Below, one piece after another: positions 1-64,000 of a stretch of 64,000 bases of DNA (positions are counted from its first letter, which is position 1; every line of letters begins with the position of its first letter). The stretch comes from a bacterium (GTDB lineage Bacteria > Latescibacterota > Latescibacteria > Latescibacterales > Latescibacteraceae). Under the pieces are notes generated by a model. The model searched no databases. It worked only from the letters and a program-made list of their open reading frames with translations, and was not told the DNA's origin. The stretch is taken from the NCBI GenBank assembly GCA_021372535.1, contig JAJFUH010000112.1, positions 1,034 through 65,033 of the forward strand. The letters run 5' to 3'. Both the position numbers and the translations under genes were made by a program.

Positions 1-2
1 AC

Positions 3-584
3 GTTCTCGAGATCGGATGCGGCACCGGCTGCCTGACCCTTGAACTGGAAAGAACCGGCGCCGCAATAACCGCAGTCGATATTTCACGGGACCTTCTCGA
101 ACGAGCCCGGCTCCGGATAACCTCGCCGCGTGTCACTTTCCTCGAAGAGGATTGCTGCCATTCCCGTTTCCCGGACGATACATTCGATACCATCATCGGG
201 AGCTCCGTTCTTCACCACCTCGATATCGATGCTGCATTACACGAGATATACCGGCTCCTGAAGCCGGGGGGCAGCATTTTTTTTACCGAGCCGAATATGC
301 TGAATCCGCAGATAGCCCTTCAGAAAAACATACCATACCTGAAACGAAAATTAGGTGATTCTCCCGATGAGACCGCTTTCATACGATGGTCGTTGAAGAA
401 TAAAATGCTCAAAGAAGGTTTCAGCGCTATAAAAATAGTGCCGTTCGACTTTTTGCATCCGGGAATTCCACGGTCGCTCATATCCATTGTTCAGCCGTTG
501 TGCTCATGGGCCGAAAAGATACCCATGGTGTCCGAAATAGCCGGCTCTCTCTATATCCGTGCGGTGAAAGCGGGGGATGAATGA
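3..584 (+). CDS. Class I SAM-dependent methyltransferase, 5' end truncated by the window edge
   Basis: Frame 3 is open from nt 3 to the stop at 582-584. The translation begins VLEIGCGTGCLTLE (motif I, the GxGxG SAM-binding loop) and continues with a LLKPGG region. The listed ORF 297..584 is just the Met-initiated tail of this same frame. Confidence 0.7.
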   Translation, partial: VLEIGCGTGCLTLELERTGAAITAVDISRDLLERARLRITSPRVTFLEEDCCHSRFPDDTFDTIIGSSVLHHLDIDAALHEIYRLLKPGGSIFFTEPNMLNPQIALQKNIPYLKRKLGDSPDETAFIRWSLKNKMLKEGFSAIKIVPFDFLHPGIPRSLISIVQPLCSWAEKIPMVSEIAGSLYIRAVKAGDE

Positions 585-661
585 GCCGGATTCAATCGAT
601 AAAGATCAAAACATCGGACGATTGCCTGTTTTAACTTTTTATACTGCTTTGTGGGTCCACG

Positions 662-2599
662 ATGACGCGAAACACAAAAAAAATGATTGTCAGTATAGTG
701 CTTGTCATGCTGACGATGTGTGTTTACCTGCAGGTTCGGGGTCATGAATTCCTCCAGCTCGATGACGATACCTATATATACGAGAACCATCATGTCCAGC
801 GAGGATTGTCATTGGAAGGATTGAAATGGGCGTTCAGTTTCAATGAAATCGCTTACTGGCATCCGCTGACATGGCTGTCGCTCATGCTCGATGCTCAATT
901 CTTCGGTAAAAATCCCGCCGGTTATCACCTCGAAAACATGATAATTCATATTCTCAATGCGCTTCTTGTATTCTTTGTTTTCGAACGCATGACGAAATCG
1001 CTCTGGTCAAGCGCTTTTATTGCAGCGCTTTTTGCCCTTCATCCCATCAATATCGAATCCGTTGCCTGGGCGACAGAGCGTAAAAGTGTGCTCAGCACCC
1101 TTTTCTGGATGGCGACGATGTTCGTTTATGTGCTCTATACTGAACGACCGTCTGTCAAACGGTATCTTCCCGTTCTTCTCTTTTTGATCATGGGTCTCCT
1201 GTCAAAACCCGTTCTGGCAACACTGCCGGCTGTTTTATGCCTCGTCGATTTCTGGCCTCTCGAACGGTTCGCCAGTCTTGGGGTCAAACAACGCCGGAAA
1301 AACAAGCCATCGCGCGGAAATGCTCATGGATATGGCAACCGCCTGCTCTTTTATGAAAAAATCCCCCTGTTTTTATTATCCGCATCTGCCGTTTTCATAT
1401 CGTTTCTCTCGTCCCGCGCTTTTCCGAGTTTTACGAGATCGATTCCGCTGGCCCAGAAAATCTCCACATCGCTTATCGGTTATGCGTTATACATAAAGAA
1501 ATTTCTGTGGCCCGACAGTTTCGCTGTGTATTATCCCTATCCTTCCTCTGTGTCGCCTTTGCATATTGCGGTTTCTGTCGCGCTGCTTGCCGTAATAACC
1601 GTATTCGTCATCAGATATGTCCGCTCAGCACCGTATCTCATAACCGGCTGGCTGTGGTATCTCATTACGCTTTTCCCGGTAATCGGTATCGTACAGGCGG
1701 GATTATGGCCTCTGATCGCCGACAGGTTTGCGTATGTGCCGTTTATCGGTCTTTTCGTCATGGCATCATGGGGATTGCCACAAGTATTCAGGGCGTGGAG
1801 CATTAAGAGAGAAATTCTCGTCGTGATGGCGGCAGCTTCGATTCTTGCGTGCGCGGTCATTGCCCGGATCAACGTACGGTACTGGAAAGACAGCGTTACA
1901 CTGTATCGGCATGCCCTTGCGGTAACCGATAACAATGCCGAGATACAGTGGAGGCTCGGGCTCGTTTTCCTACAGCTGGACAAATATGACGAGGCATACG
2001 CGGCGTGCGGGCAGTCGCTGAAGATGTATCCGTATATACCGCAGGCATATAATATCATGGGATTGTCTCTGGTCAAGAGAAACAGGTATGATGAAGCCAT
2101 CGCACATTATAAAAAAGCATTGCAGATGAAAGCCGATTATGTTGAGGTATATGATAATCTGGGATCGGCGCTTGCTGACAGGAATATGCCGGATGAGGCG
2201 ATCAGACAGTATAATGAAGCGCTGCGGATAGATCCGGATTTTGCGAAGGCCCATAACAACCTGGGATCGGTTCTTGCCGAGCTTGGCAGAACCGACGAGG
2301 CCATCGGGCATTACAAAAAGGCGCTCGCGATAAATCCCGATTATGCCGAAGCGCACAACAATCTGGGGGTCGAGCTCGAAGGAATCGGGAAAATAGACGA
2401 GGCATTCAGGGAGTATTCCGAAGCGATCCGCTTGAAACCAGATTATGCCGATGCGCATGTCAATCTTGGAAATGTGTACTTTCACAAGGGTGATTACGCC
2501 AGAGCCGAAGAACAGTATCGACAGGCGCTGCTCATCAATGCGCACCATGCGGTTGCGGAACAGAATCTGGCAATCATCCGGTCACTGCGGAAACAGTAA
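662..2599 (+). CDS. Polytopic membrane protein with an N-terminal GT-C (PMT/TMTC/ArnT-like) glycosyltransferase-like domain and a C-terminal TPR array
   Basis: 645 aa. The N-terminal region has a DD motif (LQLDDDTYIYE) typical of GT-C first-loop catalytic sites. About 10 hydrophobic helices follow. The C-terminal third carries at least six tandem 34-aa TPRs with a recurring AxxxYxxALxxxPDYAEAHNNLG pattern. Confidence 0.65.
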   Translation: MTRNTKKMIVSIVLVMLTMCVYLQVRGHEFLQLDDDTYIYENHHVQRGLSLEGLKWAFSFNEIAYWHPLTWLSLMLDAQFFGKNPAGYHLENMIIHILNALLVFFVFERMTKSLWSSAFIAALFALHPINIESVAWATERKSVLSTLFWMATMFVYVLYTERPSVKRYLPVLLFLIMGLLSKPVLATLPAVLCLVDFWPLERFASLGVKQRRKNKPSRGNAHGYGNRLLFYEKIPLFLLSASAVFISFLSSRAFPSFTRSIPLAQKISTSLIGYALYIKKFLWPDSFAVYYPYPSSVSPLHIAVSVALLAVITVFVIRYVRSAPYLITGWLWYLITLFPVIGIVQAGLWPLIADRFAYVPFIGLFVMASWGLPQVFRAWSIKREILVVMAAASILACAVIARINVRYWKDSVTLYRHALAVTDNNAEIQWRLGLVFLQLDKYDEAYAACGQSLKMYPYIPQAYNIMGLSLVKRNRYDEAIAHYKKALQMKADYVEVYDNLGSALADRNMPDEAIRQYNEALRIDPDFAKAHNNLGSVLAELGRTDEAIGHYKKALAINPDYAEAHNNLGVELEGIGKIDEAFREYSEAIRLKPDYADAHVNLGNVYFHKGDYARAEEQYRQALLINAHHAVAEQNLAIIRSLRKQ

Positions 2600-2623
2600 C
2601 GACTGAAAGGCGATTCGGATACC

Positions 2624-4243
2624 ATGTCAATTAATGTTATCGACATTTCCGTTATTCTGGTGTATTTCGCCGCACTCATGGCAATAGGATTTTTGAAAGG
2701 GCGGGGGAAACGGGTCAATTCCGGTGAATATTTCATTTCAAAGGGAACACTGCCATGGTGGGTAATTGCCATGGCGTTCGTTGCCACCGGCATGAATACC
2801 GAACAGTTGATCGGTCAGAATGGTATGGGATACACCATTGGCCTCACCATGGTCAACTGGTACATAATAGTGTTTTTTGTCTATTCGATGCTGGTTCTTG
2901 TTTTCCTTCCCGTATACCTCCGTAACGGCATCGTGACCATGCCTGAATTTCTGGGAAAACGGTTCGACGAGCGAAGCCGGAACGTATTCACCGTGCTCCT
3001 TCTGGTGAGTTATGTCCTCCTGAATCTCGCTGTAGTGTTCTATGGCGGCGCGAAGCTGCTCGAAGTCGTCATGGGCCTCAATATATGGTGGGGAGTTTTC
3101 ATCCTGGGCGCTGTAGCAGGTATCTACACCATGTACGGCGGAATGGCATCGGCATCGTATACGGCGGTTCTCCAGTTCGCCCTTATTTTCATATCCGGTT
3201 TTTTTGTGTTTTTTATCGGATATGCCAAGCTTCCGCACGGATGGAGCGATGTCGTTGCACATGCTCCCGGTGGTTTTCACCTTATCCAGCCGATGAATTA
3301 TCCTGTTATCCCCTGGCACGCAATACCCCTGACCATTCTGGGTCTGCACCTATACTATTCCTGCATCAACCAGGCTCTGGTCCAGAAAAGCTTCGGCGCA
3401 AAAACGGAGTGGGACGCCCGTATGGCGATCGTTGTCGCCGGTATGTTCGTGTTTCTCAGGCCGTTTGTTGAGATTTTCCCCGGTATGATCTGCAGGGCGC
3501 TCGCCGTTTTCGATCCGCGTTTCGATCTCGGCGATCAGCCGGTCGATAACGTTTTTCCGCTCCTGATACGCGAGCTCATCCCTCAGGGACTTCGCGGACT
3601 CATACTGGTCGGTATTCTCTCGTCGGTCATGTCGACCATTTCGGCGTTTCTCAATTCAATTTCCACACTCTTCACTCTCGATGTCTATAAAAAATGGATC
3701 GAACCCGGTGCTGACGAGAAAAAACTCGTTCGCGTTGGAATTATCGCCACCCTGTTTCTCATGATTTTCAGCGTTGTATATTCTCCTTTTATCGGTATAA
3801 TAGGCGGCGGCATCTTTCATTATTTTCAGATGATTGCATCATATCTTGCTGTCCCCATAGCGACAGTATTTCTTGTCGGGATACTCTGGAAACGGGCCAC
3901 ACCTGATTCAGCATTTGTTGTACTCATTGCCGGTATCCCCATTGGTCTTTGTATCAACTGGCTTATCCCTCATCTCTTTCGACCGGAGACAGTTGCGGCA
4001 TACAGTTTAAGTAATTTCTTCATCATCAGCGGAATGACCCAGGCGGTCTGTGTGCTTCTCATGCTCGCCATCAGCATGTTCACACAACCGAAGCCCGTCG
4101 AATCCATTTCCTCGCTGCTTTTTACGAAAGAATCACTCATGCTCCCCGCAAACGAGCCGAAACGTCCCTTTTATCAATCGTTCTGGGTCTGGTGGTTTTT
4201 GTTTGTGGCGATGTACGTAATTCTGTATATAATGTTCTGGTAG
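2624..4243 (+). CDS. Sodium:solute symporter family (SSF) transporter
   Basis: 539 aa with about 13 TM segments. It has an SSF-like N-terminus (vilvyfaalmaigf..) and a GxxxxxxxxQ loop. It lies next to sugar-kinase genes. Confidence 0.7.
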   Translation: MSINVIDISVILVYFAALMAIGFLKGRGKRVNSGEYFISKGTLPWWVIAMAFVATGMNTEQLIGQNGMGYTIGLTMVNWYIIVFFVYSMLVLVFLPVYLRNGIVTMPEFLGKRFDERSRNVFTVLLLVSYVLLNLAVVFYGGAKLLEVVMGLNIWWGVFILGAVAGIYTMYGGMASASYTAVLQFALIFISGFFVFFIGYAKLPHGWSDVVAHAPGGFHLIQPMNYPVIPWHAIPLTILGLHLYYSCINQALVQKSFGAKTEWDARMAIVVAGMFVFLRPFVEIFPGMICRALAVFDPRFDLGDQPVDNVFPLLIRELIPQGLRGLILVGILSSVMSTISAFLNSISTLFTLDVYKKWIEPGADEKKLVRVGIIATLFLMIFSVVYSPFIGIIGGGIFHYFQMIASYLAVPIATVFLVGILWKRATPDSAFVVLIAGIPIGLCINWLIPHLFRPETVAAYSLSNFFIISGMTQAVCVLLMLAISMFTQPKPVESISSLLFTKESLMLPANEPKRPFYQSFWVWWFLFVAMYVILYIMFW

Positions 4244-4294
4244 GATGTATGGTGGTTAAAGGGATTACCTGAGAACACGGAAGGTTTTGCGCAT

Positions 4295-5248
4295 ATGAAT
4301 GTTATCGGATCGGACCTCGGCGGAACGAAACTCTCATCGGCTCTTTTTGCTCCCGAGGGGACGATACTGTATAAAATTTCGGACATCCTCGATGGGAGAG
4401 AAGGAAAGGATGTCTGCCGCCTGATACATGATCACATACGGAATCTGCTCTCGGAAAGCGATACTCCGGTCAGTTCGATCGGTATTTCCGTGCCCGGCAT
4501 ATACCGTGAAAAAACCGGGAGCGTATGGGCGCCGAATATTCCCGGTTGGACCGATTATCCGCTCCGTGACGATCTGATCGACCTTATCGGAGATACATCG
4601 ATACGGATAACCATCGACAGCGACAGGTCATGTTATATACTCGGCGAAACATGGAAGGGCGCGGCACGCGGCTGCTCCGATGTCGTTTTTATTGCTGTCG
4701 GCACCGGTATCGGCGCGGGAGTGATGGTCAACGGCGCTGTCGTGCGGGGAAATTCCGGGTGCGCCGGCTCGATCGGATGGTTTGCCCTCGACCGGCCGTA
4801 TAAAAACGACTATGAAAGAAGCGGTTCATTCGAATACCATACCTCCGGCGAAGGGATAGCCGGGAAAGTACGATCCCTCCTTTCAAGCGATACCGCATAT
4901 ACGGGAATCCTCCGGGAAAAAGACTATGCCGCGATAACGACCCGTGACGTTTTCGACGCCTACGCTAGTCACGATCCCCTGGCGGTTATGGTTCTCGATG
5001 AAAGCGTGGAATTATGGGGAATGGCCGCGGCGAACATGATAAGCCTGCTGAATCCGGAAATGATCGTTTTCGGCGGCGGTGTTTTCGGGCCTGCGGGGCA
5101 GTTTATCGATAGAATCAGGGATGAGGCCCGGAAATGGGCACAGCCGGTAGGATGCTGCGATGTCAGATTTACCGTTTCGAAGCTCGGACCCGATGCCGGT
5201 CTTTATGGCGCCGGAAGGCTGGCACTTTTGAAGGAGGGAGAATACTAA
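4295..5248 (+). CDS. ROK-family sugar kinase (glucokinase or N-acetylhexosamine kinase type)
   Basis: The N-terminus reads MNVIGSDLGGTKLSSALF, an ASKHA phosphate-1 motif. A DGxxC..GxxGCxE-like Zn region is present (GNSGCAGSIGWF). The C-terminal glycine-rich motif is GGGVFG. Confidence 0.75.
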   Translation: MNVIGSDLGGTKLSSALFAPEGTILYKISDILDGREGKDVCRLIHDHIRNLLSESDTPVSSIGISVPGIYREKTGSVWAPNIPGWTDYPLRDDLIDLIGDTSIRITIDSDRSCYILGETWKGAARGCSDVVFIAVGTGIGAGVMVNGAVVRGNSGCAGSIGWFALDRPYKNDYERSGSFEYHTSGEGIAGKVRSLLSSDTAYTGILREKDYAAITTRDVFDAYASHDPLAVMVLDESVELWGMAAANMISLLNPEMIVFGGGVFGPAGQFIDRIRDEARKWAQPVGCCDVRFTVSKLGPDAGLYGAGRLALLKEGEY

Positions 5249-5299
5249 AAATTTTTTCAATCATACCTTAACTGAACGAAACACACGAAAGGAAAAAAG

Positions 5300-6061
5300 A
5301 TGTTAGCGAAAGAATGGCTCAATAACGCCCGTGACGTCATGGACAAGATCGAAAAAACACAAATGAAGTCGATACAGAAGGCAGCGGAGATCATGGCGGA
5401 GAGTATCGCCGCCGGAAGGTGGGTTCACACGTTTGGCTGCGGTCATGCGACGCTGCCTATCGAGGAGATGTACCCGCGCATCGGAGGATTTGTGGGTTTC
5501 CATCCGATGATCGAGCTTCCTCTTTCATTTTTCACCCATATCGTCGGCGAGATGGGGGTTCATCAATTCGTGTTTCTCGAACGCGTGGAAGGGTACGGGA
5601 ATGAAATTATGAAGAGTTATACCTTCGATCCCCGTGATACCATGTGGTTTTTTTCACATTCGGGAATCAACAACGTCAACATAGATGTCGCGCTCGAAGC
5701 GAAACGTCTCGGCATGAAAATTGTTGTTACAGGCTCGGCCGAGGCATATAAAGACATCCCGACCCGTCACTCCTCGGGAAAAAAGCTGTTTGAAATCGCT
5801 GATGTCGTCGTGGATTCGTGTGCTACCGCCCAGGATGCATCGGTCGCGCTGAAAAATCACAAGGACAAGATAGGGCCCGTTTCCACAATCTCTTTTGTCA
5901 CATGCGTCTGGATGATGATAACGACAGTCGCGGAAATTCTTGCGGATAAGGGAGTCAAGGTCTATATACATCCATCGCATAATGTTCCCGGCGACACAAC
6001 CGCAAAAGACCGTCTCACTGAAGCGCTGAATGAATACAAGAGAAGAATTGCCGGAGTATAA
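5300..6061 (+). CDS. SIS (sugar isomerase) domain protein
   Basis: It has a TFGCGHA phosphosugar-binding loop and a FFSHSGINNVNIDVALEAKRLGMKIVVTGS motif (the SIS S-x-S-G-x-T block). Length is 253 aa. Confidence 0.6.
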   Translation: MLAKEWLNNARDVMDKIEKTQMKSIQKAAEIMAESIAAGRWVHTFGCGHATLPIEEMYPRIGGFVGFHPMIELPLSFFTHIVGEMGVHQFVFLERVEGYGNEIMKSYTFDPRDTMWFFSHSGINNVNIDVALEAKRLGMKIVVTGSAEAYKDIPTRHSSGKKLFEIADVVVDSCATAQDASVALKNHKDKIGPVSTISFVTCVWMMITTVAEILADKGVKVYIHPSHNVPGDTTAKDRLTEALNEYKRRIAGV

Positions 6062-6164
6062 CAAAAAGAGTATTTATTTGCCCGGAATTCATCATTAATG
6101 GTATTGTCGCGTAAGCTTACAGCATAAGATAATCTTGCGCTATACGGAAAATCGCATATAAAAA

Positions 6165-6193
6165 CAGCCCCTGGTTCACAAGGGGCTGTTTTT
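6165..6193. terminator. Bidirectional rho-independent terminator between the convergent SIS and LmbE genes
   Basis: AAAAA, then CAGCCCCT, loop ggttcaca, AGGGGCTG, then TTTTT. The stem is a perfect 8 bp. Confidence 0.65.
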
Positions 6194-6238
6194 ATATGAT
6201 TAACATGGATTATGGTTAGCGGTATAATCCTGCATTCA

Positions 6239-6967
6239 TCAGCGTTTGACCGCTTCCAGGCAGTCCGGCAGATAGTGACACATGAATGTTCTTCCCCAGC
6301 GCTGCGATGGTTTGAACGCTTCGGCCATTCTTACTCCGGCCTGGAGACCGCGGAATTGCGCCGGGATTTCAAGAAACGCATCGAGCTCGTAACCGAACAG
6401 ATCCTTCATCCATGCGTTCTGGCTGGCGTGTTTTTTAACCATTTCGACTTTCGTCTGGAACGTACCGGTAATATCGACATAGATTTCCGGCTCGAAATTC
6501 ACCCCGGCGGGAGTATCCATGTGGTATACATGGGGAATTTTACCGTTCGTCGGCGGCATGGTGGTTTTAATATTCGGTACGCCCGCCATATGGATACATT
6601 CGTCCACGATATATCCCGAAAGCGAGTGATCCGGGTTGTAATCCTGGCGCCAGTGACAGAACACCACATCGGGATCGGCGATTCTGAACGCATTGATGAA
6701 CGCAAGCCGTGTCTCACGGGTGTCGAAGAGGAACTCATCATCGAAACCGAGCCAGATAAGCTCTGCGCCGAGCACCGAAGCGCCGTTGAGGGCTTCCTCG
6801 TGACGGATTGCCGCGATCTTTTCCGGCGGGATGGTCGATGAACCGACATTGCCGTTCGTGGCAACACAGAAAAACAGCTTGTCGCCTCTCGCTTTATAGC
6901 GCGCCGCGGTTCCCCCGCAGAATGTTTCGATATCGTCCGGATGGGCGCCGACAAAAAGGACATTCAT
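6239..6967 (-). CDS. LmbE/PIG-L family N-acetylglucosaminyl deacetylase
   Basis: It has the HPDDIE motif (Zn-binding AHPDDE-like) and a C-terminal HxxH region. The start was chosen at MNVLFVG (6967), which has an AGGAGG RBS 6 nt upstream. The ORF track gives 6985. Confidence 0.75.
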   Translation of the reverse strand: MNVLFVGAHPDDIETFCGGTAARYKARGDKLFFCVATNGNVGSSTIPPEKIAAIRHEEALNGASVLGAELIWLGFDDEFLFDTRETRLAFINAFRIADPDVVFCHWRQDYNPDHSLSGYIVDECIHMAGVPNIKTTMPPTNGKIPHVYHMDTPAGVNFEPEIYVDITGTFQTKVEMVKKHASQNAWMKDLFGYELDAFLEIPAQFRGLQAGVRMAEAFKPSQRWGRTFMCHYLPDCLEAVKR

Positions 6968-7317
6968 AGTACCTCCTGCATACATTTACAGCCCGATCTG
7001 CTAAAAAAATAAATAGAACGCGGATTTACGCTGATTGGGCGGATAAACGCGGATTTGAAATTGTATACATATCTCTATTCAGATGTGAACGATTAATAAT
7101 TTTACTAAAGATAAGATAAACAATCGATTATGGATTATATCAAGAATTCCAGATGCGTATGGTGGAGAGAGTTCAATCAGCTCATGAACACGAATGTATT
7201 ATAGACGGTTGTCATTCCCAAGAACGAAGTGAATTGGGAATCCAGTATTCTTCTCATTATGTCATGAGCATGAAATACTGGATTCCCACCTCGATTTCTG
7301 TAACCGGAGAATACTAT

Positions 7318-8805
7318 CTACTTTTTGAGATTCTCAAGGTAATTGATGAATGTCTCCATATTTCTGATATACGTTGCCGTATTGATCCCCATGAATTCCT
7401 TGCGCGGGTTGTGGATAAGATCGATGAAATCGGGCTCGTTCAGTTTTTCGACCCATGCTCCGCGGGCATCCATCGATGATATAAGTTTGCCAACCGTTGC
7501 GGGATCGATCTTCCTGACTCTCGGGGGCGCCTGACGTTTCGCCTGGTATTCTGCCTGAGCCTCGGCGGGTGTCAGGGCATTGACACGATCGTATTCTTTC
7601 CTGACAGCATCGACATCTATCCGTGTCTGCGCGCCGTAATGTTCGAGGAAATCTTTCGGCTCGTAATCGATCCAGTAACTGCCCTGTTCGATGCTCGTTC
7701 CCTTACGGTGGGCATAGAGGGGCTTGTTCGTTCCCAGTTCATAGAATATGGCATGGGTGACCCTGTCGTTCATCCTGTTATGATTCGCCGGTAGAACTGA
7801 ATTTGCAAGCCACTCGATGGCATCGGGTATTCCCCTGAGATACTTCTTATCCCCGGTGATCATGTAGTATTCTTCCAGATCCTCGATGCATGTCACTGTC
7901 TGGCCGGGCATGACCGATGCCGGCTCATATGACCGCGCGGCGGCGGATTTCATGTCCATGTCGTACTGCTGGCCCCAGCCGGCCTGCGGCTTTGCAAGCT
8001 GGGATATGATGACAAAATCCATGCCGCGATATGCCGCTTTACGGTATTCTTCGTTCCCGAGTTTTTCAAAAGCTTCGATAAGGAGATGAATATTCCCCTG
8101 AATGACATCGTCATTGAACGTGTAGTACGGCGTATAATCGGGATGCCCGTCATGAGGGAAATCGTCCCGTATCGGGTAACGCTGCGGCCATGCGCCGTTC
8201 GGATACTGGGATTGAAGCACAAAATCGAGCGCCTTGAGCAAGGGAACACGGTATTTCGGATCGAGCGTCGTCATGTAGAGGTTCATGAGAAACCGGGTCG
8301 CGCCCGATGTGACATCGTCATCGTACGTGCAGTTGCCGTAATAATGGTAGTATTCTTCCCATCCCCAGCACTTCGATGCAACATCATCATACCATTTCCG
8401 TATGCCGGGCATATCGAAATCGATGAGATAATGCCAGCCGCCGGATGGATGCTGACCCCAGATAAGCGCGTCCGCCACCCGTTCGGCATACCGGAGGTAC
8501 TGCGTGTCTCCGGTCGCTTTATACGCATCGAGAAGCATTTCGCCGACCCCTACAGTCCCGGGGTCCTGTACCCATATCATGGATTTACGGGCGGGAATCT
8601 CACCCCATTGATCGGAAAGGTCCGAGGTGTATTTCCAGACAAATCCTCCGTGGTTGGAAACGGTGTTCATCATGAAGTCCGTGGCTTTCTGCATACTGTC
8701 GAGAACATCTTTCTCACGGGACTGAGCAGCTGCAGGACAGGAGATTCCGAAACAGAGACCTGCCAGCATGATGAGAACACGCGTGTGAAGAAGAAAACGC
8801 CGCAT
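7318..8805 (-). CDS. Secreted protein with alpha/alpha-toroid-type repeats (QxxxGGW / YPNGAW). Possibly a polysaccharide (pectate, PL10-like) lyase. Function uncertain.
   Basis: The signal peptide is MRRFLLHTRVLIMLAGLCFGISCPAAAQ. It has repeated aromatic/Gly-Trp motifs (HGGFVWKY, HPSGGWHY, YPNGAWPQ). It sits inside the sugar locus. Confidence 0.4.
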   Translation of the reverse strand: MRRFLLHTRVLIMLAGLCFGISCPAAAQSREKDVLDSMQKATDFMMNTVSNHGGFVWKYTSDLSDQWGEIPARKSMIWVQDPGTVGVGEMLLDAYKATGDTQYLRYAERVADALIWGQHPSGGWHYLIDFDMPGIRKWYDDVASKCWGWEEYYHYYGNCTYDDDVTSGATRFLMNLYMTTLDPKYRVPLLKALDFVLQSQYPNGAWPQRYPIRDDFPHDGHPDYTPYYTFNDDVIQGNIHLLIEAFEKLGNEEYRKAAYRGMDFVIISQLAKPQAGWGQQYDMDMKSAAARSYEPASVMPGQTVTCIEDLEEYYMITGDKKYLRGIPDAIEWLANSVLPANHNRMNDRVTHAIFYELGTNKPLYAHRKGTSIEQGSYWIDYEPKDFLEHYGAQTRIDVDAVRKEYDRVNALTPAEAQAEYQAKRQAPPRVRKIDPATVGKLISSMDARGAWVEKLNEPDFIDLIHNPRKEFMGINTATYIRNMETFINYLENLKK

Positions 8806-8959
8806 TGTAAACCTCCGTCAATAAAAAGGGTTATGGAGTTGCATCGATGAGTTCCTGACATTCTGAATAAAATACACCCCGGAAGGCAAATCACCAAGCG
8901 AAACATGGAAGTTATGACAGTAAAACGTGAAGGAAGTATGGTTTTTACTGCAAAACAAC

Positions 8960-8989
8960 TTTACAAAAAATAAAATACTGTATTATAAT
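8960..8989 (+). promoter_or_regulatory. Candidate sigma70-type promoter for the FGGY kinase gene
   Basis: TTTACA, an 18-nt spacer, then TATAAT, about 85 nt upstream of the ATG at 9075. Confidence 0.35.
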
Positions 8990-9074
8990 CCGAAACTGTT
9001 TGAATCCTGTTCATACGCATTATATTACAAAGAGAAAACCTTTACAACCAGGAAACACGCAGGGAGATTCGCAT

Positions 9075-10565
9075 ATGTATGTACTGGGATATGATGTCGG
9101 GAGCTCCTCGATAAAGGCTTCGCTGCTCGATACCGGGACCGGGGATATCGTTGCATCGGCTTCTTCACCTGACAAGGAACTCGATATATTGGCCATTAAA
9201 CCCGGCTGGGCCGAACAGCATCCCGAAACATGGTGGGAGCACCTGAAAAACGCAACTGCCCGGATGCTTTCGAGAGTGCATGTAAACACCCGTGATATCC
9301 GCGCTGTCGGAATATCATATCAGATGCACGGCCTCGTCGTGGTCGATAAAAATCACCGTGTGCTCCGGCCCTCGATAATATGGTGTGACAGCCGGGCGGT
9401 CGAAACAGGGGAGAGGGCATTCGAGGATATCGGAAAGGAAACCTGCCTCAGGCATTTTCTCAATTCACCCGGGAATTTTACCGCATCGAAGCTCAAATGG
9501 GTAAAGGAAAACGAACCGGAGATATATTCCCGGATACACAAGGCAATGCTTCCGGGAGACTACATTGCCATGAAAATGTCCGGGGAGATAAAAACGACGC
9601 CATCCGGCCTTTCCGAAGGCATCATGTGGGACTTCGTAAAGGAAGGCCCGGCTGATATCGTTCTTGATTATTATGGCATCTCAAAGGAGATTATCTCCGA
9701 TCCGGTTCCGACATTTTCCATGCAGGGTGAGATGACATCAGACGCCGCATCAGAACTGGGGCTACATCCCGGAACGGTTATTTCATACAGAGCTGGAGAT
9801 CAGCCGAATAACGCATTGTCGCTCAATGTGTTAAATCCTGGAGAAGTTGCCGCGACCGCAGGCACTTCCGGTGTCGTATACGGTGTTACCGACAAGGCCC
9901 GTTACGATCCCCGCTCGCGGGTCAATACGTTCGTACATGTCAATTATGCGCCCGAGACTCCCCGTTACGGCGTTCTCCTGTGTATAAACGGCACGGGGAT
10001 TCTCAACAGCTGGCTCAGGCATAATGTCATGGGAGAATCATCCTATGAGGAGATGAACGATCTCGCATCGCAGGCCGAACCGGGCGCTACGGGCCTGTTC
10101 ATTCTCCCGTACGGCAACGGCGCAGAGCGGACGCTCGAAAACAGGGACATCGGCGCTGTTTTCACGGGGCTTAAGTTCAATACGCACAACCGCAGCCACT
10201 ATCTCCGCGCGGCGCAGGAGGGGATTGTGTTTGCCATGCGGTACGGTCTCGATATCACCCGCACCATGGGTGTCGAGGTGAACAAGGTCAGGGCAGGTCA
10301 TGCCAACATGTTTCTGAGCCCTCTTTTCCGGGAAGTTTTTGCCGCGGTCACCGAATCGACGGTCGAGCTGTACAATACGGACGGTTCCCAGGGCGCGGCT
10401 CGTGGCGCCGGGATCGGAGCGGGAATTTTCAGGAATCCGTCCGATGCCTTTGCCGGTCTGAAAACAGCCGAAGTGATCGAGCCCCGCAGCGAGCTGATCG
10501 AACGGTACCGCGATATATATCAACAATGGCGTTCCTGTCTGGAAAGATATATTCACAAGATTTAA
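9075..10565 (+). CDS. FGGY-family carbohydrate kinase (xylulokinase-like)
   Basis: MYVLGYDVGSSSIKASLLD is the FGGY N-terminal ATPase motif. A GDQPNNALS motif follows. The start was chosen at 9075, after an AGGGAG RBS. The ORF track gives 9000. Confidence 0.75.
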   Translation: MYVLGYDVGSSSIKASLLDTGTGDIVASASSPDKELDILAIKPGWAEQHPETWWEHLKNATARMLSRVHVNTRDIRAVGISYQMHGLVVVDKNHRVLRPSIIWCDSRAVETGERAFEDIGKETCLRHFLNSPGNFTASKLKWVKENEPEIYSRIHKAMLPGDYIAMKMSGEIKTTPSGLSEGIMWDFVKEGPADIVLDYYGISKEIISDPVPTFSMQGEMTSDAASELGLHPGTVISYRAGDQPNNALSLNVLNPGEVAATAGTSGVVYGVTDKARYDPRSRVNTFVHVNYAPETPRYGVLLCINGTGILNSWLRHNVMGESSYEEMNDLASQAEPGATGLFILPYGNGAERTLENRDIGAVFTGLKFNTHNRSHYLRAAQEGIVFAMRYGLDITRTMGVEVNKVRAGHANMFLSPLFREVFAAVTESTVELYNTDGSQGAARGAGIGAGIFRNPSDAFAGLKTAEVIEPRSELIERYRDIYQQWRSCLERYIHKI

Positions 10566-10652
10566 CAGAACACGGATTTTCGCGTTTTTATCTTTTTTTG
10601 ATCCGGATGGTTTATTCTTACTGAATGTACTATTAATGGCGATATATTTATA

Positions 10653-10779
10653 CCGGAGTAATTCCGGTGGATGGGCAACAACAGGAGGTTGCCCCAACGT
10701 ACGCGAACGATCATTTCGTCATGAATAATATTCTTTGTGATTTTGTGCCGTCGTGGTGAATTATTTTCATGAATAACCA
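10653..10779 (+). repeat. Leader unit A: hairpins followed by one copy of the conserved intergenic element
   Basis: The first hairpin is CCGGAgtaatTCCGG (10653-10667). The second is GGGCAAC, loop aacaggag, GTTGCCC (10673-10694). The element atttcgtcatgaataatattcTTTGTGatTTTGTGccgtcgTGGTgAAttATTTTCATGAATAAcCA then runs 10713-10779. Confidence 0.6.
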
Positions 10780-10936
10780 TCATGACCATATATGATCACA
10801 TCGAAGGATGAAAACGTAATTTCAGATATAACATATTATTACATGAATTATCTTTCTCCGTGTCTCCTTGGTGAAATTTGTTATGATATTTTCAGATAAA
10901 TCCGGGGCAATGACTGTTCGTGCATGTTTTCTAAAT

Positions 10937-11068
10937 GTTGGGGCAACCCCCCGTGGTTGCCCACTGTAAGTAATCCCCGGGGATTACCCCGGTATAAAAT
11001 ATTTCGTCATGTATACTATTCTTTGTGTCTTTGTGACTTCTTGGTTAAATATTTTCATAAATGATCCA
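10937..11068 (+). repeat. Leader unit B: hairpin, an 18-nt perfect palindrome, and a second copy of the conserved element. A tandem duplicate of unit A.
   Basis: The hairpin is GGGCAACC, loop ccccgt, GGTTGCCC (10941-10962). The palindrome gtaatccccggggattac is at 10970-10987. The element atttcgtcatgtatactattcTTTGTGtcTTTGTGacttctTGGTtAAatATTTTCAtaaATGAtCCA runs 11001-11068. Confidence 0.6.
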
Positions 11069-11090
11069 TACCAGCAAGGAGGTAATTATA

Positions 11091-12230
11091 ATGTCCGAAC
11101 ATACATCGTTCCACAGTATCTGCCGGTGGACATTCAATCCGGGAAAGGGAGGCTTTGTTCCCGCAGACATGCGGCCAGAATGGGCTTCTGACAAATTCGG
11201 CACGGTGGACATGATTCGCCTTGTCAAAGGCAGAATAAAGCCGCGGCTTCCGGAGTATATCGGGCTCGGCCTGGAGGTTCATTACGACAACGAGATCAAC
11301 GAAAACACCGTGAAGGAAATTTCCGACGCCCTCGTGGATACGGGTATGTACCTTGCCATGATCACACCCGGCGCCCACGGCCACTGGGGATACGGCGGTA
11401 TTGCCTCGCTCGACCCGAAAGAACGGTCGACCGCCGAGGAATTCGGGCAGAGAACGGTAGATCTCGCTTACGGAGTCCTGAAAAAGGCATGGCACCCCGA
11501 GGCGGGTAAAGCGCCCTCGCTCATTCTCTGGAACGGCTCGTTCGGGTATGATTTAGCCACCATCGGCATCCGGTCCATGTACCGTAATCTCAAGGAGAGC
11601 GTAGCGAAACTCTGCGCCTACGAAGCCCGTAAAGGCGGGGAACTGTACATCGGATTCGAGCCCAAACCGAATGAGGGACATCCGGCCATGCTCATTCCCA
11701 CCGTGGCGAGCGCACTCGTTTTCTGGAATCGGCTTGCGGTTGAATATGGCGTCTCCACGGCGAAAAAGGGAGTCAACAAGGAATTCGGTCACTCGGAGAT
11801 GATCGGCCTCGATCATGTGTACGATACGGTCGAGGAGCTCGACAACAATGCGATGGTTCACATGCACCTCAACAGCCAGGGGTATAACGACGGCATCATT
11901 CTCGGCGGACCGGGGAAATTCGACATCGATCACGGCGCCCGTGTGAACGGCATGAATATCGCCATAGCGGGTCTCATACAGGAAGCGGGATTCAACCGCT
12001 GGAAAGGCCATGACATGCAGACACGCGCTTATGACAACACGGAGCAGGGGATCGACCGTGTCATCAGGAGTGTCCTGAGCTGGGAGGCATGCGAACAGAC
12101 TGCCCGTAATCTTGATACGACCGGTCTGCTCCGTTTTCTTTCACAGCGCGAAACCGCGAAAGCCGAGGATATGATGAGAGCCGCCCTTGTCGATGCGCAG
12201 AAATTCTTCGATGAGATGTATGGAGGATAA
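11091..12230 (+). CDS. Xylose-isomerase-like TIM-barrel sugar isomerase (divergent XylA/RhaI-type)
   Basis: FEPKPNEGHP matches the XylA FEPKP motif. ILWNGSFGY corresponds to XylA WGGREG. The start at 11091 has an AAGGAGG RBS. The ORF track start at 11061 lies inside the repeat element. The FGGY kinase is adjacent. Confidence 0.6.
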   Translation: MSEHTSFHSICRWTFNPGKGGFVPADMRPEWASDKFGTVDMIRLVKGRIKPRLPEYIGLGLEVHYDNEINENTVKEISDALVDTGMYLAMITPGAHGHWGYGGIASLDPKERSTAEEFGQRTVDLAYGVLKKAWHPEAGKAPSLILWNGSFGYDLATIGIRSMYRNLKESVAKLCAYEARKGGELYIGFEPKPNEGHPAMLIPTVASALVFWNRLAVEYGVSTAKKGVNKEFGHSEMIGLDHVYDTVEELDNNAMVHMHLNSQGYNDGIILGGPGKFDIDHGARVNGMNIAIAGLIQEAGFNRWKGHDMQTRAYDNTEQGIDRVIRSVLSWEACEQTARNLDTTGLLRFLSQRETAKAEDMMRAALVDAQKFFDEMYGG

Positions 12231-12360
12231 TCCGACAGTTACGTTGGAAAAATTTAAATCGACCGCGGATTTACACGGATTGGGCGGATTTTAAGGGATT
12301 TGTTTTTATTATAACTTTTTTAATATTAACGATTGATAATTGGTATAGTTAATATAAATA

Positions 12361-12421
12361 ATGTGTTATGTCTATTTGTGCCTTTGTGTCTTTGTGGTAA
12401 AATATTTTCATGAATAATCCA
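12361..12421 (+). repeat. Third copy (C) of the conserved intergenic element
   Basis: atgtgttatgtctaTTTGTGccTTTGTGtcTTTGTGgtaAAatATTTTCATGAATAAtCCA. A terminator hairpin follows about 35 nt downstream. Confidence 0.6.
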
Positions 12422-12452
12422 GATTAAATACATAAAAAATCCTTTATATATC

Positions 12453-12491
12453 AAAAAAAGGCGCAACCGGTATTTCGTGGCTGCGCCTTTT
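12453..12491. terminator. Bidirectional rho-independent terminator. It serves glnA on the minus strand, and possibly a short plus-strand transcript.
   Basis: AAAAAAA, then GGCGCAaCC, loop ggtatttcgt, GGcTGCGCC, then TTTT. Confidence 0.6.
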
Positions 12492-12514
12492 CATTTCATG
12501 GTACGTTATTATTC

Positions 12515-13933
12515 TTATAGATCGTAGTACATGGCAAATTCCCACGGATGGGGACGGAGCCGCAGGGCATTGACCTCGTGTTCCATCTTGTACCATATCC
12601 ACGTTTTGATGACATCCTCGGTAAATACATCGCCTTTGAGCAGGAACTCGTAATCGTTTTCGAGCTCTTTCAGCGCCTCTTCGAGCGATCCGGGCATGAC
12701 CGGCACACCGACAAGCTCTTCCGGCGAAAGGTCATAGATATCCTTGTCGAGTGGGTCTCCGGGATCGATCCTGTTCTGGATGCCGTCGAGACCGGCCATG
12801 AGGAGCGCCGAAAAGGCGAGATAGGGATTGCAGCTGCAGTCGGGATACCTGATCTCGGCGCGTTTCGCTTTCGGGCTCATCGAATACATGGGGAACCTTA
12901 TCGAGGCCGAACGGTTGCGCTGTGAATAGGCGAGGTTCACCGGCGCTTCGAAGCCCGGCACGAGCCTCCGGTACGAATTGGTCGTCGGGTTGGTGATACC
13001 CGCAAGCGCCCGTGAATGTTTGAGAATGCCGCCGACAAAATACATCGCCATCTCGCTCATGCCGGCATAACCGGAGCCAGCGAACAGCGGCGTGGAACCC
13101 TTCCAGAGCGACAGGTGGGTATGCATACCCGTCCCGTTGTCACCGAATATCGGTTTGGGCATGAATGTGAGCGTTTTGCCGTTTCTGTGCGCGACATTTT
13201 TCAGTATATACTTGTAAAGATTGGTGCTGTCGCCCATACGGACGAGGCTGTCGAAGCGGAGGTCGATTTCGCCCTGGCCGCCGGTCGCAACCTCGTGGTG
13301 CTGGGCTTCGACCTCGAGACCGCATGCGGTAAGAACCTGCACCATCTCCTCGCGGAGGTCCTGCTGAGAGTCGGTCGGCGGAACGGGGAAGTAGCCTTCC
13401 TTGTACCGCGGCTTGTAGCCGAGGTTGGGGGATTCCTCACGGCCGGTGTTCCAGTGTCCCTCGATGCTGTCCACATAGTAATATCCGGCATGGGAATTCT
13501 GGTCGAAACGGATATCGTCGAAAATGAAAAACTCAAGCTCCGGGCCGACAAAAGCGGTGTCTGCAATACCGGTGGACTTGAGATACAGCTCCGCCTTTTT
13601 TGCGACATTCCTCGGGCACCGTGTGTAACGCTCACGGGTGATGGGATCGACAATATCACAGATCATGCTGATGGTTTTATATTTCGTAAAAGGATCGATG
13701 AAGACAGTTGTCGGGTCCGGCACAACGAGCATATCGGATTCATTGATCGACCGCCATCCGCGTATGGAAGAACCATCGAAGCCGAAGCCGTTCTCGAACG
13801 AATCGAGATCGAGCTGTTTGACCGGCACCGAAAAGTGCTGCCACATTCCCGGAAAATCCATGAATTTGAGGTCAACGGAAAGAACGTTCTCTTTTTTTAC
13901 CATATCGAGAACATCATGGGGAGTATGACTCAT
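12515..13933 (-). CDS. glnA: Glutamine synthetase type I
   Basis: Near-colinear with E. coli GlnA: FDGSSI, NESDM, GPEPEFF-like ([11 protein letters not shown]), HHEVATGGQ, KPxFGDNGSGMH, [29 protein letters not shown], and the adenylylation-site block DIYDLSPEE. Length is 472 aa. Confidence 0.92.
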
Positions 13934-14269
13934 TATTGCCTCCTGAAAATTACGGTGAATTTTATTTTTTCTTTGCTGAACAGTACCAAGAGAAAGCTAT
14001 TACGGTGCCAAAAGCGTAAATAATGCTTAATAATTTGATAATATTATACTTATGCTGATATATATACAAACGGGAAAAAGTGTGTTTTGTTCAAATAATG
14101 CAATTGATGTTCAATTTCTGATCATTATCATGACACCCTCATTGACACACAGGTGTAATTCTTTTATATTACATACTTAATTAATTTTACACGCATATCA
14201 GATGGCTGTTCAGGGAATCCCTTTTGAAACCACTCATATACCAAGTGCAAGACAGGAGAAATTACGGTC

Positions 14270-14935
14270 ATGTTACGGAAACATAAAAAACTGACGAAAA
14301 AAGAACTCAAGCAGGATCCGCTCGTGATATTTACCGCACAGTTCCTCGATTATATCCAGGGAGAATGGATGAAAATCGGGGGTACAATTCTTGCTGTTTT
14401 ACTTATTATATTTGTTTCGATGTTTATTGTCAAAGGGAAACATGCATCCGAGAACAAGGCCTATGATGCGGCATTGATCGCGCTCCAGACCAATGCTCCC
14501 GAAGCTCCCGATCTTTTGAAAACCGTTGTTGAAAAGCATGGCGGTTCCCAGAGCGCGGCAATGGCATTGATTCAACTGGGCAACATGTATTTTCAGAAGA
14601 AGGATTACGACCAGGCAGAAAAATATTTTACACGGTATATCGATAAATTTTCAGGTGATGTTCTTACCGATTTTAATGCATATAACGGGCTGGGGTCTGT
14701 TCTTGAAGAGAAAAACGAGCCGGCCAAGGCAGCCGCGATATATGAGAAATTTATTTCAAAACATGCTAACAGCCCGTTCACATCCATGATGTGTATTAAT
14801 ACCGCCAAAGCTTTCTGGCTTGCCGGTAATAAAGAACAGGCGAAAACATATTTTTTAAAGGTTGTGGATAATCCTTACGATTCAAATGAAAAGCAGGAAG
14901 CTCAATACTATCTTGAAACCTTGCAGATTCAATGA
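14270..14935 (+). CDS. Membrane-anchored TPR-like protein (YfgM-like architecture)
   Basis: A short cytoplasmic N-terminus, a single TM (IGGTILAVLLIIFVSMFIV), then a TPR-like helical domain. The stop overlaps the start of the radical-SAM gene. Confidence 0.45.
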   Translation: MLRKHKKLTKKELKQDPLVIFTAQFLDYIQGEWMKIGGTILAVLLIIFVSMFIVKGKHASENKAYDAALIALQTNAPEAPDLLKTVVEKHGGSQSAAMALIQLGNMYFQKKDYDQAEKYFTRYIDKFSGDVLTDFNAYNGLGSVLEEKNEPAKAAAIYEKFISKHANSPFTSMMCINTAKAFWLAGNKEQAKTYFLKVVDNPYDSNEKQEAQYYLETLQIQ

Positions 14936-15867
14936 TTAAAGGCTGTGTAATGAATCCGGGATATGTTGATTTATCGGAGCAGGGTATACTTGATAAAAGA
15001 GTCAGCATCCTTGCCGAATATTACAGAGAATGCACGCTGTGTCCTCACATGTGCAAAGCAAACCGAATCAGGAGTAACAAAGGGGTATGCCGGTCCGGGA
15101 GCCATGCCGTCGTCGCCAGCCACAACACGCATAACGGTGAGGAACCGCCCATTAGCGGATATGCAGGTTCGGGAACGATTTTTTTCTCAGGTTGCAGCGG
15201 ACGGTGCCTTTTCTGCCAGAATTATCCCATCAGCCAGCTAAATACCGGAACCCCCGTGAGCGATAAGCGTTTGGCATTCATGATGCTCGATCTCCAGAAG
15301 CGGGGATGCCACAATATCAATCTGGTAACGCCGACACATTTTCTTCCATCCATTGTCCATGCGATTTCAATTGCGGTAAAATCGGGATTGCGGCTCCCGA
15401 TTGTATATAATACAAGCGGATATGAGCGTGTTGAGATTCTGGAACTCCTGAACGGTATCGTCGATATCTATCTTCCGGATTGCAAATATGCCGATGATAA
15501 TGCCGCATCAGTTTTATCCGGTTTCGATGACTATGTCGCCCACAATCGATCGGCGCTCAAAGAAATGTTCAGACAGGTGGGGAATCTTCGCATTGTCAAC
15601 GGCATAGCTACCAAAGGCCTGTTAGTCCGTCACCTGATTCTCCCCGACAACCTGTCGGGCACTGAAACAGTGCTGAAATTTCTTGCCCGGGAAATATCGC
15701 GGAATCTGTATGTCAGCCTTATGGATCAGTATTTTCCCGCATACCGTGCGACGAATCATGCTGTTTTATCACGGCGTATCAATACCGAGGAATATAACGA
15801 GTCACTGGAATTCTTTACTGCATGCGGTCTGCATAACGGCTGGATACAGGAGCATCTGATTAATTGA
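14932..15867 (+). CDS. Radical SAM enzyme, PflX-like (COG1313-type, a homolog of PFL activase)
   Basis: The CSGRCLFCQN CxxxCxxC radical-SAM cluster is present. An additional N-terminal Cys cluster reads CTLCPHMC..GVC. It overlaps the upstream gene by 4 nt. Confidence 0.55.
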   Translation: MIKGCVMNPGYVDLSEQGILDKRVSILAEYYRECTLCPHMCKANRIRSNKGVCRSGSHAVVASHNTHNGEEPPISGYAGSGTIFFSGCSGRCLFCQNYPISQLNTGTPVSDKRLAFMMLDLQKRGCHNINLVTPTHFLPSIVHAISIAVKSGLRLPIVYNTSGYERVEILELLNGIVDIYLPDCKYADDNAASVLSGFDDYVAHNRSALKEMFRQVGNLRIVNGIATKGLLVRHLILPDNLSGTETVLKFLAREISRNLYVSLMDQYFPAYRATNHAVLSRRINTEEYNESLEFFTACGLHNGWIQEHLIN

Positions 15868-16017
15868 GATTTTTTTCAATATTTATATAGAAAACATCGT
15901 TCGTATTGTATATACTTTATACGGAGGCAACAAGGAGGCGATTGAAACACATATTTAAAAATTTATAATCGGTATTTCACATATAATTTTTTGTTTTTTT
16001 AATTTAAGGAGGCGTAC

Positions 16018-16533
16018 ATGGCAGTTGAACAAAAACCACAATTGACTGAAGAAGAAAAAATCGCAAAGAAAGCCAGATTATTTCGTATAATCTCGAATAT
16101 TCTTATCGGTGTAGCAGTAGTTGTTATTACCATTTTTATCATTTTTGCCGTCGGCACAAAAAAGAACATTAATACCCAGACAGCCATGGATACGCAGGAA
16201 CTCAGAAGCAAGCTAAAACAAATTGTAGCGCTCGAGAAAAAATATCATGAAGAACATGGCGAATATGTAAAAATCAACTTTCTTCAATTGAGTAAAGACC
16301 TTCCGATTTTCGATCCAAACCCGATGGGTAACTTCAGATATAAATTCGATCCTGAAACGGCGACTGCAACCGGTATGGAAAAAGACGCATCGAGTGATGT
16401 CAATGGTGATAGCGATGGGAAAGACGGGTTGACTCTCAACGTCAAATGGGAACCGGGCAAGACAGATGGAAGCGATTTCTTCTGGACCGATGAGGATATT
16501 GCGGATTTCCAAAAACGCGCTGCGGAAAAATGA
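16018..16533 (+). CDS. Hypothetical protein with a single N-terminal TM anchor
   Basis: 171 aa with an AAGGAGG RBS. It has a TM helix (ILIGVAVVVITIFIIFAV) and an acidic C-terminus. No family was recognised. Confidence 0.5.
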   Translation: MAVEQKPQLTEEEKIAKKARLFRIISNILIGVAVVVITIFIIFAVGTKKNINTQTAMDTQELRSKLKQIVALEKKYHEEHGEYVKINFLQLSKDLPIFDPNPMGNFRYKFDPETATATGMEKDASSDVNGDSDGKDGLTLNVKWEPGKTDGSDFFWTDEDIADFQKRAAEK

Positions 16534-16558
16534 TGACGATCATCTGTGTGTGATTGGC

Positions 16559-16598
16559 AACGGGGTTTTTTCTCAAGTAAAGAAAAACCCCGTTTTTT
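16559..16598 (+). terminator. Rho-independent terminator
   Basis: AACGGGGTTTTT, loop tctcaagtaaag, AAAAACCCCGTT, then TTTTTT. Confidence 0.7.
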
Positions 16599-16706
16599 AT
16601 TGTTTTTTATCATCAGTCGTTCCTGAAAATTAATGTAATAAATTGTTAATAAAGTAATTGTAATATATTTATTAGGTAGTAAACGCCATGTACATGGAGT
16701 CATTTC

Positions 16707-17288
16707 ATGAACTCATCAGTTCGCATCCATGTATTTCTTTCGCTTTTACTGCTCGCGTTTCTGCTTGCCTGCAGTAATAGTGAAGACAGCCCGATCGGAC
16801 CCGGTGAAGTAAATGTCATTTCCGGCATGACGTTTGTTTCGATCCCTAGCGGGACTTTCCGGATGGGGGATGAGGATGGCTATCTTTCGGATGAGTGTCG
16901 CCCTGTCCATACCGTGACGGTATCGTCATTCGAGATGAGTGTATATGAAGTGACGAACGCCCAGTATGCGTCATACCTGAATGAGGCGCTGTCGTCGGGC
17001 ATTATCAAGGTATCGGAGAATGTTGTCTTGGGCAAAGGTGGTGAGTACGATGATCAGCCGTATATTGACATGTATTATCCGTACGATGCGGACAATACAT
17101 GTTGGATCGGTTATAGTTCCGGCGTATTCGGTGTGTCGAGTGGTAAAGAGAACTGGCCGGTAGTGAACGTGACGTGGTATGGAGCGAAAGCTTTTGCACA
17201 GTACTTAGGTTTTGTGTGTGTCCTGCCCGGGAGTATCGAGGCATCTAATACCCGGTGCAACAGATTTCGTGTAGGGCGGTACTCCTGA
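16707..17288 (+). CDS. Lipoprotein with an FGE-sulfatase (SUMF1-like) domain that appears C-terminally truncated. Possible pseudogene.
   Basis: It has a lipobox (LLACSNS) and the blocks FRMGDEDG..RPVHTVTVSSFEMSVYEVTNAQYASYL and NVTWYGAKAFAQYLG. The ORF ends where the paralogous domain in the STK (47686-50190) continues with RLPTEAEWEYAARGG. The downstream frame has no FGE similarity. Confidence 0.5.
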   Translation: MNSSVRIHVFLSLLLLAFLLACSNSEDSPIGPGEVNVISGMTFVSIPSGTFRMGDEDGYLSDECRPVHTVTVSSFEMSVYEVTNAQYASYLNEALSSGIIKVSENVVLGKGGEYDDQPYIDMYYPYDADNTCWIGYSSGVFGVSSGKENWPVVNVTWYGAKAFAQYLGFVCVLPGSIEASNTRCNRFRVGRYS

Positions 17289-17478
17289 AGGTTGATCTGG
17301 CTGCTAATGCTAAAGACTTTTTCAGGGACAACTCATTAAGATGCAGGACAGATCATTTGCTGAAAGACTTTTATGAGAGAACTGCTGAAATATCTCATAA
17401 TCGCCCTGATAGTCGGGGGAGCGGTTCCGTTGATATTATCATATCTGACCAGAAAACCGCCATCGAAAGGGAAGTAAG

Positions 17479-19296
17479 TCAACGATCCTTTGCGGCTGAT
17501 TTGACCGCTGAAACGAGTTCAGGATTCAACTGAATCCGACGCGCTTCTGCTTCTTTAACATACCTGAGCGCCGCCTCATAATCCCCATCCATGAATGTTG
17601 CCACGGCCAGGTTGTTCAGGATCATATATATATTTCCCTTTTTTTCCATTGCAATTAAAAGATAGTGAATGGCCTCCTTGTACTCCTGCTTGGCAATTTT
17701 GACCGTTCCCAGTTCCTGGAAAGGCAGGGGAGTATTCGGATTGAGCCTGATCGAGGTCTTCAGCTCATCTTCCGCTTCGTTATATCTTCCCAGCTTTTCC
17801 AGTACGGTGCCATAGTCATAACGTGCGCGTGAATTATCCGGACTGAACTGTGCAGCCTGTGCATAGAAGCGTGAAGACTCCTCATAACGTTTTTGATCAT
17901 AGAGGCTTCTTCCGAGACCAAGCAGTGCTCCATCATATTTTGGGTATATTTCAAGAGCCTTTCGGTAATAATCCTCTGGCGTACCCATGTTATCGCGAAA
18001 TCCCGACAGATACCCCATGTTACAGAGCACTTTCGCGCTTTTCGACCCGTTGCGGAGCTCGGCGCCAAACAAACTGAAATCATCGTGCCATTCGCGGTTT
18101 CGGGAAACGGTCCTGTACGCGTAAACGCCTGTAACAAGAATAAAAAGGATGGTGGCGGGATAACGCCATCGCCGTATCAAACGTAAAAATACAAGACCTC
18201 CGCAAAGCGCAATACCAACTGATGGGAGATACATGAGTCGTTCTCCCATGATTGTTCCTATGGGAAAGATAATATTTGAAATAAGCAGATACGGAATAAA
18301 GAAAAAGAGAAAACCGACCAGGTACAGGAGATCATATTTGCGGCAATAAAGGGCAGAAGCCGTACTGCCCACAATGAACAGTAAACCGGTTATGGGAATT
18401 AGGTGAAGCATCGATGTGTAGAGCGGCAGCTGGTTGTATGAATAATCCGCATATAATTTTACGGGAAACACCAGTACGAGAACATACCGTACGAGCACAC
18501 CAAGCGCTGTGGCAATTCTTTCAACCATTGGTGCGACGGCGATGGGATTGTCCACAAATCCTGGTTGGAATCCCAGTAAAACGTTTTTAAGCACCGCCCA
18601 GCGTATAAAAACATAAACGATGACACAGAGAGTCAAAACAGCATATTCGATAATCTTCTTTTTTGTGGTGAACGGTCTTTTAAGAGCAATGTCCAATACA
18701 AGTACCAGTACAGGGAAAACAACCGCGGTTTCCTTTGAAAGGAGCGCGCAAAAAAGAAATAACGCAGCTGCGGCCAATCCGAGTATGCCTTTCATGCTGT
18801 ATTCAATACATAACCACGATAAAAGCATGAAAAATACACAGAGTATTTCCGGTCTGCCGGCATTATTTGCCACAGCTTCGGTATGAACAGGAGCTACAGA
18901 GAAAAGGAGCACACTCAGAAAAGAAAGCGGTATCGAATCCGTCAGAGACTTCAACAGTAAAAAAAGGCATAGCGCGTTACATGCATTGAGCGTAACATTA
19001 ACCGCATGATAATAGAAAGGATTCAGTTTATCGCCGAACTTGTTCAACACGAATGAAAGGACAGTGAGCGGCCGATATAAGCTGTCTCCGGTAAATCCGG
19101 AACCTGCGCGGTAATTGGAGACGAATATATCTTTGAGGGAATAAGAATCGGTGACCATTTTGTTTTCGACAATCAGGCTTTTATCATCAAATGCAAATTT
19201 GCCAACGAGTGTATTTGCATAGATAAGAAAATTGGCGCAGAGAAGAACAATCGATAAGATGATGATATTCTTGGTATTAGCTTTAAAATAGGTCAT
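17479..19296 (-). CDS. Second TMTC/PMT-like GT-C membrane protein with a C-terminal TPR domain (paralog of 662-2599)
   Basis: 605 aa. It has a DD motif (FAFDDKSLI) in the first loop, about 11 TM helices, and C-terminal TPRs (YYRKALEIYPKYDGALLGLG...). Confidence 0.65.
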   Translation of the reverse strand: MTYFKANTKNIIILSIVLLCANFLIYANTLVGKFAFDDKSLIVENKMVTDSYSLKDIFVSNYRAGSGFTGDSLYRPLTVLSFVLNKFGDKLNPFYYHAVNVTLNACNALCLFLLLKSLTDSIPLSFLSVLLFSVAPVHTEAVANNAGRPEILCVFFMLLSWLCIEYSMKGILGLAAAALFLFCALLSKETAVVFPVLVLVLDIALKRPFTTKKKIIEYAVLTLCVIVYVFIRWAVLKNVLLGFQPGFVDNPIAVAPMVERIATALGVLVRYVLVLVFPVKLYADYSYNQLPLYTSMLHLIPITGLLFIVGSTASALYCRKYDLLYLVGFLFFFIPYLLISNIIFPIGTIMGERLMYLPSVGIALCGGLVFLRLIRRWRYPATILFILVTGVYAYRTVSRNREWHDDFSLFGAELRNGSKSAKVLCNMGYLSGFRDNMGTPEDYYRKALEIYPKYDGALLGLGRSLYDQKRYEESSRFYAQAAQFSPDNSRARYDYGTVLEKLGRYNEAEDELKTSIRLNPNTPLPFQELGTVKIAKQEYKEAIHYLLIAMEKKGNIYMILNNLAVATFMDGDYEAALRYVKEAEARRIQLNPELVSAVKSAAKDR

Positions 19297-21271
19297 AAGT
19301 GCCGCCGCAATGTTTACGCATAATATATCTTATGTAAACTTATATATCTGCCGTTAGTATGTATTCCCCGTTTATCGAGCTGTTATGGACACATCCTGTC
19401 CCTGGGCCGTGGAAACGATATTTTCCCTCATATATGTCTTATCCCTCATAGTCATTCAACTGTTCTTTCTATTTGGAGACAAAAAACTTAAACCATCATA
19501 AATAAAGATACCATCGAAAAGTATCGGAATCAAGATTATGATGCTGTACTTTTTTAAAAATGATTCACATAATCATCATCACTTTATCCTCCACCGATTA
19601 CTTCTCAATATCCTTCCGTGTCACGGCATAATACTCACCATCCGGACATTTGTGATTTAAAAGACTTACATTTTGAATGATAACGATAAAAATTAAATGA
19701 TAACATCGTCTCTCATTGACAAAAAATCATTCTCTCTTTATAAGCAAAATAATGTATTTCTAAAAAATCAATAGCGTCATCATAGAGATTTACGGAAATA
19801 ATACGGTTATTATTTTCAATTAGTTTTAAATATCTCTATCAAGAAATTCAACTTCTAATGTGAATGATCTTATGAATTCTGTAACTATCTGAATCCCATA
19901 TGATTAAGAATACTCTGCATTATATTGTACAGTCTCAGACGCTACTATCCAGATTTCCGTCATATGACGTCTTATTTATTGACTTTTTTAAACATAACAT
20001 CGGACAAAATGAATAAACCTCCCCGTACGCTATTGATCTAAGATCGTCATATAATTGACTTATTTGCGTCAGTTAAGCATATATTAAAAGTATTCAATTT
20101 CCAATAGTGTCGTGTTTATGTCGTACGATATTGAAAAAAGTAGCTGAGATACTATTTACATAAATCTCATAAATAACAACAATATTACATTTATTCTATT
20201 GAAAATCACTCAGTCTTAATAATAGCGACATGTCGTAATAAATGCAACAATATATGACGATTGTCGAGTAGTGATAAAACGCCATGTCCCTTTGGTGATA
20301 CAGGGCAATTATCCTCATATTCATGTAAGATACAGAGATCACTTATACCAATATCGTAAGCATATTGATCCGATTATAGCGTCATACGACGCCAACAAAT
20401 ATTACGGATGATTCAAGAGTAATTTTATTTGTAAATGTAAATATATCACCGGTAACGTCGCCTTTGAATACAACCCATTGAATAACACCTGTACCGGATC
20501 GCACTTCAACGAAAATGATTTTACCGCTTTAACAGACATTCGTAACCCTTTCTTTTATACCGACAGCTTCGCCGTCACTTGATGTAATATCTCGAATGCA
20601 ACCATGCGGTATTTGAGAACGATAGTGTTGTCAGACAACCTGTGTTATCGTAAAGTATTATTGTTACCATATTAACGATTAATATATTGTCAGAAAAGGA
20701 GTTATTGCAATGACAGGGAAATTCCTCGCATGTATGAAACAAAATTATAATTCATTATATATATTATAAACAACATACTAATATATCGTGCGTCATATTG
20801 TATCATATATTATATAGCACTAAAATAAATATGATATATAATATAATCATACTACAACAATATTATTCCAAAATTACGAATGTGAAAAACCTTTAGTAAC
20901 GACACGAACTTTCGCTTTAACGCTTCATTGTAACGCATCCGAAAAAAACATAATCAAAATATATTTGTCACTTTATTTATTCTGATATACTTAATGCTCT
21001 ATTTTATAAAACGACATGTCGCAATATCGGCAAAATTACGCTTATGATTTTTCAGTATCAGGGGCAGCGTTCGTCTCTTACGTTTCACCGATACGAAATA
21101 TAAAATAATCCGTTTATTAAGTGGGGCATGGCGAAGCCGAGGGGGATCAATCATATCAGTTGATTTAACTGGATATCCTGATAAAAATTCAAGCTTTTCT
21201 GACGAATAAAAAAAGGAGCGATAAAAAATCTTCGCTCCCCTGCTCCATTATACTGATGTCATACAGTTTAT
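19297..21271. other. ORF-free AT-rich island of about 2 kb
   Basis: No ORF of 60 codons or more in any frame, although the track accepts GTG starts. GC is far below that of the flanking genes. It contains the palindromes cgacatgtcg (twice), cgtcatatgacg and tcgtacga. Confidence 0.5.
21212..21245 (-). terminator. Rho-independent terminator of pnp
   Basis: On the minus strand: GGAGCGA, loop agatttttt, ATCGCTCC, then TTTTTT, 25 nt after the pnp stop. Confidence 0.6.
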
Positions 21272-23362
21272 TTATACGGGTTGTTTTTCCTTGAGAACGG
21301 CCTTACGGCTGCATTTGATTTTTCCCTGGTCATCAATACCGATAACTTTAACTTCGACTACATCTCCAAGGTTAACGATATCTTCGACTTTTTTAACCCG
21401 CTTTTCATCAAGCTCCGAGATATGGACAAGACCTTCCTTTCCGGGAAGGATTTCGACAAAGGCACCAAAAGTAGCGATCCTCTTGACCGTTCCTTTATAG
21501 TTCTTGCCTATTTCCGGATCCTCGACAATTGCAAAAACCATGTCGTATGCAGCCTGACCCGCAGCCATATCGACAGCGGCGATAATTACCGTGCCGTCAT
21601 CTTCGATATTGATCGTTGCGCCGGTCTGCTCCTGGATGCCTTTGATAATTTTGCCTCCGGGTCCGATTACCGCGCCGATCTTATCGACTTTGATTTTCAT
21701 GGTAATGATGCTCGGAGCATATTTTGAAAGACTTTCACGCGGTGCTGAAATCGTCTCGTTCATGATTTTCAGAATATGCTCACGGCCGTCTCGTGCCTGT
21801 GCGAGGGCTTTCGACATGATCTCTGTGGTTATACCGTCGATTTTTATATCCATCTGTATTCCGGTAATACCCACGGAGGTTCCTGCAACCTTGAAATCCA
21901 TATCGCCGAGATGGTCTTCATCCCCGAGAATGTCGGACAATACCACATACCTGTCACCATCGGATATCAGACCCATTGCAATGCCCGCAACAGCGGTTTT
22001 TACCGGTACACCGGCATCCATGAGACATAATGACCCCGAACATACCGTAGCCATGGACGATGATCCGTTTGATTCGAGAATATCGGATACGATCCGTATG
22101 GTGTACGGAAATATCTCTTCCTGTGGAATAACCGGAGCAATCGATGTTTCGGCAAGATGACCGTGCCCGGTCTCACGGCGCGAGGTGCCGCGCATCTGCT
22201 TGACCTCGCCGGTACTGAACGGCAGGAAATTGTAATCGAGCATATAGCTCTTGTAACTGGTTCCTTCAAGATCGTCGATCATTCTTTCATCGAGCTTCGT
22301 GCCCAATGTCAGCACACCGAGAGATTGGGTCTGTCCGCGGGTAAACAGCGCTGAACCGTGTGAGCGGGGTAATACGCCGACTTCGCATGTAATGGGGCGA
22401 ATTTCCGTATATGAGCGTCCATCAAGACGAATCTGGTCATCAAGTATCATGGAACGCATCAACTGTTTTTCGATTTCGCCGAACGCAAGTTTAAGGAGCA
22501 ATTCGCTTTCAGGATATTTCTCGCTGAAGTGCTCCAGCACTTTTTCCTTCAGTTTATCGAGCGCGTTATTACGTTCCGATCTCTCTTTCATTCTGGTTAT
22601 GGTTCGGAATTCTTCGAGAAATTCGTTTTTCATATCGGCGATCATTTCTTCTGTCGGAGCAACCGCCGTATAGTCCATGACAGGAGCGGAAATACCCTCG
22701 ATAAATTCGCGCTGAAGGTCGCAAATCTCTTTTATATACTTCTTTGAAAACTCAATTGCCCCGGCCAGGACTTCTTCGGTAACTTCGAAACAACTGCCTT
22801 CAACCATGAGAATATCGTTATCGGAACCCGCAACAACGATGTTCAGGTCACTTTCCTCAAGCTGCGTATAAGTCGGATTTACGATGTATTCGTTTCCAAT
22901 ATGACCGACATGGACCGCGCCGAGTATCTTCTGAAGCGGTACAGGCGACAGCATGCAGGAGGCAGAAGCTCCAATCAGCCCCAGAACATCGATTTCATTC
23001 TCCTGGTCTGATGACAGCACGGTGACAATAATCTGGATTTCATTGCAGAAACCCTTGGGGAAAAGAGGCCTCAGCGGTCGATCGATCTGACGGGCGCTCA
23101 GAATTTCATTGGTGTTCGGCCGTCCCTCGCGGCGGAAGAAATTTCCGGGAATTTTACCTATGGCATAGGATTTTTCCCTGTATTCCACGGTGAGCGGTAA
23201 AAAATCTTTGTCGCCGCTCGGTTTTTTGTCAACGCATACCGTCGCCAGCAGCATTGACTCCCCATAAGTAACCAGAACAGCGCCGTCTGCCTGTTTGGCT
23301 AAACGTCCTGTTTCCAGTCCGAGGATGTTGTTTCCTATTTGCTTTGTCGTTTTTCTGTACAT
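21272..23362 (-). CDS. pnp: Polynucleotide phosphorylase
   Basis: 696 aa with two RNase PH domains, a KH region (GPGGKIIKGIQEQTG) and an S1 domain (GTVKRIATFGAFVEI). Confidence 0.92.
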   Translation of the reverse strand: MYRKTTKQIGNNILGLETGRLAKQADGAVLVTYGESMLLATVCVDKKPSGDKDFLPLTVEYREKSYAIGKIPGNFFRREGRPNTNEILSARQIDRPLRPLFPKGFCNEIQIIVTVLSSDQENEIDVLGLIGASASCMLSPVPLQKILGAVHVGHIGNEYIVNPTYTQLEESDLNIVVAGSDNDILMVEGSCFEVTEEVLAGAIEFSKKYIKEICDLQREFIEGISAPVMDYTAVAPTEEMIADMKNEFLEEFRTITRMKERSERNNALDKLKEKVLEHFSEKYPESELLLKLAFGEIEKQLMRSMILDDQIRLDGRSYTEIRPITCEVGVLPRSHGSALFTRGQTQSLGVLTLGTKLDERMIDDLEGTSYKSYMLDYNFLPFSTGEVKQMRGTSRRETGHGHLAETSIAPVIPQEEIFPYTIRIVSDILESNGSSSMATVCSGSLCLMDAGVPVKTAVAGIAMGLISDGDRYVVLSDILGDEDHLGDMDFKVAGTSVGITGIQMDIKIDGITTEIMSKALAQARDGREHILKIMNETISAPRESLSKYAPSIITMKIKVDKIGAVIGPGGKIIKGIQEQTGATINIEDDGTVIIAAVDMAAGQAAYDMVFAIVEDPEIGKNYKGTVKRIATFGAFVEILPGKEGLVHISELDEKRVKKVEDIVNLGDVVEVKVIGIDDQGKIKCSRKAVLKEKQPV

Positions 23363-23387
23363 GAATAAATAAACTCCGATTTTTAAA

Positions 23388-23657
23388 TTATTTACGAATG
23401 CTCAGGTCTTTGATAAGCGAACGGTATGAATTGATATCCGTACGCTCGAGATAATCGAGGAGCTGACGTCTCTTTCCGACCAGTTTCATGAGTCCGCGCC
23501 GGGTATGATGGTCTTTTGTGTTGACCTTGAGATGTCCGGTCAGATCATTGATTCGATGAGTCAGAATTGCAATCTGCACTTTTGCATTGCCGGTATCCTG
23601 AGCGGTTTTACCAAATTTTGTCGCATACTCCAGTTTGTGTTCCTTTGTGATTGCCAT
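23388..23657 (-). CDS. rpsO: 30S ribosomal protein S15
   Basis: 89 aa from MAITKEHKLEYATKFGK..., with an AAAGGAGAG RBS. The ORF-track N-terminal extension is unlikely. Confidence 0.9.
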   Translation of the reverse strand: MAITKEHKLEYATKFGKTAQDTGNAKVQIAILTHRINDLTGHLKVNTKDHHTRRGLMKLVGKRRQLLDYLERTDINSYRSLIKDLSIRK

Positions 23658-24609
23658 TTTGTTTTTCTCTCCTTTTGTCATGACAATATATTTTTTTAGT
23701 TGTCTCAATGTCGCTGTTGATTTGCCGTAGAAGGTCCTGCTGATCATTGAATTTTACTATGTTTCTCAGTTTTTGTGTAAACCCTATTCGTATGTCTTTA
23801 CCGTATAAATCACCTTGAAAATCGATGATATGTGTCTCGATGGCGTCACAGTGAATATTGAAGGTCGGTCGGCTCCCCATATTGATAACGGCGGTTTTTC
23901 GTATTCCGTCTATTTCCGCCCAGCCGGCATATGCTCCCTTTCCCGGTAAAATCTTGTCGGAACTCCCGGGCTCGATGTTAGCGGTCGGAATTCCGATTTT
24001 TTTCCCCCGTCCGTCACCCCGGATTACTTTCCCCTGTAATGAATAATCCTCACCGATGAGCTCAGCCGCCTTTTCAACGTTTCCTTTGGCCAGAAGCGTC
24101 CGAATCAATGAGCTTTTAACCGTTAAACCATCAAATTCTACAGAATTAACCGTCCTGAGGGTAAAATTGAGCGCCTCGGCTAATTTCTGAAATGTCTCCG
24201 GTGATTTTTCACTCCGTTTTCCAAACCCGTGATCATATCCTATAAACAATGTATTCATTTTGAGGCGTTTTATCAGATAATCCCTCGTAAACTGTTCAGT
24301 GGTCAGATTGGCAATATCCCGTGTAAATGTCAGTACACAGGTTATATCGATCCCCAGTTTTTCAAACAGAAAAAGTTTTTCTTCCTGCGTTGTCAACAGT
24401 TTCGGCGTGGAATCCGGTTTCAGCACCGACATCGGGTGACGGTCAAAGGTGACGACAAGAGCTTTATCACCGGTCGCCCGTGAGTTTTTGATAAGCTCCT
24501 GCAGGATATACCGGTGCCCGATATGAACCCCGTCGAATGTACCAACAGTTATCGATGTGTTATAGTCCCAGTCCGGTGCTGCATCAAGAATATCTTCCAA
24601 CAGTATCAT
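23608..24609 (-). CDS. ribF: Bifunctional riboflavin kinase / FAD synthetase
   Basis: GTFDGVHIGH (FAD synthetase nucleotidyltransferase motif) and a C-terminal riboflavin kinase domain (GxGRGKKIGIPTAN, PTFN..E.H). The 3' end appears to overlap rpsO by 50 nt. Confidence 0.85.
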   Translation of the reverse strand: MILLEDILDAAPDWDYNTSITVGTFDGVHIGHRYILQELIKNSRATGDKALVVTFDRHPMSVLKPDSTPKLLTTQEEKLFLFEKLGIDITCVLTFTRDIANLTTEQFTRDYLIKRLKMNTLFIGYDHGFGKRSEKSPETFQKLAEALNFTLRTVNSVEFDGLTVKSSLIRTLLAKGNVEKAAELIGEDYSLQGKVIRGDGRGKKIGIPTANIEPGSSDKILPGKGAYAGWAEIDGIRKTAVINMGSRPTFNIHCDAIETHIIDFQGDLYGKDIRIGFTQKLRNIVKFNDQQDLLRQINSDIETTKKIYCHDKRREKQNGNHKGTQTGVCDKIW

Positions 24610-25316
24610 GGTATCTTTGGCATAAGAGGAACAGGCCTGACCAAACGCAGTATTTCGTCACGACCATGAAATTGTGTAATCGCAAGAAAATCAACGGCAT
24701 CATCAATAGTATAACGCCCCGATGCGATTCGCTTCAGCGCCGACAGGTGGGACGGACACCCGGATTTTTCTCCGATTTGATGTGCAATAACCCGGATATA
24801 AGTCCCTTTTGAACACACGATATCGAGCACTATCTTCGGGTAGAGCGACATATCCGTTTGAATCGATTCTATATTGATTGTCCGCGGTTTCCGCTCGACC
24901 GTTTCACCTTTGCGGGCAATCTGATACAGTTTTTTGCCGTTTACTTTTACCGCTGAATACATGGGGGGTATCTGTTCCGATTCGCCCGTAAAACCCGCGA
25001 TGATTTCTGCCAGATTTTTTCGATCGACCTTTTCTGGATTCCCGGTCGCCGTGGTTACACCGTCACAGTCATGGGTATCGGTGGCCAGTCCGAATGTTAT
25101 CTCTGCGCGATATCGTTTCCGGTCATCGGCAAAGAGATATGCGCTTTTTGTTGCCGCACCGATAAGAAGCACAAGAACGCCGGTCGCATTCGGATCAAGA
25201 GTGCCGGTATGTCCTACTTTCACGCCTCCCAGTAAATTACGGGTTTTTTGTACAACATCATGCGAAGTCCAGCCTTGCGGCTTGTCTACAACAAGTATTC
25301 CATTTATATCAATCAC
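24606..25316 (-). CDS. truB: tRNA pseudouridine(55) synthase
   Basis: GILVVDKPQGWTSHDVV and the catalytic Asp block HTGTLDPNATGVL. Confidence 0.88.
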   Translation of the reverse strand: MIDINGILVVDKPQGWTSHDVVQKTRNLLGGVKVGHTGTLDPNATGVLVLLIGAATKSAYLFADDRKRYRAEITFGLATDTHDCDGVTTATGNPEKVDRKNLAEIIAGFTGESEQIPPMYSAVKVNGKKLYQIARKGETVERKPRTINIESIQTDMSLYPKIVLDIVCSKGTYIRVIAHQIGEKSGCPSHLSALKRIASGRYTIDDAVDFLAITQFHGRDEILRLVRPVPLMPKIP

Positions 25317-25663
25317 TGTTTGTTTTTGGCCTGCTCGATAAGTTTATCCATCTTCATTCCGTCTATCAGCGATGAATCATACCGGAATGTCAGCTCGGGA
25401 AGATATTTTAAAATTACCCGTGTTCCGAGAGACATACGGATAAATCCCGCAGCATCGTTAAGGGCATCGAGAGACGACTGTACGGCTTCGGTATCACCGA
25501 GAACGCTCACATATACGTTCGCATGCCTGAGGTCCTTGCTGACATCCACACTCGTTACCGTCACCATTCCGATACGGTGATCTTTCATTTCACGGTCGAT
25601 AATGATGGATACTTCACGGTGAATGAGCTGCGATACTCTGTCGGTTCTGTTAAATCGTTTCAC
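25313..25663 (-). CDS. rbfA: Ribosome-binding factor A
   Basis: 116 aa with RxxRVxxLIxxEVSxII and GMVTVTSVDVSKDLRHANVYVS. Confidence 0.85.
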   Translation of the reverse strand: MKRFNRTDRVSQLIHREVSIIIDREMKDHRIGMVTVTSVDVSKDLRHANVYVSVLGDTEAVQSSLDALNDAAGFIRMSLGTRVILKYLPELTFRYDSSLIDGMKMDKLIEQAKNKQ

Positions 25664-25678
25664 AGGGAACGTCTGCTT

Positions 25679-25960
25679 TCAATAATAATCGATTCGTGAA
25701 TCAATAACCTCGACCCGGTGATCGCCGTATACGAGATCAAGGGCCTTTCTCAGAACACTCTCGGTAAATGTCGCATCGTTCGATACCGCGGCAACACCAA
25801 TGGAAGCCCGCTGCCATTTATCGGTATTATCTACTTCAGCTACCGAAATATTGTACCGGCTCCGCAACCTGTCCTTGATGCTTTTAATGGCAAATCGCTT
25901 CGTTTTCAGGGAGCCGCTTTCCGGTATAAAGAGTTCGATTCGTAAAACGCCGATGACCAC
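25679..25960 (-). CDS. DUF503-family protein (the conserved small gene between infB and rbfA)
   Basis: 93 aa, position conserved in the nusA-infB operon of many phyla. It has the GVLRIELFIPESGSLKTKR-type N-terminus. Confidence 0.7.
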   Translation of the reverse strand: MVIGVLRIELFIPESGSLKTKRFAIKSIKDRLRSRYNISVAEVDNTDKWQRASIGVAAVSNDATFTESVLRKALDLVYGDHRVEVIDSRIDYY

Positions 25961-25974
25961 GGAGCATTATTCCC

Positions 25975-28257
25975 CTATATTTTTCTCGACTCTTCGAGAA
26001 TCTCGATTATCTCGAGGTTATCACCGACCTTAAGGTCATTGTAACCGTCGATGCCGATGCCGCATTCATAACCCTGGGAAACCTCGGACACATCGTCCTT
26101 GAAGCGCTTGAGCGAAGATATGGATCCTTTAAAGATTTCGATACTGTCGCGGATAAGCCGTACTTTTGCATTGCGTTTGATAATCCCGTTGGTAACATAA
26201 CAGCCGGCAATATATCCTACGCGGGGCAGTTTGAATACATCGCGAATTTCCGCGCTTCCCGTAATCTTTTCCGTAATGGTGGGTTTTAAAAGCCCGCTCA
26301 GCGCTTTCCTGACATCATCGATAACCTCATAAATGATCTCATAGAGTTTGATTTCAACATCTTCGCTCTCGGCGAGTGAGCGTGCAGCTGCCGAGGGACG
26401 GACATGGAAACCGATGATGATCGCTCCCGAAGCGGCGGCAAGCAGCACGTCATTTTCGTTGATTCCGCCTACAGCCTGATGAATTACCCTTACACGAACC
26501 TCGGGATGGGAAATCTGTGTAAGCGAATCTGAAAGCGCTTCCATCGATCCATCGACATCCGCCTTGATAATGAGATTGAGCTCACCCATCTCCCCGTCTT
26601 TGATCTTATCATATATATCCGACAGGGTCACACGTTTGAGACGTCTGAAATCCTGCTCGCGTTTCATCATGCGGCGTTTCTGGGCGATGTTTTTTGCCTC
26701 GATTTCGTTGTCGAAGGTATACAATTTATCGCCTGCCCGCGGAACGCCATCCATTCCGAATATCTGGACCGGGATTGATGGGCTGACGCTGGTGAGACGT
26801 TCCCCATACTCGTCGAGCATTGCCCGGACACGGCCGGTAACCATACCGGCAATAAACGGTTCGCCGATCCTCAGGGTGCCGGATTGAATAAGCACTGTTG
26901 CAAGAGGCCCTCTTCCGCGATCGAGCTTCGAGTCTATCACGACACCGGTTGCTCTCTTCGACGCAACGGCTTTCAGCTCGAGCATCTCGGCTTCGAGCAA
27001 TACTTTATCAAGCAGTTTATCGATATTTTTACCTTTTTTCGCCGAAATTTCCTGGCATTGAAATTTTCCGCCCCAATCCTCGACAAGGATATTTTGACGG
27101 GAAAGATCGGACCTGATTTTTTCCGGATCCGCATTTGGCAGATCGATTTTATTGATGGCGATCACAATGGGAACACCGGCCGCCTTTGCATGATCGATTG
27201 CTTCTATCGTCTGCGGCATGACACTGTCATCGGCCGCCACAACGAGAATGACTATGTCGGTAACCTGCGCACCACGGGCGCGCATGGCGGTAAATGCATG
27301 ATGGCCGGGTGTATCGATAAACGTGATCTTCTGCCCGCTGGGAATTATAACGGAGTAAGCGCCAATATGCTGGGTAATCCCTCCGGATTCACCTGCGGCA
27401 ACATTCGATTTCCGTATATAATCGAGCAGCGATGTTTTGCCGTGGTCAACATGACCCATAACCGTAACAACAGGCGGTCTCGGTACTTTCTTGCTTTTCT
27501 TCGATTCCTCGATTTCACGGGCTTTGAGTATATCTTCGGCATATTCCCCGAGCTGTTGAACGACAAAACCGAATTCTTCCGCCAGGAGCTCGATCGTATC
27601 CATATCGATTCGCTGGTTGAGCGAAACCATCATCCCCATCTCCATGCACTTCGAGATGAGCGCGCTCACGGGTATCCCCATTTGCGTCGCAAGCTCGGAA
27701 ATCGATACAAATTCGCTCACCTTTACCGTATTACGGTCTTCCTGGATTTCTTCCTTGGTGGCCTGTTTGGAACGGGGCTTCTTGGATTTTGACCGTGTAT
27801 CGGTGCTCATGCTCGCCATTGTTTTCTTGAAACTGTCCTGTACGGCGGCCATGTCGACTTTTTTACGGCGTTTTCGGGCTTTACGTGATTTCTTTTCCTC
27901 GGTACGCTCTTTTTTCTTTTCAGCTGATTTTTCTGCAGAGGGAGTTTCGGGAGTTTTCTTCTGTTCGGTTTTATGCGGTTTTTTTCTCTTTTTCCTGCGT
28001 CGCGGTGCAACGGGAGCTTCTTCTTCACCTGGTGCTTTTTTCGTTATCGCCTCACTTATTTCCTGCTTCTTCTGGATATCTTTCAATGCAGCATCATGTT
28101 GTTTTTCAAATTGTTTCTTTATATTTTCATACATTTTTTCTTCAATAATACTCATATGGCTCTTTATTTCGAATTTCATATCACGAAGCATCATCATGAG
28201 GGCTTCGGAGGAGATATGAAATTCCTTTGCAACCTGATACACTCGTTTTTTCTCCAT
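25975..28257 (-). CDS. infB: Translation initiation factor IF-2
   Basis: 760 aa. The GTPase G1 motif [12 protein letters not shown] is present, followed by DTPGH and NKID. The middle region is Lys/Glu-rich. Confidence 0.92.
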
Positions 28258-28364
28258 ATTCTCCTCCCAGTATATTTAAAAGGTAATTCTTAACATGTTT
28301 CCGCCGGATTTGTCATGATTACAGCATGGTTTGACTCCGCTCCGGTTCGTAACAGATATCCGGT

Positions 28365-29678
28365 TTATTCTCCGTCTTCTTTCGCGGCTTCAACATTTTT
28401 CATTTTCCCGTCACGATTGACAAAATACTCTTTCGCCAGTGCAATAAGTTTTTCGGCGGTTTTTGGACCCACACCGGGAATCTGAACAATAAAGTTTACA
28501 TCCGCATCCGCGAGATCCCTGACAGTATTGATATTATGACCGTTCAGTTTATAGACCAGTTTTTCTCCGATACCTTTCAAATCGATAAGAAGTCCCGCTG
28601 CCCGTGTCTTGTCGGCTTCGCTCTGGACAAATTCCGACTGGCTGATAATATCCACATTCAAACCAGTCAGGTTACTCGCGAGCTCGGCATTTAAACCGTT
28701 CTTTCCTATCGCAAGGGAAAGCTGATCGTCATTAACGATCGCCGTCAGTTTGCCCTGCGCCCTGTCGATATCGACCCTGAGCACGGGTGCCGGGCTCAGC
28801 GCCCTGGCCAGATACGATGCTATATCATCACTGTACTGGATGATATCGATACGCTCATTGTTCAATTCTTTGACGATTCCCTGGACACGGGACCCTTTGA
28901 TTCCAACACAGGCGCCTACGGCATCGATACGGGGGTCGGATGACATGACTGCGATTTTGGAACGTTCACCCGGCCTGCGCGCTACACCTTTTATTTCGAC
29001 GATCCCTTCATAGATTTCAGGAACCTCTATCTCAAAGAGCCGCGCAAGGAACTTGGGATCGGTACGGGATAAAATAATCTGAGGACCTTTTGCATCCCGT
29101 TTTACATCAATAATCAGCGCCCTGATGGTGTTTCCCTGGTGGTAACGCTCTCTCCGTATCTGATTCTTATGGGGTAGAATCGCTTCCGCTCTGCCCAGGT
29201 TGATATAAATGTCGCCGTGCAAAACCTGTTGAACGGAGCCGGTCACAATTTCATTGATCCGCTGACGGTAATCGTCATAAACCTTATCGCGCTCCGCCTC
29301 GCGAACTTTCTGAATAAGGCTCTGTTTTGCCGAATGTATCGCGTGACGTCCAAAATCCTCGAATTTCAACGGTTCACGGACTTTTGCGCCGATTTTCACT
29401 TTCGGCTGAATCTCGCGTGCCCGTTCGAGGTCAATTTCATTCAACGGATTCTCAACTTCTTTTACAACATTCCATTCTGCTTCCATGGTGATAACTCCCG
29501 TGTTCAAATCGACATCCACGGTAATATTATCGGTATCACCAAAACGTTTTTTGGCAGCACTTAACAGACCGGCCTTTATTGTTTCAACAACCAGTTCGCG
29601 GTTGACATTCTTCTCCCGGGCTATCTGGTTGATGGCCTCAAGAATATCGTATCGTTGAGTTATTCCGGTGTCACTCAT
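28365..29678 (-). CDS. nusA: Transcription termination/antitermination factor NusA
   Basis: 437 aa with an N-terminal domain, S1, two KH regions and a C-terminal HhH. It sits directly upstream of infB. Confidence 0.9.
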   Translation of the reverse strand: MSDTGITQRYDILEAINQIAREKNVNRELVVETIKAGLLSAAKKRFGDTDNITVDVDLNTGVITMEAEWNVVKEVENPLNEIDLERAREIQPKVKIGAKVREPLKFEDFGRHAIHSAKQSLIQKVREAERDKVYDDYRQRINEIVTGSVQQVLHGDIYINLGRAEAILPHKNQIRRERYHQGNTIRALIIDVKRDAKGPQIILSRTDPKFLARLFEIEVPEIYEGIVEIKGVARRPGERSKIAVMSSDPRIDAVGACVGIKGSRVQGIVKELNNERIDIIQYSDDIASYLARALSPAPVLRVDIDRAQGKLTAIVNDDQLSLAIGKNGLNAELASNLTGLNVDIISQSEFVQSEADKTRAAGLLIDLKGIGEKLVYKLNGHNINTVRDLADADVNFIVQIPGVGPKTAEKLIALAKEYFVNRDGKMKNVEAAKEDGE

Positions 29679-29977
29679 ATAATGATCTCCGACTACCTGT
29701 TTTTTTGCAAAACAGTAATTTATTAACCAGATTCACAACAGAAAATGAAGTATATAATTAAAAGAGTGAGCCACCGATACAGCCCACTCTGCCCTAGAAA
29801 ATATAATATATATCATTTAAGTAATGATATGCAACGATTTTTTGCTAAATTCTGGAAAATATTCTTTATATGTCATCAGTTGGAACTATAAACCGTTATA
29901 TCTTTTGTTCATGTCTCCCCGATAAATCATGCAGTGAAATTTTCAGAGAGCAGTCTTCATTATGCTTTTGCGGTATA

Positions 29978-31030
29978 TCAGCGTTTTTTCAGCTTTTTTA
30001 TATTGTCAATAATTTCTTTTATAGACCCGGCGCTCAGTTTAAAGACAATGCCGCGGATACCCTGTATTGCGGGAATTTCCATCGTTTCATCGGGATTTTC
30101 GGAATAGACGAGAACCGGTATGCGGACACGATACACGAATTGCTGTATTAATTCATTTTTTTTATCGTAATTCTGTTTCTCACGGGAAACGTATTTAACA
30201 AGTGCATAATCCGCTTCATCATGAATTATATAATTATCGGTGGAATCGAACGTTTCTGTATACCCGATCAGCATTCCCGGGCCGGCAACCGTACGATATC
30301 TGTCGGGCGATATATCCGAAGTATCGATGTGAATTCCGTCCGCATCGAGCATTAACGCGCAATCGAGACGATCGCATATCAGTACCGGGATGTTATTTTC
30401 TTTACAGAGTACCACGAGGGGTGACGCATGCTCCATAAATACTCCGTCACTGGAGTTATTGTCGCTGTATGCTATGATATCCACGCCTGCATCAATCGTT
30501 GCCAATGCGCATTCAGCCGCGTCATTATCATATAGAGCATCGTGGTCAATAACGACAAATACTTTAAGATTGTCGTTATTGAATACACGGATTTTATGGA
30601 TATGGATTGCGAAGGTCTGTTCGATGTCATACATGCGGAACCGGATGGTTTTAAAGTGATGAGACAGGTGCGGGAAAAGAAGTTTGCTGTACTCCTCGAG
30701 CGTTCGGAGCGCCTCCTCAGTCCTGCCGGCATTTGCCTTCACGATGGAAAGGATATCGTCGCGCGTGCGTTCCGACCGGGTTTCTCCGCTCCGTAAAACA
30801 TCTGAGTCCGACCCGCGGGATGCAAGGAGAAGGCTGTCGAGGCTCTTTTCGGATTTTACCACCTGGGCGAGTTCGTGCCGTATATCCTTGACGGCTCGTG
30901 TCAATGCCTCATCGTCGAACAGCATACGGGCGGTATCTTCAAGCACTCGTATGCCTTCCGCAGCCCGGTTAAGGCTGGCATCGATCAGGCGCAGTATGCT
31001 TTTTTGCAAAGGTTTCATGGCCTGTTTCAA
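29978..31030 (-). CDS. Thiamine-phosphate synthase (ThiE)-like TIM-barrel protein with an N-terminal extension of about 140 aa
   Basis: The C-terminal half carries ThiE blocks (ICDRLDCALMLDADGIHIDTSD resembles [22 protein letters not shown]; also GPGMLIGYT). The N-terminal domain is unassigned. Confidence 0.5.
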   Translation of the reverse strand: MKQAMKPLQKSILRLIDASLNRAAEGIRVLEDTARMLFDDEALTRAVKDIRHELAQVVKSEKSLDSLLLASRGSDSDVLRSGETRSERTRDDILSIVKANAGRTEEALRTLEEYSKLLFPHLSHHFKTIRFRMYDIEQTFAIHIHKIRVFNNDNLKVFVVIDHDALYDNDAAECALATIDAGVDIIAYSDNNSSDGVFMEHASPLVVLCKENNIPVLICDRLDCALMLDADGIHIDTSDISPDRYRTVAGPGMLIGYTETFDSTDNYIIHDEADYALVKYVSREKQNYDKKNELIQQFVYRVRIPVLVYSENPDETMEIPAIQGIRGIVFKLSAGSIKEIIDNIKKLKKR

Positions 31031-31099
31031 TCGGGTAATTTGGAGGGATTTTCCTGTTTCAGAAGTTAAAAAAAGCTCCCGGGTGAAGGAGCTTATGAT

Positions 31100-31321
31100 T
31101 CATTCGTTTGAAAGGTCTTTGTAATTGAGTTTCACATGACCTTCGCCCTGCTCCTGAACGATTTTAACTATCCACCCCTTTACTTCTTCACCGTTGATTT
31201 TAATTACCTTCGGTTTTTTTTCAAGCACTTTTGTTTTCGGATTCAGTCCAGAACATTTGCCTTTGATATCACGGCAAAAAATCCACTCTGTTCCCGGGTC
31301 GGTATTCTTTTGAGACATCAT
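31100..31321 (-). CDS. Small hypothetical protein (73 aa)
   Basis: ORF co-directional with and immediately downstream of the DUF2229 gene. No family was recognised. Confidence 0.35.
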   Translation of the reverse strand: MMSQKNTDPGTEWIFCRDIKGKCSGLNPKTKVLEKKPKVIKINGEEVKGWIVKIVQEQGEGHVKLNYKDLSNE

Positions 31322-31375
31322 GACACCCCATATATAAAGTATCTTGTTGTGTAACAGAGAAATAATAAGGACATA

Positions 31376-32656
31376 TTAACGGTTTTCGAAAAACCTGTTG
31401 TAACGTCTTTCCACCTTCTTTCTGCTCATATATCCTTTTACCAGTTCCATATAAATGCCGATATCCCTGTCCATGTCGACGTTCACGCCATCATAATAGA
31501 ATACCCTGCAGGGGATATTGTTGTGATCCTTTGAGAAGGACGGATAAACCGCTTCGGTAACAATGCCGTTCATACAGGAAAAGGGGCTGATATCGACAAT
31601 TCCGTCAACGCCCTTTGCATAATAATACCCTGATTTCCCTATACTTATCGCCATCTCGCCAAGAGCCCCCGAAGGCGGGAGATAGGATTCCGCCAGATTC
31701 ATCACTTCCGAAACATCCGATGGCTCCTCATATCCGACGAAATCATCATGGAAAAGTTCGAGAAGTTTATGTTCATCCTTTTTCATCACACTCTTTTTTA
31801 TCTGGACAAGCGCCATATCGACCGAAAACCGTTTGTTCTGTTTTATCAGATTATCCATACGGGTCCAGTCAGTATAGAATACCCATTCACTGAGGTCGGC
31901 GATCCATGTCTCGGCGCCGTTTTCTTCAAGTTTTCTGATCATGTTGTCATTGGCAAACCTGTTGTGACGGCAGTATATTTCGCCGACTATGGCCAGAAGC
32001 GGCTTCCCCTTTTTATAATCGGCGTCGATTGCCCTGAATCTGTCTCTTGCCCTGACGAGAGTTTCCTTTACCAGCGCGACAGAACGGCTGTACGACAAAT
32101 CGGTTCTCTCCAGCGCCTTTTCCTGTTCCACAAGCGATCGTTCGTAGACATCATCGGCAGTTCCTTTGGTTTTTTCATACGGTCTTGTCTTAAAAAGCAT
32201 TTTCCGCAGAATATCCGAGGCAACCACCGCTATCCAGGCTTTCTTGAAAAATGTAATACTCCCGATGCCGCCATATCCATTTGAGGAAGTTGGAGATAAA
32301 ACGATGACATCGTTCAGGTTGAGGTCTGCCAATACTTTTTCAAGCAGATGACAGTACTGGCCGAAACGGCAGGGACCATTGGCAGTCAGCATCATGAATG
32401 CCGTTTTTTTAGGATCGAATCCTTCCGCTTCAGTAATTTTTAAAAAGTCGCCGAGTGTTATCTTTTCGGGGAAACATTCTTCACCCGATGAATACATCGC
32501 TCCGAGTTCGAGGGTCCGTGCATCGGAAGGCGGGGTGATACGGGCTTCGATTCCCTGTGAGCGGAAAACGGCGGCAAGCAGTCTGGCGCCTGCCTGTGTC
32601 ATCGGGGGAATATAGACTGTTCTTCCCTTGAGTGTCTGCGCGCCATCGACTTTCAT
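31376..32656 (-). CDS. DUF2229-type protein (the conserved partner of CoA-substrate-specific enzyme activase)
   Basis: The start was chosen at MKVDGAQTLKG, giving an ATGA overlap with the activase stop. It has a Cys-rich region (GPCRFGQYCH...EIYCRHNRF). Pairing with the upstream gene matches the known fused-protein architecture. Confidence 0.6.
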   Translation of the reverse strand: MKVDGAQTLKGRTVYIPPMTQAGARLLAAVFRSQGIEARITPPSDARTLELGAMYSSGEECFPEKITLGDFLKITEAEGFDPKKTAFMMLTANGPCRFGQYCHLLEKVLADLNLNDVIVLSPTSSNGYGGIGSITFFKKAWIAVVASDILRKMLFKTRPYEKTKGTADDVYERSLVEQEKALERTDLSYSRSVALVKETLVRARDRFRAIDADYKKGKPLLAIVGEIYCRHNRFANDNMIRKLEENGAETWIADLSEWVFYTDWTRMDNLIKQNKRFSVDMALVQIKKSVMKKDEHKLLELFHDDFVGYEEPSDVSEVMNLAESYLPPSGALGEMAISIGKSGYYYAKGVDGIVDISPFSCMNGIVTEAVYPSFSKDHNNIPCRVFYYDGVNVDMDRDIGIYMELVKGYMSRKKVERRYNRFFENR

Positions 32657-35600
32657 GTTTTTGTTCCCTCCCAGGTGCTGAGAAAGCCTTTGGAATCGAG
32701 ATAGGCCTCGCACCGTGTCATCATCCCGGCATCATTGGAATGGCCGTCGAACTGGAGCACCAGATATGGACGTCCCAGCGCCTTCCTGATATACTGCTTG
32801 ATAAATGAATCCGGACCGCATTTGAAGTTGGTGATATAGATTATATCGAACTGCTTTTCCTGCGAAAGCTTGATTGCCGTCTGTATAATCTTTTTACCGT
32901 AATTCCAGTACATGTTCCGGTGATATCCGGAAATATCGGTTCCCTCGAAATCGAGGAAATCCATGGGAATGACATTAATCCCGTATATTCCCGCGAGTTT
33001 GGCGGCGACAGAGAGATTAATCGCCCGGTCATAAATGTTATACGGTCGCCCGACCAGTACGATAGCTTTTTCTCCGGCTGTCTTTACCTGTTCGACCGCA
33101 TGACGTCCCGCTTTTTTGAGGCTGCTCCTGAATTCCTGTTGCGCTTTGACCGCCTTATCGAATGCCCGTTCGGAAACAGCCCGTGATATGCCGTACTTTT
33201 TGAAATACTCCGTCAGCTCATTCCTGACCATCTTATCGCCGTCGCGGAAATGGAGGGTCGGCTTGAGGATTTTATCACGGTGCGGATGAAAAACCGGAGC
33301 ATGTTCGGCCACAAACGGGAGTGTCATCCCCCAGACACAGACAAAGGATTCATATTCGGGGGTTTCCGTTTCGGCATTGATGATATTCGGGAGCCAGACA
33401 TAATCCACACCTTTATCAAAAAGATGCCGTATATGCCCATGCGCGACAATCAGGGGATAACACGGTTCGGCCACAACGCTTTCTATGCCCATGTTTGAAA
33501 TGGTTGTATTTGTCGCATCCGAAAGAACCGTGCAGAAGCCGCATTCGGAAAGATAGACGTTGTAGAAGGGCAGCCTGTCATACGTATACATCGTCAGGGG
33601 TATGCCGACCTTGGGGCCGATCATTCCATTTTCAATATAACTGCCGAACAGCAGTTCCTCGCGTTTTTTATAGAGATCCTCGATTACCGCCGACTTCGAG
33701 ACTTTTTTACGTTTCCTGTAGCGTTCGGAGCACTTGTCACCCCAGTAGGTTTTTTCTCCGTCCACCGTGAATTCCTGCACGGTGCAGAAATTACTGCATC
33801 CCTTGCAGGTAAACTCACGTAATTCAAAGTGGACTTTGGTCAGATCGAATCCCTTGAATGTCGAGTCGAGGTTGATCGCTTCCATTTTACGTTTTGCAAG
33901 CAGGGCCGCCCCTATTGCGCCCATCACGCCGTTATGGGGAGGCACGATGATCTCTTTTCCGGTGACCCGAGCAAAAGCAGCGGCCACAGCATCGTTGTAT
34001 GCCGTTCCGCCCTGGAAGAATATGGTGTTGCCGATTTTCCTGTCCCGCACCACCCTGTTGAGGTAGTTATAGACCACCGAATAGGCCAGACCGGCGATTA
34101 AATCCGCCTTTGGCGCTCCGCGCTGGAGGTATGAATAGAGGTCTCTGCCCATGAAAACCGTGCATCGCTCACCGAGCCGTATCGGGTGTTCCGAGGAAAG
34201 CGCGATTCTCGCGAACTCGTTGATAATGCTGATGCTGAGGTCCTCTGCCTGTTCTTCGAGAAACGATCCGGTTCCCGCGGCGCATGCATCGTTCATGGTG
34301 AAATCGACCACGATGCCGTCTTCGATGGATATGTATTTCGAGTCCTGGCCCCCGATTTCAAATATGGTATCGACTTCTTTCCCGAGCATTTTTCTGCTGA
34401 TATGGAGAGCGCCGGTCTTGTGAGCGGTTATCTCGTCATTGATCGTGTCGGCGCCGATGAGAATACCGATGAGCTCACGGCCCGACCCGGTTGTGGCGAC
34501 GCCTTTTATTTGTATCCGGTCGCCGATTTCACGGCCGATTTCATTGAGGCCTTCGCTGACAACCTCGATGGGACGGGCTTTTGTCTGGGTATAGATTTCC
34601 TTGATGACATTGCCATGAGCATCGATTACAACGAGATTGGTACTGACCGAACCGATATCGACGCCAAGGTATGCGGGAATGGGTTCCTTCGTATCAGGGA
34701 AAGTAAAGGGTATTACGTGTTCGCGGAGTAATCTGACATGATCGAGGGTCAGTTTATCATATGAAGGGAATACGGAACTCTTGGTTTGAGTCCTCGCAGA
34801 CTGAATCATCACCGGCGCCTGGTCGAGCGACTTGATCGCGCATCCGAGGGCTCCGAGCCAGTTCATGGTCTGCGGAGTATATATATCGTTATCGTCAAGG
34901 TCGAAAATCTGCCGTATCGACTGGAGCATCCCCGAATTCATAGCCACACCGCCGATAAACAGTACCGGCGGCGTTACTTTCTTGCTGCGGCAGATTACGC
35001 TCTTGAAATTACGTGAAACGGCATTGCAGAGACCCTTGAGCACTTCATCGGGCTGATACCCGCGCTGCTGGGCGTGTATCATGTCCGATTTTGCAAAAAC
35101 CGAGCACCTTCCCGCAATCTGAGCGGCTTTGGATGCCTTTTCCACAACCGTGCCGATTTCCTCTATGCGGAACTTGAGCCTCGATGCCTGCTGGTCTACA
35201 AACGCTCCCGTTCCCGCCGCACAGTCGCCGTTGTTGCCGTAATCGATAATGTTGAGAGTACCGTTGGAGGTATCTTTCCCTAGAAGGATATACCGTGATG
35301 TTTCTCCCCCCATTTCGAAAATGGTCCGGACATCCGGGTGGAAATGGTTCACAGCTTCGACAATGGCGGCAAATTCATTGATAACGGGGACATTGTAATA
35401 TGTTCCCGCAAGCTTGCCGCCTGAGCCGGTTACCGTGAGATGCAGTTCGCCGCCGTCCAGAAATTCCATGATGGAATCAAGAATAGTCTGGGCCGCAACA
35501 AGGGGCTGTCCCTTGATCCGCTGGTATCGTGACAGAACGACTGCAAACGCTGCATTATCCTGTTCCGTGTCGAAGGAGAAAAACTCTTTGTGAGACGCCA

Positions 35601-35691
35601 TTTTCCGTAATACGGCTTTATCCTCTTTATTCACGATAACCGCAGCTTTTATACTTACCGAACCGATATCGATGCCTATTCCGACCTTCAT
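32653..35691 (-). CDS. CoA-substrate-specific enzyme activase: two tandem BadF/BadG/BcrA/BcrD (HgdC-like) ATPase domains plus an HgdB/HgdD-like dehydratase-component domain
   Basis: 1012 aa. There are two ASKHA N-terminal motifs (GIGIDIGSVSIKAAV and YLGVDIGSVSTNLVVI). Cys clusters are typical of the dehydratase component (CKGCSNFCTV, CYPLIVAHGH). Confidence 0.7.
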   Translation of the reverse strand: MKVGIGIDIGSVSIKAAVIVNKEDKAVLRKMASHKEFFSFDTEQDNAAFAVVLSRYQRIKGQPLVAAQTILDSIMEFLDGGELHLTVTGSGGKLAGTYYNVPVINEFAAIVEAVNHFHPDVRTIFEMGGETSRYILLGKDTSNGTLNIIDYGNNGDCAAGTGAFVDQQASRLKFRIEEIGTVVEKASKAAQIAGRCSVFAKSDMIHAQQRGYQPDEVLKGLCNAVSRNFKSVICRSKKVTPPVLFIGGVAMNSGMLQSIRQIFDLDDNDIYTPQTMNWLGALGCAIKSLDQAPVMIQSARTQTKSSVFPSYDKLTLDHVRLLREHVIPFTFPDTKEPIPAYLGVDIGSVSTNLVVIDAHGNVIKEIYTQTKARPIEVVSEGLNEIGREIGDRIQIKGVATTGSGRELIGILIGADTINDEITAHKTGALHISRKMLGKEVDTIFEIGGQDSKYISIEDGIVVDFTMNDACAAGTGSFLEEQAEDLSISIINEFARIALSSEHPIRLGERCTVFMGRDLYSYLQRGAPKADLIAGLAYSVVYNYLNRVVRDRKIGNTIFFQGGTAYNDAVAAAFARVTGKEIIVPPHNGVMGAIGAALLAKRKMEAINLDSTFKGFDLTKVHFELREFTCKGCSNFCTVQEFTVDGEKTYWGDKCSERYRKRKKVSKSAVIEDLYKKREELLFGSYIENGMIGPKVGIPLTMYTYDRLPFYNVYLSECGFCTVLSDATNTTISNMGIESVVAEPCYPLIVAHGHIRHLFDKGVDYVWLPNIINAETETPEYESFVCVWGMTLPFVAEHAPVFHPHRDKILKPTLHFRDGDKMVRNELTEYFKKYGISRAVSERAFDKAVKAQQEFRSSLKKAGRHAVEQVKTAGEKAIVLVGRPYNIYDRAINLSVAAKLAGIYGINVIPMDFLDFEGTDISGYHRNMYWNYGKKIIQTAIKLSQEKQFDIIYITNFKCGPDSFIKQYIRKALGRPYLVLQFDGHSNDAGMMTRCEAYLDSKGFLSTWEGTKT

Positions 35692-35734
35692 AATGACCTT
35701 TACTCACAGTGTGATTGACGTAATAATCAAGAAC

Positions 35735-36292
35735 TTATGATGTGCTGTCGATTTTCGATATGGTGATATTCTGTTGAGCCTGATATTTCCCCTTCTTGTC
35801 TGCGTACGAGATATCACATGGACCATCTCCGCCCAAAAAGAGCACCTGGGCTATACCTTCATGCGCATAAATCCGGACGGGATGACTGTTGGTGTTGATA
35901 ATCGAGATGGTGACAAATCCCTCCCATTCCGGCTCGAAGGGTGTGACATTGACAACAACTCCGCAGCGGGCGTATGTCGATTTCCCGAACGTAATGGTGA
36001 TCACATCGCGCGGAATCCTGAAATACTCAACCGACTGGCCGAGCGCGGTCGACCCGGGCTCCATTTCGAGAATGTCACAGATAATGTCGCTGAACATCGC
36101 GTGTGTCAATATTTTCGGATCGATGGCGCCGGTGCCGGAAAATATCTTGAATGTATCGGAAACACGCATATCGTATCCGTATGAGGAGAGCCCGTACGAG
36201 ATTTTCCCCGGCCGTGTTTCACCCTCCGCAAATGGTTCGATCATGCCGTGTTCCAGCGACATCCTGCGTATCCATGAATCGGGTTTTACCAT
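35735..36292 (-). CDS. dcd: dCTP deaminase
   Basis: GYDMRVSD matches the Dcd GYDLRLG block. The C-terminus resembles the E. coli Dcd tail ([19 protein letters not shown]). The start was chosen at MVKPDSWI to avoid overlap with nrnA. The ORF track gives 36355. Confidence 0.7.
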
Positions 36293-36293
36293 G

Positions 36294-37322
36294 TTATGAA
36301 TCCCTTTTATTGAGAACCGATGCCGAAGCGTCCAGAACACGGGTAACGACTGCATCGAGCGTACCGTTCATGCTTGCCCCGGCAGCTTTGGGATGTCCGC
36401 CTCCTCCGAGGAGAGACGCGATTTCGTTTGCCGGAATCGAATCGGCCGTACGGAAGCTCGCTTTAAACAGGTCGGTCCCTTCCTGGATTACGAGAAAAGC
36501 TATCTTGATATCCCGGATGATACGCAACTGTTCGATTATACCTTCCGTATGCTCGCGGCTGGCGCCTGCCTGTTCGAACATTTCACGGGTAATTACCGAG
36601 TATACTATTCTCCTGCATGGTGTTATGCGAATCTCTGAAAGTGTCAGTCCAAGCAGTTTCTGACGGCAGAACAGTTGTCCCGATTCCATATGCCGTCGTA
36701 TATTCGGAACGTTTATGTTATATTCGTAGAGCTCCGATGCTATCCGGTGAGTCGTTGCCGTGGTATTGCTGTACCGGAAAAATCCGGTGTCGCTTACGAT
36801 CGCAGTAATGAGCGCTTCTGCTATCTGCTTGTTTATAATCGATCTGTCAATATGACACAGCAGATCGTAGACAAGGGAGCCGGTCGAACACGCACGGGTA
36901 TTGAGGGCGAGAATGTCAGCCTCGATCTGTTCGGGCTGATGATGGTCAATTACTGCTTTTATCGCGTCATTGTCGATAAGGAATTCTCTGATATGCCCCA
37001 GCCGCGCGTAATTTCCGAGATCGAGAACAACGACAAGGTCGCCTTTAACCGGGCTGTTTTCCGGTAATCTGGTCAGTCCGTATGATTCGATGATGCCATG
37101 AGGGTCGAGAAACCGGTACAGATCGGGTGTGGATGATTCGTTGATAATCCGGATTTTTTTTCCCATTCCTTTCAGGAAAACGGCAAACGCCATCACGCTG
37201 CCGACCGCATCACCGTCAGGATTGACATGGGTTGAAAGAAATATCCTGTCCGAATCATGTATCGCTGTGGCGATTGCCGTCCATTGGTTTTCGTTTTCAG
37301 GGTAAAATGCGGACATGGTCAT
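36294..37322 (-). CDS. nrnA: DHH-family phosphoesterase (NrnA-like nanoRNase / pAp phosphatase)
   Basis: It has the DHH motifs [14 protein letters not shown] (VIDHHQP) and [10 protein letters not shown]. Confidence 0.75.
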
Positions 37323-38155
37323 AGTTTCTCATACCAGTTTTTCATCAGTAAGGCATCTTTTTCGAGCGACGGGCTCTCACACACAAGAAATCCACACACG
37401 CCGTTGTCTTTCAATACTCTGAGCAGATCGCGATAATTCAGGTCCGACTCATCGAGGTTGAGGTGTTTCTTCTCCCCTTTTGCGCCGAATTCGATGCCCG
37501 AAATATGCATATGCATACGTTTGAGCTCGTGATCGCCGAGCACAGATCGGATAGTGTCGATCACCGTTTGAAATTCCCGCGCGGTATTGAATTCACCGCT
37601 CCGGGCAAAAAGATGCGCCCAGTCGATACAGGGATGTATTCCATCGAGCTCTTTCGAAAGAGACAGAATCTCATCGAGAGAACCGAATTGTGTCGGTTTA
37701 CCGGTCAATTCGGGACGAATATCTATCGATTCATCAAAGGAGCGGACAGCATCACAAAGCCCTTCGAGCTCCTTTCGTATCGTTCCATACACCGTTTCAG
37801 GCGTCTGTTTGAGCATGAAGCCCGCATGAAACGTAATACTCTCTGCGCCGCTCAACCCGCCGAAGCGGGCTGTGTTGATGATACGTCTCCTCGATGCTTC
37901 GAGCTTTTCCGGCTCGACTGCGTTGAGGTTGATAAAATAAGGGCCGTGCGCGGAAAGACGTATGCCGTTCTCACGGGCGGCGGCGGCAATTTCACGGGCT
38001 TTGTCTTCACCCGGAAAGGTTCCGCGAACGTACTCGAGCTCCATGCAGTCGAGTCCGAGTTCACGCAGACGCTTACAGGCAGTCACCGAATCACGGGGTT
38101 GTGCCGATTCCGGTGTTCCCGCTGTTCCGAACAACAGACGGTCGACCGGTCTCAT
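37319..38155 (-). CDS. Xylose-isomerase-like TIM-barrel protein, endonuclease IV (AP endonuclease family 2)-like
   Basis: HGPYFINL matches the Nfo HxSYLINL block. FHAG, DWAH and MHMH are metal-ligand-like positions. Length is 278 aa. Confidence 0.5.
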   Translation of the reverse strand: MRPVDRLLFGTAGTPESAQPRDSVTACKRLRELGLDCMELEYVRGTFPGEDKAREIAAAARENGIRLSAHGPYFINLNAVEPEKLEASRRRIINTARFGGLSGAESITFHAGFMLKQTPETVYGTIRKELEGLCDAVRSFDESIDIRPELTGKPTQFGSLDEILSLSKELDGIHPCIDWAHLFARSGEFNTAREFQTVIDTIRSVLGDHELKRMHMHISGIEFGAKGEKKHLNLDESDLNYRDLLRVLKDNGVCGFLVCESPSLEKDALLMKNWYEKL

Positions 38156-38385
38156 CGGGCACCTTTCCGGATATACACGCTGATTTCGCCGTTTTTCTCG
38201 GACATGCCGAGAAATTCATTACCGGTCATCGCACACCAGCTCGGCATATCGTTTTTTATGCCTTCGTCATCGGAGATAACGGTCAGGGTCTCCCCTGCCA
38301 TCATTTCCTTGAGCCTGTTGGATGTTTCGATGATCGGCACCGGGCAGAATTTACCGACAGTATCGATGGTATAATCGGTTTCCAT
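38152..38385 (-). CDS. TusA-like sulfurtransferase (SirA/YedF/YeeD family)
   Basis: 77 aa with a CPxP motif (GKFCPVPI) near the N-terminus. Confidence 0.7.
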   Translation of the reverse strand: METDYTIDTVGKFCPVPIIETSNRLKEMMAGETLTVISDDEGIKNDMPSWCAMTGNEFLGMSEKNGEISVYIRKGAR

Positions 38386-38603
38386 GAAACATTCTCCTGT
38401 AAGATATATAATATGGTTAAGAAATCATTCAAAATCAACGATTTTGTTGAAATGCTCACCGGTTTGCCGTATTATATAAAATGGACAATTTTTAATAATA
38501 CCATACGAAAACGTAAAGTTTTGAAAAATTATAAGATATTATTTATATTGTTTTTATAAATTTACAATAATTCATATTACCTGGCCCGGTGAAAAGGTTC
38601 TCC

Positions 38604-39110
38604 ATGGAATTTTTCGATATTCTCGATGATGAAGGAAATATAACCGGCTGCGCTTCCCGTCAGGAATGTCACAGCGGAACACGCTATCTGCACCGGGTCG
38701 TTCATGTGCTCGTATTCGACACATGCGGGAGGCTGTACCTTCAGAAACGCTCGCAGGACAAGGATATAGAGCCCGGGAAATGGGATACATCGGTCGGAGG
38801 CCATATCATGTCCGGGGAGATGCCCGAAGACGCTCTCATTCGTGAAGCCGAAGAGGAACTGGGAATCACCGGAACCGCTTTTGAGTGCCTGTACACATAT
38901 ATAATGGAGACCGATATCGAACGTGAGCTTGTCTTTACCTTCCGGTGTACATGGGAAGGGACGGTCAGATTCCACGGACAGGAAATCGAGGAAGTGTGCC
39001 CGTTTGATGTAGCCACCATCGGGTCATTGCTCGGCAGCGGCTGTTTCACGCCTCATTTCGAGGAGGAATGGAGGCGATACAGTCAATGGACGGATCAAAA
39101 CGGGGAATAG
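38604..39110 (+). CDS. NUDIX hydrolase
   Basis: The Nudix box is GGHIMSGEMPEDALIREAEEELGI (Gx5Ex7REUxEExGU). The start was chosen at the ATG 38604. The ORF track uses a GTG at 38589. Confidence 0.7.
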   Translation: MEFFDILDDEGNITGCASRQECHSGTRYLHRVVHVLVFDTCGRLYLQKRSQDKDIEPGKWDTSVGGHIMSGEMPEDALIREAEEELGITGTAFECLYTYIMETDIERELVFTFRCTWEGTVRFHGQEIEEVCPFDVATIGSLLGSGCFTPHFEEEWRRYSQWTDQNGE

Positions 39111-39116
39111 CAGGCA

Positions 39117-40892
39117 TTACACGATTTTTTCCGTATCGACAACCATCACGATACGGTTGGTATCCTGCAGAGGAGCATAACCCGCGACCGGAGGCTGTTC
39201 CGTCGCGGATGTGATGGTGCCGTGCGGGAGTACTCTGATACCGATAACACTATCGACACGGGTGCCGGTGATGCGATTCTTCCCCGTGAGCACGATTATG
39301 CGCTCTTTCAGCGGTTCCCGTGGGCGTTTCGCGGCGCGTGATCCCGGTTTTTTCGCGATATCGACAAGGTGAATGACTGTCTCGCCGTACCGGAGGACGT
39401 TTGCGGGAAGCTTGTCCGTGCCCTGCATGCCCGGCAGAAGCGACGAATGAAGAATCTCCTTTACCGTATCAGCCGGAAAGCCGTAATACACATCGTCAAC
39501 CACGGCGATAACGTATCTCCTGTCATCCCGGGATTCACGGGTGTCAGCCTTCTCTGCTGTTCCCGCAGCAATATCACTGAAATACTTCGTGTTGACACAG
39601 TACAGCGGTTCCGTACCGCCGTCAATTTCAACCGCGTGCCCCAAAATCGGCTCTTTTCCGGAGGATTGTGCGTTCTCCGATACCGTCGCGGAAAGAAACC
39701 GTGAGACGGAGCTCACGAGCAGTCCGGTTCTGGTGTTGGCCCCTTTCAGGACGAGGATACGGGATTGAGGAGTAATGGCGAGTTTCCCGGAACCGAGGAG
39801 CACTCCCATATCAAAAACAGGGAGATTTTTGTCCGTTATATGAGATATTCCCCCGGGATAAGCCGTTTCAGACGAAACCGGGGATATGCCCGAAGAATCA
39901 GTAATCGAATCGAGTTCGTCCGCAGCGATTCCATATGATTCTTTTCCGGCCTGAAACATGAGTATTTTCATCGTCCCGGTTTGAGGGAAAGAGGGACGTG
40001 TAACCGCAGTTTTCGGCGCCGGCGCGGGTTTTTCGCGTTCCCGTGGCTTTTCTTTTTCTGCCGGAACAGCGATAATTTCAGGTTTTACGGTTTTTTCCGC
40101 TATAATTTCCTGTGCAGGGGATTTCTTTTCGATACGGGTTTCGGGTACTGTTTGTTTCACGGCGGCGGGAGTTATTCCGGCCGTGCCCGACATTTCCTTG
40201 ATGAATGCATCGAAAGTTTCGCGCGGAGTACGCTCGATGTTCAGCAGAGCGGCAGGCTGATCCTTGATCATTTTTCCGACAGCATTGACGAATACACGGC
40301 GCTGGAACAGGAGCGATTCCCCCTGAAGCGGAAGAGCCACAAAGACATCGCCTGATTCAGCGGGCGCCGTATCGAGACCGAATCCGAAAATGTTTCTGCC
40401 GAATGTTCCTAGTGCATGGGCGGCAGATCGCCCATCCACCGGTTCAGTGTAGAATATCCAGAGATGATATTCACCCTTGCCGCCTTCGGTTACCTCGATG
40501 AGGGACGGAATATTTTTCCCCTGTAATTCCCCGGCAAACTGTTTTGCCTTGGTAAACGGATGATCGAGCTGGTCGGAAAGAATGAATTTGACCACACTCC
40601 ACGAGGTTTTACCGGATTTGGAAAGCGGATTGACTCTGACCGTGATATCTCCGGCGCAATGCTGAGCGACAGCCTCGTCCAGGGAGATTTCAGTCCGCTC
40701 GAAACGGCCTTCTCCCTCGATCTCGAACGTATCGACCGTCCGGCAGAACACATCAATCATGATATCCGCAGGAATGGAGGATTCGGATGCGCCCTTGTGC
40801 TTCTTTTGGGGCTTTTTTTCGATTATTGTCCGGGCTAAATCCGACCGCTTCGTAAAGTAGTCATCCCTGCTTTTAAACCGTCCCGGGGTCAT
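39117..40892 (-). CDS. Multidomain protein: an unassigned N-terminal domain of about 250 aa, a Pro/Lys-rich linker, and two tandem CheW-like domains (ParP-like candidate)
   Basis: CheW-like block 1 is MKILMFQAGKESYGIAADELDSI...VFDMGVLLG. Block 2 is RYVIAVVDDVYYGFPADTVKEILHS...HLVDIAKK. It is translationally coupled (4-nt overlap) to the upstream ParA-like ATPase. Confidence 0.55.
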   Translation of the reverse strand: MTPGRFKSRDDYFTKRSDLARTIIEKKPQKKHKGASESSIPADIMIDVFCRTVDTFEIEGEGRFERTEISLDEAVAQHCAGDITVRVNPLSKSGKTSWSVVKFILSDQLDHPFTKAKQFAGELQGKNIPSLIEVTEGGKGEYHLWIFYTEPVDGRSAAHALGTFGRNIFGFGLDTAPAESGDVFVALPLQGESLLFQRRVFVNAVGKMIKDQPAALLNIERTPRETFDAFIKEMSGTAGITPAAVKQTVPETRIEKKSPAQEIIAEKTVKPEIIAVPAEKEKPREREKPAPAPKTAVTRPSFPQTGTMKILMFQAGKESYGIAADELDSITDSSGISPVSSETAYPGGISHITDKNLPVFDMGVLLGSGKLAITPQSRILVLKGANTRTGLLVSSVSRFLSATVSENAQSSGKEPILGHAVEIDGGTEPLYCVNTKYFSDIAAGTAEKADTRESRDDRRYVIAVVDDVYYGFPADTVKEILHSSLLPGMQGTDKLPANVLRYGETVIHLVDIAKKPGSRAAKRPREPLKERIIVLTGKNRITGTRVDSVIGIRVLPHGTITSATEQPPVAGYAPLQDTNRIVMVVDTEKIV

Positions 40893-41635
40893 ACAAGCTC
40901 CTCGACAAGATTCCGGAAATCCTGCGCGCCGATACTGTCAGGATCGTATTCCATGATACTCTGACCCATTGCGGAGCTTTCACCTATTTTGACGTTCCGC
41001 CGTATCTTCGTTTTTGCAAGCGTGTCACCGAAAAAGGAGTGAAGCTGTTTCACCATTTCGCCCGCAAGCACCGTATTGGAATACATGGTCGGTATCACAC
41101 GGCCGATTTGAAGCCGTGCATTGTAATTATCACGAACCGCATCGATGGTTTCGAGCAGCTTGTTGGTTCCGATGACGCTCAGGTGTTCGCAGGCCACTGT
41201 TATATAGACCTCGTCGCTTGCCACAAGGCCGTTCACCGTGAGCGCGCCGAGGGAAGGCGGGCAATCGATGAGAATGTGGTTAAACCGTTCGGTCACGGGT
41301 TCAAGCGCTTTTTTCAGTCGGCGTTCATATCCGATAGCCGCAAAAATCTCGCGTTCGATGGAAGCGAGCAGGATATTGGATGGCACGAGCCAAACATTTT
41401 TGTGAATAGGCGCGATAACATCCTCGATCACCGCGGTCCCTCTGATGACATCATATACGGTCCGCTCGAACGAATCGGGATCGCTTCCGCACCATGATGT
41501 CAGGTTACCCTGGGGATCGAGGTCTATAAGGAGAACAGAACGGCCTTTCCGGGCAAGCTCGAATCCTATATTAACCGTACAGGTGGTTTTACCTACTCCA
41601 CCTTTCTGGTTGGCAAATACTGCAATTCTTTTCAT
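40889..41635 (-). CDS. ParA/MinD-family ATPase (ParC-like candidate)
   Basis: The deviant Walker A is ANQKGGVGKTTCTVN. DLDPQGN follows. The start was chosen at MKRIAVF. It is immediately downstream of pilC. Confidence 0.75.
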   Translation of the reverse strand: MKRIAVFANQKGGVGKTTCTVNIGFELARKGRSVLLIDLDPQGNLTSWCGSDPDSFERTVYDVIRGTAVIEDVIAPIHKNVWLVPSNILLASIEREIFAAIGYERRLKKALEPVTERFNHILIDCPPSLGALTVNGLVASDEVYITVACEHLSVIGTNKLLETIDAVRDNYNARLQIGRVIPTMYSNTVLAGEMVKQLHSFFGDTLAKTKIRRNVKIGESSAMGQSIMEYDPDSIGAQDFRNLVEELV

Positions 41636-41790
41636 GCAACCTCCGCGCCGGTATCTGTCATCCGGCAATATCGCACAATATATCGGACAAATGAAAGCCG
41701 TCAGATATGCTGAGCGTTCATAACGACATTACCCACATGTATGGGATGAAAACAGTATGAATGGCCGGCGTCCGAACAGCAATTTCATCA

Positions 41791-42999
41791 TTAACCCTGT
41801 ACCGCATCGATCATACTGAACATCGGCATGTACATAGCGATGAGCACGCCGCCCATAATAACCGCAAGAATGACGATGATTATAGGTTCCATGAGACCTG
41901 TCAGAGTCTCGACCGCCGCATTCACTTCTTCGTCATAAAAGTCGGCAATTTTGTTGAGCATCTGATCCAGACCACCCGATTCCTCCCCCACTGCAACCAT
42001 CTGGATAACCATGGGCGGGAAAACATTGGTTTCCTTCATCGGCTCGGTAATGGTTTTTCCTTCGGAAATCGCCGTAATCATGCTCTGCAATGCCCGGCGA
42101 ATAACCATGTTCGAGGCTGTTTTTGCGGTAATTTCGAGGGCTTCGAGAATTGATACACCACTCGAGAGAAGGGTTCCGAGTGTCCGTGAAAACTGGGCAA
42201 CTGCGCTTTTTTTAGCCAGGTCTCCGAGGGCAGGGATTTTCAGTACCATTTTATCGGTATTGAAACGGCCTTTCGGGGTTTTCCGGTATTTGATGAACGC
42301 TGTGAAAGCGGCGACTATTACCGCGACAATGGGAAGTATTTTTTTCGGTGTTTTCATGAAATTTGACATATTGACAACTATCTGGGTAGGTGCGGGAAGT
42401 TTCGCGCCTGCATCGAGGAACATCTTCGTAAATACCGGGATGACAAAAATCAGAAGTGCTGCTACGGCGCCGACTGCTACAATCGAAATAATGATGGGAT
42501 ACATCATTGCGCCTTTGATTTTACGGTTGAGAGCCGCCGCTTTTTCGAGAAACGAAGCGAGACGCAGCAGGATTGTATCGAGGATACCGCCGATTTCGCC
42601 GGCAGCGATCATATTGACAAATAATTCGGGAAATACTTTCGGATGTTTTGCCAGGCTGTCGGCAAGTGAATTCCCTGACTCGACGCTTTCGGTTACGGAA
42701 ATGAGAACCTTTTTAAAGTTCGGGTTTTCCGACTGTTCGGAAAGAATGTTCAGACACTGTATAAGCGGAAGACCCGCGGAGATCATCGCGGAAAACTGAC
42801 GGGCAAAATTGGTGATGTCCTCGGCTTGTACTCCGGTGCCGATCTGTAAACTGAATCCACCTGATTTTTTCTTGACTTTTGTAACGATAATGCCCTTTGA
42901 CCGGAGTAATTTGTAGACTTCCTCCTGGCTGGCGGCGGAAATTTCCCCCTTTACTCCTTTACCGCCTCTTGCTTTACCTTCGTATAAGAAATCCGGCAT
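41791..42999 (-). CDS. pilC: Type IV pilus assembly inner-membrane platform protein (GspF/PilC family)
   Basis: 402 aa with two repeated GspF domains, each carrying the conserved GxxLxxxL..P motif. It has three TM segments. Confidence 0.8.
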   Translation of the reverse strand: MPDFLYEGKARGGKGVKGEISAASQEEVYKLLRSKGIIVTKVKKKSGGFSLQIGTGVQAEDITNFARQFSAMISAGLPLIQCLNILSEQSENPNFKKVLISVTESVESGNSLADSLAKHPKVFPELFVNMIAAGEIGGILDTILLRLASFLEKAAALNRKIKGAMMYPIIISIVAVGAVAALLIFVIPVFTKMFLDAGAKLPAPTQIVVNMSNFMKTPKKILPIVAVIVAAFTAFIKYRKTPKGRFNTDKMVLKIPALGDLAKKSAVAQFSRTLGTLLSSGVSILEALEITAKTASNMVIRRALQSMITAISEGKTITEPMKETNVFPPMVIQMVAVGEESGGLDQMLNKIADFYDEEVNAAVETLTGLMEPIIIVILAVIMGGVLIAMYMPMFSMIDAVQG

Positions 43000-43051
43000 T
43001 TCGGTTTATCCCGCCCGGTGAGTGTTGTCGTTCCGATCCGATTTTCCCTGT

Positions 43052-44725
43052 TTATGCGGTCATTGTCTCACGAATCACTTCTTCATAATCGACTATTCCC
43101 TGTTTCATCTTGAGAATCGCATCCATACGAAGCGTAAGCATACCGTCCTTGATAGCCTGATCCCTGATGTCGGCTGTCGAACCGCCATCCAGAACAACCT
43201 GTCTGAGCGTGGGGGTCATCAGCATGACTTCATAGGCGCCGATTCTTCCTTTTTTGCCGGTCCCGTTGCATTTCGGACAGCCGACAGGTCCGTATATGAC
43301 GTCATCTTTAGTTATATTCAGTTCTTTGTGAAGCTCTTCGGGCACTTTAATGGGTTTTTTACATTCCTTGCAGAGACGGCGTAAAAGCCGCTGCGCCTGA
43401 ATGAGGTTTACCGCCGATGCTATCTGGAATGGCGCTATTCCCATATCGATCATACGGGTAACCGTGCTCGGCGCGTCGTTGGTATGGAGAGTGGAAAGCA
43501 CAAGGTGTCCGGTCAGGGCTGCTTTCACTGCGATACTGCCGGTATCGATATCACGAATCTCGCCGATCATGATGATATTGGGGTCCTGGCGGAGAAACGC
43601 CTTGAGCGCCGCGGCAAAAGTCATGCCCACCTCGGTACGGACAAGAACCTGATTGATACCGTAAAGATTATATTCCACAGGGTCTTCCGCTGTCATAATG
43701 TTGACACCAATCTGATTGATATGGCTCAGCGCCGAATAAAGCGTGGTGGTTTTTCCCGAACCGGTCGGCCCCGTTACCAGAACCATACCGTACGGCGATT
43801 CGATAGCATGCAAAAAATCGTGTAATGCTTTCTCAGTGAAACCGAATGTTGTGAGGTCAAGGGTAAGATTGCCCTGGTCGAGAATACGCATGACGATCTT
43901 TTCACCAAACAGCGTCGGGAGTGTCGATACACGGAACTCGACAGATTTTGAGGGCATACGGATTTTAATACGGCCGTCCTGGGGAACGCGGCGCTCGGAT
44001 ATATCGAGATCGCTCATAATCTTGACTCTCGATATAACCGCGGCTTTGAGTTTATTGGGAAGTGGAGGCATTTCCTGCAAAACACCATCGAGACGGAATC
44101 TGACACGGACCTCTTTTTCGAAAGGCTCGATGTGGATGTCCGATACACCCTTCTTGACCGCATCGACGAGGATGGAGTTTACGAGACGTACCAACGGCGC
44201 GTCGTCGGCATGGACACCCTCGACCTCCTCCTCGGTTTCCTCGACGACCTCGAGATCCGAGCCCTCGAAATCACTGAGAATGCTCGACATTTCCTCGGTT
44301 GTTTTATATATCTTGTCAATAATAGTACGAATCGAGCTTTCGGTTGCTATAAACGGTTCAATTTTATATCCGGTGATGAGCTTTATCGAATCAAGGGCGA
44401 ACATATTGGTGGGATCGGATATTGCCACCTTGAGTGTTTTCCCGTCACGGGAAAAGGCAATGACCTGAAATTTGATCGCTACTTCAGCGGGTATGATATT
44501 GACAACATCCTCGTCGATCTCATCGAGCTTCAGCTCGACGATTTTTATGCCCAGCTGCTTGGCAAGCGCGCTGTAAAGATCATGTTCGTTAACATATCCG
44601 AGCTCAATCAGGTTACCGCCAAGGTTTCCGCCCTTTTCCCGCTGCCGCTTGAGTGCATCCTCAAGCTGCTGCACCGATATTTTCTTGTCCTTGACAAGAA
44701 GATTGCCGATTCGCGCCTCAGCCAT
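43052..44725 (-). CDS. pilB: Type IV pilus assembly ATPase (GspE/PilB family)
   Basis: An N-terminal GSPII_E_N-like region, the Walker A VTGPTGSGKTTTL, Asp/His boxes, and the C-terminal tetracysteine motif CPKCNGTGKKGRIGAYE. Confidence 0.85.
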   Translation of the reverse strand: MAEARIGNLLVKDKKISVQQLEDALKRQREKGGNLGGNLIELGYVNEHDLYSALAKQLGIKIVELKLDEIDEDVVNIIPAEVAIKFQVIAFSRDGKTLKVAISDPTNMFALDSIKLITGYKIEPFIATESSIRTIIDKIYKTTEEMSSILSDFEGSDLEVVEETEEEVEGVHADDAPLVRLVNSILVDAVKKGVSDIHIEPFEKEVRVRFRLDGVLQEMPPLPNKLKAAVISRVKIMSDLDISERRVPQDGRIKIRMPSKSVEFRVSTLPTLFGEKIVMRILDQGNLTLDLTTFGFTEKALHDFLHAIESPYGMVLVTGPTGSGKTTTLYSALSHINQIGVNIMTAEDPVEYNLYGINQVLVRTEVGMTFAAALKAFLRQDPNIIMIGEIRDIDTGSIAVKAALTGHLVLSTLHTNDAPSTVTRMIDMGIAPFQIASAVNLIQAQRLLRRLCKECKKPIKVPEELHKELNITKDDVIYGPVGCPKCNGTGKKGRIGAYEVMLMTPTLRQVVLDGGSTADIRDQAIKDGMLTLRMDAILKMKQGIVDYEEVIRETMTA

Positions 44726-45021
44726 AGGAAATATTCACCCCCTGATTCAGAAAAAATCCGGTTTCCGTTATCTTGAACCTGTATTGATAAAATATATAAA
44801 AAACGTCAAAAAGCAAAAAAATAATATTTTATGAGTTTTAATAGTTTTTTTTATAACGCACAGTCAGGAAACGTAATAATTCATTATTTAACAATTTGAT
44901 AGCACTATCAATAATACGATGTGCCGTTCATGCCAGAATTTATTTATCCGTGAAACAGTTCGGCATATTCAACAGATACATGCTTTATTCCCCGGTTCGC
45001 ACGGATAATCCTGACTGATTA

Positions 45022-45900
45022 TCAGACAAGTACCTCAAACAGTTTATGCCTTCCGGTGAATCCTTTTAAATCGAAAAAGCCGATACACCGGGTTTTTATC
45101 TGGGTATCGTTCGAAATCATTTTTTGCACCGTTTCCGCGATGAAGATACGGTCCGATCTTGGCATGTCGTCCTTTTTAATACCCATAACCGTTTGATGCA
45201 TATCGTCGATTTTAACCGATTCGACGCGAAAAGCCATATCGACAGCCATACCCCGGCGGTCACCATCGGGAAGCTTGAAAGTCTCGCCGTAATTGATACC
45301 GATCCGGACACGGATTCCGGCGGATGATTTCTGTTCCTTCAGGTCGGTTAAAAAGCCGATAGCCAGATTGACCGCGGGTTTAACCTTGCTGAAAACGAGC
45401 ATGAAACCGTCACCGGTATTTTTTATGAATTCCGCGGGATTTTCCTTGAGATTTTTTTTCAGACAGAGCAGCAGAGTATTTTTCACTTTACTGGCGATAC
45501 GGTCACCGACAAGCTGGGCGATATTCGAGGAACCGACCATATCGATAACGACGATTGCTTCGGGTGTTGTTTCCATCGCGGAATCGGGTTCGGCAAACCG
45601 CTCTTCGGTGCGCCGCGACACTTTCAGAAACGTATGCCCGAGTCTGAAAATATCTCCCGGATTGACCACTACGGGAGCGGTGACCGGATCGCCAAGAAGA
45701 AACGTGCCGTTCTTGCTTTTACTGTCCTGAAGGGTAATCACCCCGTCTTCAGCTACCTCCAGCACGGCGTGGGTACCCGATATATATTTATCATCGGGTA
45801 AAACAATATTTGATTCGGAGGAACGGCCGATGCTGTATGTGCCGGGTATCAGGGTTGTCCGTGTACCCTCTTTTTCGCCATTCAGAATAAATAAATACAT
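45022..45900 (-). CDS. FHA-domain protein fused to a class III adenylyl/guanylyl cyclase catalytic domain
   Basis: The FHA block is YSIGRSSESNIVLPDDKYISGTHAVLEV...NGTFL. The cyclase blocks are VVIDMVGSS, NTGDGFMLVF and RVRIGINYGE. Confidence 0.7.
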   Translation of the reverse strand: MYLFILNGEKEGTRTTLIPGTYSIGRSSESNIVLPDDKYISGTHAVLEVAEDGVITLQDSKSKNGTFLLGDPVTAPVVVNPGDIFRLGHTFLKVSRRTEERFAEPDSAMETTPEAIVVIDMVGSSNIAQLVGDRIASKVKNTLLLCLKKNLKENPAEFIKNTGDGFMLVFSKVKPAVNLAIGFLTDLKEQKSSAGIRVRIGINYGETFKLPDGDRRGMAVDMAFRVESVKIDDMHQTVMGIKKDDMPRSDRIFIAETVQKMISNDTQIKTRCIGFFDLKGFTGRHKLFEVLV

Positions 45901-46250
45901 GACTGCCTGTACCGTTTTTTAAGAAATTGACGTTAAAAAAGATATTTCAATATATCCGTTTATTTGTGAAATTGTCAACCGGTATGTGTTGTTAAAAGAA
46001 CGCCGAAACCACCTTTTCACGAGAGCGATGTAAAAAATGCTTTGATTTATTGCCATTACGGGCATGTATAACGTCGCTTCAGGATGTCGGCTGACAGCAT
46101 TACGGAATATTTAAGGGATTTATTATCAGGATTTTCAGACTGTTTCTAATATAAAGCATAAAGAAAAAGCTTGACAAGCATAAATATAAAAAATATAGTT
46201 CCATATGAAAAAGTACGCTAATAAATTCATTTATTTTTGGAGTAACCACT

Positions 46251-46793
46251 ATGGAAGAAGACTGGCGTATCACACTGAGTTGCCTTGAATCGCCCGATCC
46301 GTCATTTGTCGGAACCCAGAAAGTATTCACACAATCTCCAATCAACATCGGACGCGCCGAAAACAGCGATATGGTAATACCGGATCTGGCTGTGTCGCGA
46401 AACCACGCAATACTCAGGATCACGGCGGATTATACACGTGTTTTTATTACCGATATGAGCACCCATGGGACAGAAGTTTCCGGGAAAGTCGTTCCAAAAG
46501 GCAGGGGCAGCGGTTTCACCCTCGAGAATGGCGATACGATCAAGCTGGGAGAAACCGTGTTACAATACGAGTTGAAACTGAAAACGAGTGTTCAATCCAC
46601 CATGGTCGGTAAAATTGACCGGAGTTTCCTTGATAAGCCCCCCGAGCCGGTTGTTGCCGAAAAAATCGAAGAACCGGTAATACCGTTAAAAACCGTCGCA
46701 CCCGCTGCCGCCCAAAAGAATTTTAACCCGATTTATCTCGGCATAATCATTATCAGCCTCGCGCTTATCATATACCTGTTAATAAAAGGCTGA
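46251..46793 (+). CDS. FHA-domain protein with a C-terminal TM anchor
   Basis: The FHA block is INIGRAENSDMVIPDLAVSRNHAILRI...HGTEV. The C-terminal hydrophobic helix is IYLGIIIISLALIIYLLI. Confidence 0.65.
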   Translation: MEEDWRITLSCLESPDPSFVGTQKVFTQSPINIGRAENSDMVIPDLAVSRNHAILRITADYTRVFITDMSTHGTEVSGKVVPKGRGSGFTLENGDTIKLGETVLQYELKLKTSVQSTMVGKIDRSFLDKPPEPVVAEKIEEPVIPLKTVAPAAAQKNFNPIYLGIIIISLALIIYLLIKG

Positions 46794-46839
46794 TATTCAC
46801 GAAATTGAGCACGATTTCCTTTTCAGGAGAAACCATAGA

Positions 46840-47685
46840 ATGGTTACCATGACAACCGCGGGTTTGACAGACACCGGCATGTCCAGAACAAATAATGAAG
46901 ATACGTATTTAACTGATAAATCATTGCTTATCGTGGCGGATGGTATGGGCGGAGCCGCGGCGGGTGAAGTTGCAAGCCAGCTTGCGGTAGAAGAGATATC
47001 AAAAAAACTCAGGGGAACAGTGTATGTTTCGGACGACCAGATACGGAAAGCATTTAACGACGCCATCTGGAATGCCGATGCAACAATAAAAGAACGTACC
47101 CGTAAAAATCCCGATCTCAGAGGGATGGGAACGACCATAATGGCCGCTCTCCATCTCGGCGACCGTCTTCTTATAGGATTTGTGGGTGACTCACGCGCGT
47201 ATATCGTCACTCAGAAAAATCAGGATTCTCCTGCCTCGTCACGGCCCGATGTTCCGAAAGTCGATACAAATGCCGCAACCGCAATCTTACAGAAAATCAC
47301 CGATGACTTTCAGCCTTCATCTAAGGAAAAAGGAAGCATCCAGCGTATAACGAACGATCATTCTGTTGTCATGGAACTTGTCAATTCCGGTGTCATACAG
47401 GAAGATGATATCCGCACCCATCCCATGAGAAACCGAATCACACGGTGTGTGGGGAATCTGACCGATAAGGGTCCCGACTTTGTCTGGCATACCATAGCCA
47501 ATGACGATACGCTTATTTTGTGTTCGGACGGATTATGGGAAATGATTCACGAAGACCTGATTTTCGCCATCGTGAAATCGTCGAAAACTGTCGAAGAAAT
47601 GTGCAAGCGGCTTATCAATGCGGCAAATGATGCCGGCGGAGCCGATAACATCACCGTCATCACGGCTCAATTCAAAAAGCAGTAA
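46840..47685 (+). CDS. PP2C-family Ser/Thr protein phosphatase
   Basis: The PP2C motifs NEDTYL, VADGMGG and a GGADNITVI tail are present. Confidence 0.8.
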   Translation: MVTMTTAGLTDTGMSRTNNEDTYLTDKSLLIVADGMGGAAAGEVASQLAVEEISKKLRGTVYVSDDQIRKAFNDAIWNADATIKERTRKNPDLRGMGTTIMAALHLGDRLLIGFVGDSRAYIVTQKNQDSPASSRPDVPKVDTNAATAILQKITDDFQPSSKEKGSIQRITNDHSVVMELVNSGVIQEDDIRTHPMRNRITRCVGNLTDKGPDFVWHTIANDDTLILCSDGLWEMIHEDLIFAIVKSSKTVEEMCKRLINAANDAGGADNITVITAQFKKQ

Positions 47686-50190
47686 TCATCGCTGTTTCCC
47701 ACCCCGCGCCAGACGGAATCCCGTGTGCGGTCCCGTGTAATCGGGAGGATGCGGTCCCCGTATCGAGTTCCTGATAAGCTTGGCATTCGAATTCCATCCG
47801 CCTCCCCGAACAACACGCCCTGGTCCCTGCGAAGCTCCCGCGGGATTCACCACAAGCCCGGATTGATACGGTCCGAACCAGTCGGCGCACCATTCCCACA
47901 CATTTCCCGCCATATCGTTCAGACCGAACTGATTGGGAGGAAATGTGCCTGCTCTGGTCAGTGATGTCCGCCAGCCTGTCCCGTTATTCCAGTCGTTCCC
48001 GAAATTGGCGCGTTTTTCGGGAGATTCGTCGCCCCATGGGTACAGTTTACCCTCCAGCCCGCCGCGCGCGGCATATTCCCATTCGGCCTCGGTCGGGAGA
48101 CGGGCGCCGGCCCATTGTGCGAATGCGGCCGCATCGGACCACGATACGAATACAACGGGACGGTCGGGACGAGCCTGCTGGCTTCCCCATGATGGAGGCT
48201 CCGCGTGACCGGTTGCCTTGAGAAATGCCGCATACTGCACCACGGTTATCTCATCACGGGACATTTCGAAAGCCGATACGGTTACCCTGTGTACCGGCCG
48301 GACCTGCAGCTGCTCCTCGATATCGCCCTGGGAATCACCCATCATGAACGTACCGGCAGGAATCCGTATCCAGACAAGCGCGACCGTTTCCTTCGGTTTT
48401 GTTTCCTGTTTTTCGGGCTTGATTTCCGGTTTCACGAGAACCGCAACGGGCTGATCCGTCGCTTGATTCCTGGTTTTTGCTGGCGGTGCAGTGGTTTTTT
48501 GAGGAGCCTTATCTTCCGGTTTTTCCACGGGTTTTTTCTCATCGGTGCGCACAGGGGATGACGATGAAGCCGGGCGTGATTCAGCCGGAGATTTTTCCTC
48601 GGTCCGGGTCGATAAAGTTTCCGGTTTTTTCTCCGGGGTTTTTTGTGCCGGTGAAGCGGAAACGGGCGGCTGTTGCTGCGTTTTTACCGTTTCCTGCTGT
48701 TTTTCCGCGGAAGGCAACATGCGTTCCGGTTTTTTTTCGCTGTCCTTTTTTACCTGAGGCGAACTATCCGATGACGGTTTCGTCTGTTCCCCGGCGGGAG
48801 TTTCACCGGTTTTTTGCAGTGGTTCCGTCTGAGATTTGGTACCGCCCGAAGATGCCGTTACCGGCGGCGATGATTTCTTCCCCTGCGGAATAACATAGTA
48901 GAGCGCCCCCAGAACAACTCCGATCATGCCCAGCGACAGGAGAGCATACATCAGCATGGAAGCGCGTTTCTTCTCTTTCTGTGGTTTTCCTGCCGCTTTC
49001 CCCGCGCTGGATTGAACCGGTCCCGTGAGGGTATCTCCAAGCTTTCCGGAAGCCTCGGGGGAATCCTTGCCCGGCTTTTCCACTGTCTTTCCGGCGGATA
49101 CCGCTTCAGCCGGAAGTATTACCGTTTCGGCAAGAGGTGTTTTATCCTCTTCCGGGACAGGTTGTCCGTATACGGGTTGAGGAGAAGCGATGGTTTCGGA
49201 CGACTCGGACTGTTCCGGCTGGTTTTCGAGGATTTGCTCATGGAGCGCCTTGCCAAGCTCGGCTGCCGATTGATACCTGTCTGCAGGACTCTTGGCAATA
49301 GCTTTCATGATAATAGCGGAAAGTTCTTTCGGTACTTCCCTGTTGATGGTTTCCGGCAGCGGCGGGAGCACGTTCACCTGATTGTAGAGAAGCGCGGTAT
49401 GATCGAGACCGAAGAACGGCGATTTCCCGACCGCCATCTGGTACAGGACGCATCCCAGACTGTAGATATCCGACCTGCCGTCAACCTCTTCCCCCTTTAT
49501 CTGCTCGGGGCTCATGTACATGGGAGTGCCGATGAACATGCCCGTCTGCGAAAGCTTCGCGCTGCGCTGGGCTTTTGCTATCCCGAAATCGACGACGATC
49601 GGCTGCCGTTTTTTATTGACGATGATATTTTCGGGTTTGATATCACGGTGGATCACTCCCTTCTCGTGGGCATGCTGGAGCGCGAAACTGACCATGACCG
49701 CAAGACGGGCAAGCACCCGGGGTTTGAGCGCCCCGCTCTTTTTGATGATCTGGTCGAGGGGTACTCCCTCGATAAAAGCCATCGAATAATAGTAAAATCC
49801 GCCGCTTGTATCGACATCGTGAATCTGTATAATGTTCGGATGGAGAAGCTTGGCTGCAATTTTTGCTTCACGCAGGAAACGTTTGGCAAAGTTTTCATCG
49901 TATGACATCTCCTGCGGGAGCAGTTTAAGTGCGACAAGGCGTTCGAGACGGCTGTCCTCGGCAAGAAAAACAATTGCCATGCCTCCCCTGCCTAGTTCAC
50001 GGATAATTCTGTACCGGTGCGAGACCGCGGCCTTGAACCGCTCGATGTAATCCCCTTCCCCGTTCTGTGAGGTTTTTTCCTGAGCCCCCGACGGTTTTCC
50101 GGGAGTGATCTCCCTGGGGAGTTTTTCGCCGCAGTTGGTACAAAACTCTGCTTCATCCCTGTTTTCTGTTCCGCATTTATCGCAAAACAT
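47686..50190 (-). CDS. Hanks-type Ser/Thr protein kinase with an N-terminal zinc ribbon, a TM segment and a C-terminal FGE-sulfatase domain
   Basis: The zinc ribbon is CDKCGTENRDEAEFCTNCG. The kinase subdomains are GRGGMAIV..ALK, HRDIKPENI, DFGIA and SPEQ. A Pro/Lys/Thr-rich linker precedes the TM segment (LMYALLSLGMIGVVLGALYYVI). The FGE blocks are RLPTEAEWEYAARGG and GNVWEW. Confidence 0.85.
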   Translation of the reverse strand: MFCDKCGTENRDEAEFCTNCGEKLPREITPGKPSGAQEKTSQNGEGDYIERFKAAVSHRYRIIRELGRGGMAIVFLAEDSRLERLVALKLLPQEMSYDENFAKRFLREAKIAAKLLHPNIIQIHDVDTSGGFYYYSMAFIEGVPLDQIIKKSGALKPRVLARLAVMVSFALQHAHEKGVIHRDIKPENIIVNKKRQPIVVDFGIAKAQRSAKLSQTGMFIGTPMYMSPEQIKGEEVDGRSDIYSLGCVLYQMAVGKSPFFGLDHTALLYNQVNVLPPLPETINREVPKELSAIIMKAIAKSPADRYQSAAELGKALHEQILENQPEQSESSETIASPQPVYGQPVPEEDKTPLAETVILPAEAVSAGKTVEKPGKDSPEASGKLGDTLTGPVQSSAGKAAGKPQKEKKRASMLMYALLSLGMIGVVLGALYYVIPQGKKSSPPVTASSGGTKSQTEPLQKTGETPAGEQTKPSSDSSPQVKKDSEKKPERMLPSAEKQQETVKTQQQPPVSASPAQKTPEKKPETLSTRTEEKSPAESRPASSSSPVRTDEKKPVEKPEDKAPQKTTAPPAKTRNQATDQPVAVLVKPEIKPEKQETKPKETVALVWIRIPAGTFMMGDSQGDIEEQLQVRPVHRVTVSAFEMSRDEITVVQYAAFLKATGHAEPPSWGSQQARPDRPVVFVSWSDAAAFAQWAGARLPTEAEWEYAARGGLEGKLYPWGDESPEKRANFGNDWNNGTGWRTSLTRAGTFPPNQFGLNDMAGNVWEWCADWFGPYQSGLVVNPAGASQGPGRVVRGGGWNSNAKLIRNSIRGPHPPDYTGPHTGFRLARGGKQR

Positions 50191-50535
50191 ACGACCCCGC
50201 TATTTCAGGGAACAGTAGATTCGGATTATACATTTATTGAGAAAGATACAGGCTCTGAAAAAATATTGAATTATAAACCATCGATGTCAATGTTTTTCTT
50301 TCAAAAACTTGATACGTAAGTATTTTCAAGTCAGAAAGGGGTGCAATATTTTCCCAGTCATAACGGAATTTCAAATACAAATGGAATTATCATATGTATC
50401 ATAATCAATGTATCTTCTTGCTTAATAATGTGTTATAGATATACTTCAAATTTCTGTGCACCGTGGCAGGTTTTTTGCTTAATTTATTACTGACTTACTA
50501 TACTTCCATTATAACAGTACCAGCCGCGGGGAGTT

Positions 50536-51807
50536 TTGATTGTGTCAGTGTTTCGGGTTCTGACATATGTTTTGACTGTCATCGTCCTCTTGATACCTGC
50601 TGCCGTGAGCGCGCAGGATGACAGCGAATACGGCCGTATCCTTTCCATCACCGACAAAACGGTCAATGTAAGTTTTGCAAATAAAACCGTGGGTGTGGGT
50701 GAAGAAGTGGAATTCTGGCGGTTCACGAAAATTGTCGATCCGGTGACCGGCGATATCCGCGGCGGGAAAAAAACTATTGTCGCATATGGTGTTGTCGATG
50801 ATATCGGCGTCGGAAAAGTCCAGGTTACGGTAACCGGGATGGTGCTCAATGGCAGAATTGCCATGCTCGACAGGGTTCTTGCCACCGGCAAGGGGAAACA
50901 GATCGTACGGACGCAGAAAATCGGTACGATACAGGAGCTCAAGGATGACGGCGCGATAGTTATCGATCTCGGAACAGAAGACGAAATCAGCGAAGGCGAC
51001 GAATTTCTCATTCAGCGCACGGAAACGGTTGTCGATCCCGAGACGAAAGAGGTGACCGTAAAAAACCAGGTCGATGTGGGAAGAGGACGGGTTCAGACGG
51101 CGGATAAAAAGACAAGTGTCGCTTCCCTTGTCCAGTTATTACCGGGAATGGAGATTCAGAAAACAGATAATGTCGTCTTCGACAAGCTGAAAACAGAAGA
51201 TGAAATCCCACTGTCCGGGAGTCCCGTGACGATCGACAGCCTCCAGAAAGAAATCGTCGAATTACAGCGCGAGGTTACGGTTTTGAAAGCCGCTGTGGAC
51301 AGTCTCGGCCAGGAACACCTGATCTTCAAGGATGAAATAGAAACGGTGCTTTCGCAGCTCATGGCGGGCGATATAAAAGGTACGCGGATTATCCTCAAAA
51401 ACGACGAGCCGATAACACGCGCCGATTCGCCGGAAGTGTTCGCGTCGTATAAAAGAGCCCTCGATACCTGTCTCGACCGTAAATTCAGGCAATCCATAGA
51501 ACTGTTTCATGCATTCATGAAACAATATCCCGCATCGAAACTGACCGAGAACTGCCGTTACTGGATAGCCCAGTCGTATTTCAGCATGGGAAATTTCGAG
51601 ACGGCAATCGAAGGATTCAGGGATGTCATCGACGAAAAGCGGTACACGCACAAGGATGACGATGCGGCAATAATGATCGCGATAACCTATTACAAGCTCG
51701 GGAAACGTGACGAGGCATTGCAGGCTTTCAATAACTTCGTCAAACTTTACCCGTCGAGCGAGTACCGGAAAATAGTCGAAAACTGGATTAAAAAATTATC
51801 CGCATAA
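50536..51807 (+). CDS. Secreted protein with a C-terminal CpoB/YbgF-like TPR domain
   Basis: It has a signal peptide and a coiled-coil segment (EIVELQREVTVLKAAVDSL). The C-terminus has repeats of the YbgF-type YPxSxxxxxAxYWxA pattern. Confidence 0.5.
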   Translation: MIVSVFRVLTYVLTVIVLLIPAAVSAQDDSEYGRILSITDKTVNVSFANKTVGVGEEVEFWRFTKIVDPVTGDIRGGKKTIVAYGVVDDIGVGKVQVTVTGMVLNGRIAMLDRVLATGKGKQIVRTQKIGTIQELKDDGAIVIDLGTEDEISEGDEFLIQRTETVVDPETKEVTVKNQVDVGRGRVQTADKKTSVASLVQLLPGMEIQKTDNVVFDKLKTEDEIPLSGSPVTIDSLQKEIVELQREVTVLKAAVDSLGQEHLIFKDEIETVLSQLMAGDIKGTRIILKNDEPITRADSPEVFASYKRALDTCLDRKFRQSIELFHAFMKQYPASKLTENCRYWIAQSYFSMGNFETAIEGFRDVIDEKRYTHKDDDAAIMIAITYYKLGKRDEALQAFNNFVKLYPSSEYRKIVENWIKKLSA

Positions 51808-51894
51808 GCGGAACAAGATTTAATTGAACACGGATTTTTAGCGGATTTTCATATCTTTTAAATACGAACAATTACGCGTTACTAAATATAGTAT

Positions 51895-51962
51895 AAATAA
51901 TTTTTTATATCTATTTGTGTCTTGGTATCTCAGTGGTGAAATATTTTTATTCATAATCCAGG
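51895..51962 (+). repeat. Fourth copy (D) of the conserved intergenic element, immediately upstream of the TPR lipoprotein gene
   Basis: tataaataattttttatatctaTTTGTGtcTTgGTatctcagTGGTgAAatATTTTtATtcATAAtCCA. The ATG follows 7 nt later. Confidence 0.55.
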
Positions 51963-51969
51963 ATCGCTT

Positions 51970-53112
51970 ATGAGACGGTTAACAGTATTTATCGTTATTC
52001 TTGTTTTTTTAGCGGGCTGCGCTTCCGAAGTGACCTACTACAAACGGGGCGTCGGCTATGAAAAAGCGGGAAAATACACAAAAGCGCTGAATTCGTATAA
52101 AAAATCACTGAAGCGCGATCCCAATTATGCCCTCTCCTTTTATGGCATCGGAAGCGTGTATGTCAAAACAAAACGCTGGGATGAAGCGCTCCAGAACCTG
52201 CTCAGGGCAAACGATCTCGGGATAGACGATCAGGATATTCACATGCTGCTCGGCTCCGTGTATGAATCACTCAACCAGATCGACCTCGCGGGAGAAGAAT
52301 ACGGCAAGGCGATAAAAGCCCGTCCCGATGATGTGCTCACCCATATGACACTCGGCGCGATGCTCGAAAAAAACGGCGATTACACGGGAGCGCTTACGGA
52401 ATACAACAGCGCCATCGAGATCGCTCCCGATTTTCACGAGGCGTATTTCCACAGCGCGCGCATGCTTTTTACCCTCGGCAACTACGTAAAAGCCGAAGAA
52501 GCCTACATTCAGGCGCTCGAATTCAGGCGTAAATATCCCCAGGCGCAGAATAACCTCACTGTCCTCTACCTGAGAACCAACCAGATCATGAAAGCGCTCG
52601 AATCAGCCACTAAAACACTCGATATCGATTCGGGATATGCGCCGGGGATTGTGAATATGGGTGTGGTTCATGAGGTCATGGGGAATAAAGTACTGGCGGA
52701 AGAATTTTACCGTAAGGCAATCGCTCAGGCGAACGATTACGACATGGGCCACTACCGTCTGGCGCTCTTTCTGCTCAAGGAAGGTAAAAACGAAGAGGGC
52801 CGCTATCAGCTTGAAACATCGCTCCAGTATAATCCGAATCTTGCTCCGGCGTATAACGAGCTGGCGATACTCGAACTCGATGGCGGGAATTACCAGAATG
52901 CGCTCGAACTCCTGAAAAACGCCGTCCGGGTCGATTCCACCTATGCCTCAGCTTTTTACAACATGGCGGGGATATACGCCAACACCGGTAAGTACGACCG
53001 TGCGGCCAAAGCATATACGGACTATCTGGCTAAAGCGAAGTCGCCGGAGGATTCGCTCGAAGTTATTTCCCAGATACGGATTCTTCTGTCACGCACTGGC
53101 ACAAGCCGGTAA
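51970..53112 (+). CDS. TPR-repeat lipoprotein
   Basis: A lipobox (FLAGCAS) followed by at least eight TPR units. Confidence 0.65.
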   Translation: MRRLTVFIVILVFLAGCASEVTYYKRGVGYEKAGKYTKALNSYKKSLKRDPNYALSFYGIGSVYVKTKRWDEALQNLLRANDLGIDDQDIHMLLGSVYESLNQIDLAGEEYGKAIKARPDDVLTHMTLGAMLEKNGDYTGALTEYNSAIEIAPDFHEAYFHSARMLFTLGNYVKAEEAYIQALEFRRKYPQAQNNLTVLYLRTNQIMKALESATKTLDIDSGYAPGIVNMGVVHEVMGNKVLAEEFYRKAIAQANDYDMGHYRLALFLLKEGKNEEGRYQLETSLQYNPNLAPAYNELAILELDGGNYQNALELLKNAVRVDSTYASAFYNMAGIYANTGKYDRAAKAYTDYLAKAKSPEDSLEVISQIRILLSRTGTSR

Positions 53113-53159
53113 TACACGAACATATCGAAACGTCTTATAGACTGTTTTGCCCGATAAAA

Positions 53160-55697
53160 TCACCCGTAGCACAGGCTCGCCCCGGCAAGCACATACATCT
53201 CGTCATCCGCTTGCATGAACACAACCTCCCACCCGCCTTCATCCGATACGCCCCGTGTGAGCGATGTGCAGATCGCGTTTTTTATGATGTCGTGAGCGTC
53301 CGATATGTCCTCGTTGAGCTGGTGAATGATCACCACATTGTGGATTGGCTCGTCAATCGTGGTCGCAAGCGAATATATTCCCGACCCGAGCGCTTTTCCC
53401 GTCTTCTCGAACACCGCGGTGGCATGTTCCGCTTCCTCCGGGGCGCCGTGCAGGGCATTGAGGATATCCTTTACCGTCAGCTCAAAGTTGAAAGTCGTAT
53501 TTTCATAGGTGTAAGGGTCGCGTTCGAGGGCTTTCACCATCTTCCTGATTTTTTCCTTCCGGAAGAAGATTTTCCCGGCTTTTCGTTCCTCCTCACGGGC
53601 ATAATGAATAAGACCGCCCCGTGAAACGAGCGCTTCAAGGTGGAGATCGGGGTATTCGTCATCGCATGTCCGCATGAGGGCAAGCTCCCCTTTCGCGACG
53701 AGAAGATTGATGAGGTATGTCTGGTGCAGGAGCGTGGGAAGACCGTTGTGTACATTGTTGATTGCCTCCCGAAGATGAATGTAGTAATCGGGAGCGATAT
53801 CCTCGATGCACGAGATCGCTTTACGGTCGACAATTACACCGGTGCCGAGACCGCGGCCGATCTTGACAAATACGAAATTCTCACCGCTCTTCAAACCTGC
53901 CCTGGCGCGGAGGCGTCGGGTGCGCGCGATGGCGAGCGCCATCGCGTTGGCGCTGTTTTCTACAGCGATATGAATATTCTGAGGAAAGGTGCTGTCTATC
54001 TCAACAATACGTTTAAGCAGTTCCCTGGCGATATCGAAATCTTTCCAGCCCGGGAGATTCATGGCCATGACCGCACGGGTGCCATCGACAAGACCCGATG
54101 TCGCTATGCCGAGAGCAGTCAGCGTTATCTGTTTTTTCCGCAGTTTCTGCCATACATCCGCGATTACTTCCGCGGCCGAATCGAGTATCGCCTCGCGACC
54201 GGTGAATCCCTGCTTGAACCTGGGATTGCCGTTGATATTCCTGGTTGTTATATGAACCGTTTCATCCTCGGTCACATATCCGCACCAAATGCCGGTGGCG
54301 CTGATGCGCAAACCGATGACTGCTTCGTTTTTTACGGGTTTTGCGATACAACCGTTCGAGGGGATGGTAATACTGCCGGATTTTGAATCACTGCTGTCTG
54401 CATTCGCATCATAGGCGATTTCGCCGTTCACTACGGTATACAGCAGGTTGTAATCCTTGTCCAGAACGACAAAATCAGCGCGACGGCCCTTTTCTATTTT
54501 CCCGGTGTCTTCGAGCCCCAGGATAGCCGCCGGATTGGTAGCGGTAATCTCGAAAGCGCGGACAATATCGGGATTATCGCCATTGAGAAGAAGCAGGTTT
54601 CGAAATGTCTGGAGCATGGTCATCACGCTCCCCGAAAGACGGCCGTCCGTAACGAGCCTGACAGCGCCATCGGATATTGTCACCCTCTGCCCCGCAAACT
54701 CAAACGTACCATCGCCCATATCGGGGTTGGCCACAGCGTCGCTTACACCGGCGACGAGGTGGTGCTGATTCATTGCAAGAGCGAGTATCGCCGGATTGAT
54801 ATGAATGAAATCGCAGATTATTTCAAGGCTGAGCTCATCGGCATTCTCGTCGTATATCCGCGGATCGATGAGACCGGTTGCCACTATACCGGGATTCCGG
54901 TGAGACATGGGTATCATGGCATTGAAGAAGTGCGTGAGATGACGGGCGCCGGTTCGGATTGCCGCCACGGTCTGTTCGAGTGATGCCGCGGAATGCCCGA
55001 GGCTCACCACAATCCCGCGGTCAAGAATCGCGCGGGTAAAATTGAAATGACTCGCAAAATCCATTTCAGGAGCGATTGTCATCATCCGTACGCCGTGGCT
55101 GTCGCGGGCGAGCATGTCTTCGTCGAGTATCCTCGGTATGTCACGGACAGTGGCGTCCCAGATGGCACTTTGTGGTATCGCGCCGGATACTTCAGGATTT
55201 ATCTTCGGACCCTCGAGATGCATTCCCAAAAGACGGGCGCGTGGTTTTCCCGGCTCGCCATCGGTCAGTGCAAGCTCGGCGAGCTGTGACCTCAGCATTT
55301 TGAATCGCGCATCGAGATCAACGCCGAAAAATCTACGCGATTGTGCCGGTACTATCAGGGTCGCAAGACACCCGGTTGTGCCGTATGAGGAAATTTTTTC
55401 CAGAATCCGGAGAGGATTCTGAAAACTCCCTATTTCCGAATATCGTGACGAGGTCTGATCGCCGTACCCGTGAAAATGAAGGTCGATAAAGCCCGGCCCG
55501 ATTATACAGTTTTGCGCCCCTATCTGTTTTTCGGCGTTGACCGCGGAGTCTCTGTCCCACCCTACTATACGGCCGTCATGACCGATGTGTAACTTTGACG
55601 GTTTATTGCCGATGGAGCCGAAAATACCGTCCTCCGCCGCCGGAGTGACGATCTGCCCGGCCTCTATGGTCATTTTATATTTGAATTTCGTTTTCAC
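53160..55697 (-). CDS. Fusion of N-acetylglucosamine-6-phosphate deacetylase (NagA-like, N-terminal about 440 aa) with an ASKHA/ROK-like sugar kinase domain (C-terminal about 400 aa)
   Basis: The NagA blocks are colinear with E. coli NagA: GPGFIDLHFHGYG, LGMHLEGP, IAPEMD, VVSLGHSAASLEQ, HLTHFFNAM, RLSGSVMTM and a VVNGEIAY tail. The C-terminal half has LGIATSGLVDG...NLPGW...HIAVENSANAMALA and a G-rich loop (IGRGLGTGVIVD). No CxCGxxGCxE Zn motif was found. Confidence 0.65.
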   Translation of the reverse strand: MKTKFKYKMTIEAGQIVTPAAEDGIFGSIGNKPSKLHIGHDGRIVGWDRDSAVNAEKQIGAQNCIIGPGFIDLHFHGYGDQTSSRYSEIGSFQNPLRILEKISSYGTTGCLATLIVPAQSRRFFGVDLDARFKMLRSQLAELALTDGEPGKPRARLLGMHLEGPKINPEVSGAIPQSAIWDATVRDIPRILDEDMLARDSHGVRMMTIAPEMDFASHFNFTRAILDRGIVVSLGHSAASLEQTVAAIRTGARHLTHFFNAMIPMSHRNPGIVATGLIDPRIYDENADELSLEIICDFIHINPAILALAMNQHHLVAGVSDAVANPDMGDGTFEFAGQRVTISDGAVRLVTDGRLSGSVMTMLQTFRNLLLLNGDNPDIVRAFEITATNPAAILGLEDTGKIEKGRRADFVVLDKDYNLLYTVVNGEIAYDANADSSDSKSGSITIPSNGCIAKPVKNEAVIGLRISATGIWCGYVTEDETVHITTRNINGNPRFKQGFTGREAILDSAAEVIADVWQKLRKKQITLTALGIATSGLVDGTRAVMAMNLPGWKDFDIARELLKRIVEIDSTFPQNIHIAVENSANAMALAIARTRRLRARAGLKSGENFVFVKIGRGLGTGVIVDRKAISCIEDIAPDYYIHLREAINNVHNGLPTLLHQTYLINLLVAKGELALMRTCDDEYPDLHLEALVSRGGLIHYAREEERKAGKIFFRKEKIRKMVKALERDPYTYENTTFNFELTVKDILNALHGAPEEAEHATAVFEKTGKALGSGIYSLATTIDEPIHNVVIIHQLNEDISDAHDIIKNAICTSLTRGVSDEGGWEVVFMQADDEMYVLAGASLCYG

Positions 55698-56033
55698 CTT
55701 GCTCTCCCCGTAACAATTACCTGATGCTTTTTATAAACGGACTCACATACAATGACGATACGACCATGAAAGGTTACACACGGAACATTGTGTCGTCATG
55801 CAGAACGATGTGCAGCACGGGTGAATGACGATAACGACGACTTTTTCATGTCGTTGTGAGTAACCCCATATGTTCCGGCAAAAAAAAGAGGCCGGCAAAA
55901 ACTGCGAGCCTTTTAATATGTATTAACTATTCGACATATTAATTTACTAATAAGCATTATATAATATTCGTGCTGTCAATCAGACCTGAGATGCATAAAT
56001 TCCTGGTATACTGAATAATTATATAATCGTCGA

Positions 56034-56405
56034 TTATCCAATAATTTCGGTAATTTTTGCATTCAGTGTTTTTGCATCAAACGGCTTTACGATATAGCCA
56101 TTTACACCCGATTTTATTGCGCTGACGATATCTTCTTTCATATTCCGCGTTGTAACCATGAGAATCGGAATACTTTTAATTTTAGGATCTGCCCTCACTG
56201 CTTCGGTAAGCTCGAGTCCGTTCATATTTGGCATGTTCCAGTCGGTCATGAGCAGATTGAAATCACCTGCCAGTAATTTTGCCAGGGCGTCCTTACCATC
56301 CTCGGCTTCTTTGACCTGAGAGTATCCCGCTTTAATAACTGTGTTGACCAGAATACGTCGCATTGTAGGCGAATCGTCGACAATCAATATTTTAAGATCG
56401 GGCAA
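56034..56405 (-). CDS. cheY: CheY-like single-domain response regulator
   Basis: 123 aa with LIVDDS, the MTDWNMP phospho-acceptor Asp and a YIVKPF Lys motif. Confidence 0.85.
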   Translation of the reverse strand: MPDLKILIVDDSPTMRRILVNTVIKAGYSQVKEAEDGKDALAKLLAGDFNLLMTDWNMPNMNGLELTEAVRADPKIKSIPILMVTTRNMKEDIVSAIKSGVNGYIVKPFDAKTLNAKITEIIG

Positions 56406-56445
56406 TTTTCTATCTCCTTTTAAGGGTTAAAGCATATATTATCAG

Positions 56446-57840
56446 TTATTTCGAAAGACGAGCAACACTGCCGTCAATCAATCTGAATTGAGACGGCCCC
56501 AGGGTGTCCTCGACGGTGAGCCACTGGTGGCCGATATAAACCTGTAATTTGGGAAACGCACTGACAGCGGCAGAGACAAAAACCTTATCGAGATCTTTCT
56601 GGTCATCGAGGAGTTTTTGTTTGTATTTTTCCAGGGATTCAATTTTTTCCGGCAATGATTTCCGTGTCTCTTCAAGTTTTTCAAGGAGTTGAGCTTTGTC
56701 AGGCGGAAGATGGCCTTTACCATCTATTTTAATTTTATAGAGATAAATAATACTTTTTTCTAATTTCTCATCGGATTCCCGTACTTTTGCCAGTTCTTCA
56801 TCCGTATTTTTCATACGGTCGGCTAATTTTGGATCGATGCCGACCTTTATTACAGTAGGAGTACATGCAACCGAGCCGAGCCGAGCCGTTTCGACTGATG
56901 TTTTTGCCTCGCATACACCACCGACAATGGTACTTTTAGCGCCTTTCGCCATAATCGATCCTCCCGCAAACAGCCTGGCATGGTATGAATCACCAAGAAT
57001 GATAATATCGCGGTCGGCTCTAAGGCACTGGTTTTCAACAAATTTGACTGTTATATCCCTGCCAGCCTGAATCAATGAATTACCGCTTCCGGCACAACCG
57101 CCGGCAATTATGACATCATTACCACTGATTACAATCGCATCCTCTACATTTTCCCGTATTTCAACATCACCCTCGGCTTCAACCCTGAATCCGGACCTGA
57201 CAGAACCGTTTATTTTTACTGTTCCCTTAAATACAACATTACCTGTTTCATAATCGACATCACCCTTGACTTCATGAACCGGGGCTATCTGTACGACACC
57301 TTTTATAAACTGAACCTCACCATCAATGGCCGCGATTATCAGATTGGGATCGTTATCGGCAAAGGCAGTTCCCTTTCCCAGAACAATCTGAAAATCTTTT
57401 CCGGTCAATCCGGGAATCTGGTTTCCCATGACATCAAAGCCGGCTTCTCCGATTGTCGGGGGAATTTTTCTGAAAAGTTTCTGCCCCTTGACAGCCGACA
57501 CCACTTCTCCCAGATTACGGAAATCCATACTTCCGTTTTCGCGTTCGATAGCTTTTGTTTTTTTGTTAAAATCAATATATGCTTCGATTTTGGCTTTCTG
57601 GCCGTATTGCGGTTGTACCGCTTCGGCTATGACAACGGAGGGCATGGGTATTTTCGATTCGCACATTCTCTGGATGATATCTTCCTTAATTCCTGCCTTT
57701 ATTCCTTCTGCTTTCAGTTTAAGATTAACATCATTAACCGAAAGAATTTTACCTTCTCCATACGGGGGAGTGTAATTTGCCACCACTTTCATTTTATTGT
57801 CGGCAATTTTTATTTTAATTGCGGCATCAATATCAGCCAT
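56446..57840 (-). CDS. FapA-like protein (DUF342, flagellar assembly protein A family)
   Basis: 464 aa. The central region has the repeated beta-helix-like G-x-V/I pattern. There is a C-terminal coiled coil. It sits between cheZ-like and cheY. Confidence 0.55.
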   Translation of the reverse strand: MADIDAAIKIKIADNKMKVVANYTPPYGEGKILSVNDVNLKLKAEGIKAGIKEDIIQRMCESKIPMPSVVIAEAVQPQYGQKAKIEAYIDFNKKTKAIERENGSMDFRNLGEVVSAVKGQKLFRKIPPTIGEAGFDVMGNQIPGLTGKDFQIVLGKGTAFADNDPNLIIAAIDGEVQFIKGVVQIAPVHEVKGDVDYETGNVVFKGTVKINGSVRSGFRVEAEGDVEIRENVEDAIVISGNDVIIAGGCAGSGNSLIQAGRDITVKFVENQCLRADRDIIILGDSYHARLFAGGSIMAKGAKSTIVGGVCEAKTSVETARLGSVACTPTVIKVGIDPKLADRMKNTDEELAKVRESDEKLEKSIIYLYKIKIDGKGHLPPDKAQLLEKLEETRKSLPEKIESLEKYKQKLLDDQKDLDKVFVSAAVSAFPKLQVYIGHQWLTVEDTLGPSQFRLIDGSVARLSK

Positions 57841-58021
57841 TACAGCCCCCTGAGTTTCACCGTATTAAATTTTCAAAAAGTATCACTCCGGTGTTGAAAC
57901 AGTGACATCGTTTGATCTCATGCCGAACATGTCTCGGAATCAGTTCCGAAGTGTGGCACCGGCTGGTATATGCCGGGTACCAAACTGTAGTAAATATCGA
58001 TAATACAGCATGATGGTTATA

Positions 58022-58825
58022 CTACGCATCTTTATTTTTATCTGATTCGTTCAATTTATTGAGCAGTGCATTTATATCCGGCTGACCATCCGCTCCATAA
58101 ACTATTTCATCTTTCATATCAGCAGTTCCTCCGGTATCACCGGGCTGGTCGGCGGATTCTGTATCGTCTATATTTTGCGTGGTCTTTATCATTTGTGCTT
58201 TTTCCAGGTATTCGTCGGCTATTCGCTGTGATTTTGCAGACCGGTCAAAATCGAACTCCGCATTACTGTCAAACGCAGCCCCAGTTTCCTTCAGCCGTCT
58301 GATTCCCTCTTCATCGAACCCCTGGAGCAGGTCACCCAGTTTATTCTGAACTCTTCCCATTACCTGCGCAATGCTGTTTATCTGCTGCGTGGTGATATCC
58401 TGGAACTGGAGAGCATTCATGATAGAAAACAGATCATCCTGACTTCCCTCGACTTCTCCCCGAATCACCGCTGTTTTTTCTTTCATTACATCCGGATTAC
58501 ACGATTCGGCGGCATAGAGCGTTTCAATTTCATCGAGCGCGGTAGTCATTGTATTCAAGCGATTAATGACATTATCGACTTTATCCATCACTTCCGTTGT
58601 GGCCATTTCGGTTGCGCTCGTAACTTTACTGAGTTTTTCCGAGGCGGAGGGAATCATTTCCGATGATTGATGCAGATCCGAGTGTATCGAATTCAATAAG
58701 GGGACGACTTCTTCGATAAAATAGACCAGTTTAGCGATCTGCGGCATGTATTTTTTTGTGGTATCAAAGTAGCCTTTAATCGCGTTGAAGCTGTTAATCA
58801 GCCTGGTTATTTCAGCTTTTTCCAT
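58022..58825 (-). CDS. CheZ-like CheY-P phosphatase
   Basis: ALQFQDITTQQINSIAQV matches the CheZ catalytic helix (FQDLTGQ, Asp and Gln). The protein is helical and acidic, and its C-terminus is acidic like the CheY-binding peptide. Confidence 0.55.
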   Translation of the reverse strand: MEKAEITRLINSFNAIKGYFDTTKKYMPQIAKLVYFIEEVVPLLNSIHSDLHQSSEMIPSASEKLSKVTSATEMATTEVMDKVDNVINRLNTMTTALDEIETLYAAESCNPDVMKEKTAVIRGEVEGSQDDLFSIMNALQFQDITTQQINSIAQVMGRVQNKLGDLLQGFDEEGIRRLKETGAAFDSNAEFDFDRSAKSQRIADEYLEKAQMIKTTQNIDDTESADQPGDTGGTADMKDEIVYGADGQPDINALLNKLNESDKNKDA

Positions 58826-60041
58826 AATAATAAATCTCCATAATGATGAAGTATCATTGTAATCGATTTTATTTCCAATTGGTTACAGCACAACTAACAA
58901 ATAGATGCACGATAAATACATACCGTATGAAATATGTTTTTTATTTGCATAAAAGTCAACAAATTTCAATAGGTATGCTTATTATACTATCATTATAAAA
59001 ATGTTATTTTTTTGTTATTAAAATCGCGGAGCAATAAAATAAACTGAAGAATGTGCTCTTTTATATATACGATCGTGTCACAGGATTATCCGCTCATTTA
59101 ATTACCCGGATCTCAGCATAAAACACCATATTCTCAGTTTAAACAATATATTATCGACACCATCAAAGAGATTGACCCGGAAATATAACCACGCATCCTC
59201 ATTTCGCGTTATGTTTTTTTTCTATGGTTATTAAACAAATGATAAAGATAACGTCACATTATGGAGAAATATTAATTTAAATATTTTATTTATATTATTA
59301 TCAATCTATTATAGATATTTATACGCTGTATATGAAAGCGACATTCCTTTCGAATATTTTCGTCAGACGTATAAATACACCAATATTTGTATCTAATGCA
59401 TAGAGAGTTCAATCAATGATATACACAGCGACATCTTAATTATTTCAATTTGTTCGTATTATATTATATCATACTGTTATTACAGGTTATATATAAAATA
59501 TAAATTTAGAAGTAAAAACGACCTGACATGGATAATCTATCATATAAATGTAATATATTACACATAACAGTTAATGTTAAAGTGTAACATATTACACTTT
59601 ACCGTATTAAAAAGTTAAAAATTATATCATATGCTGTATTAATAAGATATTATGTATACTATATCATACTCGGTTCAATCTTCAGGGTCAGGCATGAATC
59701 CATAAGAATGAATCGTTAACATGTCATTATAATAATTATACAATATGATATTTCCCTCAAAAGAGTGCGTGCCGCTTTTCGCGGCGCCCATTTCACTTCC
59801 CCGATACCTCATTCGAGGATGGACGCTGCTTTACAGTGCCCGAGAGGACGGATAAAGGATATTACCGTATAAATGGTGTTCTCATAAAACGAGGATCGCC
59901 ATGTCGTTATATAGTATTGACCGATAAAGAAATTTTATGTATATTTATCGTGTCATATTTGTTACAGTTTCCAATGATATCCGCCTGCTGTTTATACAGT
60001 ACATATATAACTGTAAAATATTCAATTAGAATGGAGGTACA
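58826..60041. other. ORF-free AT-rich divergent intergenic island of about 1.2 kb between the cheZ-like gene and dapA
   Basis: No ORF of 60 codons or more. It contains palindromes at 59549-59562 and 59580-59599, and a GC-rich structured block at 59755-59865. Confidence 0.5.
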
Positions 60042-60923
60042 ATGATTCGTCTTACGGGTACTTTTACTGCAATGGTTACCCCTTTCAAAAATGCAGATGT
60101 TAACGAATCCATGTTAATGCGGATGGTAGATTTTCAGATAGAGAATGGCATATCCGGCCTCGTGCCATGCGGTACAACCGGCGAATCACCGACACTGAGC
60201 CACAAGGAACACCGGCTCGTTATCGACATTGTCATTAAAGCGGCTGCCGGACGGGTTCCCGTAATCGCCGGAACAGGCTCCAACAGCACCGAAGAAGCCA
60301 TAAGCCTTACCCGGCATGCTCAGGAGGTCGGTGCCGATGCTGCGCTCCTTATAACGCCGTATTATAACAAACCAACCCAGAAGGGGCTTATCGAGCACTA
60401 TAAAGCTGTTGCCGGTTCATGCGATATTCCGCTGATCATCTATAATTGCCCCGGGCGGACCGCGATAAATACAACCGCCGATACCATCGTCGAGCTTTCC
60501 GCGCTGCCCACCATTATCGGGATTAAGGAAGCGTCCGGCAATATGGATCAGATATGTGAAATCATCGGACGAACACCGGAGAATTTCACCATCCTTTCCG
60601 GTGATGATTCCATGACTGTGCCCATGATGTCGGTTGGTGCAAAAGGTGTTATCAGCGTCATCTCCAATATTCTGCCGCGAAAAATGTCCGATATGACCGC
60701 AGCCGCCCTGAATGGCGATTATACGGTCGCGTCCGCCATACATGCCGAGCTCTTTCCCCTCATGAGAACACTCATGAAGACAGAGACGAATCCTTCTCCG
60801 ATTAAAACCGCTATGAATATGTCGGGGATGGATGTCGGAACGGTAAGGCTTCCCCTGACCGAGCCGGACGATAACGGGAAAGCCCTGATCGGAAAATACC
60901 TGAAAGATGTCGGGCTGATCTGA
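60042..60923 (+). CDS. dapA: 4-hydroxy-tetrahydrodipicolinate synthase
   Basis: GTTGE and a Schiff-base lysine context (IIGIKEAS), with a GGAGG RBS. Confidence 0.88.
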   Translation: MIRLTGTFTAMVTPFKNADVNESMLMRMVDFQIENGISGLVPCGTTGESPTLSHKEHRLVIDIVIKAAAGRVPVIAGTGSNSTEEAISLTRHAQEVGADAALLITPYYNKPTQKGLIEHYKAVAGSCDIPLIIYNCPGRTAINTTADTIVELSALPTIIGIKEASGNMDQICEIIGRTPENFTILSGDDSMTVPMMSVGAKGVISVISNILPRKMSDMTAAALNGDYTVASAIHAELFPLMRTLMKTETNPSPIKTAMNMSGMDVGTVRLPLTEPDDNGKALIGKYLKDVGLI

Positions 60924-60949
60924 ATTCGTAACGATTACATGAGGTTGAT

Positions 60950-61750
60950 ATGAAGCTTGTCATGAATGGCGCCCTGGGACGGATGGGGCGCAGAATCATC
61001 ACCATTGCGTCCGAAGACACGGAAATAATGGTATCAGGCGCAGTCGAGTTCGGTCATGATGAAGACCTGGGCCGTGATGTCGGCGAGATAATCGGTATCG
61101 GGCATCTCGATGTACCGCTGACAAACGACCTGTTAAAAGCGGTAAAAAATGCCGATGTCGTCATCGATTTCACATGGCCTGATAACATCCTGATCACCGC
61201 CGCCATTTGCGGACAATCGAAAACACCCCTCGTGATCGGCACCACCGGACTCGCTTCCGGCAAACGGGGTGAACTGGAGCGGCTTGTTTCGCCGATTCCC
61301 TGTGTTATGGCGCCCAATATGAGTGTCGGCGTAAATCTCCTCTTCAAGCTTGCCGCCGAAGCCGCAGCGATTCTCGGCGAAGACTATGATGTCGAGATAA
61401 CCGAAGCGCACCACCGTTTCAAAAAAGATGCGCCCTCCGGTACCGCTGTCAGACTTGCCGAAATTGTTGCCGGCGTCCTCGACCGTAACCTCGAACAGGA
61501 GGCCCGTTACGGCAGAAAAGGCATTTCCGGCGAACGTACCCGGAGCGAAATCGGCATTCATGCGCTTCGAATCGGCGATGTCGTCGGAGAGCATACGGTC
61601 AGTTTCGGAACTGTCGGCGAAAGGGTCGAGCTCACACACAAGGCCCAGTCACGGGATGCTTTGGCCCAGGGTGCGCTCCGTGCAGCACGATTCGTGCTTG
61701 CCAACCCGCCGGGACTCTATGACATGCAGGATGTACTTGGATTTAAATAA
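60950..61750 (+). CDS. dapB: 4-hydroxy-tetrahydrodipicolinate reductase
   Basis: GALGRMGR NAD(P)-binding N-terminus and the E(x)HHxxKxDxPSGTA block (EAHHRFKKDAPSGTA). Confidence 0.88.
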   Translation: MKLVMNGALGRMGRRIITIASEDTEIMVSGAVEFGHDEDLGRDVGEIIGIGHLDVPLTNDLLKAVKNADVVIDFTWPDNILITAAICGQSKTPLVIGTTGLASGKRGELERLVSPIPCVMAPNMSVGVNLLFKLAAEAAAILGEDYDVEITEAHHRFKKDAPSGTAVRLAEIVAGVLDRNLEQEARYGRKGISGERTRSEIGIHALRIGDVVGEHTVSFGTVGERVELTHKAQSRDALAQGALRAARFVLANPPGLYDMQDVLGFK

Positions 61751-61925
61751 TTTATTAACCTTGCGCAAAACACTGCCTGCCCGGGACACAGGCTGTCAGG
61801 GGTCCTGTCCCCGATTACTAATTCGGGAACCATGTTTACATACTTTCGACAGCAGCAAAACAATACATTTCAGTATCGGGCGCGTGAAGAAGATACTTTT
61901 TCACCGCCCTTTAACGGAGGATCAT

Positions 61926-63012
61926 ATGTCGCGGACAATCGATAGAATCGCAGAATTACATGAAAAGCTCTCCAATCTCAGGAGGCTTCTTTGACATCGA
62001 TACAAAAAAGAATGAATTAGTAGAACTCCAGCGTAAGCGTGAAGCCTCCGATTTCTGGAACGACCAGAGAGAAGCCCAAAAAGTCATCGATCAGATTACC
62101 GTACGAGAAAAACCCATAAAAGCACTGGAAGACCTCCAGGTATCGTTCAACGACATTAAAGTCCTCAATGAGCTTGCCGAAGAAGAGCATGATGACGCGA
62201 CACTGAACGAAGTATCCTCTGAAATCGATACCCTTGAAAAGAATATCGGCAGCCTGGAGTTTCAGACCATGCTCGGCGGCACCGATGACCTCAAGAACGC
62301 CTTCCTTTCCATAAATTCCGGTGCAGGCGGCACCGAAAGCCAGGATTGGGCTCAGATGCTTCTCCGGATGTATATCCGGTGGATCGAGCGAAGAGGATTC
62401 GAATACGACGAAATCGACATGCAATCCGGCCAGGAAGCGGGCATAAAAAGCGTGACTATCCTCGTTAAGGGTGATTATGCATACGGTTACCTGAAAGCCG
62501 AATCAGGCGTTCACCGTCTCGTACGGATCAGTCCGTTCGATTCCAACGCCCGGCGGCACACCTCCTTCGCCTCGGTTACCGTCCTGCCCGAAGTGGATGA
62601 CAATACCGACATTGAGATCGATGAAAAAGACCTGAAAATCGATGTCTATCGCTCTTCCGGCGCTGGCGGCCAGCATGTCAATAAAACCTCCTCGGCAGTC
62701 CGTATTACCCATCTTCCCACTGGTATCGTCGTGCAGTGCCAGAATGAGCGGAGCCAGTTCAAGAACAAAGCTTTTGCACTGAAGGTGCTCAGATCGAGGC
62801 TCTATCAGCTGCACAAGGAGGAAGAGGAAAAGAAGCTGGCGGAATTTACCAAGGATCAAAAAAAGATTGAATGGGGCAGCCAGATACGTTCCTACGTTTT
62901 TCACCCCTATAATCTTGTCAAGGACCTGAGAACGGATGTGGAAACATCGAACATCCAAACTGTAATGGATGGCGACATTGACGAGTTCATCATGGCATAT
63001 CTGAGCATGTAA
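61926..63012 (+). CDS. prfB: Peptide chain release factor 2, translated via a programmed +1 frameshift: join(61926..61991, 61993..63012)
   Basis: Frame 0 reads MSRTIDRIAELHEKLSNLRRLL and then an in-frame TGA. The +1 frame continues DIDTKKNELVE... into a full RF2 with SPF (RISPFDS) and GGQ (GAGGQHVN) motifs. Confidence 0.85.
61980..61994 (+). promoter_or_regulatory. prfB programmed +1 frameshift site
   Basis: AGGAGG (an internal SD-like sequence), then CTT CTT TGA C. This is the canonical CUU UGA C slippery/stop context. Confidence 0.8.
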
Positions 63013-63118
63013 TACATTTATAATTAATGAGATAGACGATAGAATAATTATTCTGACAGCGTCACCACAACACCGTTACATAATTAATCGTGACAATCGA
63101 AAAGCCCCCGGAGGGACT

Positions 63119-63155
63119 AAAAAATCCCCTCTCTGATCATCAGAGAGGGGATTTT
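63119..63155. terminator. Bidirectional rho-independent terminator between prfB and the convergent aminotransferase gene
   Basis: AAAAAA, then TCCCCTCTCTGA, loop tca, TCAGAGAGGGGA, then TTTT. The stem is a perfect 12 bp. Confidence 0.8.
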
Positions 63156-63191
63156 GCCTAACTTTTTCACCTATGCCTTGCGCCTTCATTT

Positions 63192-64000
63192 TCAGATTTT
63201 ATAATCCCTGACAAACCGGCGGGTGATGTCTATCATGTGTTCGATACGCTCGGGCTCTGCCGCAAGGCCGAAATGCGCGATACGGAATGTGAGGGCATTA
63301 CCGTCCTTATCCTTGTATGCAAAGCCGGCACCGACCATGGTGTTGTGTTTTTCGAGATAGTAATTTCTCACCACATTGCCCAGAATACCCTTTGGTGGAT
63401 AAAAATCCGTCACCACGGGTGACGCGGCGACCGGATCGGCGCTCATACGGAATCCCAGTTCGGCGAGCCCTTCCCTGAGATGTCTTCCCGCAGCGCGGAA
63501 CCGTTCCTGGCGGTTGTATATCCCCTCTTCAATGATACGGTCGACCGACCAGTCGAGTGCGTAAAGGTAGTTGGTATTCCCCGTTACCGGCTGCGGATGT
63601 TCATCGTGCATTTTTATCGATGCATCTCGCCACGACTTGAAATCGAGGTAGAACGGCACACGGCGGTTTTTCGCGGAATCCATGTAATCCCATGCACGTT
63701 TCCCGACTCCGACCGGTGCAAGTCCCGGAGGCAGCTCAAAGCATTTCTGGCTCGCCCCTGCCACCACATCGGCTCCATGCTCTCCCATATCGACCACGAC
63801 GCCGCCGACGCCGGATACGGAATCGACGATGAGGAGCGCATCGAACTCGCGGGCGACTTCTCCAATGGGAGTAATCGGATTTACAACAGCGGTCGAGCTC
63901 TCGTTATGCGTCATATAAATAAACGGGCGACGTTTTTTCTTCATGGCGCTGCGAACTTTTTCAGGATCGGCGGCTTTACCATATTCGTCATTGACAAACG
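63192..64000 (-). CDS. Class V aminotransferase (AGXT/SerC-like), 5' end beyond the window
   Basis: GASQKCFELPPG is a PLP-lysine block like SGSQK..PPG. The frame stays open up to the window edge. Confidence 0.65.
   Translation of the reverse strand, partial: FVNDEYGKAADPEKVRSAMKKKRRPFIYMTHNESSTAVVNPITPIGEVAREFDALLIVDSVSGVGGVVVDMGEHGADVVAGASQKCFELPPGLAPVGVGKRAWDYMDSAKNRRVPFYLDFKSWRDASIKMHDEHPQPVTGNTNYLYALDWSVDRIIEEGIYNRQERFRAAGRHLREGLAELGFRMSADPVAASPVVTDFYPPKGILGNVVRNYYLEKHNTMVGAGFAYKDKDGNALTFRIAHFGLAAEPERIEHMIDITRRFVRDYKI

Follow-up and report, generated by a model that had tools for sequence, protein, structure and literature searches.

Judged from its sequence, the repeated element found in this 64,000-nt stretch of DNA (the window) is a local subfamily of a wider group of octamer-array repeats, which occurs in distantly related bacteria and is patchily distributed across phyla. 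The reading that we favor, and to which we give about an even chance, is that the element is a dispersed intergenic repeat of the REP, ERIC, MITE or STRR kind, whose arrays are read by a putative protein. Descriptions of small repeats of this type are plentiful for enterobacteria, Neisseria and cyanobacteria but scarce for uncultivated lineages such as the Latescibacteria-like organism studied here. The modules that carry the element lengthen operon junctions, alter the ends of genes, as seen at the final codons of a kinase, and can lead promoter and operon prediction in MAGs astray.

Copies of the element and the modules around them

Four copies, all on the + strand, had been located in the sequence-only reading; their positions stand, and a degenerate fifth copy, A′, on the same strand brings the total in the window to five. 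A profile built from the four copies retrieves each of them with an E-value of 2e-16 to 2e-14 and, beyond noise, only A′ elsewhere (E 0.03). When up to 3 mismatches are allowed, the 27-nt right-hand core is found at B, C and D, while 0 matches are expected from 100 shuffles; copy A falls outside this match solely through a 1-nt deletion. Tandem Repeats Finder reports a period of 8 at 11020-11039 and 12375-12396. The core pattern proposed at first, TTTGTG-N2-TTTGTG-N6-8, holds in general, except that the spacer to TGGT is constantly 6 nt rather than 6 to 8 nt. In copy D, TTGGTA is found where the second TTTGTG is expected. Similarly, the element of about 65 nt described initially is indeed repeated, but the repeated unit reaches well past 65 nt.

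Copy A (10713-10800; nhmmer E 1.9e-14) is composed of the box ATTTCGTCATGAATAATATTC, the array TTTGTGatTTTGTGccgtcGTGG and the tail TGAATTATTTTCATGAATAAC, and has a degenerate inverted right arm (10778-10800) in common with locus L003 (82.7% over 81 nt). Copy A′ (10853-10905) consists of CCGTGTCTCCTTGGTGAAAT, an 8-nt insertion and ATATTTTCAGATAAATCC. Copy B (11001-11068) stops 22 nt short of the ATG (11091) of a xylose-isomerase-like TIM-barrel gene (Pfam AP_endonuc_2), which is preceded by an AGGAGG Shine-Dalgarno sequence at 11079-11084. Between the end of copy D (51888-51962) and the ATG (51970) of a TPR lipoprotein gene there are 7 nt, and the Shine-Dalgarno sequence of this gene (AGGA) overlaps the end of the copy; both distances agree with those first reported. 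Copy C (12354-12421) contains three perfect TTTGTG units and is directed toward the terminator hairpin (~12460-12487) and the 3′ end of glnA, a gene assigned by Pfam on the opposite strand, with no + strand gene downstream. A sigma-70-like site, TTGATA-18-AATAAT (12333-12362), lies immediately 5′ of its array. Only B and D adjoin a gene, A, A′ and C having none directly downstream, and all five copies lie on the same strand as their flanking genes. They are confined to 3 of the approximately 26 intergenic gaps longer than 60 nt, and differ by 10-35% yet hold to identical blocks.

Three of the copies form the right-hand end of non-coding modules, 150-250 bp in size, which fill entire intergenic spacers. 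A left block, ACAAGATTTAAnnGAACaCGGATTTT, is common to A, C and D, and begins at or just past the stop codon of the upstream gene. Repeat searches and module alignment place this block at 10555-10595 (+) in module A (ACAAGATTTAACAGAACACGGATTTT...), where an FGGY kinase gene takes its final codons and its stop codon from it; 11 nt of the kinase end, ACAAGATTTAA, are identical to a non-coding copy in module D. The block of module C (12248-12302, +), delimited in the same way, contains three to four CGGATTT-type units, begins 18 nt past the stop codon of the xylose-isomerase-like gene and matches 7003-7057 at 78%. The block of module D (51813-51850, +) lies 6 nt past the stop codon of a YfiO/TPR-like gene and matches 10555-10580 at 92%. 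A fourth module (6995-7152, +) has a left block made of four ACGCGGATTT units (period 10) and the middle part, lacks a TTTGTG array and ends in ...AAGAATTCCAG. The two ends of the window modules are only loosely alike, CACGGATT-type on the left and TTTGTG-type on the right, and no terminal inverted repeat is definable for them. No target-site duplication was seen at modules A, C and D by comparison with the junctions of relatives, which are too distant for boundaries to be placed at the level of single bases.

The same junctions in relatives and the wider family

The junctions were compared with those of six related contigs, which share 55-80% protein identity with the window and are not strain pairs. 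The FGGY kinase and xylose-isomerase-like genes are separated by 525 nt in the window, compared with 6 nt in L078 and L107, 68 nt in L079 and an 11-nt overlap in L108. The junction between the xylose-isomerase-like gene and glnA measures 284 nt, compared with 125 nt in L078, and that between the YfiO-like and TPR genes measures 162 nt, compared with 22 nt in L096 and 21 nt in L098. Neither of two nhmmer profiles detected a copy of the element in the ~70 kb of sequence from relatives. Since the junctions of the relatives are shorter and without a copy, the modules are, by this comparison, lineage-specific additions to otherwise compact junctions. At the level of sequence, gain is shown at compact junctions, two of them operon junctions in the relatives. 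More distant planctomycete homologues are not syntenic, and no filled and empty pair of sites was found at near-identical sequence, the eight Rubinisphaera loci representing one sequence or strain with length differences due to N runs.

The core of the element consists of two to three in-register 8-bp units, YTTnGTGn, followed by a GTGGT closure and an A/T-rich tail (AAWTATTTT). CTT and GTG are fixed, the fourth base is free and the 8-bp register is held. Copies A to D each combine at least two in-register units, the GTGG(T) closure, the A/T-rich tail and an intergenic position. Of the 16 loci obtained from a metagenome scan, 13 have unconstrained bases that form a third in-register unit; additional copies in those contigs, searched for with the tail unconstrained, again end with GTGGT and a T-rich stretch. 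A profile made from 22 non-window copies recovers A to D at E 1e-7 to 7e-5 and A′ at E 0.033, with no other match in the 64 kb, although E-values of the wide family are inflated, 13 of the 22 copies having been retrieved by a window-derived pattern.

Scanning a genome collection with the right-hand core yielded 77 loci, which are chance matches except L003, L033 and L065. L033, in a Melioribacter (Ignavibacteriota) MAG, and L065, a MAG with four arrays within 1 kb, were both shown to carry arrays. A MAG of Rubinisphaera sp. (Planctomycetota) contains two inverted pairs in 20 kb, while 53 kb of other planctomycete contigs contain no family copies. Viral contigs gave no matches, and plasmids and phages gave chance-level matches only. 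No record of the octamer-array family was found in Rfam or the searchable literature, and literature searches on array strings, Latescibacteria promoters, Ignavibacteria MITEs and GxxExxY proteins returned nothing useful. Small PD-(D/E)XK (GxxExxY) genes lie beside the family at L033 only. At L003, an insertion sequence sits 14 nt from the copy, and its ends (TGACGGTCCGGCCAAAA) are unrelated to the element.

Arrays of the wide family are intergenic and occur singly or as inverted pairs, and the window has the tandem cluster A, A′ and B. Inverted arms of 27-28 nt are clear in the Rubinisphaera pairs and in L085, L087, L089 and L091, compared with the loosely alike ends of the window modules. 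The two Rubinisphaera pairs have conserved arms (28 nt) and non-conserved intervening DNA, and the spacers within several pairs measure 5-20 nt.

A proposed dispersed repeat read by a putative protein

A small dispersed repeat was among the candidates of the sequence-only reading, and it fits both the additions at junctions and the orientation of the wide family. Orientation relative to genes, named there as the mark of a selfish mini-repeat, is mixed: 11 copies point toward a gene start and 12 toward the stop codon of a convergent gene, which the latter often overlap. As a dispersed repeat, the module would be carried as a co-transcribed spacer, and its arrays may be read by a sequence-specific protein, either an enzyme that spreads it or a nucleic-acid-binding protein of the host. 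Such a reader is suggested by the motif-like conservation, with CTT and GTG fixed and the register kept. At B and D, the A/T-rich end would now be the leader directly before the ribosome-binding site. That a common octamer grammar is found in Planctomycetota, Ignavibacteriota and this lineage, with the DNA between paired arrays free to vary, points to a specific partner protein, either mobile or conserved very broadly. Naming this partner would explain a recurrent intergenic feature of environmental genomes.

The sense strand of all window copies counts against a dispersed repeat, as do the sigma-70-like sites 5′ of copy C and of one Rubinisphaera pair. Moreover, the retention of blocks and the arm-only conservation in Rubinisphaera resemble the outcome of selection on a host function more than that of recent transposition. 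Since neither a terminal repeat nor a target duplication was found, nor any transposase or recombinase linked to the octamer-array family, the element may instead have a regulatory role in the host.

REP/BIME and ERIC (IRU) sequences of enterobacteria are short, non-coding and intergenic, often intra-operonic and co-transcribed, occur alone, in inverted pairs or in clusters, take either orientation and can be targets of insertion sequences. The element resembles them in its intergenic placement, the inverted pairs of the wide family, the tandem cluster A, A′ and B, and the presence of an insertion sequence near the L003 copy. In contrast, the REP unit is an imperfect palindrome (20-40 nt) with a 5′ GTAG and a link to RAYT transposases, whereas here a non-palindromic direct array of 8-bp units is followed by an A/T tail, has no GTAG and is found in several phyla. 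The element shares with MITEs, such as the Correia elements of Neisseria, a size of 100-250 bp, a non-coding sequence, inverted ends in pairs, sites at gene ends and junctions, and possible regulatory signals. Presence or absence at conserved sites, expected of MITEs, is also seen, three junctions being expanded relative to the six related contigs (at 55-80% protein identity). However, MITE copies are usually alike over their full length, whereas the interior differs between the two Rubinisphaera copies, no target-site duplication was found, no related autonomous element is apparent, and the window modules have unlike arms. Cyanobacterial STRRs are tandem arrays of short units in intergenic DNA and operon junctions, which can form hairpins if inverted and whose function is not known (PMC2670836). 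The tandem short units at such positions are alike, but STRR units are 7 bp long, have other sequences and occur in filamentous cyanobacteria, while the units described here are 8 bp long, with 2-5 per array, a closing GTGGT and an A/T tail.

Promoter, RNA and hairpin alternatives

The initial claim that conservation extends beyond a generic promoter was right, and the element is not the housekeeping promoter consensus of the organism: canonical TTGACA-N17/18-TATAnT promoters lie upstream of other genes, at 14270, 45900 (- strand), 46251 and 60042. The element could instead be a portable cassette, in which a promoter would lie within the module or immediately 5′ of it and the TTTGTG array directly downstream would be the operator at which a repressor or activator recognizes 8-bp units in tandem, although we regard this as unlikely. 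Such a cassette would drive the xylose-isomerase-like and TPR genes from B and D, and a short RNA or a glnA antisense RNA from C. Consistent with this, the distances from B and D to start codons are 22 and 7 nt, the sigma-70-like site at C ends 10 nt before the array with a terminator ~90 nt later, and one Rubinisphaera pair has TCGAAA-17-TATATT beside its right arm, with both arms directed toward divergent genes. Conservation is also block-wise, as binding sites would show. The ribbon-helix-helix repressors MetJ, ParG and omega bind sites made of units of 8 or 7 bp in tandem, a binding mode that the arrays recall. To our knowledge, the arrays of these proteins (MetJ met-boxes, ParG tetramer boxes and omega heptads) are the only well-known DNA sites with a 7-8-bp register. 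They share with the element short head-to-tail units every 7-8 bp, direct or inverted, but here there is no sequence resemblance to them, no cognate gene nearby and no tie to a single operon or regulon.

However, a consensus scan of the + strand detected no sigma-70-like site inside any copy, near B or in 51780-51990 (module D). When the TTG triplets of the arrays are aligned by hand to TATTTT, the spacers are 13-14 or 21 nt, compared with 16-18 bp for sigma-70, and the numbers of promoter-like sites are within shuffle expectation. The cassette is also difficult to reconcile with copies A, A′ and C, which have no gene directly downstream, or with the half of the wide-family copies that are directed into a convergent gene at its 3′ end. 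The base after TGGT, which would be the critical A of the -10 hexamer, is variable, and the genes served share no evident function. The promoter plus operator first proposed finds little support, two of the five copies alone abutting a gene.

The likeness to response-regulator half-sites that had been drawn does not hold. OmpR/PhoB-type half-sites are direct repeats every 10-11 bp, or one helical turn; direct hexamer repeats upstream of genes are found here too, but with a period of 8 bp, which does not fit, and with an inconsistent orientation relative to genes. An operator of an OmpR/PhoB regulon was likewise rejected, no fixed position or orientation being seen and only B and D abutting genes. 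Several other sites were rejected on sequence grounds. A sigma-54 promoter (TGGCAC-N5-TTGC) does not match TGGTGA-AATAT-TTTC, which lacks the -12 GC, and the base past TATTTT is variable in the wide family. ECF-type and Bacteroidetes -33/-7 promoters, a CRP site, a DnaA box, dif/Xer and Chi do not fit all copies, and the 5-20-nt spacers of several pairs are too short for an invertible promoter. Integron attC (RYYYAAC...GTTRRRY) would require left ends matching RYYYAAC, which they do not, and GTTAAAT is present only in B and L003, with GTGAAWT or GTAAAAT in A, C and D.

An action at the level of RNA appears more doubtful. The U/G-rich sequence, with (C)UUnGUG every 8 nt, would be transcribed as a leader or as a spacer between cistrons and be bound by a single-strand-binding protein, for example one with a cold-shock domain, which would keep the junction unstructured and aid antitermination, translation or mRNA stability. 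All window copies are sense to the flanking genes, the array strand is free of A, and copy D must be co-transcribed with the upstream gene because it has no promoter of its own. In addition, the modal unit GTCTTTG is identical to the heptamer of single-stranded DNA that is optimal for B. subtilis CspB, in which positions 3 and 4 are strongly preferred (PMC1904285); these coincide with the near-invariant C and T of the arrays. For the STRR heptamer arrays of cyanobacterial operon junctions, an influence on transcript stability or translational coupling has likewise been proposed (PMC2670836). However, the CspB match is a resemblance only, and the arrays vary at heptamer positions 2 and 6, at which T is preferred by CspB. 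Relative to the nearest gene, roughly half of the wide-family copies lie antisense, and any transcript of an inverted pair contains both strands. There is also no conserved structure or Rfam family: at gathering score, neither the window nor 15 related loci match Rfam, and matches at E up to 10 are at chance level. Only copy A folds better than shuffles (z about 0 for B, C and D), and the consensus fold reaches -1.6 kcal/mol with 7 pairs and a covariation term of +0.32, calculated at low power from five sequences. The 5′ UTR RNA motif suggested at first is therefore left with no Rfam match, consensus fold or covariation.

There is a slight chance that the arrays are specific loading sites of a widely conserved trans-acting protein, which would make the element a portable cis device, spread across phyla and retained for its modulation of transcription or translation at gene junctions. 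In the most concrete version, cold-shock-domain proteins would load on the transcribed U/G-rich strand; in an alternative version, a ribbon-helix-helix-type protein would load on double-stranded DNA.

Very improbable is a hairpin terminator, attenuator or insulator, in which inverted arrays would pair in the transcript and the T-rich tail would complete an intrinsic terminator: copy A forms an imperfect hairpin of ~26 bp (10736-10800; -22.5 kcal/mol, z -2.8) and the pairs in L087, L090, L091 and L033 are intergenic, preceded by an A-run and followed by a T-run, but B, C and D neither possess a partner arm nor fold, GTGGT and the T-run are four or five bases apart, L091 has a separate canonical terminator between its two arrays, the L086 pair lies between divergent gene starts, arm mismatches fall at variable positions and are uncompensated, and the organism has ordinary GC-stem terminators elsewhere. 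An intrinsic terminator was also rejected for the window copies, with no terminator-like site in 10500-12600 and no U-tract at the copy A hairpin. Two related hairpins, GGGCAAC...GTTGCCC, at 10672-10698 and 10937-10963, flank A and A′ on both sides and constitute a 27-nt inverted repeat that is 89% complementary.

Copies and modules in the window

The repeated feature is real and non-random. Four copies of an intergenic element, which the sequence-only reading had placed on the plus strand at 10713-10779, 11001-11068, 12361-12421 and 51895-51962, were all found there and are delimited here as copies A (10713-10800), B (11001-11068), C (12354-12421) and D (51888-51962). Copies B and D end 22 and 7 nts before start codons, the distances first described. 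A 27-nt right-hand core, with up to 3 mismatches allowed, matched B, C and D (expected 0 from 100 dinucleotide-preserving shuffles) and missed copy A solely through a one-base deletion. When the four copies were made into an nhmmer profile, each scored at E-values of 2e-16 to 2e-14 and nothing else in the window rose above noise except A' (10853-10905, E 0.03), a degenerate fifth copy in which the tail is split by an 8-nt insertion. The arrays of B and C have a period of 8 according to Tandem Repeats Finder. In D the second unit of the proposed TTTGTG-N2-TTTGTG core is TTGGTA, and the spacer before TGGT, said to be variable, is always 6 nts. Copies are confined to 3 of the ~26 intergenic gaps of the window and all five lie in the same sense as the neighbouring genes. 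B and D are the only copies directly next to a gene. Copy C points at the 3′ end of the convergent glnA and at its terminator hairpin, and no plus-strand gene follows this copy.

The repeat is much longer than the ~65 nts initially assigned to it. Modules A, C and D have in common a left block, ACAAGATTTAAnnGAACaCGGATTTT, in which CGGATTT-type units occur two to four times and which is located 100-180 nts upstream of the array. In module A, this block starts inside the final codons of the FGGY kinase gene; in module C it starts 18 nts past the stop codon of the xylose-isomerase-like gene, and in module D 6 nts past that of the YfiO/TPR-like gene. The modules thus span whole intergenic spacers. 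A fourth module (6995-7152) contains the left and middle parts, closing with ...TCCAG, without the TTTGTG array; its left block, upstream of a minus-strand PIG-L family gene, consists of four ACGCGGATTT units with a period of 10 (7018-7056). B and A' represent the right part only and are clustered with A, and two related hairpins in inverted repeat (10672-10698 and 10937-10963) bracket A and A'.

Junctions in relatives and the closest copy

The xylose-isomerase-like protein has one 100% match and its next relatives are at most 80% identical, the best-named belonging to Candidatus Latescibacteria. A contig of a Candidatus Latescibacteria MAG (L078) is syntenic with the window over at least 7 genes. 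The junction between the FGGY kinase and xylose-isomerase-like genes, 525 nts long in the window, measures 6 nts in L078 and in the related contig L107, 68 nts in L079, and is an 11-nt overlap in L108. Similarly, the junction between the xylose-isomerase-like gene and glnA measures 284 nts in the window and 125 nts in L078, and that between the YfiO-like and TPR genes 162 nts in the window, 22 nts in L096 and 21 nts in L098, each just a Shine-Dalgarno sequence. No copy was found when the four-copy profile and a second one, made from 22 non-window copies, were run over ~70 kb of these junction relatives. The FGGY kinase gene takes its final residues and its stop codon from ACAAGATTTAA of module A, 11 nts that recur in module D as non-coding sequence. 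This, and the fact that the kinase C-terminus differs in L078, suggests that the gene end was rewritten by the addition of module A. The junction comparisons, made between organisms at 55-80% protein identity, show a gain by the lineage rather than a single insertion with mapped ends.

The YfiO-like and TPR lipoprotein genes (50536-53112, plus strand) are divergent from a gene for a fusion of a Ser/Thr kinase with an FGE-sulfatase domain (47686-50190, minus strand). This arrangement is kept in L096/L097 (TPR gene, 55% protein identity), and L098 keeps the YfiO-like/TPR pair. It is worth noting that L100, a GenBank MAG contig, contains six N runs of 85-190 nts, which mimic insertions when its gene coordinates are set against those of L099.

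In a genome-collection scan with the right-hand core, 77 loci were retrieved and a single one was a true full copy, on contig JAQTSP010000235.1 (L003), from a MAG that bears the label Eubacteriales. This copy shares 90.6% identity with C over 53 nts and 82.7% with A over 81 nts, the right arm of A included up to TCACAnCGAAGGATGAAAA. An insertion sequence (L003 147-2014) sits 14 nts upstream of this array. It codes for a DDE transposase of 573 aa (DDE_Tnp_1_6, DUF772), and its ends, perfect 17-nt terminal inverted repeats, bear no relation to the element. A second intergenic repeat, containing ATCACTGTTTAATCGCCGAAGCAATAA, is common to the window (57886-57947, minus strand) and L003 (77% over 62 nts), hence the two MAGs are probably related. 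Repeats of the ATCACTGTTTAATCGCCGAAGCAATAA type occur three times in L003 (3-31, 2217-2252 and 2301-2337) and are partly inverted.

A family of octamer arrays across phyla

The octamer grammar is conserved across phyla, in a family with a patchy distribution. A metagenome scan with TTGTG..TT.GT and TGGT.AAWTATTTT fixed and seven bases free retrieved 16 loci, and in 13 of these the free bases read G(T/C)CT(T/C)nG, completing a third in-register unit. The contigs of these loci were scanned again with a looser expression that left the tail unconstrained, and 10 of the 12 copies retrieved continue with GTGGT and an A/T-rich stretch with a T-run. Column counts show that the unit-opening C is near-invariant, though C or T was permitted, and that units vary freely at their fourth base; the conservation of the CTT / GTG core is not readable from these counts since most of its positions were set by the retrieval expression. 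In the window, the profile of 22 non-window copies finds exactly A to D (E 1e-7 to 7e-5, values that are optimistic as 13 of the 22 were retrieved with the window-derived pattern) together with A'.

Members include MAGs of Rubinisphaera sp. (L086, Planctomycetota, by a 100% protein match) and Melioribacter sp. (L033, Ignavibacteriota), and an unclassified MAG, L065, in which a stretch of 1 kb contains four arrays. The Rubinisphaera contig contains two pairs in 20 kb, and 53 kb of other planctomycete DNA contained no array. In L033, a small PD-(D/E)XK gene (PDDEXK_3, 'GxxExxY'; 6412-6801, minus strand) adjoins an inverted array pair, the tail of one array overlapping its last codons.

The copies occur as back-to-back inverted pairs (L033, L065, L086, L087, L089, L090 and L091), as head-to-head pairs (L085 and window copy A) or alone. 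According to rough gene calls, 11 copies of the wide family point toward a gene start, at 58-700 nts, and 12 toward the stop codon of a convergent gene, 10 of the latter within 50 nts and 5 overlapping. In L086, the pair is placed between the starts of two divergent genes. In L091, the neighbouring genes are convergent, and a canonical terminator distinct from the arrays separates the two members of the pair. The two Rubinisphaera pairs have 28-nt arms in common at a 63/64-nt spacing, their interiors cannot be aligned, and arm-to-arm mismatches fall at the free position without compensation; therefore, the conserved feature is the motif rather than a hairpin.

Other flavours of this grammar, as 8-nt GTG/CAC-periodic arrays, are present in relatives of the window organism. 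L107 carries four AATGGTG units (6140-6190) straight after the stop codon of the xylose-isomerase-like gene, and L108 a 160-nt mix of CACGGATT, CACAAAG, CACAGAG and CACGAAA units (1055-1215) upstream of an AAA_15 ATPase gene. Because of these flavours, the CGGATTT left block of the window is plausibly a reversed arm of the same kind as the arrays, in which case the modules would be back-to-back pairs with unlike arms.

Possible nature of the element

The strongest results are the lineage-specific additions at compact junctions, the patchy cross-phylum family and the mixed orientation, which together point to a dispersed intergenic mini-repeat, a reading with about an even chance of being correct. 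A small dispersed repeat was among the candidates of the sequence-only reading, which named random orientation relative to genes as the sign of a selfish mini-repeat, and is the best supported of them. The element is grouped with REP/BIME, ERIC, MITE and STRR repeats as the kind that it would work like, membership of none being claimed; no palindromic unit, GTAG, target duplication or linked transposase was found. Its nearest described analogue is the STRR arrays of cyanobacterial operon junctions, of unknown function (PMC2670836). However, the copies are old and diverged, yet their blocks are kept, all five window copies follow the sense of their neighbours, and any mobility is putative. In addition, a promoter-like site ends beside the array in C and in one Rubinisphaera pair, but shuffled sequences are expected to give counts of this order too.

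Conservation in blocks and a register of 8 bp are arguments for a putative sequence-specific protein that reads the arrays. Two leads to such a protein come from outside the data. Ribbon-helix-helix repressors bind DNA at tandem 7-8-bp units. The second lead is the modal array unit, GTCTTTG: it equals the single-strand heptamer optimal for B. subtilis CspB, and the near-invariant C and T of the array fall at positions 3 and 4, which CspB strongly prefers (PMC1904285). The arrays do not retain the T that CspB favours at positions 2 and 6. A promoter-plus-operator cassette is unlikely, and the likeness to response-regulator sites first proposed found no support. The host promoter itself was ruled out, as other window genes have canonical sigma-70 sites (TTGACA-N17-TATATT before 14270, TTGACA-N17-TATAGT before 46251, TTGACC-N17-TATATT before 60042 and TTGACA-N18-TATATT before 45900 on the minus strand), a consensus scan found none within any copy or on the plus strand of module D, and the copies occupy so few gaps.

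Less probable still is an RNA-level leader that recruits a protein, for instance one with a cold-shock domain. A structured RNA, also suggested initially, is unsupported: an Rfam search of the window and 15 related loci gave nothing at gathering score and chance-level matches alone at E up to 10, five aligned copies show no covariation and a consensus fold of only -1.6 kcal/mol, and the folds of B, C and D do not surpass those of shuffled sequences. A terminator or insulator hairpin is very improbable, the degenerate inverted right arm that forms a ~26-bp hairpin (-22.5 kcal/mol, z -2.8) being found in copy A alone.

No tRNA or Rfam hit was found in the window. Two long A/T-rich stretches, 19297-21271 (1975 nts, GC 0.32) and 58826-60041 (1216 nts, GC 0.29), contain no ORF of at least 100 aa, and the former none of at least 60 aa. 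Just past the stop codon of glnA, the terminator region (12454-12533, minus strand) matches the Salmonella sRNA family STnc40 below threshold (38 bits against a gathering score of 45, E 1.5e-4) and may simply be terminator-like.

Follow-up and report, generated by a model that had tools for sequence, protein, structure and literature searches.

Between pnp (positions 21272-23362, minus strand) and a gene for a TPR/TMTC_DUF1736 protein (the TMTC-like gene; 17479-19296, minus strand) lies a stretch with no open reading frame (ORF) of 60 codons or more. The original prediction had drawn attention to this stretch as an AT-rich island, and an independent ORF scan, compared with the ORF list for the whole 64-kb DNA that we analyzed (the window), reproduced its extent: 1,975 bp, at 19297-21271. 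It is the longest ORF-free stretch in the window, the second longest being 1,010 bp (58826-59835). The island has a GC content of 0.324 (0.27-0.37 per 400 bp) compared to 44-48% in the flanks and 0.44-0.53 in the flanking genes, in line with the contrast that had been described. The island value falls inside the 0.28-0.40 range of the other intergenic stretches in the window. A dinucleotide comparison, which had been proposed together with the original prediction, likewise found the island to resemble the window's other intergenic DNA (distance 95, with 100 among the intergenic samples). Along the minus strand, pnp is followed by its strong intrinsic terminator, an AT-rich spacer of 0.6 kb and a probable old leader element of asnS, the gene encoding asparagine--tRNA ligase (AsnRS). 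Next come a dead but complete asnS, a 28-bp putative dif site and, 16 nt further on, the start of the TMTC-like gene.

The asnS pseudogene occupies 19386-20612 on the minus strand and is a full-length relic, 1,227 bp compared to 1,296 bp for an intact gene, keeping about 95% of the gene length. In tblastn searches, intact AsnRS proteins encoded at two related loci matched the relic, one collinearly over residues 17-431 (L002 query, E = 3e-18) and the other with E = 1e-20 (L001 query). The L002 protein is an asnS equivalog; with NF003037 it reaches 555.6 bits (cut-off 414), more than with the models for AspRS and LysRS. The pseudo-translation from the window had this same model (NF003037, TIGR00457) as its best match (E = 3.7e-12), at 45.9 bits against the cut-off of 414, and it matched the OB-fold family PF01336 in Pfam at 28.4 bits, above the gathering score. 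Since the HMM pieces are collinear across three different frames, the relic contains several frameshifts. It also contains 23 in-frame stops (frame -3), its start codon has changed from ATG to ATA and its Shine-Dalgarno sequence has been lost. Because of the stops, the frameshifts, the altered start codon and the score under the family cut-off, we filed the locus as a pseudogene and not as a gene.

Several measures describe the state of the relic. GC content by codon position is flat (0.35/0.35/0.29) compared to live genes (0.55/0.38/0.54). Of the nucleotide columns in which six intact orthologues all agree, the relic keeps 75.8%, and 24% have changed. The relic carries approximately 0.29 substitutions per site, with 69 GC>AT and 27 AT>GC changes; per site, GC>AT is about three times as frequent as AT>GC, giving an equilibrium GC content of about 24%. 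Retention of the ancestral base is roughly uniform along the relic, between 0.64 and 0.82 per 150-nt bin, with no protected block. The asnS relic has decayed neutrally. Once selection on asnS ended, AT-biased mutation pulled the relic to intergenic composition, and such decay of a dead gene explains why the island is AT-rich and why it lacks ORFs. The relic thereby offers a direct estimate of the mutational bias of its lineage.

Pseudogene decay under AT-biased mutation is known from Mycobacterium leprae, Rickettsia and Sodalis-type bacteria. The relic shares with these cases a lost start, many stops and frameshifts, an erased codon periodicity, a composition at the intergenic level and a position that is kept relative to intact orthologues. 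Unlike those cases, the window carries no sign of genome-wide reduction, as its 64 kb are otherwise densely coding except for a second long AT-rich gap, of 1.0 kb, and the relic retains 95% of its length after approximately 0.29 substitutions per site.

The gene neighborhood is conserved. We compared 11 related genomes, the window's included, whose closest named homologues belong to Candidatus Latescibacterota. Wherever the related contigs reach, the order is pnp-[M16 or spacer]-asnS-dif-TMTC-<171aa-<rSAM-<TPR-glnA. A metagenome scan with the TMTC-like protein returned no relative above 46% identity, and exact-protein look-ups with this protein and the pnp product returned no match. Judged by its sequence and surroundings, the asnS locus is an ordinary native pseudogene, vertically inherited, at a conserved syntenic position.

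Within this set, asnS is dead in four of the 11 genomes (the window, L164, L169 and L170), and the lesions differ. The window copy has decayed in situ, L164 carries an IS insertion together with a truncation, and L169 and L170 carry frameshifts at different positions. In a tree of the TMTC proteins, three of the four copies from genomes with a dead asnS group with genomes in which asnS is intact, and the fourth, L170, stands alone on a deep branch. These sequences record at least four independent inactivations of asnS within the 11 sampled genomes.

Loss of asnS would be tolerable if Asn-tRNA(Asn) could be made by a non-discriminating AspRS and GatCAB or if another asnS copy were present; we found no gatCAB, aspS or second asnS in the 64-kb window. 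Bacteria that make Asn-tRNA(Asn) using a non-discriminating AspRS and GatCAB, with or without AsnRS, are documented, as are lineages that encode both routes (PMC3367201, PMC4206432, PMC2811023). The indirect route of these bacteria would provide a known reason for the dispensability of asnS here. Compared to the documented two-route bacteria, this lineage differs in losing asnS repeatedly and recently, with the losses caught at different stages of decay. From the four independent inactivations, we predict that tRNA-dependent transamidation serves these bacteria as the main or a backup source of Asn-tRNA.

Upstream of the former asnS start, at 20627-20640 (minus strand), the window contains the palindromic element GGTTGTCTGACAAC, which is conserved before asnS in relatives. 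There it lies 14-17 nt upstream of the start codon, directly before the Shine-Dalgarno sequence. The form GTTGTC-N-GACAAC occurs three times in 2.3 Mb (the window plus 160 loci), each time immediately upstream of asnS (window, L002 and L081), and the looser form G[TA]TGT[CA]WGACAAC precedes asnS in all genomes in which the asnS start region is covered. We considered an RNA hairpin at this palindrome and rejected it, as the left-half variants (GTTGTC, GATGTC and GATGTA) are accompanied by no compensating change in the right half and the hairpin is absent from the minimum-energy fold of the window sequence. The element probably served asnS as an operator or leader element and is kept here as a relic. 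At 76% retention per site, the probability that its 13 nt would survive by chance in the pseudogene is approximately 0.03.

One reading that is compatible with a pseudogene origin is that the relic has been retained because it now serves the TMTC-like gene as a promoter region or a long transcribed leader. Transcription would begin within the relic or from the former asnS promoter and cross the dif-like site, and the island would be a functional regulatory region instead of merely neutral DNA. As read from the sequence, the ATG of the TMTC-like gene lies only 16 nt (19297-19312, minus strand) beyond the dif-like site, so the promoter of this gene must lie upstream of the site, either in the pseudogene or at the old asnS promoter. 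In relatives, the site mostly lies 36-138 bp from the TMTC start (636 bp in L161). asnS and the TMTC-like gene are co-oriented there, mostly 120-280 bp apart (approximately 710 bp in L161), and the DNA separating them lacks an obvious terminator; we infer that the two may be co-transcribed. Also in keeping with a retained leader are the persistence of the asnS leader element next to a decayed Shine-Dalgarno sequence and start codon, and the survival of about 95% of the gene length undeleted despite approximately 0.29 substitutions per site. However, survival of the 13-nt element by chance would be no more than marginally improbable, the roughly uniform retention of ancestral bases reveals no protected block, and promoter-like matches are not enriched (18 compared to 13.4 ± 3.8 in shuffles). 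We regard a retained leader as somewhat unlikely.

The piece of the island that is clearly constrained is a 28-bp sequence at 19313-19340 (plus strand), which resembles dif sites in sequence, conservation and position on the GC-skew curve. It consists of TTTACGCATAA (XerC-type arm), TATATC (central 6 bp) and TTATGTAAACT (XerD-type arm). In this 11+6+11 architecture, positions 7-12 pair with positions 17-22 at five of six positions; Kono et al. require more than four such pairs. The sequence is identical at 21 of 28 positions to E. coli dif (GGTGCGCATAATGTATATTATGTTAAAT) and at 21 of 28 to B. subtilis dif (ACTTCCTAGAATATATATTATGTAAACT), while these two experimentally established references (both printed in PMC3025954) agree with each other at 19 of 28. 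Like known dif/XerCD sites (PMC3025954, PMC5357621), the sequence has an 11-bp arm on either side of a 6-bp center, with partial dyad symmetry between the arms; its right arm, TTATGTAAACT, equals the right (XerD) arm of B. subtilis dif. The original prediction had not remarked on this sequence.

Allowing up to three mismatches, the site has one copy in the 64-kb window, where none is expected by chance, and there is one copy per related locus. In all 11 genomes it occupies the syntenic position between asnS and the TMTC-like gene, and within the 2.3 Mb of the window and 160 loci, CATAA-N6-TTATGTAAA occurs only at these sites. The sequence TTATGTAAAC is invariant in 11 of 11 genomes and the inner left arm CGCATAA nearly so, while the outer 4 nt of the left arm and the central 6 bp vary. 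A XerD-type arm that is more conserved than the XerC-type arm is a feature shared with known dif sites and the general pattern among them (PMC3025954). The site is kept where the flanks can no longer be aligned and where the TMTC proteins of the 11 genomes are only 32-74% identical. It is also kept where asnS is dead (window, L164, L169 and L170) and where the TMTC-like gene is absent (L002), and thus is tied to neither gene.

A GC-skew analysis, another check proposed with the original prediction, placed the cumulative maximum of the 64-kb window at 19301, 12 bp from the start of the dif-like site at 19313. Among the relatives, the local maximum falls within approximately 200 bp of the site in L001, L002, L081, L161, L162 and L168, and in one of two contigs each for the genomes represented by L164/L165 and L166/L082. 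Other offsets are 305 bp (L169), 555 bp (L164), approximately 1 kb (L166) and 2.2 kb (L170). At control loci, the maximum lay within 600 bp of the reference point in none of 58 cases. All of these maxima are local, computed on the window and the related contigs and not on whole chromosomes. Gene orientation partly confounds the skew switch; in L001, L162 and L168, the nearest genes on the two sides of the site, from pnp through to the TMTC-like gene, share one orientation. We also saw KOPS-like polarity in purine-rich words that point toward the site, such as GGAAAAA (56:9), and set it aside as evidence because it is confounded by gene orientation.

Taken as a whole, the 28-mer is likely a putative XerCD chromosome-dimer resolution (dif) site at the replication terminus, and its position at the shift point of GC skew is a further feature in common with known dif sites. 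XerC- and XerD-type recombinases would resolve chromosome dimers there. Unlike the reference dif sites, this one is predicted from sequence, the closest named relatives of its host fall in an uncultured candidate phylum (Latescibacterota), and it keeps the same gene neighbors, asnS on one side and the TMTC-like gene on the other. In our literature search on Latescibacterota, no paper mentioned dif. The site locates a probable replication terminus in a genome whose closest named relatives come from a candidate phylum that has no cultured members, and the asnS-dif-TMTC arrangement could serve as a simple anchor for orienting assemblies from this lineage and for finding their termini.

Could the 28-mer instead be a regulatory operator, a terminator-like element between asnS and the TMTC-like gene, or the attachment site of a mobile element? 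[quoted passage not shown] Against an operator or terminator-like role, the site is present in genomes without the TMTC-like gene and in genomes with a dead asnS, and against an attachment site, the window holds neither a second copy nor flanking mobile-element genes. Its asymmetry and pattern of conservation, with the CGCATAA inner arm and an invariant TTATGTAAAC equal to the B. subtilis XerD arm, are those of dif, and it sits at the skew maximum in independent genomes. These other roles are therefore very unlikely, and we retain the assignment as a putative dif site.

At the other end of the island, folding predicts an intrinsic terminator for pnp at 21205-21249 (minus strand), GGAGCAGGGGAGCGAAGAUUUUUUAUCGCUCC followed by a U-run, with a ΔG of -20.1 kcal/mol (z = -3.2; 0 of 200 shuffles as good). 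L002 has a terminator at the equivalent place after pnp (ΔG = -25.1, z = -6.3), and in L161 there is a blastn match at this position. A consensus terminator scanner gave no call at the pnp terminator, probably because simple stem-loop criteria do not fit its interrupted stem.

Between this terminator and the former asnS start lies the AT-rich spacer (20641-21204, minus strand; approximately 31% GC, 0.305-0.308), for which Pfam searches of all six frames and Rfam searches were empty. In L001, L162, L164 and L168, a gene for an M16 peptidase occupies the spacer position. Relatives that lack the M16 gene (L002, L166, L161, L081 and L169) have, in the same place, spacers of 1.1-1.8 kb with 18-28% GC. 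We looked for M16 relics using an HMM built from 46 M16 sequences, which scored no better than on shuffled sequence in all six frames of the spacers of the window, L002, L081, L161 and L166 or in the forward frames of the L169 spacer. In blastn and tblastx comparisons with all loci, the window spacer matched only at its two ends, at the asnS leader element and the pnp terminator. Three of the spacers have the k-mer AAAACGACA in common, at inconsistent positions and in inconsistent orientations.

The original prediction had also suggested that the island holds non-coding RNAs, and it listed exact palindromes with the appearance of protein-binding sites. Searches for RNAs were negative. With Rfam 15, whose families include T-box and other leaders, the whole window gave no match at the gathering threshold, and at E≤5 the island search gave only two weak matches to eukaryotic families, both just outside the island in the flanking genes. 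In L081 and L002, the homologous regions yielded only weak sub-threshold matches, at terminator-like hairpins, and ARAGORN found no tRNA or tmRNA. As no Rfam family or tRNA matched and nothing outside two short elements is conserved, the proposal of non-coding RNAs is unsupported. The palindromes are present. CGACATGTCG occurs twice, precisely where described (20226-20235 and 21012-21021), while CGTCATATGACG lies at 19958-19969 instead of 19955-19966 and TCGTACGA at 20121-20128 instead of 20123-20130. None of these palindromes is conserved in relatives, and the island has no excess of exact palindromes in total over dinucleotide shuffles, with 14 compared to 14.9 for 8-mers, 7 compared to 4.4 for 10-mers (46 of 300 shuffles reach 7) and 1 compared to 1.3 for 12-mers. 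This leaves the proposed regulatory island bound by nucleoid proteins unsupported.

A recurring (g)cgtcat motif, also part of the original prediction, is borne out by counting: CGTCAT occurs 7 times where 1.3 are expected, and a single shuffle in 300 reaches 7, for a motif picked after the fact from thousands of possible k-mers. An array of binding sites, for example for a nucleoid-associated or terminus-organizing protein that recognizes CGTCATA or CGACATGTCG, or an unrecognized non-coding RNA, would be in keeping with several observations. Six of the 12 copies of CGTCATA in the whole 64 kb lie in the island, CGACATGTCG occurs twice but turned up in none of 300 shuffles, and the region adjoins the putative terminus. 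Yet five of these six CGTCATA copies fall inside the decaying pseudogene, the cluster is not reproduced in relatives, and a copy of CGTCATC is the relic of a conserved Y-D-D-A codon run. Together with the lack of any Rfam match in the island at E≤5, a palindrome total equal to chance and the post hoc choice of motifs, this makes RNAs or binding-site arrays highly improbable.

A horizontally acquired origin can be dismissed as extremely improbable: the GC content is low compared to the flanking genes, but the dead gene is the very orthologue that synteny would lead one to expect here, GC content and dinucleotide signature equal those of the window's own intergenic DNA, and no integrase, transposase, tRNA or flanking direct repeats were found. 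The proposal of a heavily degraded, horizontally acquired segment was thus right about the degradation, which affects the approximately 1.23 kb of the dead gene, and wrong about horizontal origin, as a native asnS, conserved synteny and intergenic-like composition attest.

The island is very probably a composite and not one functional unit, the remnant left between two live genes after the death of asnS. Its DNA is native and largely neutral, and it is neither a new RNA nor a foreign island. With these false leads of a novel RNA locus and a foreign island removed, the region can be annotated with a pseudogene and a putative dif site.

More tentatively, the lineage, probably Latescibacterota, may be repeatedly discarding direct charging of Asn-tRNA, with the neighborhood of the terminus preserving fossil genes beside dif for long periods; we consider this possible but doubtful. 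The M16-sized AT-rich spacers may be still older fossils. Fossils could persist if deletions near dif and the downstream promoter were selected against, or if the deletion bias of the lineage were unusually weak. If the lineage does behave in this way, its pseudogenes of different ages would form a natural series for determining neutral mutation spectra in an uncultured phylum, and proximity to the terminus may be linked to gene decay.

Lastly, we rejected a candidate "split 163-aa gene" at 16.3-17.4 kb, as the L001 ORF used as the query is a spurious antisense frame over the conserved 171-aa gene. The 171-aa gene itself is intact in the window, at 16018-16533.

The ORF-free stretch between pnp and the TMTC-like gene (19297-21271; 1975 bp) proved, in an ORF scan, to be the longest in the window without an ORF of at least 60 codons; the runner-up measures 1010 bp (58826-59835). 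It is also AT-rich, as originally predicted, with a GC content of 0.324 versus 0.44-0.55 in the window's genes. On one side lies pnp (21272-23362, minus strand), the last gene of a nusA-infB-rbfA-truB-ribF-rpsO-pnp block, and on the other the gene for a 605-aa TPR/TMTC_DUF1736 protein (17479-19296, minus strand). NCBI lists the latter as "tetratricopeptide repeat protein [bacterium]"; its nearest homologues are ~50% identical and, where named, come from Candidatus Latescibacter or Latescibacterota.

We used pnp as a query to retrieve loci of relatives. The second-closest of these, L002, has a pnp 68% identical to the window's; after it come a terminator, a spacer of ~1.08 kb (26% GC) and a 431-aa ORF that is an asparagine--tRNA ligase (AsnRS; NCBIfam NF003037, 555.6 bits, cut-off 414). 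Using tblastn, this AsnRS gave a single significant match in the window (20564-19386, minus strand; E 3e-18, residues 17-431), and the orthologue from L001, another relative, gave a match beginning at 20606 (E 1e-20). The conceptual translation of this asnS relic (19386-20612, minus strand) matches NF003037 at E 3.7e-12, scores above the gathering threshold of the Pfam OB-fold model, and contains 23 in-frame stops. An HMM of three intact AsnRS orthologues gave collinear matches spread over three frames (residues 4-85, 83-135, 157-283, and 180-431). The relic is therefore full-length but frameshifted. Its first 31 codons align without gaps to asnS of the relatives, but ATA has replaced the ATG start codon, and nothing is left of the GGAGG-type ribosome-binding site that the relatives have. 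Most of the island is thus a native asnS pseudogene, and it is dead. Among the explanations originally offered, that of a degraded, horizontally acquired segment was right as to degradation and wrong as to origin, the DNA being native.

To estimate decay, we used 546 nucleotide columns that are invariant across six intact asnS orthologues. In the relic, 75.8% of these are unchanged, corresponding to ~0.29 substitutions per site. Changes from G/C to A/T number 69, versus 27 from A/T to G/C; the per-site rates of 0.30 and 0.094 give an equilibrium GC near 24%. Codon-position GC is 0.35/0.35/0.29, with periodicity gone, compared to 0.55/0.38/0.54 in live genes. The GC content of the relic lies within the 0.28-0.40 spanned by other intergenic stretches in the window, and its dinucleotide distance to other intergenic DNA (95) is no larger than that among intergenic samples (100). 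The original prediction had proposed this dinucleotide comparison, with a match to other intergenic DNA indicating a neutral spacer, and a match is what we found: by this measure, the island is native, unconstrained DNA. The island has its composition because asnS decayed; it is made up of a native pseudogene and intergenic DNA that drift under AT-biased mutation, with the dif-like site described below at the edge. Although real, it is of an ordinary kind.

Upstream of the relic, pnp ends in a strong intrinsic terminator (21249-21205, minus strand; dG -20, z -3.2). In the 0.6 kb spacer between this terminator and the relic we detected no coding relic and no Rfam match, which leaves a noncoding RNA, another of the proposed contents, unsupported. 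Comparison of the spacer with relatives revealed no similarity except for a 14-nt element, GGTTGTCTGACAAC (20640-20627, minus strand), that is conserved before asnS. In every relative with a sequenced asnS start region, it lies 14-17 nt ahead of the start codon and directly precedes the ribosome-binding site; the consensus G[TA]TGT[CA]WGACAAC is drawn from the window (20627-20640), L001, L002, L081, L161, L162, L166, L168, L169, and L170. The right half is invariant. Since changes in the left half are uncompensated, a protein operator fits better than an RNA hairpin, and the element looks like a candidate operator or half-site for a regulator of asnS. Its survival in the window is only marginally surprising (p ~0.03).

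Four relatives (L001, L162, L164, and L168) carry an M16 peptidase gene and no spacer between pnp and asnS, while those that lack the gene (L002, L166, L161, L081, and L169) have a spacer of 1.1-1.8 kb with 18-28% GC. The spacers in M16-less genomes (window, 20641-21204; L002, 9740-10822; L081, 4017-5343; L161, 6213-7995; L166, 7437-8583; each 0.6-1.8 kb long, 18-31% GC) may be older fossils of the M16 gene; no residual M16 similarity was detected in them.

The third proposal, a regulatory island bound by nucleoid proteins, is without support. The palindromes on which attention had been drawn exist, two of them 2-3 nt from where they were placed, and the total of exact palindromes is at the level of dinucleotide shuffles. 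Only CGACATGTCG (two copies, at 20226 and 21012) and CGTCAT(A) exceed that level. Six of the 12 copies of CGTCATA in the 64 kb window fall in the island (19958, 19963, 20045, 20253, 20380, and 20791), an enrichment that is real, but for a motif picked post hoc and with copies largely within the pseudogene. No such cluster was seen in relatives.

The short stretch that separates the relic's end (19386) from the start of the TMTC-like gene (19296) contains a 28-mer, TTTACGCATAA-TATATC-TTATGTAAACT (19313-19340), that occurs once in the window and has the 11+6+11 architecture of dif, the XerC/XerD chromosome dimer resolution site. It is identical at 21 of 28 positions to E. coli dif and at 21 of 28 to B. 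subtilis dif, with which it shares exactly the same right arm (both reference sequences are given by Kono et al., 2011, PMC3025954). Every relative (L001, L002, L081, L161, L162, L164, L168, L169, L170, and L082/L166, two contigs of one genome) has the site at the same position, shortly after the 3′ end of asnS, within flanks that cannot be aligned. Across relatives TTATGTAAAC is invariant and the inner left arm, CGCATAA, nearly so, while the outer left arm and the central 6 bp vary; this asymmetry in arm conservation is a general pattern of dif sites (Kono et al., 2011). The core CATAA-N6-TTATGTAAA had no further occurrence in the 2.3 Mb searched (window and 160 other loci). L002 retains the site without a TMTC-like gene, and genomes with a dead asnS retain it too, so it is tied to neither of the two.

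The window's cumulative GC skew, computed at 1-bp resolution, reaches its maximum at 19301, 12 bp from this site. The maximum is 21-197 bp from the site in L001, L002, L081, L161, L162, and L168; the genomes L164/L165 and L166/L082 are represented by two contigs each, of which one also falls in this range. Distances are larger in L169 (305 bp), L164 (555 bp), L166 (~1 kb), and L170 (2.2 kb). As controls, in none of 58 unrelated loci of at least 20 kb was the maximum <600 bp from the reference gene boundary. In all five genomes with measured 10-kb flanks, skew is positive to the left of the site and negative to the right; L001, in which the genes directly flanking the site are co-oriented, is one of the five. 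From its sequence and setting, we conclude that the 28-mer is a putative chromosomal dif at the replication terminus. What goes beyond routine annotation is that a predicted dif and terminus could be placed for an uncultured phylum, where the neighboring genes are strikingly conserved, and that asnS next to it has been lost repeatedly.

Genes within ~10 kb of the dif-like site (14270-31030) have a GC3 of 0.44-0.52, compared to 0.57-0.69 for those elsewhere in the window, so AT content rises toward the putative terminus. Purine-rich words are strongly polarized toward the site on both sides (GGAAAAA, 56:9 in 122 kb from the window, L001, L002, L081, and L082), a count confounded by gene orientation; the same 122 kb yielded no clean KOPS-like octamer.

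As far as contigs reach, the order pnp-[M16 or spacer]-asnS-dif-TMTC-<171aa-<radical SAM-<TPR-glnA is common to 11 distinct genomes, four of which have a dead asnS. The window's is an old relic decayed in place. In L164 (GCA_037975375.1, 7642-10000), frameshifted N-terminal fragments are accompanied by a DDE transposase (IS) insertion and the C-terminal half is missing. L169 (GCA_042564065.1, 7505-10000) has pieces in three frames with multiple frameshifts; it resembles the window in that the 2.5 kb from pnp to TMTC carry no annotated gene. L170 (GCA_042564035.1, 1-1516) also has multiple frameshifts and pieces in three frames, with break points that differ from those in L169. Since adjacent genes are intact in these assemblies, general assembly error is unlikely. 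In a neighbor-joining tree of TMTC, three of the four genomes cluster with genomes in which asnS is intact, and L170 stands alone. This placement, together with the differing lesions, suggests that asnS was lost independently at least four times. The indirect route to Asn-tRNA, via a nondiscriminating AspRS and GatCAB, is an established reason for asnS to be dispensable, and several bacteria have it alongside AsnRS (PMC4206432, PMC3367201, PMC2811023). This route may explain the losses here; no AspRS or GatCAB genes lie within the window.

Several other features were observed. The 171-aa protein (16018-16533, plus strand), whose gene is convergent with TMTC, has no Pfam match and is 54-65% identical across the lineage. 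A 163-aa ORF downstream of TMTC in L001 (11078-11569, plus strand) was rejected as spurious, being antisense to this conserved gene. Only in the window does a 193-aa ORF (16707-17288, plus strand) separate the 171-aa gene from TMTC; the two are adjacent in relatives. It has a signal-peptide-like N terminus, covers only positions 1 to ~110 of 255 of the FGE-sulfatase domain, shares 32% identity with the C-terminal domain of an 834-aa kinase-FGE protein (47686-50190), and may be a truncated duplicate. The 1010-bp ORF-free stretch at 58826-59835 is a second AT-rich gap (GC 0.285); it continues to the dapA start at 60042 and has divergent flanks, a cheZ-like gene (58022-58825, minus strand) and dapA (60042-60923, plus strand). 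A GC-rich segment within it (59750-59880) has no Rfam match; its predicted multi-stem junction fold (dG -41 kcal/mol, z -2.4) might represent a dapA leader or riboswitch. Finally, in a 591-aa protein (39117-40892, minus strand) two CheW-like stretches accompany a conflict-system domain of the AEP-TOTE type (archaeo-eukaryotic primase-like), an unusual pairing, and its gene adjoins those for a ParA/MinD-type ATPase and type II/IV secretion.

What the first reader, a model, noticed from the sequence alone, without database searches (positions are those of the whole stretch)
31100..35691. Split CoA-enzyme-activase / DUF2229 system of unknown substrate, with a trailing small ORF
A 1012-aa protein with two HgdC/BcrAD-type ATPase domains plus an HgdB-like dehydratase-component domain is translationally coupled to a Cys-rich DUF2229 protein. 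A 73-aa ORF follows. This family resembles 2-hydroxyacyl-CoA dehydratase and benzoyl-CoA reductase activator systems (ATP-driven electron injection), but its substrate is unknown. Here it is embedded upstream of a thiE-like gene and the nusA-infB operon on the same strand.
Basis: established knowledge. Interest (0 to 1): 0.55.

Follow-up and report, generated by a model that had tools for sequence, protein, structure and literature searches.

The report
Split anaerobic ether-lipid synthase genes
These two adjacent genes from an uncultured Latescibacterota bacterium are a split copy of the oxygen-sensitive enzyme that anaerobic bacteria use to turn ester-linked membrane lipids into ether lipids, so the family's substrate has been known since 2021-2022 and this is a new but fairly ordinary member.

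Summary
The ORFs exist as described, all on the minus strand. They are a 1012-aa protein "A" (32653-35691), a 426-aa protein "R" (31376-32656, ATGA stop/start overlap) and a conserved 72/73-aa ORF "S" (31100-31318/31321) followed by a terminator hairpin.

DUF2229 lies in the large protein. R is not Cys-rich and matches no Pfam model above threshold. PF06050 hits neither protein.

R and the C-terminal 400 residues of A are paralogues. Both have the fold of the catalytic subunits of 2-hydroxyacyl-CoA dehydratase, benzoyl-CoA reductase and the double-cubane cluster protein (DCCP). Each keeps three invariant Cys.

A+R is colinear with ~1400-aa fused proteins, and the gene break falls in their variable linker.

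This architecture is the published PlsA/PlsR plasmalogen synthase (Clostridium perfringens, 2021) and its variant Ger, glycerol ester reductase (Thermotoga maritima, 2022). "Substrate unknown" is therefore out of date.

Independent support: in related Phycisphaerae, Gemmatimonadales and Acidobacteriota genomes a tetraether lipid synthase (Tes) gene lies next to or within about 5 kb of R.

Whether the product is a vinyl ether or a saturated alkyl ether cannot be told from sequence. I lean towards alkyl.

S is a real lineage-specific gene of unknown role. Verdict: new member of a known kind, modest interest.

The parts
32653..35691 (-). Gene A (PlsA-like), 1012 aa: two activase ATPase domains, a Cys4 motif and reductase module Red1 (contains DUF2229)
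   Evidence: ORF. Pfam and NCBIfam hits. 100% identical to an NCBI MAG protein named 'acyl-CoA dehydratase activase [bacterium]'. 27% identity over residues 5-962 of the fused 1475-aa Listeria monocytogenes protein, E 9e-106.
34822..35685 (-). Activase ATPase domain 1 (about residues 3-290), with DIGSVSIK and CAAGTG motifs, Cys157 and Cys196
   Evidence: PF01869 matches in 2 stretches. PDB MbdP matches residues 66-287. Cys157 and Cys196 are invariant in 67/67 fused homologues.
33895..34668 (-). Activase ATPase domain 2 (residues 342-599), with Cys470 and Cys510
   Evidence: PF01869 best stretch 342-599. PDB MbdQ, HgdC (1hux) and HadI (4eht), E 1e-27 to 2.5e-30. Cys470 and Cys510 are invariant in 67/67.
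33730..33807 (-). C629-x2-C632-x3-C636 ... C654 motif between the activase and Red1; an extra metal (Fe-S or Zn) site
   Evidence: The Cys are conserved in 66-67 of 67 fused homologues and are present in Listeria. This region of the model has low confidence (pLDDT 52-58), so the kind of site is unresolved.
32656..33864 (-). Red1 module (residues 610-1012); includes DUF2229 at residues 694-912 (nt 32956-33612) and Cys744, Cys785, Cys958
   Evidence: PF09989, 180.8 bits. Model pLDDT 79, pTM 0.80. Best PDB folds are the double-cubane cluster protein, 7yyl and 6eno, probability 1.0, E 6e-6 to 1.4e-5. The three Cys are invariant in 67/67.
31376..32656 (-). Gene R (PlsR-equivalent, Red2), 426 aa, with Cys61, Cys96, Cys361 and the signature GPCRFGQY
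31100..31318 (-). Gene S, a 72-aa conserved small protein of unknown function (73 aa if started at 31321)
   Evidence: 47 homologues, 40 of them 72 aa, 60-88% identical; the named ones are all Latescibacterota. Lies directly downstream of R in all 7 related loci examined: L001, L002, L003, L085, L086 and the unnamed 374-kb JGI contig. Differences from relatives are concentrated at third codon positions. No Pfam or PDB match.
31073..31094 (-). Intrinsic-terminator-like hairpin (AAGCTCC..GGGAGCTT + TTTTT), which begins 6 nt after the S stop codon (5-nt gap)
   Evidence: and the sequence. A consensus match only; it suggests that A-R-S ends as one transcript before ThiD2-ThiE.

Best explanation
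A and R together are a two-gene (split) member of the PlsA/PlsR-Ger family. This is an oxygen-sensitive, ATP-dependent reductase that converts the sn-1 acyl ester of already assembled membrane glycerolipids into an ether.

Proposed mechanism, step by step:
- The two fused activase domains of A form an intramolecular pseudo-dimer holding one bridging [4Fe-4S] cluster (Cys157/196 and Cys470/510).
- That cluster is reduced by ferredoxin or flavodoxin. ATP hydrolysis then drives a low-potential electron into the catalytic pair.
- The catalytic pair is Red1 (the C-terminus of A) and R. They are paralogues with the HadB/HadC-BzdN/O-DCCP fold, and each has three invariant Cys for its own Fe-S cluster.
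- The ester carbonyl is reduced through a ketyl-type intermediate, protonated and dehydrated to a 1-alk-1'-enyl (vinyl) ether.
- In Ger-type enzymes a further two-electron reduction gives the saturated 1-O-alkyl ether.

I lean towards the alkyl-ether (Ger-like) outcome for this clade, at about 55:30 against a plasmalogen end-product.

Shown here: the gene structure, the domains, the conserved Cys, the folds, the colinearity with fused homologues, and the linkage to Tes in relatives. Inferred: the cluster types, the electron path, the lipid substrate and the product.

S is co-located and probably co-transcribed, but its role is unknown.
For: Architecture:
- Two PF01869 domains plus PF09989 in A.
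- R aligns to the last ~400 residues of ~1400-aa fused proteins.
- The gene break falls in the variable linker of those proteins, and all 14 conserved Cys are retained.

Published function of this architecture:
- plsA-plsR of C. perfringens, and the single-gene plsA of Enterococcus, Lactococcus and Bifidobacterium, make plasmalogens in E. coli (PMC12838417; PMC9702350).
- T. maritima Tmari_0479 and D. alkenivorans SHJ90043, described as BcrAD-BcrAD-DUF2229 plus further domains, make 1-O-alkyl glycerols in E. coli only anaerobically (PMC13159169).

Direct comparison:
- A is 27% identical (E 9e-106) and R 24% identical (E 9e-30), colinearly, to the fused 1475-aa protein of L. monocytogenes. That genus is reported to carry pls orthologues and to make plasmalogens anaerobically.

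Fold:
- Red1 matches DCCP.
- Red1 and R align colinearly, and their three Cys pair up.

Genomic context:
- A is adjacent to R in ~70 of 80 genomes across many phyla. In 66 of the 71 loci measured the two genes overlap or lie within 30 nt.
- No other neighbour is conserved. This fits a self-sufficient two-gene module.
- A tetraether lipid synthase Tes gene (NF045702, 479.9 bits against a cut-off of 450; PDB 7tol, E 1e-102) follows R in L006, L007, L009, L016, L025 and L038, and lies nearby in L044, L050 and L082.

Lean towards alkyl ether:
- The nearest named fused relatives are from Brocadiia and other Planctomycetota. Brocadiia are reported to produce alkyl ethers, and Ca. Kuenenia (an anammox genus, class Brocadiia by my own knowledge) is reported to carry a 'modified plsA'.
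- The same split clade occurs in Solibacteraceae and Bryobacterales. Their cultured relative S. usitatus makes saturated mono-, di- and tetraethers, and PlsAR/Ger homologues are the proposed source.
- The two-activase-domain (BB) architecture is the heuristic used for Ger.
Against: - No activity was measured for any member of this split clade.
- Identity to the only named plasmalogen-clade sequences I could fetch is low (24-27%).
- I could not obtain CPE1194/1195, EF1327 or Tmari_0479, so no direct comparison with a biochemically validated enzyme was made.
- In a crude neighbour-joining tree, without bootstrap, the window clade is separated by a deep branch from the Listeria, Acetoanaerobium, Fusobacterium, Collinsella and Haliovirga sequences.
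- The literature states that Ger and PlsA cannot be told apart by sequence.
- The 64-kb window holds no other lipid gene: no Tes-like or rSAM-SPASM hit and nothing lipid-related in the Pfam survey.
- Neither A nor R has a membrane segment, so how the lipid is reached is unexplained.
- The hhalign link between Red1 and R is weak statistically (probability 27%, E 6.6e-4).
Confidence: 0.75

Rival explanations
1. The pair is a true plasmalogen synthase. It stops at the vinyl ether, exactly like C. perfringens PlsA-PlsR, and Latescibacterota membranes contain plasmalogens.
For: - It has the same two-gene layout as plsA-plsR of C. perfringens and as the split pair of Fusobacterium animalis.
- It is colinear with the Listeria fused protein.
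- The plasmalogen is the proposed intermediate even for Ger.
Against: - The window clade is deeply separated from the Firmicutes, Actinobacteria and Fusobacteria sequences and has a different Red2 signature: GPCRFGQY against GGCRATNY, GGCRASNY or GDCRLTHY.
- Its relatives sit next to Tes and occur in lineages known for saturated ethers.
- None of this is decisive.
Confidence: 0.25
2. One reading: an activase-plus-dehydratase/reductase system acting on an unknown CoA thioester or other soluble substrate, unrelated to lipids.
For: - Databases name it 'acyl-CoA dehydratase activase'.
- The fold is shared with HadBC and BzdNO, which act on CoA esters.
- The window has no lipid genes nearby.
Against: - There is no CoA-transferase, acyl-CoA or hydroxyacid dehydrogenase partner, and no conserved neighbour at all across 80 genomes.
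- PF06050 is absent.
- NCBIfam benzoyl-CoA reductase equivalogs score far below their cut-offs: 150 against 578, 114 against 380 and 84 against 313.
- Every member of this exact architecture that has been tested acts on membrane glycerolipids.
- Relatives are linked to Tes.
Confidence: 0.08
3. A DCCP/DCCP-R-like ATP-dependent reductase of small molecules, with an [8Fe-9S] double-cubane cluster.
For: DCCP is the best Foldseek match for both Red1 and R. The DCCP-R activase 7yyl_E matches A.
Against: - By my own knowledge of the published structures, DCCP is a homodimer whose monomers each supply six Cys to a double cubane. Here two different paralogous modules each keep only three invariant Cys, as in HadB/HadC.
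- Sequence identity to DCCP is 11-14%.
Confidence: 0.04

Closest known systems
PlsA-PlsR anaerobic plasmalogen synthase of Clostridium perfringens (CPE1194/CPE1195; UniProt Q8XL48/Q8XL47) and the single-gene PlsA of Enterococcus faecalis (EF1327, Q835P9), Listeria, Lactococcus and Bifidobacterium
   Same: - A two-gene operon with a large activase-reductase protein followed by a ~400-aa second reductase.
- The same module order as the fused forms, described as Act1-Act2-Red1-Red2 and matched here by colinear alignment to the Listeria fused protein.
- Membership of the BCR/HAD superfamily.
   Different: - Only 24-27% identity to the Listeria representative.
- A different Red2 signature motif and a separate deep branch.
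- A different phylum (Latescibacterota).
- An extra conserved 72-aa gene downstream.
- Product unknown.
Ger, glycerol ester reductase ('modified PlsA'): Thermotoga maritima Tmari_0479 (AGL49404) and Desulfatibacillum alkenivorans SHJ90043
   Same: - The conserved core of two PF01869 domains plus PF09989, reported as common to all alkyl-ether producers.
- The nearest named fused relatives of R are from Brocadiia and other Planctomycetota. Ca. Kuenenia, an anammox bacterium of class Brocadiia, is listed as carrying a 'modified plsA', and Brocadiia are reported to make alkyl ethers.
- Relatives co-occur with Tes, as reported for brGDGT (branched tetraether lipid) producers.
   Different: - Ger is described as one polypeptide with short extra DUF2229 and HGD-D matches in its C-terminal part. 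Here that part is a separate gene with no PF06050 match at all.
- No direct sequence comparison was possible.
(R)-2-hydroxyacyl-CoA dehydratases with their activators (HadBC + HadI; HgdAB + HgdC)
   Same: - The activase fold and Cys pair (PDB 1hux and 4eht, E ~1e-27).
- A presumed ketyl-radical chemistry started by ATP-driven electron injection.
   Different: - There the activator is a separate homodimer. Here it is a fused tandem, covalently attached to Red1.
- No PF06050 match, 8-13% identity, no CoA-pathway neighbours.
- A lipid ester is the presumed substrate, not a CoA thioester.
Class I benzoyl-CoA reductases (BcrABCD, BzdNOPQ, MbdONPQ) and the DCCP/DCCP-R system
   Different: - A four-subunit enzyme (BCR), or a homodimer with a 6-Cys double cubane (DCCP).
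- NCBIfam equivalog scores are far below their cut-offs.
- Different substrates.

Membership tests
PlsA/PlsR-Ger ether-lipid synthase family | Two tandem BcrAD_BadFG (PF01869) activase domains, each with the cluster-binding Cys pair | tested here: met
   PF01869 matches in 2 stretches, 223.9 bits. TIGR00241, 260 bits. Cys157/196 and Cys470/510 are invariant in 67/67 fused homologues.
PlsA/PlsR-Ger ether-lipid synthase family | A DUF2229 (PF09989) 'reduction' domain directly after the activases (the conserved BcrAD-BcrAD-DUF2229 core of PMC13159169) | tested here: met
   PF09989 at residues 694-912, 178 bits against a cut-off of 29.4.
PlsA/PlsR-Ger ether-lipid synthase family | A second reductase/dehydratase module (PlsR or the C-terminal third of fused PlsA/Ger), fused or encoded immediately downstream | tested here: met
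   R overlaps A by ATGA. It aligns to residues ~1000-1400 of fused proteins and to residues 1005-1357 of the Listeria fused protein. The split point is the variable linker.
PlsA/PlsR-Ger ether-lipid synthase family | Significant full-length similarity to a biochemically validated member (CPE1194/1195, EF1327, Tmari_0479 or SHJ90043) | not testable with these tools
   Those sequences could not be fetched: afdb50 was unavailable, and the genome scan returned only the 80 closest MAGs. As a proxy, the Listeria monocytogenes fused gene gave E 9e-106 and 9e-30. The literature reports pls orthologues in Listeria.
PlsA/PlsR-Ger ether-lipid synthase family | Converts an sn-1 acyl ester of a glycerolipid to an alkenyl or alkyl ether under anoxic conditions | not testable with these tools
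   This needs expression and lipid analysis. The only indirect support is the adjacency of Tes to R in 9 related loci.
2-hydroxyacyl-CoA dehydratase (HgdAB/HadBC with HgdC/HadI) | Catalytic subunits match PF06050 (HGD-D) | tested here: not met
   No PF06050 hit in R or in the C-terminal 403 residues of A at E<=10.
2-hydroxyacyl-CoA dehydratase (HgdAB/HadBC with HgdC/HadI) | Catalytic-subunit fold | tested here: met
2-hydroxyacyl-CoA dehydratase (HgdAB/HadBC with HgdC/HadI) | A separate single-domain activator, and neighbouring CoA-transferase or 2-hydroxyacid dehydrogenase genes | tested here: not met
   The activator is a fused tandem inside A. The neighbours are dCTP deaminase, a DHH phosphoesterase, ThiD2-ThiE and nusA. 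No neighbour is conserved across 80 genomes.
Class I benzoyl-CoA reductase | Subunits reach the NCBIfam equivalog cut-offs (TIGR02259, TIGR02261, TIGR03192) | tested here: not met
   150.1 against 578, 83.5 against 312.85 and 113.7 against 380.2 bits.
Double-cubane cluster protein (DCCP) with DCCP-R | Six conserved Cys in one subunit for an [8Fe-9S] cluster (from my own knowledge of the published DCCP structures) | tested here: not met
   Only three invariant Cys in each of Red1 and R. The fold itself is similar.

The most novel reading that the evidence does not exclude
The split A+R clade found here occurs in Latescibacterota, Eisenbacteria, Phycisphaerae, Bryobacterales/Solibacteraceae, Thermoleophilia and Methylomirabilia. 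It may be the ether-forming enzyme behind environmental branched tetraether (brGDGT-type) and other saturated bacterial ether lipids. That would make Latescibacterota an unrecognised source of such lipids. The Latescibacterota-specific 72-aa protein S would then be a new accessory subunit of the enzyme, for example an adaptor that presents the lipid or docks the electron donor.
Probability: 0.15. Interest if true: 0.6.

Novelty: new member of a known kind. Interest (0 to 1): 0.3.

Why it matters
Practically, it corrects an annotation. 'Acyl-CoA dehydratase activase' plus 'hypothetical protein' should read as a two-gene PlsA/PlsR-Ger-type ether-lipid synthase.

It predicts that this Latescibacterota lineage, which has no cultured member, can make ether-linked membrane lipids under anoxic conditions.

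It also flags a pitfall in genome surveys. Searches with the fused Ger or PlsA query that score only the large protein see a BcrAD-BcrAD-DUF2229-only hit and conclude that the second reduction domain is missing. That is how Latescibacterota sponge MAGs were read in bioRxiv 10.64898/2026.06.23.733905. In fact the second module is the unannotated gene next door.

The same split clade occurs in Solibacteraceae and lies beside Tes in Phycisphaerae and Acidobacteriota. It is therefore relevant to the open question of who makes brGDGT palaeoclimate biomarkers and with which enzymes. The window itself adds no new mechanism.

Tried and rejected
- I tried several routes to the validated reference sequences (CPE1194/1195, EF1327, Tmari_0479). 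The Jackson 2021 paper is not held. The Sci Adv paper has no supplements held. Cluster look-ups of 30 representatives gave only MAG names. afdb50 was unavailable. The single genome scan kept only the 80 closest loci, all MAGs. The first attempt at that scan, with a 49-sequence alignment, failed for lack of a conserved stretch.\n- The plasmid collection gave usable named proxies from Listeria, Collinsella, Fusobacterium, Haliovirga and Acetoanaerobium.\n- Sequence searches of R and its profile against the PDB found nothing meaningful. Only fold comparison linked it to HadBC, BzdNO and DCCP.\n- I looked for conserved neighbours that might hint at another substrate and found none.\n- I looked for Tes-like or rSAM-SPASM genes in the window and found none. 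The only radical-SAM gene is a small 311-aa one at 14932-15867.\n- No Rfam family, including a TPP riboswitch, was found in 29500-36500.\n- S has no Pfam, NCBIfam or PDB relatives. I considered that it might be a ferredoxin- or rubredoxin-like electron carrier. I rejected this as unsupported, because only one Cys is invariant and a second is about 90% conserved.\n- The exact-sequence look-ups for S (the 73-aa form) and for R in the contig index failed.\n- My automated estimate of the A-to-R spacing over-extends R starts in GC-rich genomes. It should be read only as 'adjacent or overlapping in 66 of 71 loci'.


Full report
OBSERVATION

All features lie on the minus strand.
- The 1012-aa ORF "A" (32653..35691, ATG start) is real.
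- The next ORF is listed mechanically as 445 aa from a GTG. Its plausible start is the ATG at 32656. That ATG overlaps the TGA of the first gene (ATGA) and has GGGAGGGA a few bases upstream. This gives a 426-aa protein "R" (31376..32656).
- A 73-aa ORF "S" follows at 31100..31321. A stem-loop plus T-run lies at 31094..31073 and begins 6 nt after its stop codon.
- Downstream on the same strand are a ThiD2-ThiE fusion, nusA and infB. Upstream are dCTP deaminase, a DHH/DHHA1 phosphoesterase and a xylose-isomerase-like TIM-barrel protein.
- The window is 100% identical, over both proteins, to records from an NCBI metagenome-assembled genome labelled '[bacterium]'. Its closest named relatives are Candidatus Latescibacterota.

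DOMAINS

A has two BcrAD_BadFG/HgdC-type ATPase domains, followed by DUF2229 at residues 694-912. In fact R reaches only a sub-threshold 24.8 bits on DUF2229, and PF06050 hits neither protein even at E<=10. R has 6 Cys in 426 residues, so it is not Cys-rich.

WHAT THE TWO PROTEINS ARE

- An exhaustive HMMER search with R found 2220 representative proteins at E<=0.001. Beyond its own ~400-440-aa clade, R aligns at 32-39% identity (E 1e-50 to 1e-68) with residues ~1000-1400 of ~1400-aa proteins.
- I aligned A+R, joined end to end, with 67 such fused proteins. The gene break falls in their variable linker.
- Fourteen Cys are conserved in 66-67 of the 67 sequences:
  - Cys157/196 and Cys470/510, one pair per ATPase domain, spaced as in the HgdC-type activators;
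  - a C-x2-C-x3-C...C motif (629/632/636/654);
  - Cys744/785/958 in the C-terminal module of A ('Red1');
  - Cys61/96/361 in R.
- R carries the signature GPCRFGQY, found in 111 of 150 representatives.
- A profile-profile comparison of Red1 with R is colinear over 313 columns. The three Cys pair one to one, although the statistics are weak (E 6.6e-4, probability 27%).
- Sequence searches of the PDB see only the activase domains (MbdQ, HgdC, HadI, DCCP-R) and nothing for Red1 or R.
- The predicted structures are confident: R has pLDDT 88 and pTM 0.90; Red1 has pLDDT 79 and pTM 0.80.
- The system is therefore a covalently fused tandem activase plus a HadB/HadC-like pair of paralogous catalytic modules, one fused to the activase and one encoded separately.

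WHAT THE FAMILY DOES

- The BcrAD-BcrAD-DUF2229 + second-reductase architecture is the anaerobic plasmalogen synthase. plsA-plsR (CPE1194/1195) of C. perfringens, and the single-gene plsA of Enterococcus, Lactococcus and Bifidobacterium, confer plasmalogen synthesis on E. coli (PMC12838417; PMC9702350).
- A 'modified PlsA', Ger (T. maritima Tmari_0479 and D. alkenivorans SHJ90043), gives saturated 1-O-alkyl glycerols in E. coli, and only anaerobically. The two-PF01869-plus-PF09989 core is conserved in all alkyl-ether producers examined (PMC13159169).
- The proposed chemistry is two sequential one-electron reductions of the sn-1 ester, then protonation and dehydration (PMC8788747).
- I could not fetch the validated sequences (see 'tried and rejected'). 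The plasmid collection contains chromosome-sized Listeria records that carry the fused 1475-aa gene. A matches its residues 5-962 (27% identity, E 9e-106) and R matches residues 1005-1357 (24%, E 9e-30), in the same order. Listeria is reported to carry pls orthologues and to make plasmalogens anaerobically.

GENOMIC EVIDENCE

- A scan of one genome per species returned 80 loci with R at 45-64% identity. All are MAGs, from Latescibacterota, Eisenbacteria, Nitrospinota, Phycisphaerae, Acidobacteriota (Bryobacterales, Solibacteraceae, Terriglobia), Thermoleophilia, Methylomirabilia, Calditrichia and others.
- A lies immediately upstream of R in about 70 of them. In 66 of the 71 loci measured the two genes overlap or lie within 30 nt.
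- Nothing else is conserved around the pair. This fits a module that is sufficient on its own, as plsA-plsR is in E. coli.
- There is one exception, and it is informative. In Planctomycetota loci (L006, L007, L009, L016, L025, L038) R is followed by a ~630-aa radical-SAM protein. The same protein lies nearby in L044 (Gemmatimonadales), L050 (Acidobacteriota) and L082 (Bryobacteraceae).
- That protein passes NCBIfam's equivalog cut-off for tetraether lipid synthase Tes (479.9 against 450 bits) and matches the solved GDGT-MAS structure 7tol at E 1e-102.
- This ties the split clade to membrane ether-lipid synthesis independently of the homology argument.
- The window itself has no Tes-like or rSAM-SPASM gene and no other recognisable lipid gene.

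VINYL OR ALKYL ETHER?

Two recent papers state that PlsA and Ger cannot be separated by sequence (PMC11868695; PMC13274423). Three observations make me lean towards alkyl, and all are weak.
- In a crude neighbour-joining tree of the R region (about 390 columns, no bootstrap), the window falls in an all-split subclade. That subclade is nested in a large GPCRFGQY group, which includes fused proteins from Brocadiia, other Planctomycetota and Aerophobetes. The Listeria, Acetoanaerobium, Fusobacterium, Collinsella and Haliovirga sequences form a separate deep branch; four of them carry GGCRATNY-, GGCRASNY- or GDCRLTHY-type motifs.
- Brocadiia are reported to make alkyl ethers. Ca. Kuenenia, an anammox bacterium of that class, is reported to carry a 'modified plsA'.
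- Solibacter usitatus makes saturated mono-, di- and tetraethers. PlsAR/Ger homologues are the proposed ether-forming step in that organism (PMC10087280; PMC13023045).
- My estimate is about 55% alkyl, 30% vinyl and 15% something else.

THE SMALL ORF

- S is a real gene. It has 47 homologues, 40 of them 72 aa long, at 60-88% identity. Every named one is from Latescibacterota.
- Its locus tags are consecutive with R in three NCBI MAGs.
- It sits directly after R in all seven related loci examined. The gap to R is 11-101 nt in those loci and 54 nt in the window. ThiD2-ThiE always follows.
- Nucleotide differences pile up at third codon positions, for example 42 against 9 and 8.
- It is basic (pI 9.2) and hydrophilic and has no detectable relatives. 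Its invariant positions include EWIFC, GW.V and His61.
- It is absent from the other phyla that have A-R. It is therefore not part of the core machine, and its role is open.

NOVELTY

This is a new member of a known kind.
- The two-gene split is already known from C. perfringens, and I saw another in Fusobacterium animalis. The tree suggests the split seen here arose separately.
- What is mildly new is the lineage (Latescibacterota), the size and breadth of this split clade, its link to Tes, and the extra small gene.
- A 2026 preprint reports BcrAD-BcrAD-DUF2229-only 'ger' hits in sponge-associated Latescibacterota and reads the missing second reduction domain as a Ger-like trait. The present locus shows that the missing part can simply be the adjacent, unannotated gene.

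LIMITS

- No validated reference sequence was compared directly.
- The tree is crude.
- Cluster types, electron donor, substrate head-group and product are all inferred.
- The terminator and promoter calls are consensus matches only.

Noticed in passing
L006:8292-10196, L009:8276-10159, L025:3030-4937; also L007, L016, L038, L044, L050, L082: A bacterial tetraether lipid synthase Tes homologue (NF045702 above its cut-off; PDB 7tol, E 1e-102) lies directly after the R homologue in Phycisphaerae/Planctomycetota MAGs. In L006, L007 and L009 a 719-aa radical SAM/SPASM protein follows it. In L016 and L038 the order is A-R-Tes.
   Followed up: partly
L006, L009, L011, L025, L042 (upstream of position 7001, or of 1736 in L025): In these loci the R homologue has no A gene directly upstream, unlike about 70 other loci. 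The neighbours are unrelated genes, such as a CCA-adding enzyme, a GFO/IDH oxidoreductase and a glycosyltransferase. The partner activase must be encoded elsewhere or be absent.
   Followed up: partly
bioRxiv 10.64898/2026.06.23.733905 compared with window 31376..32656: The preprint reads BcrAD-BcrAD-DUF2229-only 'ger' hits in Latescibacterota and other sponge MAGs as lacking the second reduction domain. Here that domain is a separate adjacent gene with no Pfam hit, which surveys scoring one protein at a time would miss.
   Followed up: partly
L088:2066-4993 and 4995-6209 (Fusobacterium animalis pSB029A): A split 975-aa + 404-aa pair of the plasmalogen-type clade lies on a 219-kb record. It is a second split, apparently independent of the one in the window.
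   Followed up: partly
window 39117..40892 (-), with 40889..41668 and 41791..44725: A 591-aa protein combines an archaeo-eukaryotic-primase-like domain of the TOTE conflict system (PF22548) with CheW-like domains (PF01584, matched in 2 stretches). It sits beside a ParA/MinD-like ATPase and PilC/PilB-type secretion genes. This is an unusual domain combination.
   Followed up: no
window 47686..50190 (-): An 834-aa protein with an N-terminal zinc ribbon, a Ser/Thr protein kinase domain and a C-terminal FGE-sulfatase domain. An FHA-domain protein and a PP2C phosphatase lie nearby (45022..45900, 46840..47685).
   Followed up: no
window 18001..22000 and 58001..60000: G+C drops to 0.38-0.40 and 0.355 against about 0.50 elsewhere. 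These may be foreign or non-coding islands.
   Followed up: no
window 29978..31100 (-): A ThiD2-ThiE fusion gene with no TPP riboswitch detected ahead of it (Rfam gathering thresholds). It always follows S in related Latescibacterota contigs, so S could in principle belong with it rather than with A-R.
   Followed up: partly
plasmid-collection records NZ_CP030101.1 (2.9 Mb, Listeria) and NZ_CP154629.1 (2.6 Mb, Acetoanaerobium): Chromosome-sized records are filed as plasmids in the plasmid collection. This was useful here as a source of named homologues, but it is a trap for plasmid statistics.
   Followed up: no
window 14270..15867 (+): A small 311-aa radical-SAM protein overlaps the end of a TPR protein gene (14270..14935) by a few bases. 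It is not Tes- or Mss-like by size or similarity.
   Followed up: no

Follow-up and report, generated by a model that had tools for sequence, protein, structure and literature searches.

What would a ParA-type ATPase position when its gene runs into that of a 591-aa protein with two CheW-like domains, downstream of the type IV pilus genes pilB and pilC? The question is raised by a locus in a 64,000-nt stretch of a Latescibacterota genome (hereafter, the window). ParA/MinD ATPases position many bacterial cargos, and the way in which new cargos are recruited to them is poorly understood. A first reading of this DNA, made from the sequence alone, had proposed a positioning module linking a chemosensory array to type IV pili. 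The analysis presented here indicates that the locus looks like a new version of the systems that place chemoreceptor clusters, and that its most distinctive feature is a primase fold within the partner protein.

The ParA-like ATPase and its overlapping partner

The 248-aa ATPase was assigned to Pfam AAA_31 (E = 8e-53; CbiA, E = 1e-21), and its best matches among PDB sequences, 8RAY and 1WCV, are both ParA/Soj. The deviant Walker A motif KGGVGKTT, by which it had already been recognised from the sequence, is accompanied by LIDLDPQ (DLDPQ) and LIDCPP (IDCPP), and the hallmarks of the ParA/MinD (SIMIBI) group are present, namely the deviant Walker A and the Walker A' and Walker B aspartates. The ATG at 41635, the start given originally, is favoured over a possible alternative upstream start (TTG, 41668) because it is preceded by GGAGG and because nearly all listed orthologues are 248 aa long. 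To judge from sequence comparison, the window ParA is a Soj-like paralogue belonging to a discrete clade. An assignment as chromosomal Soj/ParA partition ATPase was rejected, since the score against NCBIfam ParA_partition was 114.6 bits (cut-off 180), the partner is the 591-aa protein with no ParB nearby, and identity was only 43-47% to generic Soj proteins versus 70-85% to the orthologues inside its own clade (58-63% to a sister clade, the closest outside it). A true Soj-ParB pair was also searched for elsewhere in Latescibacterota, and no ParB was seen beside another ParA paralogue. The Arg position of the Soj-type 'RRNV' motif, which we take to be used by Soj proteins for non-specific DNA binding, is retained in the window ParA and may act there in the same way.

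The ParA stop and the start of the 591-aa protein share ATGA (40889-40892), and this 4-nt overlap, reported in the sequence-only reading, recurred in identical form at all related loci and in the sister clade. That both ORFs are real genes, and not chance ORFs, is shown by their homologues and by the conservation of gene order. The family of the 591-aa protein is small (about 28 representatives among 1.84 billion, hosted by Latescibacterota MAGs), and its members share 31-39% identity over the whole protein. From the N-terminus, the protein consists of a short peptide, a basic spacer, a Prim-Pol fold, a disordered linker and two divergent CheW-like barrels (Table 1). A literature search combining CheW with archaeo-eukaryotic primase (AEP) found no paper describing such an AEP-CheW fusion, and one on TOTE, AEP and conflict systems brought up nothing relevant.

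Table 1. Features of the locus, with window coordinates and the basis of each assignment.
Feature	Coordinates	Strand	Basis
ParA/Soj-like P-loop ATPase, 248 aa	40889..41635	minus	Pfam AAA_31, start codon context, orthologue identity
591-aa protein, ParA partner (AEP-CheW)	39117-40892	minus	downstream of FHA-cyclase, pilB, pilC
N-terminal peptide, residues 1-24, MTPGRFKSRDDYFTKRSDLARTII; putative ParA-docking/activating motif	40821..40892	minus	conservation, low pLDDT, recurrence in sister partners
Lys/Arg-rich spacer, residues 25-40	40773..40820	minus	composition, low pLDDT
Archaeo-eukaryotic primase (Prim-Pol) fold with eroded catalytic motifs, residues 41-238	40179..40772	minus	Pfam and Foldseek
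Disordered Pro/Ala/Lys/Glu-rich linker, residues 239-305	39978..40178	minus	pLDDT, composition
CheW-like domain 1, divergent, residues 306-450	39543..39977	minus	Pfam CheW, phmmer, AF2 model
CheW-like domain 2, divergent, residues 456-591	39120..39527	minus	best Pfam CheW stretch 460-590, AF2 barrel
PilC, type IV pilus platform protein	41791..42999	minus	Pfam T2SSF E 6e-67; NCBIfam PilC 505 bits, under cut-off
PilB, type IV-A pilus assembly ATPase with MshEN/c-di-GMP-binding N-terminus	43052..44725	minus	TIGR02538
FHA and class III nucleotidyl-cyclase-like domain, first gene of five-gene block	45022..45900	minus	Pfam FHA E 2e-16, Guanylate_cyc E 3e-5

An eroded primase fold in the partner protein

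The N-terminal region of about 250 aa, previously set apart as a domain that could not be assigned, proved to be real and strongly conserved over its first 240 residues or so, and it contains an archaeo-eukaryotic primase (Prim-Pol) fold from which the catalytic acidic residues have largely been lost. The Pfam family AEP-TOTE (PF22548) was matched with 51 bits (gathering cut-off 27), and weak PrimPol matches were also obtained in NCBIfam, PADLOC and PDB sequences. In the AF2 model the domain had a mean pLDDT of 83, with values above 90 over most of the core, and the structural comparison that the sequence-only reading had suggested as a check retrieved the CAPP Prim-Pol structures 7P9J/7NQE (Foldseek, E = 4e-11, TM 0.67/0.75), followed by Prim-PolC and LigD-pol. 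A truncated CheA was thus rejected, as Pfam, NCBIfam, PADLOC, PDB sequences and structure all point to AEP/Prim-Pol and no CheA P-domain was matched; such a P-domain had been named at the outset as refuting the proposal, and an eroded primase was not foreseen.

Comparison with the AEP-TOTE and CAPP proteins (PDB 7NQD-7P9J) showed the same fold and shared HLxG, motif II GxGxH-W-F, FP, LPL and VF elements, yet the window domain has neither the leading acidic residue of motif I nor the motif III Asp. The first position of motif I was acidic in one of 29 family members versus 14 of 15 AEP-TOTE primases, the second in 22 versus all 15, and the motif III Asp position in four versus 11. In the window protein none of these positions is acidic (K102 and I104 in motif I, S180 in motif III). 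Motif II is kept (GGKGEYH143LW; His in 22/29), and further retained or family-specific residues include E133 and E192, both present in all 29 members, Asp or Glu at position 182 (24 members), and Q190, N203 and K207. With 57% identity, this is the best-conserved globular domain of the family. Given H143, E133 and E192, it could keep some ligand-binding or catalytic role, while non-specific DNA binding by it would be unfavourable because its net charge is -8. Farther off in sequence, its relatives are ordinary AEP-TOTE primases that carry AAA_25, DnaB_C, ResIII or PriCT_1 as fusion partners; the window domain instead shares its polypeptide with CheW-like domains and has ParA as a partner, and no helicase, PriCT or zinc-binding partner domain was found in the 591-aa protein by Pfam. 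An assignment to TOTE conflict or anti-phage defence systems was considered and rejected, as PADLOC gave only weak PrimPol matches (27 bits), without system partners, and the neighbours are pilus and housekeeping genes.

A conserved N-terminal peptide

The highest conservation among all regions of the 591-aa family was found in the peptide formed by residues 1-24 (mean pairwise identity 73%), where 18 homologues all have R5, F6, K7, S8, D11, Y12 and F13. It is predicted to be flexible, since pLDDT was below 50. The form found in this family is MxxxRFKSxDDYF, with the basic residues R5 and K7, and the broader motif MSAxRF[KR]xxxDYF starts three types of partner of this ParA clade (AEP-CheW, CheW and a MinD-like ATPase), occurring once per locus and only at the partner N-terminus in the window and 21 loci. 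This distribution suggests a portable ParA-docking motif. A protein search with the alignment of the 40-aa peptide region gave no matches, only two further family loci were found by scanning metagenomes with the peptide, and a scan of GTDB genomes with two peptide patterns returned three loci. The spacer that follows holds five Lys or Arg versus two Asp or Glu in 16 residues, at low pLDDT, and its basic character is kept across the family despite low sequence identity.

Linker and CheW-like domains

The Pro/Lys-rich linker described from the sequence corresponds to residues 239-305, which are predicted to be disordered (pLDDT about 32-38) and are rich in P, A, K and E (11, 9, 9 and 9 of 67 residues, respectively); linker identity within the family is 21%, and its length varies greatly among homologues. 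The two C-terminal CheW-like domains were likewise borne out: Pfam CheW (PF01584) matched in two stretches (87.5 bits, cut-off 23.5, E = 8e-25), and the full-length AF2 model contains beta-barrels at 308-445 and 458-590, both matching isolated CheW or CheA-P5 chains with a target-normalised TM of about 0.7-0.8 (Foldseek). By phmmer, domain 1 was related to TtCheW (2QDL, E = 4e-5) and also to E. coli CheW. Identity within the family is 23-25% for the CheW-like domains (23% for domain 1), and R531, in domain 2, is the sole invariant residue in the C-terminal half. The canonical Arg-Gly (NLRG, E. coli R62-G63) is conserved in neither domain across the family, the R62 position being Thr in domain 1 according to the HMMER alignment, whereas the CheW proteins of the sister clade retain NLRG/NLRD. 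The NCBIfam CheW score (18 bits, cut-off 260) also places the 591-aa protein outside the canonical coupling proteins. To judge from their sequences, these fast-evolving domains without the canonical Arg may no longer bind receptors or CheA.

Gene neighbourhood

The FHA-cyclase gene, pilB and pilC all lie upstream of the pair on the same strand, as previously described. PilB was identified by TIGR02538 (701 bits, cut-off 675.65), with an MshEN domain (E = 6e-20) and a c-di-GMP motif (NF053729, E = 4e-17). In about ten Latescibacterota contigs whose upstream flanks differ, the five genes occur in the unvarying order FHA-cyclase, pilB, pilC, ParA, AEP-CheW. At every related locus extending far enough, pilC is directly upstream of ParA and the FHA-cyclase gene heads the block, so that the co-occurrence with pilBC on which the sequence-only reading had staked its proposal was observed throughout. 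Even where a GH123 gene separates pilB from pilC, the genes for PilC, ParA and AEP-CheW are still together. Downstream, the housekeeping genes for endonuclease IV, DHH and dCTP deaminase are conserved as strongly as the pilB-pilC order; because synteny of the whole region includes housekeeping genes, adjacency to pilB-pilC is weak evidence of function. The spacing between pilC and ParA is 155 nt, with one weak promoter-like match inside, and a promoter/terminator scan of the locus gave a signal no better than that of shuffled sequence. GC content of the locus is unremarkable. Nothing was found when the window and its AT-rich 19.3-21.3 kb stretch were scanned for Rfam families, tRNAs and repeats.

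Genes for a CheY-like REC protein, FapA and a CheZ-like protein do exist in the window (56034-58825), yet the nearness attributed to them does not hold, as they are about 15 kb off, behind unrelated genes. No MCP, CheA or other CheW gene was found in the window. From the CheY-like and CheZ-like genes, the organism probably has a chemosensory pathway. The sister ParA clade lies in or beside chemosensory genes in two of three contexts. At loci L019/L020 the ATPase and its CheW partner are found amid MCP, sensor kinase-REC, CheW and MCP genes, while L013, with a REC gene upstream of ParA, presents a weaker chemosensory context. In this clade the ParA gene likewise overlaps by 4 nt the next gene, which encodes a canonical CheW of one domain and 217-218 aa; the resemblance to ParC/ParP-type modules noticed at the start is thereby strengthened, as the nearest ParA clade is coupled to an ordinary CheW in a chemosensory cluster.

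Proposed mechanism and alternative explanations

The reading that we prefer, with a probability of about one half, is that of a two-gene, ParC/ParP-like ParA positioning module which has exapted a dead primase domain and likely acts alongside the pilus motor. An ATP-bound ParA dimer would supply the spatial cue, either at a polar anchor or over the nucleoid, and the 591-aa protein would be its dedicated client or adaptor. The N-terminal peptide would dock onto ParA and probably stimulate its ATPase, the long disordered linker would hold this docking end apart from the rest of the protein, and the two CheW-like SH3-type barrels would enter or nucleate a chemosensory-type protein lattice. The Prim-Pol fold would have been captured from a mobile-element primase-helicase and inserted between peptide and linker, apparently a case of a primase fold taken over, with loss of its active site, for a cytoplasmic positioning adaptor, in fusion with CheW-like domains; since the metal-binding acidic residues are lost, it would serve for binding or as a scaffold rather than polymerise nucleotides. 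Because FHA-cyclase, pilB and pilC precede the pair in every case, its most likely role would be to put the adaptor's cargo at the cell site of the type IV pilus motor. The domain identities, the loss of catalytic residues, the translational coupling, the conserved gene order, the chemosensory neighbours of the sister clade and the sharing of the peptide are observed here, whereas we infer that the peptide docks onto ParA, what the cargo is and that the pair and the pili are functionally linked, the last from synteny only; of the array-to-pilus module first proposed, the resemblance to a ParA/CheW-adaptor pair stands, and its pilus half is a matter of gene order.

An ordinary pair for positioning chemoreceptor arrays, equivalent to ParC/ParP and serving flagellar-type arrays only, with its place after pilB-pilC a historical accident, seems rather unlikely to us. 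It would account for a sister ParA clade with chemosensory genes beside it and a canonical CheW as coupled partner, and for the CheY-like, FapA and CheZ-like genes in the window; the 155-nt gap could contain a promoter for ParA, and whole-region synteny including housekeeping genes weakens the argument from adjacency. However, the five-gene block is intact while upstream flanks vary among genomes, the run from pilC to AEP-CheW is unbroken despite the insertion between pilB and pilC, and the CheW-like domains, without the canonical Arg, are diverging fast, unlike the sister CheW. The poor conservation of these domains and the loss of the Arg would suit a pair that acts directly in placing or regulating the pilus machinery, no chemosensory array being involved, its CheW-like barrels and dead primase binding PilB, PilC or the FHA/cyclase proteins. 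The invariant linkage to FHA-cyclase, pilB and pilC points the same way, as do a window with neither MCP nor CheA and a constraint that is strongest on primase fold and peptide, not on the CheW part. Such a direct role, predicted from context, is nonetheless unlikely, given that the CheW fold itself was kept twice and that chemosensory gene clusters are indicated as the origin of the pair.

The Prim-Pol domain might still be an enzyme, or a sensor of nucleotides or nucleic acids (pilus-imported DNA or the cyclase nucleotide), with ParA and the CheW-like domains only localising it. Retention of motif II (GKGxYH, with H143) and of E133, the new conserved acidic or polar residues (E192, D/E182, Q190, N203, K207), the high identity of the domain within the family and the neighbouring FHA-cyclase and c-di-GMP-binding MshEN of PilB are in line with this idea, which is made improbable by the broken metal-binding triad (K102, I104, S180), the net acidic charge and the lack of a helicase, PriCT or zinc-binding partner domain. 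That the pair is left over from an integrated plasmid or mobile element, as a partition ParA with a decayed replication primase and no cellular role, is scarcely credible: ParA with AEP primase is a common combination in mobile elements, and the closest active relatives of the domain are primase-helicases typical of them, but the chromosomal position is conserved, about ten genomes carry the pair intact although overall identity is 31-39%, and there is strong purifying selection on peptide, primase fold and ParA. The fusion to CheW-like domains, the sister clade beside chemosensory genes, the ordinary GC content and the absence of a significant defence-system match in PADLOC also stand against it.

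The preferred positioning module could be extended, on a more speculative and distinctly doubtful note, to a dead primase that acts as a ligand sensor, for the nucleotide of the FHA-cyclase or a nucleic acid handled by the pilus, and gates ParA docking, with MSAxRF[KR]xxxDYF as a general, transferable address tag. If the sensor part were true, placement of a CheW-type scaffold beside the pilus motor would become signal-dependent; if the tag part were true, this ParA clade could position CheW adaptors, MinD-like ATPases and the AEP-CheW fusion. A functional pilB-pilC link would mean ParA-based co-location of sensory and pilus machinery in an uncultured phylum.

Relation to known systems

As in ParC/ParP of Vibrio and Pseudomonas, which serves polar chemotaxis arrays, a ParA-like gene is directly followed by one for a partner with CheW-like domains. 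ParP interacts with ParC through its N-terminal region and further comprises a Pro-rich linker and a CheW-like AIF domain (PMC5706961), and the ParC contact was modelled on its residues 15-25 by AlphaFold 3 (bioRxiv 10.1101/2025.10.27.684771). Compared by architecture, the 591-aa partner is similar, in that a conserved N-terminal region is connected by a Pro-rich linker with CheW-like SH3-type domains at the C-terminus. It differs in carrying an extra dead primase fold of 200 aa and two CheW-like domains without the canonical Arg; furthermore, the window pair follows pilB-pilC and not che genes, a location in a chemotaxis cluster being seen at the sister loci only, and its host belongs to Latescibacterota and is not a gammaproteobacterium. 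In Rhodobacter sphaeroides, the ParA-like ATPase of the PpfA/TlpT pair segregates a cytoplasmic chemoreceptor cluster and is activated by the N-terminus of the chemosensory protein. The window pair likewise combines a ParA-type ATPase with a chemosensory-type protein bearing a putative N-terminal activating region, although the client in PpfA/TlpT is a soluble receptor rather than a CheW-like adaptor, and neither a primase-like domain nor a pilus context is found there.

Short N-terminal peptides that stimulate the ATPase are known from several partners of ParA/MinD proteins, namely ParB, MinE, PomX and McdB. The peptide of the 591-aa protein resembles them in being short, flexible, conserved and basic, at the N-terminus of a protein encoded beside the ATPase. 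To our knowledge, MSAxRF[KR]xxxDYF matches no described peptide, and the docking activity attributed to it is putative. Its distinguishing property is portability between unrelated client domains: one short N-terminal peptide, common to three unrelated partners of a single ParA clade, looks like a portable docking tag.

Organization and conservation of the gene block

Five genes, coding for an FHA-cyclase, PilB, PilC, ParA and the 591-aa protein (hereafter AEP-CheW), form one minus-strand run (Table). The start given for ParA in the sequence-only reading was correct, since GGAGG lies six bases 5' of the ATG and the 248-aa product is as long as nearly all of the orthologues listed. Its overlap with the partner gene was confirmed as an ATGA, in which the ParA stop overlaps the AEP-CheW start by 4 nt, and the two CheW-like stretches were recovered with Pfam and NCBIfam. 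No gene of the run follows AEP-CheW, since the next gene, coding for a Nudix protein, is convergent and ends 6 nt past it; an ORF wholly within the Nudix gene, on the opposite strand, is probably spurious. The gap between pilC and ParA was 155 nt in the window and 53-202 nt in other loci, and a promoter scan was uninformative. Given the c-di-GMP motif of PilB and the weak cyclase domain in the first gene, nucleotide signalling may feed into the locus.

Table. Coordinates of the features described, in the window unless a homologous locus is named.
Feature	Position	Strand	Remarks
Kinase	47686-50190	minus	Ser/Thr kinase fused to FGE-sulfatase domain
PP2C phosphatase	46840-47685	plus	
Small FHA protein	46251-46793	plus	
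FHA-cyclase	45022-45900	minus	Pfam/NCBIfam: FHA and weak class III cyclase domain; first gene of block
pilB	43052-44725	minus	TIGR02538 above cut-off; N-terminus MshEN/c-di-GMP-binding (NF053729, E 4e-17)
pilC	41791-42999	minus	Pfam/NCBIfam
ParA-like gene	40889-41635	minus	Start ATG 41635, alternative TTG 41668; AAA_31, E 8e-53
AEP-CheW	39117-40892	minus	Pfam/NCBIfam: two CheW-like stretches
Nudix gene	38589-39110	plus	
132-aa ORF	38577-38975	minus	
CheY-like REC, FapA, weak CheZ-like gene	56034-60041	minus	Small cluster
AT-rich DNA	19300-21270		About 2 kb, GC 0.38-0.40
GH123-family gene	4678-7779 of L002		1033-aa glycoside hydrolase
ParA and MinD-like ATPase	1018-2807 of L016		
Soj-like ParA paralogue	73-864 of L021		

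The conservation of the pair with pilB-pilC in related genomes was borne out, as the order of all five genes, including the 4-nt overlap, was constant in approximately 10 independent Latescibacterota contigs, all of them from metagenomic assemblies of this uncultured phylum. Identity of the AEP-CheW partners in these contigs was 31-39% over the whole length and 37-60% for the N-terminal domain. Upstream of the block the flanks varied (Ser/Thr kinase-PP2C-FHA trio, OmpA, polysaccharide genes, GH97, or dapA/dapB). In one genome (L002, a 1.57-Mb contig) a glycoside hydrolase gene lies between pilB and pilC, and pilC, ParA and AEP-CheW remain contiguous despite this insertion. Housekeeping genes downstream of the pair were likewise syntenic, so the link to the pilus drawn from gene order is suggestive but unproven. 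The window pair does not lie in a che operon.

A primase fold joined to CheW-like domains

In the full-length model of AEP-CheW, a flexible N-terminal stretch of 40 residues is followed by a primase fold (residues 41-238), a disordered linker rich in P, A, K and E (239-305) and two barrels (308-445 and 458-590) that match CheW and CheA-P5 structures. The N-terminal domain is of the archaeo-eukaryotic primase (Prim-Pol) fold. It matched PF22548 (AEP-TOTE) with 51 bits (cut-off 27) and, weakly, CRISPR-associated Prim-Pol sequences in NCBIfam, PADLOC and the PDB. An AF2 model built from 18 homologues (pLDDT >90 over most of residues 41-235) retrieved the CAPP Prim-Pol domain with Foldseek (7P9J/7NQE, E 4e-11, TM 0.67/0.75), followed by Prim-PolC and LigD polymerase domains. 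A CheA P-domain, which would have made the protein a truncated CheA and was named in the sequence-only reading as one case against a positioning module, was ruled out by these Pfam and Foldseek results.

When 1.84 billion representative proteins were searched exhaustively without a profile, the AEP-CheW family came to only approximately 28 proteins at E <1e-30. After a gap to E ~1e-7 came AEP-TOTE primases of the ordinary kind, fused to AAA_25, DnaB_C, ResIII or PriCT_1 modules. Such fusions are typical of mobile-element primase-helicases. The protein is named simply CheW at NCBI, and a literature search found no paper on an AEP-CheW fusion.

Mean pairwise identity within the family was highest in the N-terminal peptide (73%) and the primase fold (57%), and low in the linker (21%) and in CheW-like domains 1 and 2 (23% and 25%, respectively). 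The latter have the CheW-like fold, but AEP-CheW is not a canonical CheW: Thr occupies the position of E. coli CheW R62 in domain 1, and the Arg-Gly motif is unconserved across the family in both domains.

When 29 family members were aligned with 15 AEP-TOTE primases, the first position of motif I was acidic in a single family member (mostly Arg/Lys; K102 in the window) vs. 14 primases, the second in 22 vs. all 15 (I104), and that of motif III in four vs. 11 (S180). Motif II (GKGxYH) and E133 are retained, new family-specific invariant residues are present (S106, P112-F113, Q190, E192, Q197, N203, V205-G206-K207), and the net charge of the domain is -8. On its catalytic residues the domain does not classify as an active AEP, and we conclude that the fold is repurposed and probably non-catalytic.

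Ancestry of the pair and the shared N-terminal peptide

The window ParA belongs to the ParA/MinD family and not to chromosomal Soj. Its homologues fell into three tiers: orthologues (70-85% identical), all with an AEP-CheW partner where the context is known, a sister tier (58-63%) and generic Soj (43-47%). Sister contexts were REC > ParA > CheW (218 aa), MCP > ParA > CheW (217 aa) > sensor kinase-REC > CheW > MCP, and, in locus L016, ParA > MinD/FlhG-like ATPase (348 aa), the 4-nt overlap of ParA with its partner being present in every one. CheW in the sister contexts is of the canonical type, scoring 118 bits and keeping NLRG/NLRD. From these overlapping partners, the arrangement of ParA with a CheW adaptor, which resembles that of ParC/ParP, appears to have existed before the primase fold was acquired. 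Besides this clade, Latescibacterota have at least one Soj-like ParA paralogue, found in locus L021 (44% identical to the window ParA) and adjoining a sigma-54 activator, not parB.

The start of the partner protein was almost identical in all three partner types: the AEP-CheW consensus is MSAARFKSKDDYFSKRSGLAE, and the sister partners open with MSAKRFRVEKDYFDKKSRFPE or MSAQRFRAEKDYFGKRSRLPE, the former being shared by CheW partners and the L016 ATPase. The window and 20 of the 21 fetched loci each had a single occurrence of the motif RF[KR]xxx[DENS]YF, always N-terminal in the gene after ParA; the one fetched locus that lacked it was L021, whose ParA is the unrelated paralogue. The peptide is highly conserved, predicted to be flexible and rich in basic residues, and ParP contacts ParC via a short N-terminal stretch (PMC5706961; bioRxiv 10.1101/2025.10.27.684771). 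On these grounds, we infer that the peptide is a ParA-docking element, possibly one that stimulates the ATPase. In L016, where the peptide is carried by the MinD/FlhG-like partner, one ParA-type ATPase seems to recruit another via the shared tag.

Proposed mode of working

ParA, with its Walker motifs intact, would be the source of positional information, and AEP-CheW a client docking on it through the N-terminal peptide. Thanks to the long linker, both CheW-like barrels would be free to join a chemosensory-type lattice or to bind a different partner. A lineage-specific binding surface would be contributed by the dead primase fold, and the constant position after pilB-pilC would reflect co-placement with the pilus motor. 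This mode of working would be similar to those of PpfA/TlpT and ParC/ParP. Confidence is fairly high for the ParA-adaptor logic, and moderate to low for the identity of the cargo and the link to the pilus. What makes the locus interesting is its exapted primase fold, together with the portable peptide.

Surroundings of the block

No ORF in the AT-rich stretch between the gene of a TPR/PMT-like membrane protein and pnp exceeds 55 aa; scans of this stretch against Rfam and for tRNAs were negative, and it has no notable repeats. The cheY, fapA and cheZ genes that had been placed near the pair are real as CheY-like, FapA and CheZ-like genes, but lie approximately 15 kb off, behind TPR and amidohydrolase genes; GC falls to its lowest in the window (0.355) across the CheZ-like gene and the gap of 1.2 kb that follows. 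A divergent kinase/PP2C/FHA trio (46251-50190) adjoins the FHA-cyclase > pilB side of the block, and the trio, or PP2C and FHA alone, was found again in homologous loci L001, L006/L007 and L010 and in the P0034 contig. This recurrence is a hint that the pilus/ParA block may be controlled through phospho-Thr.
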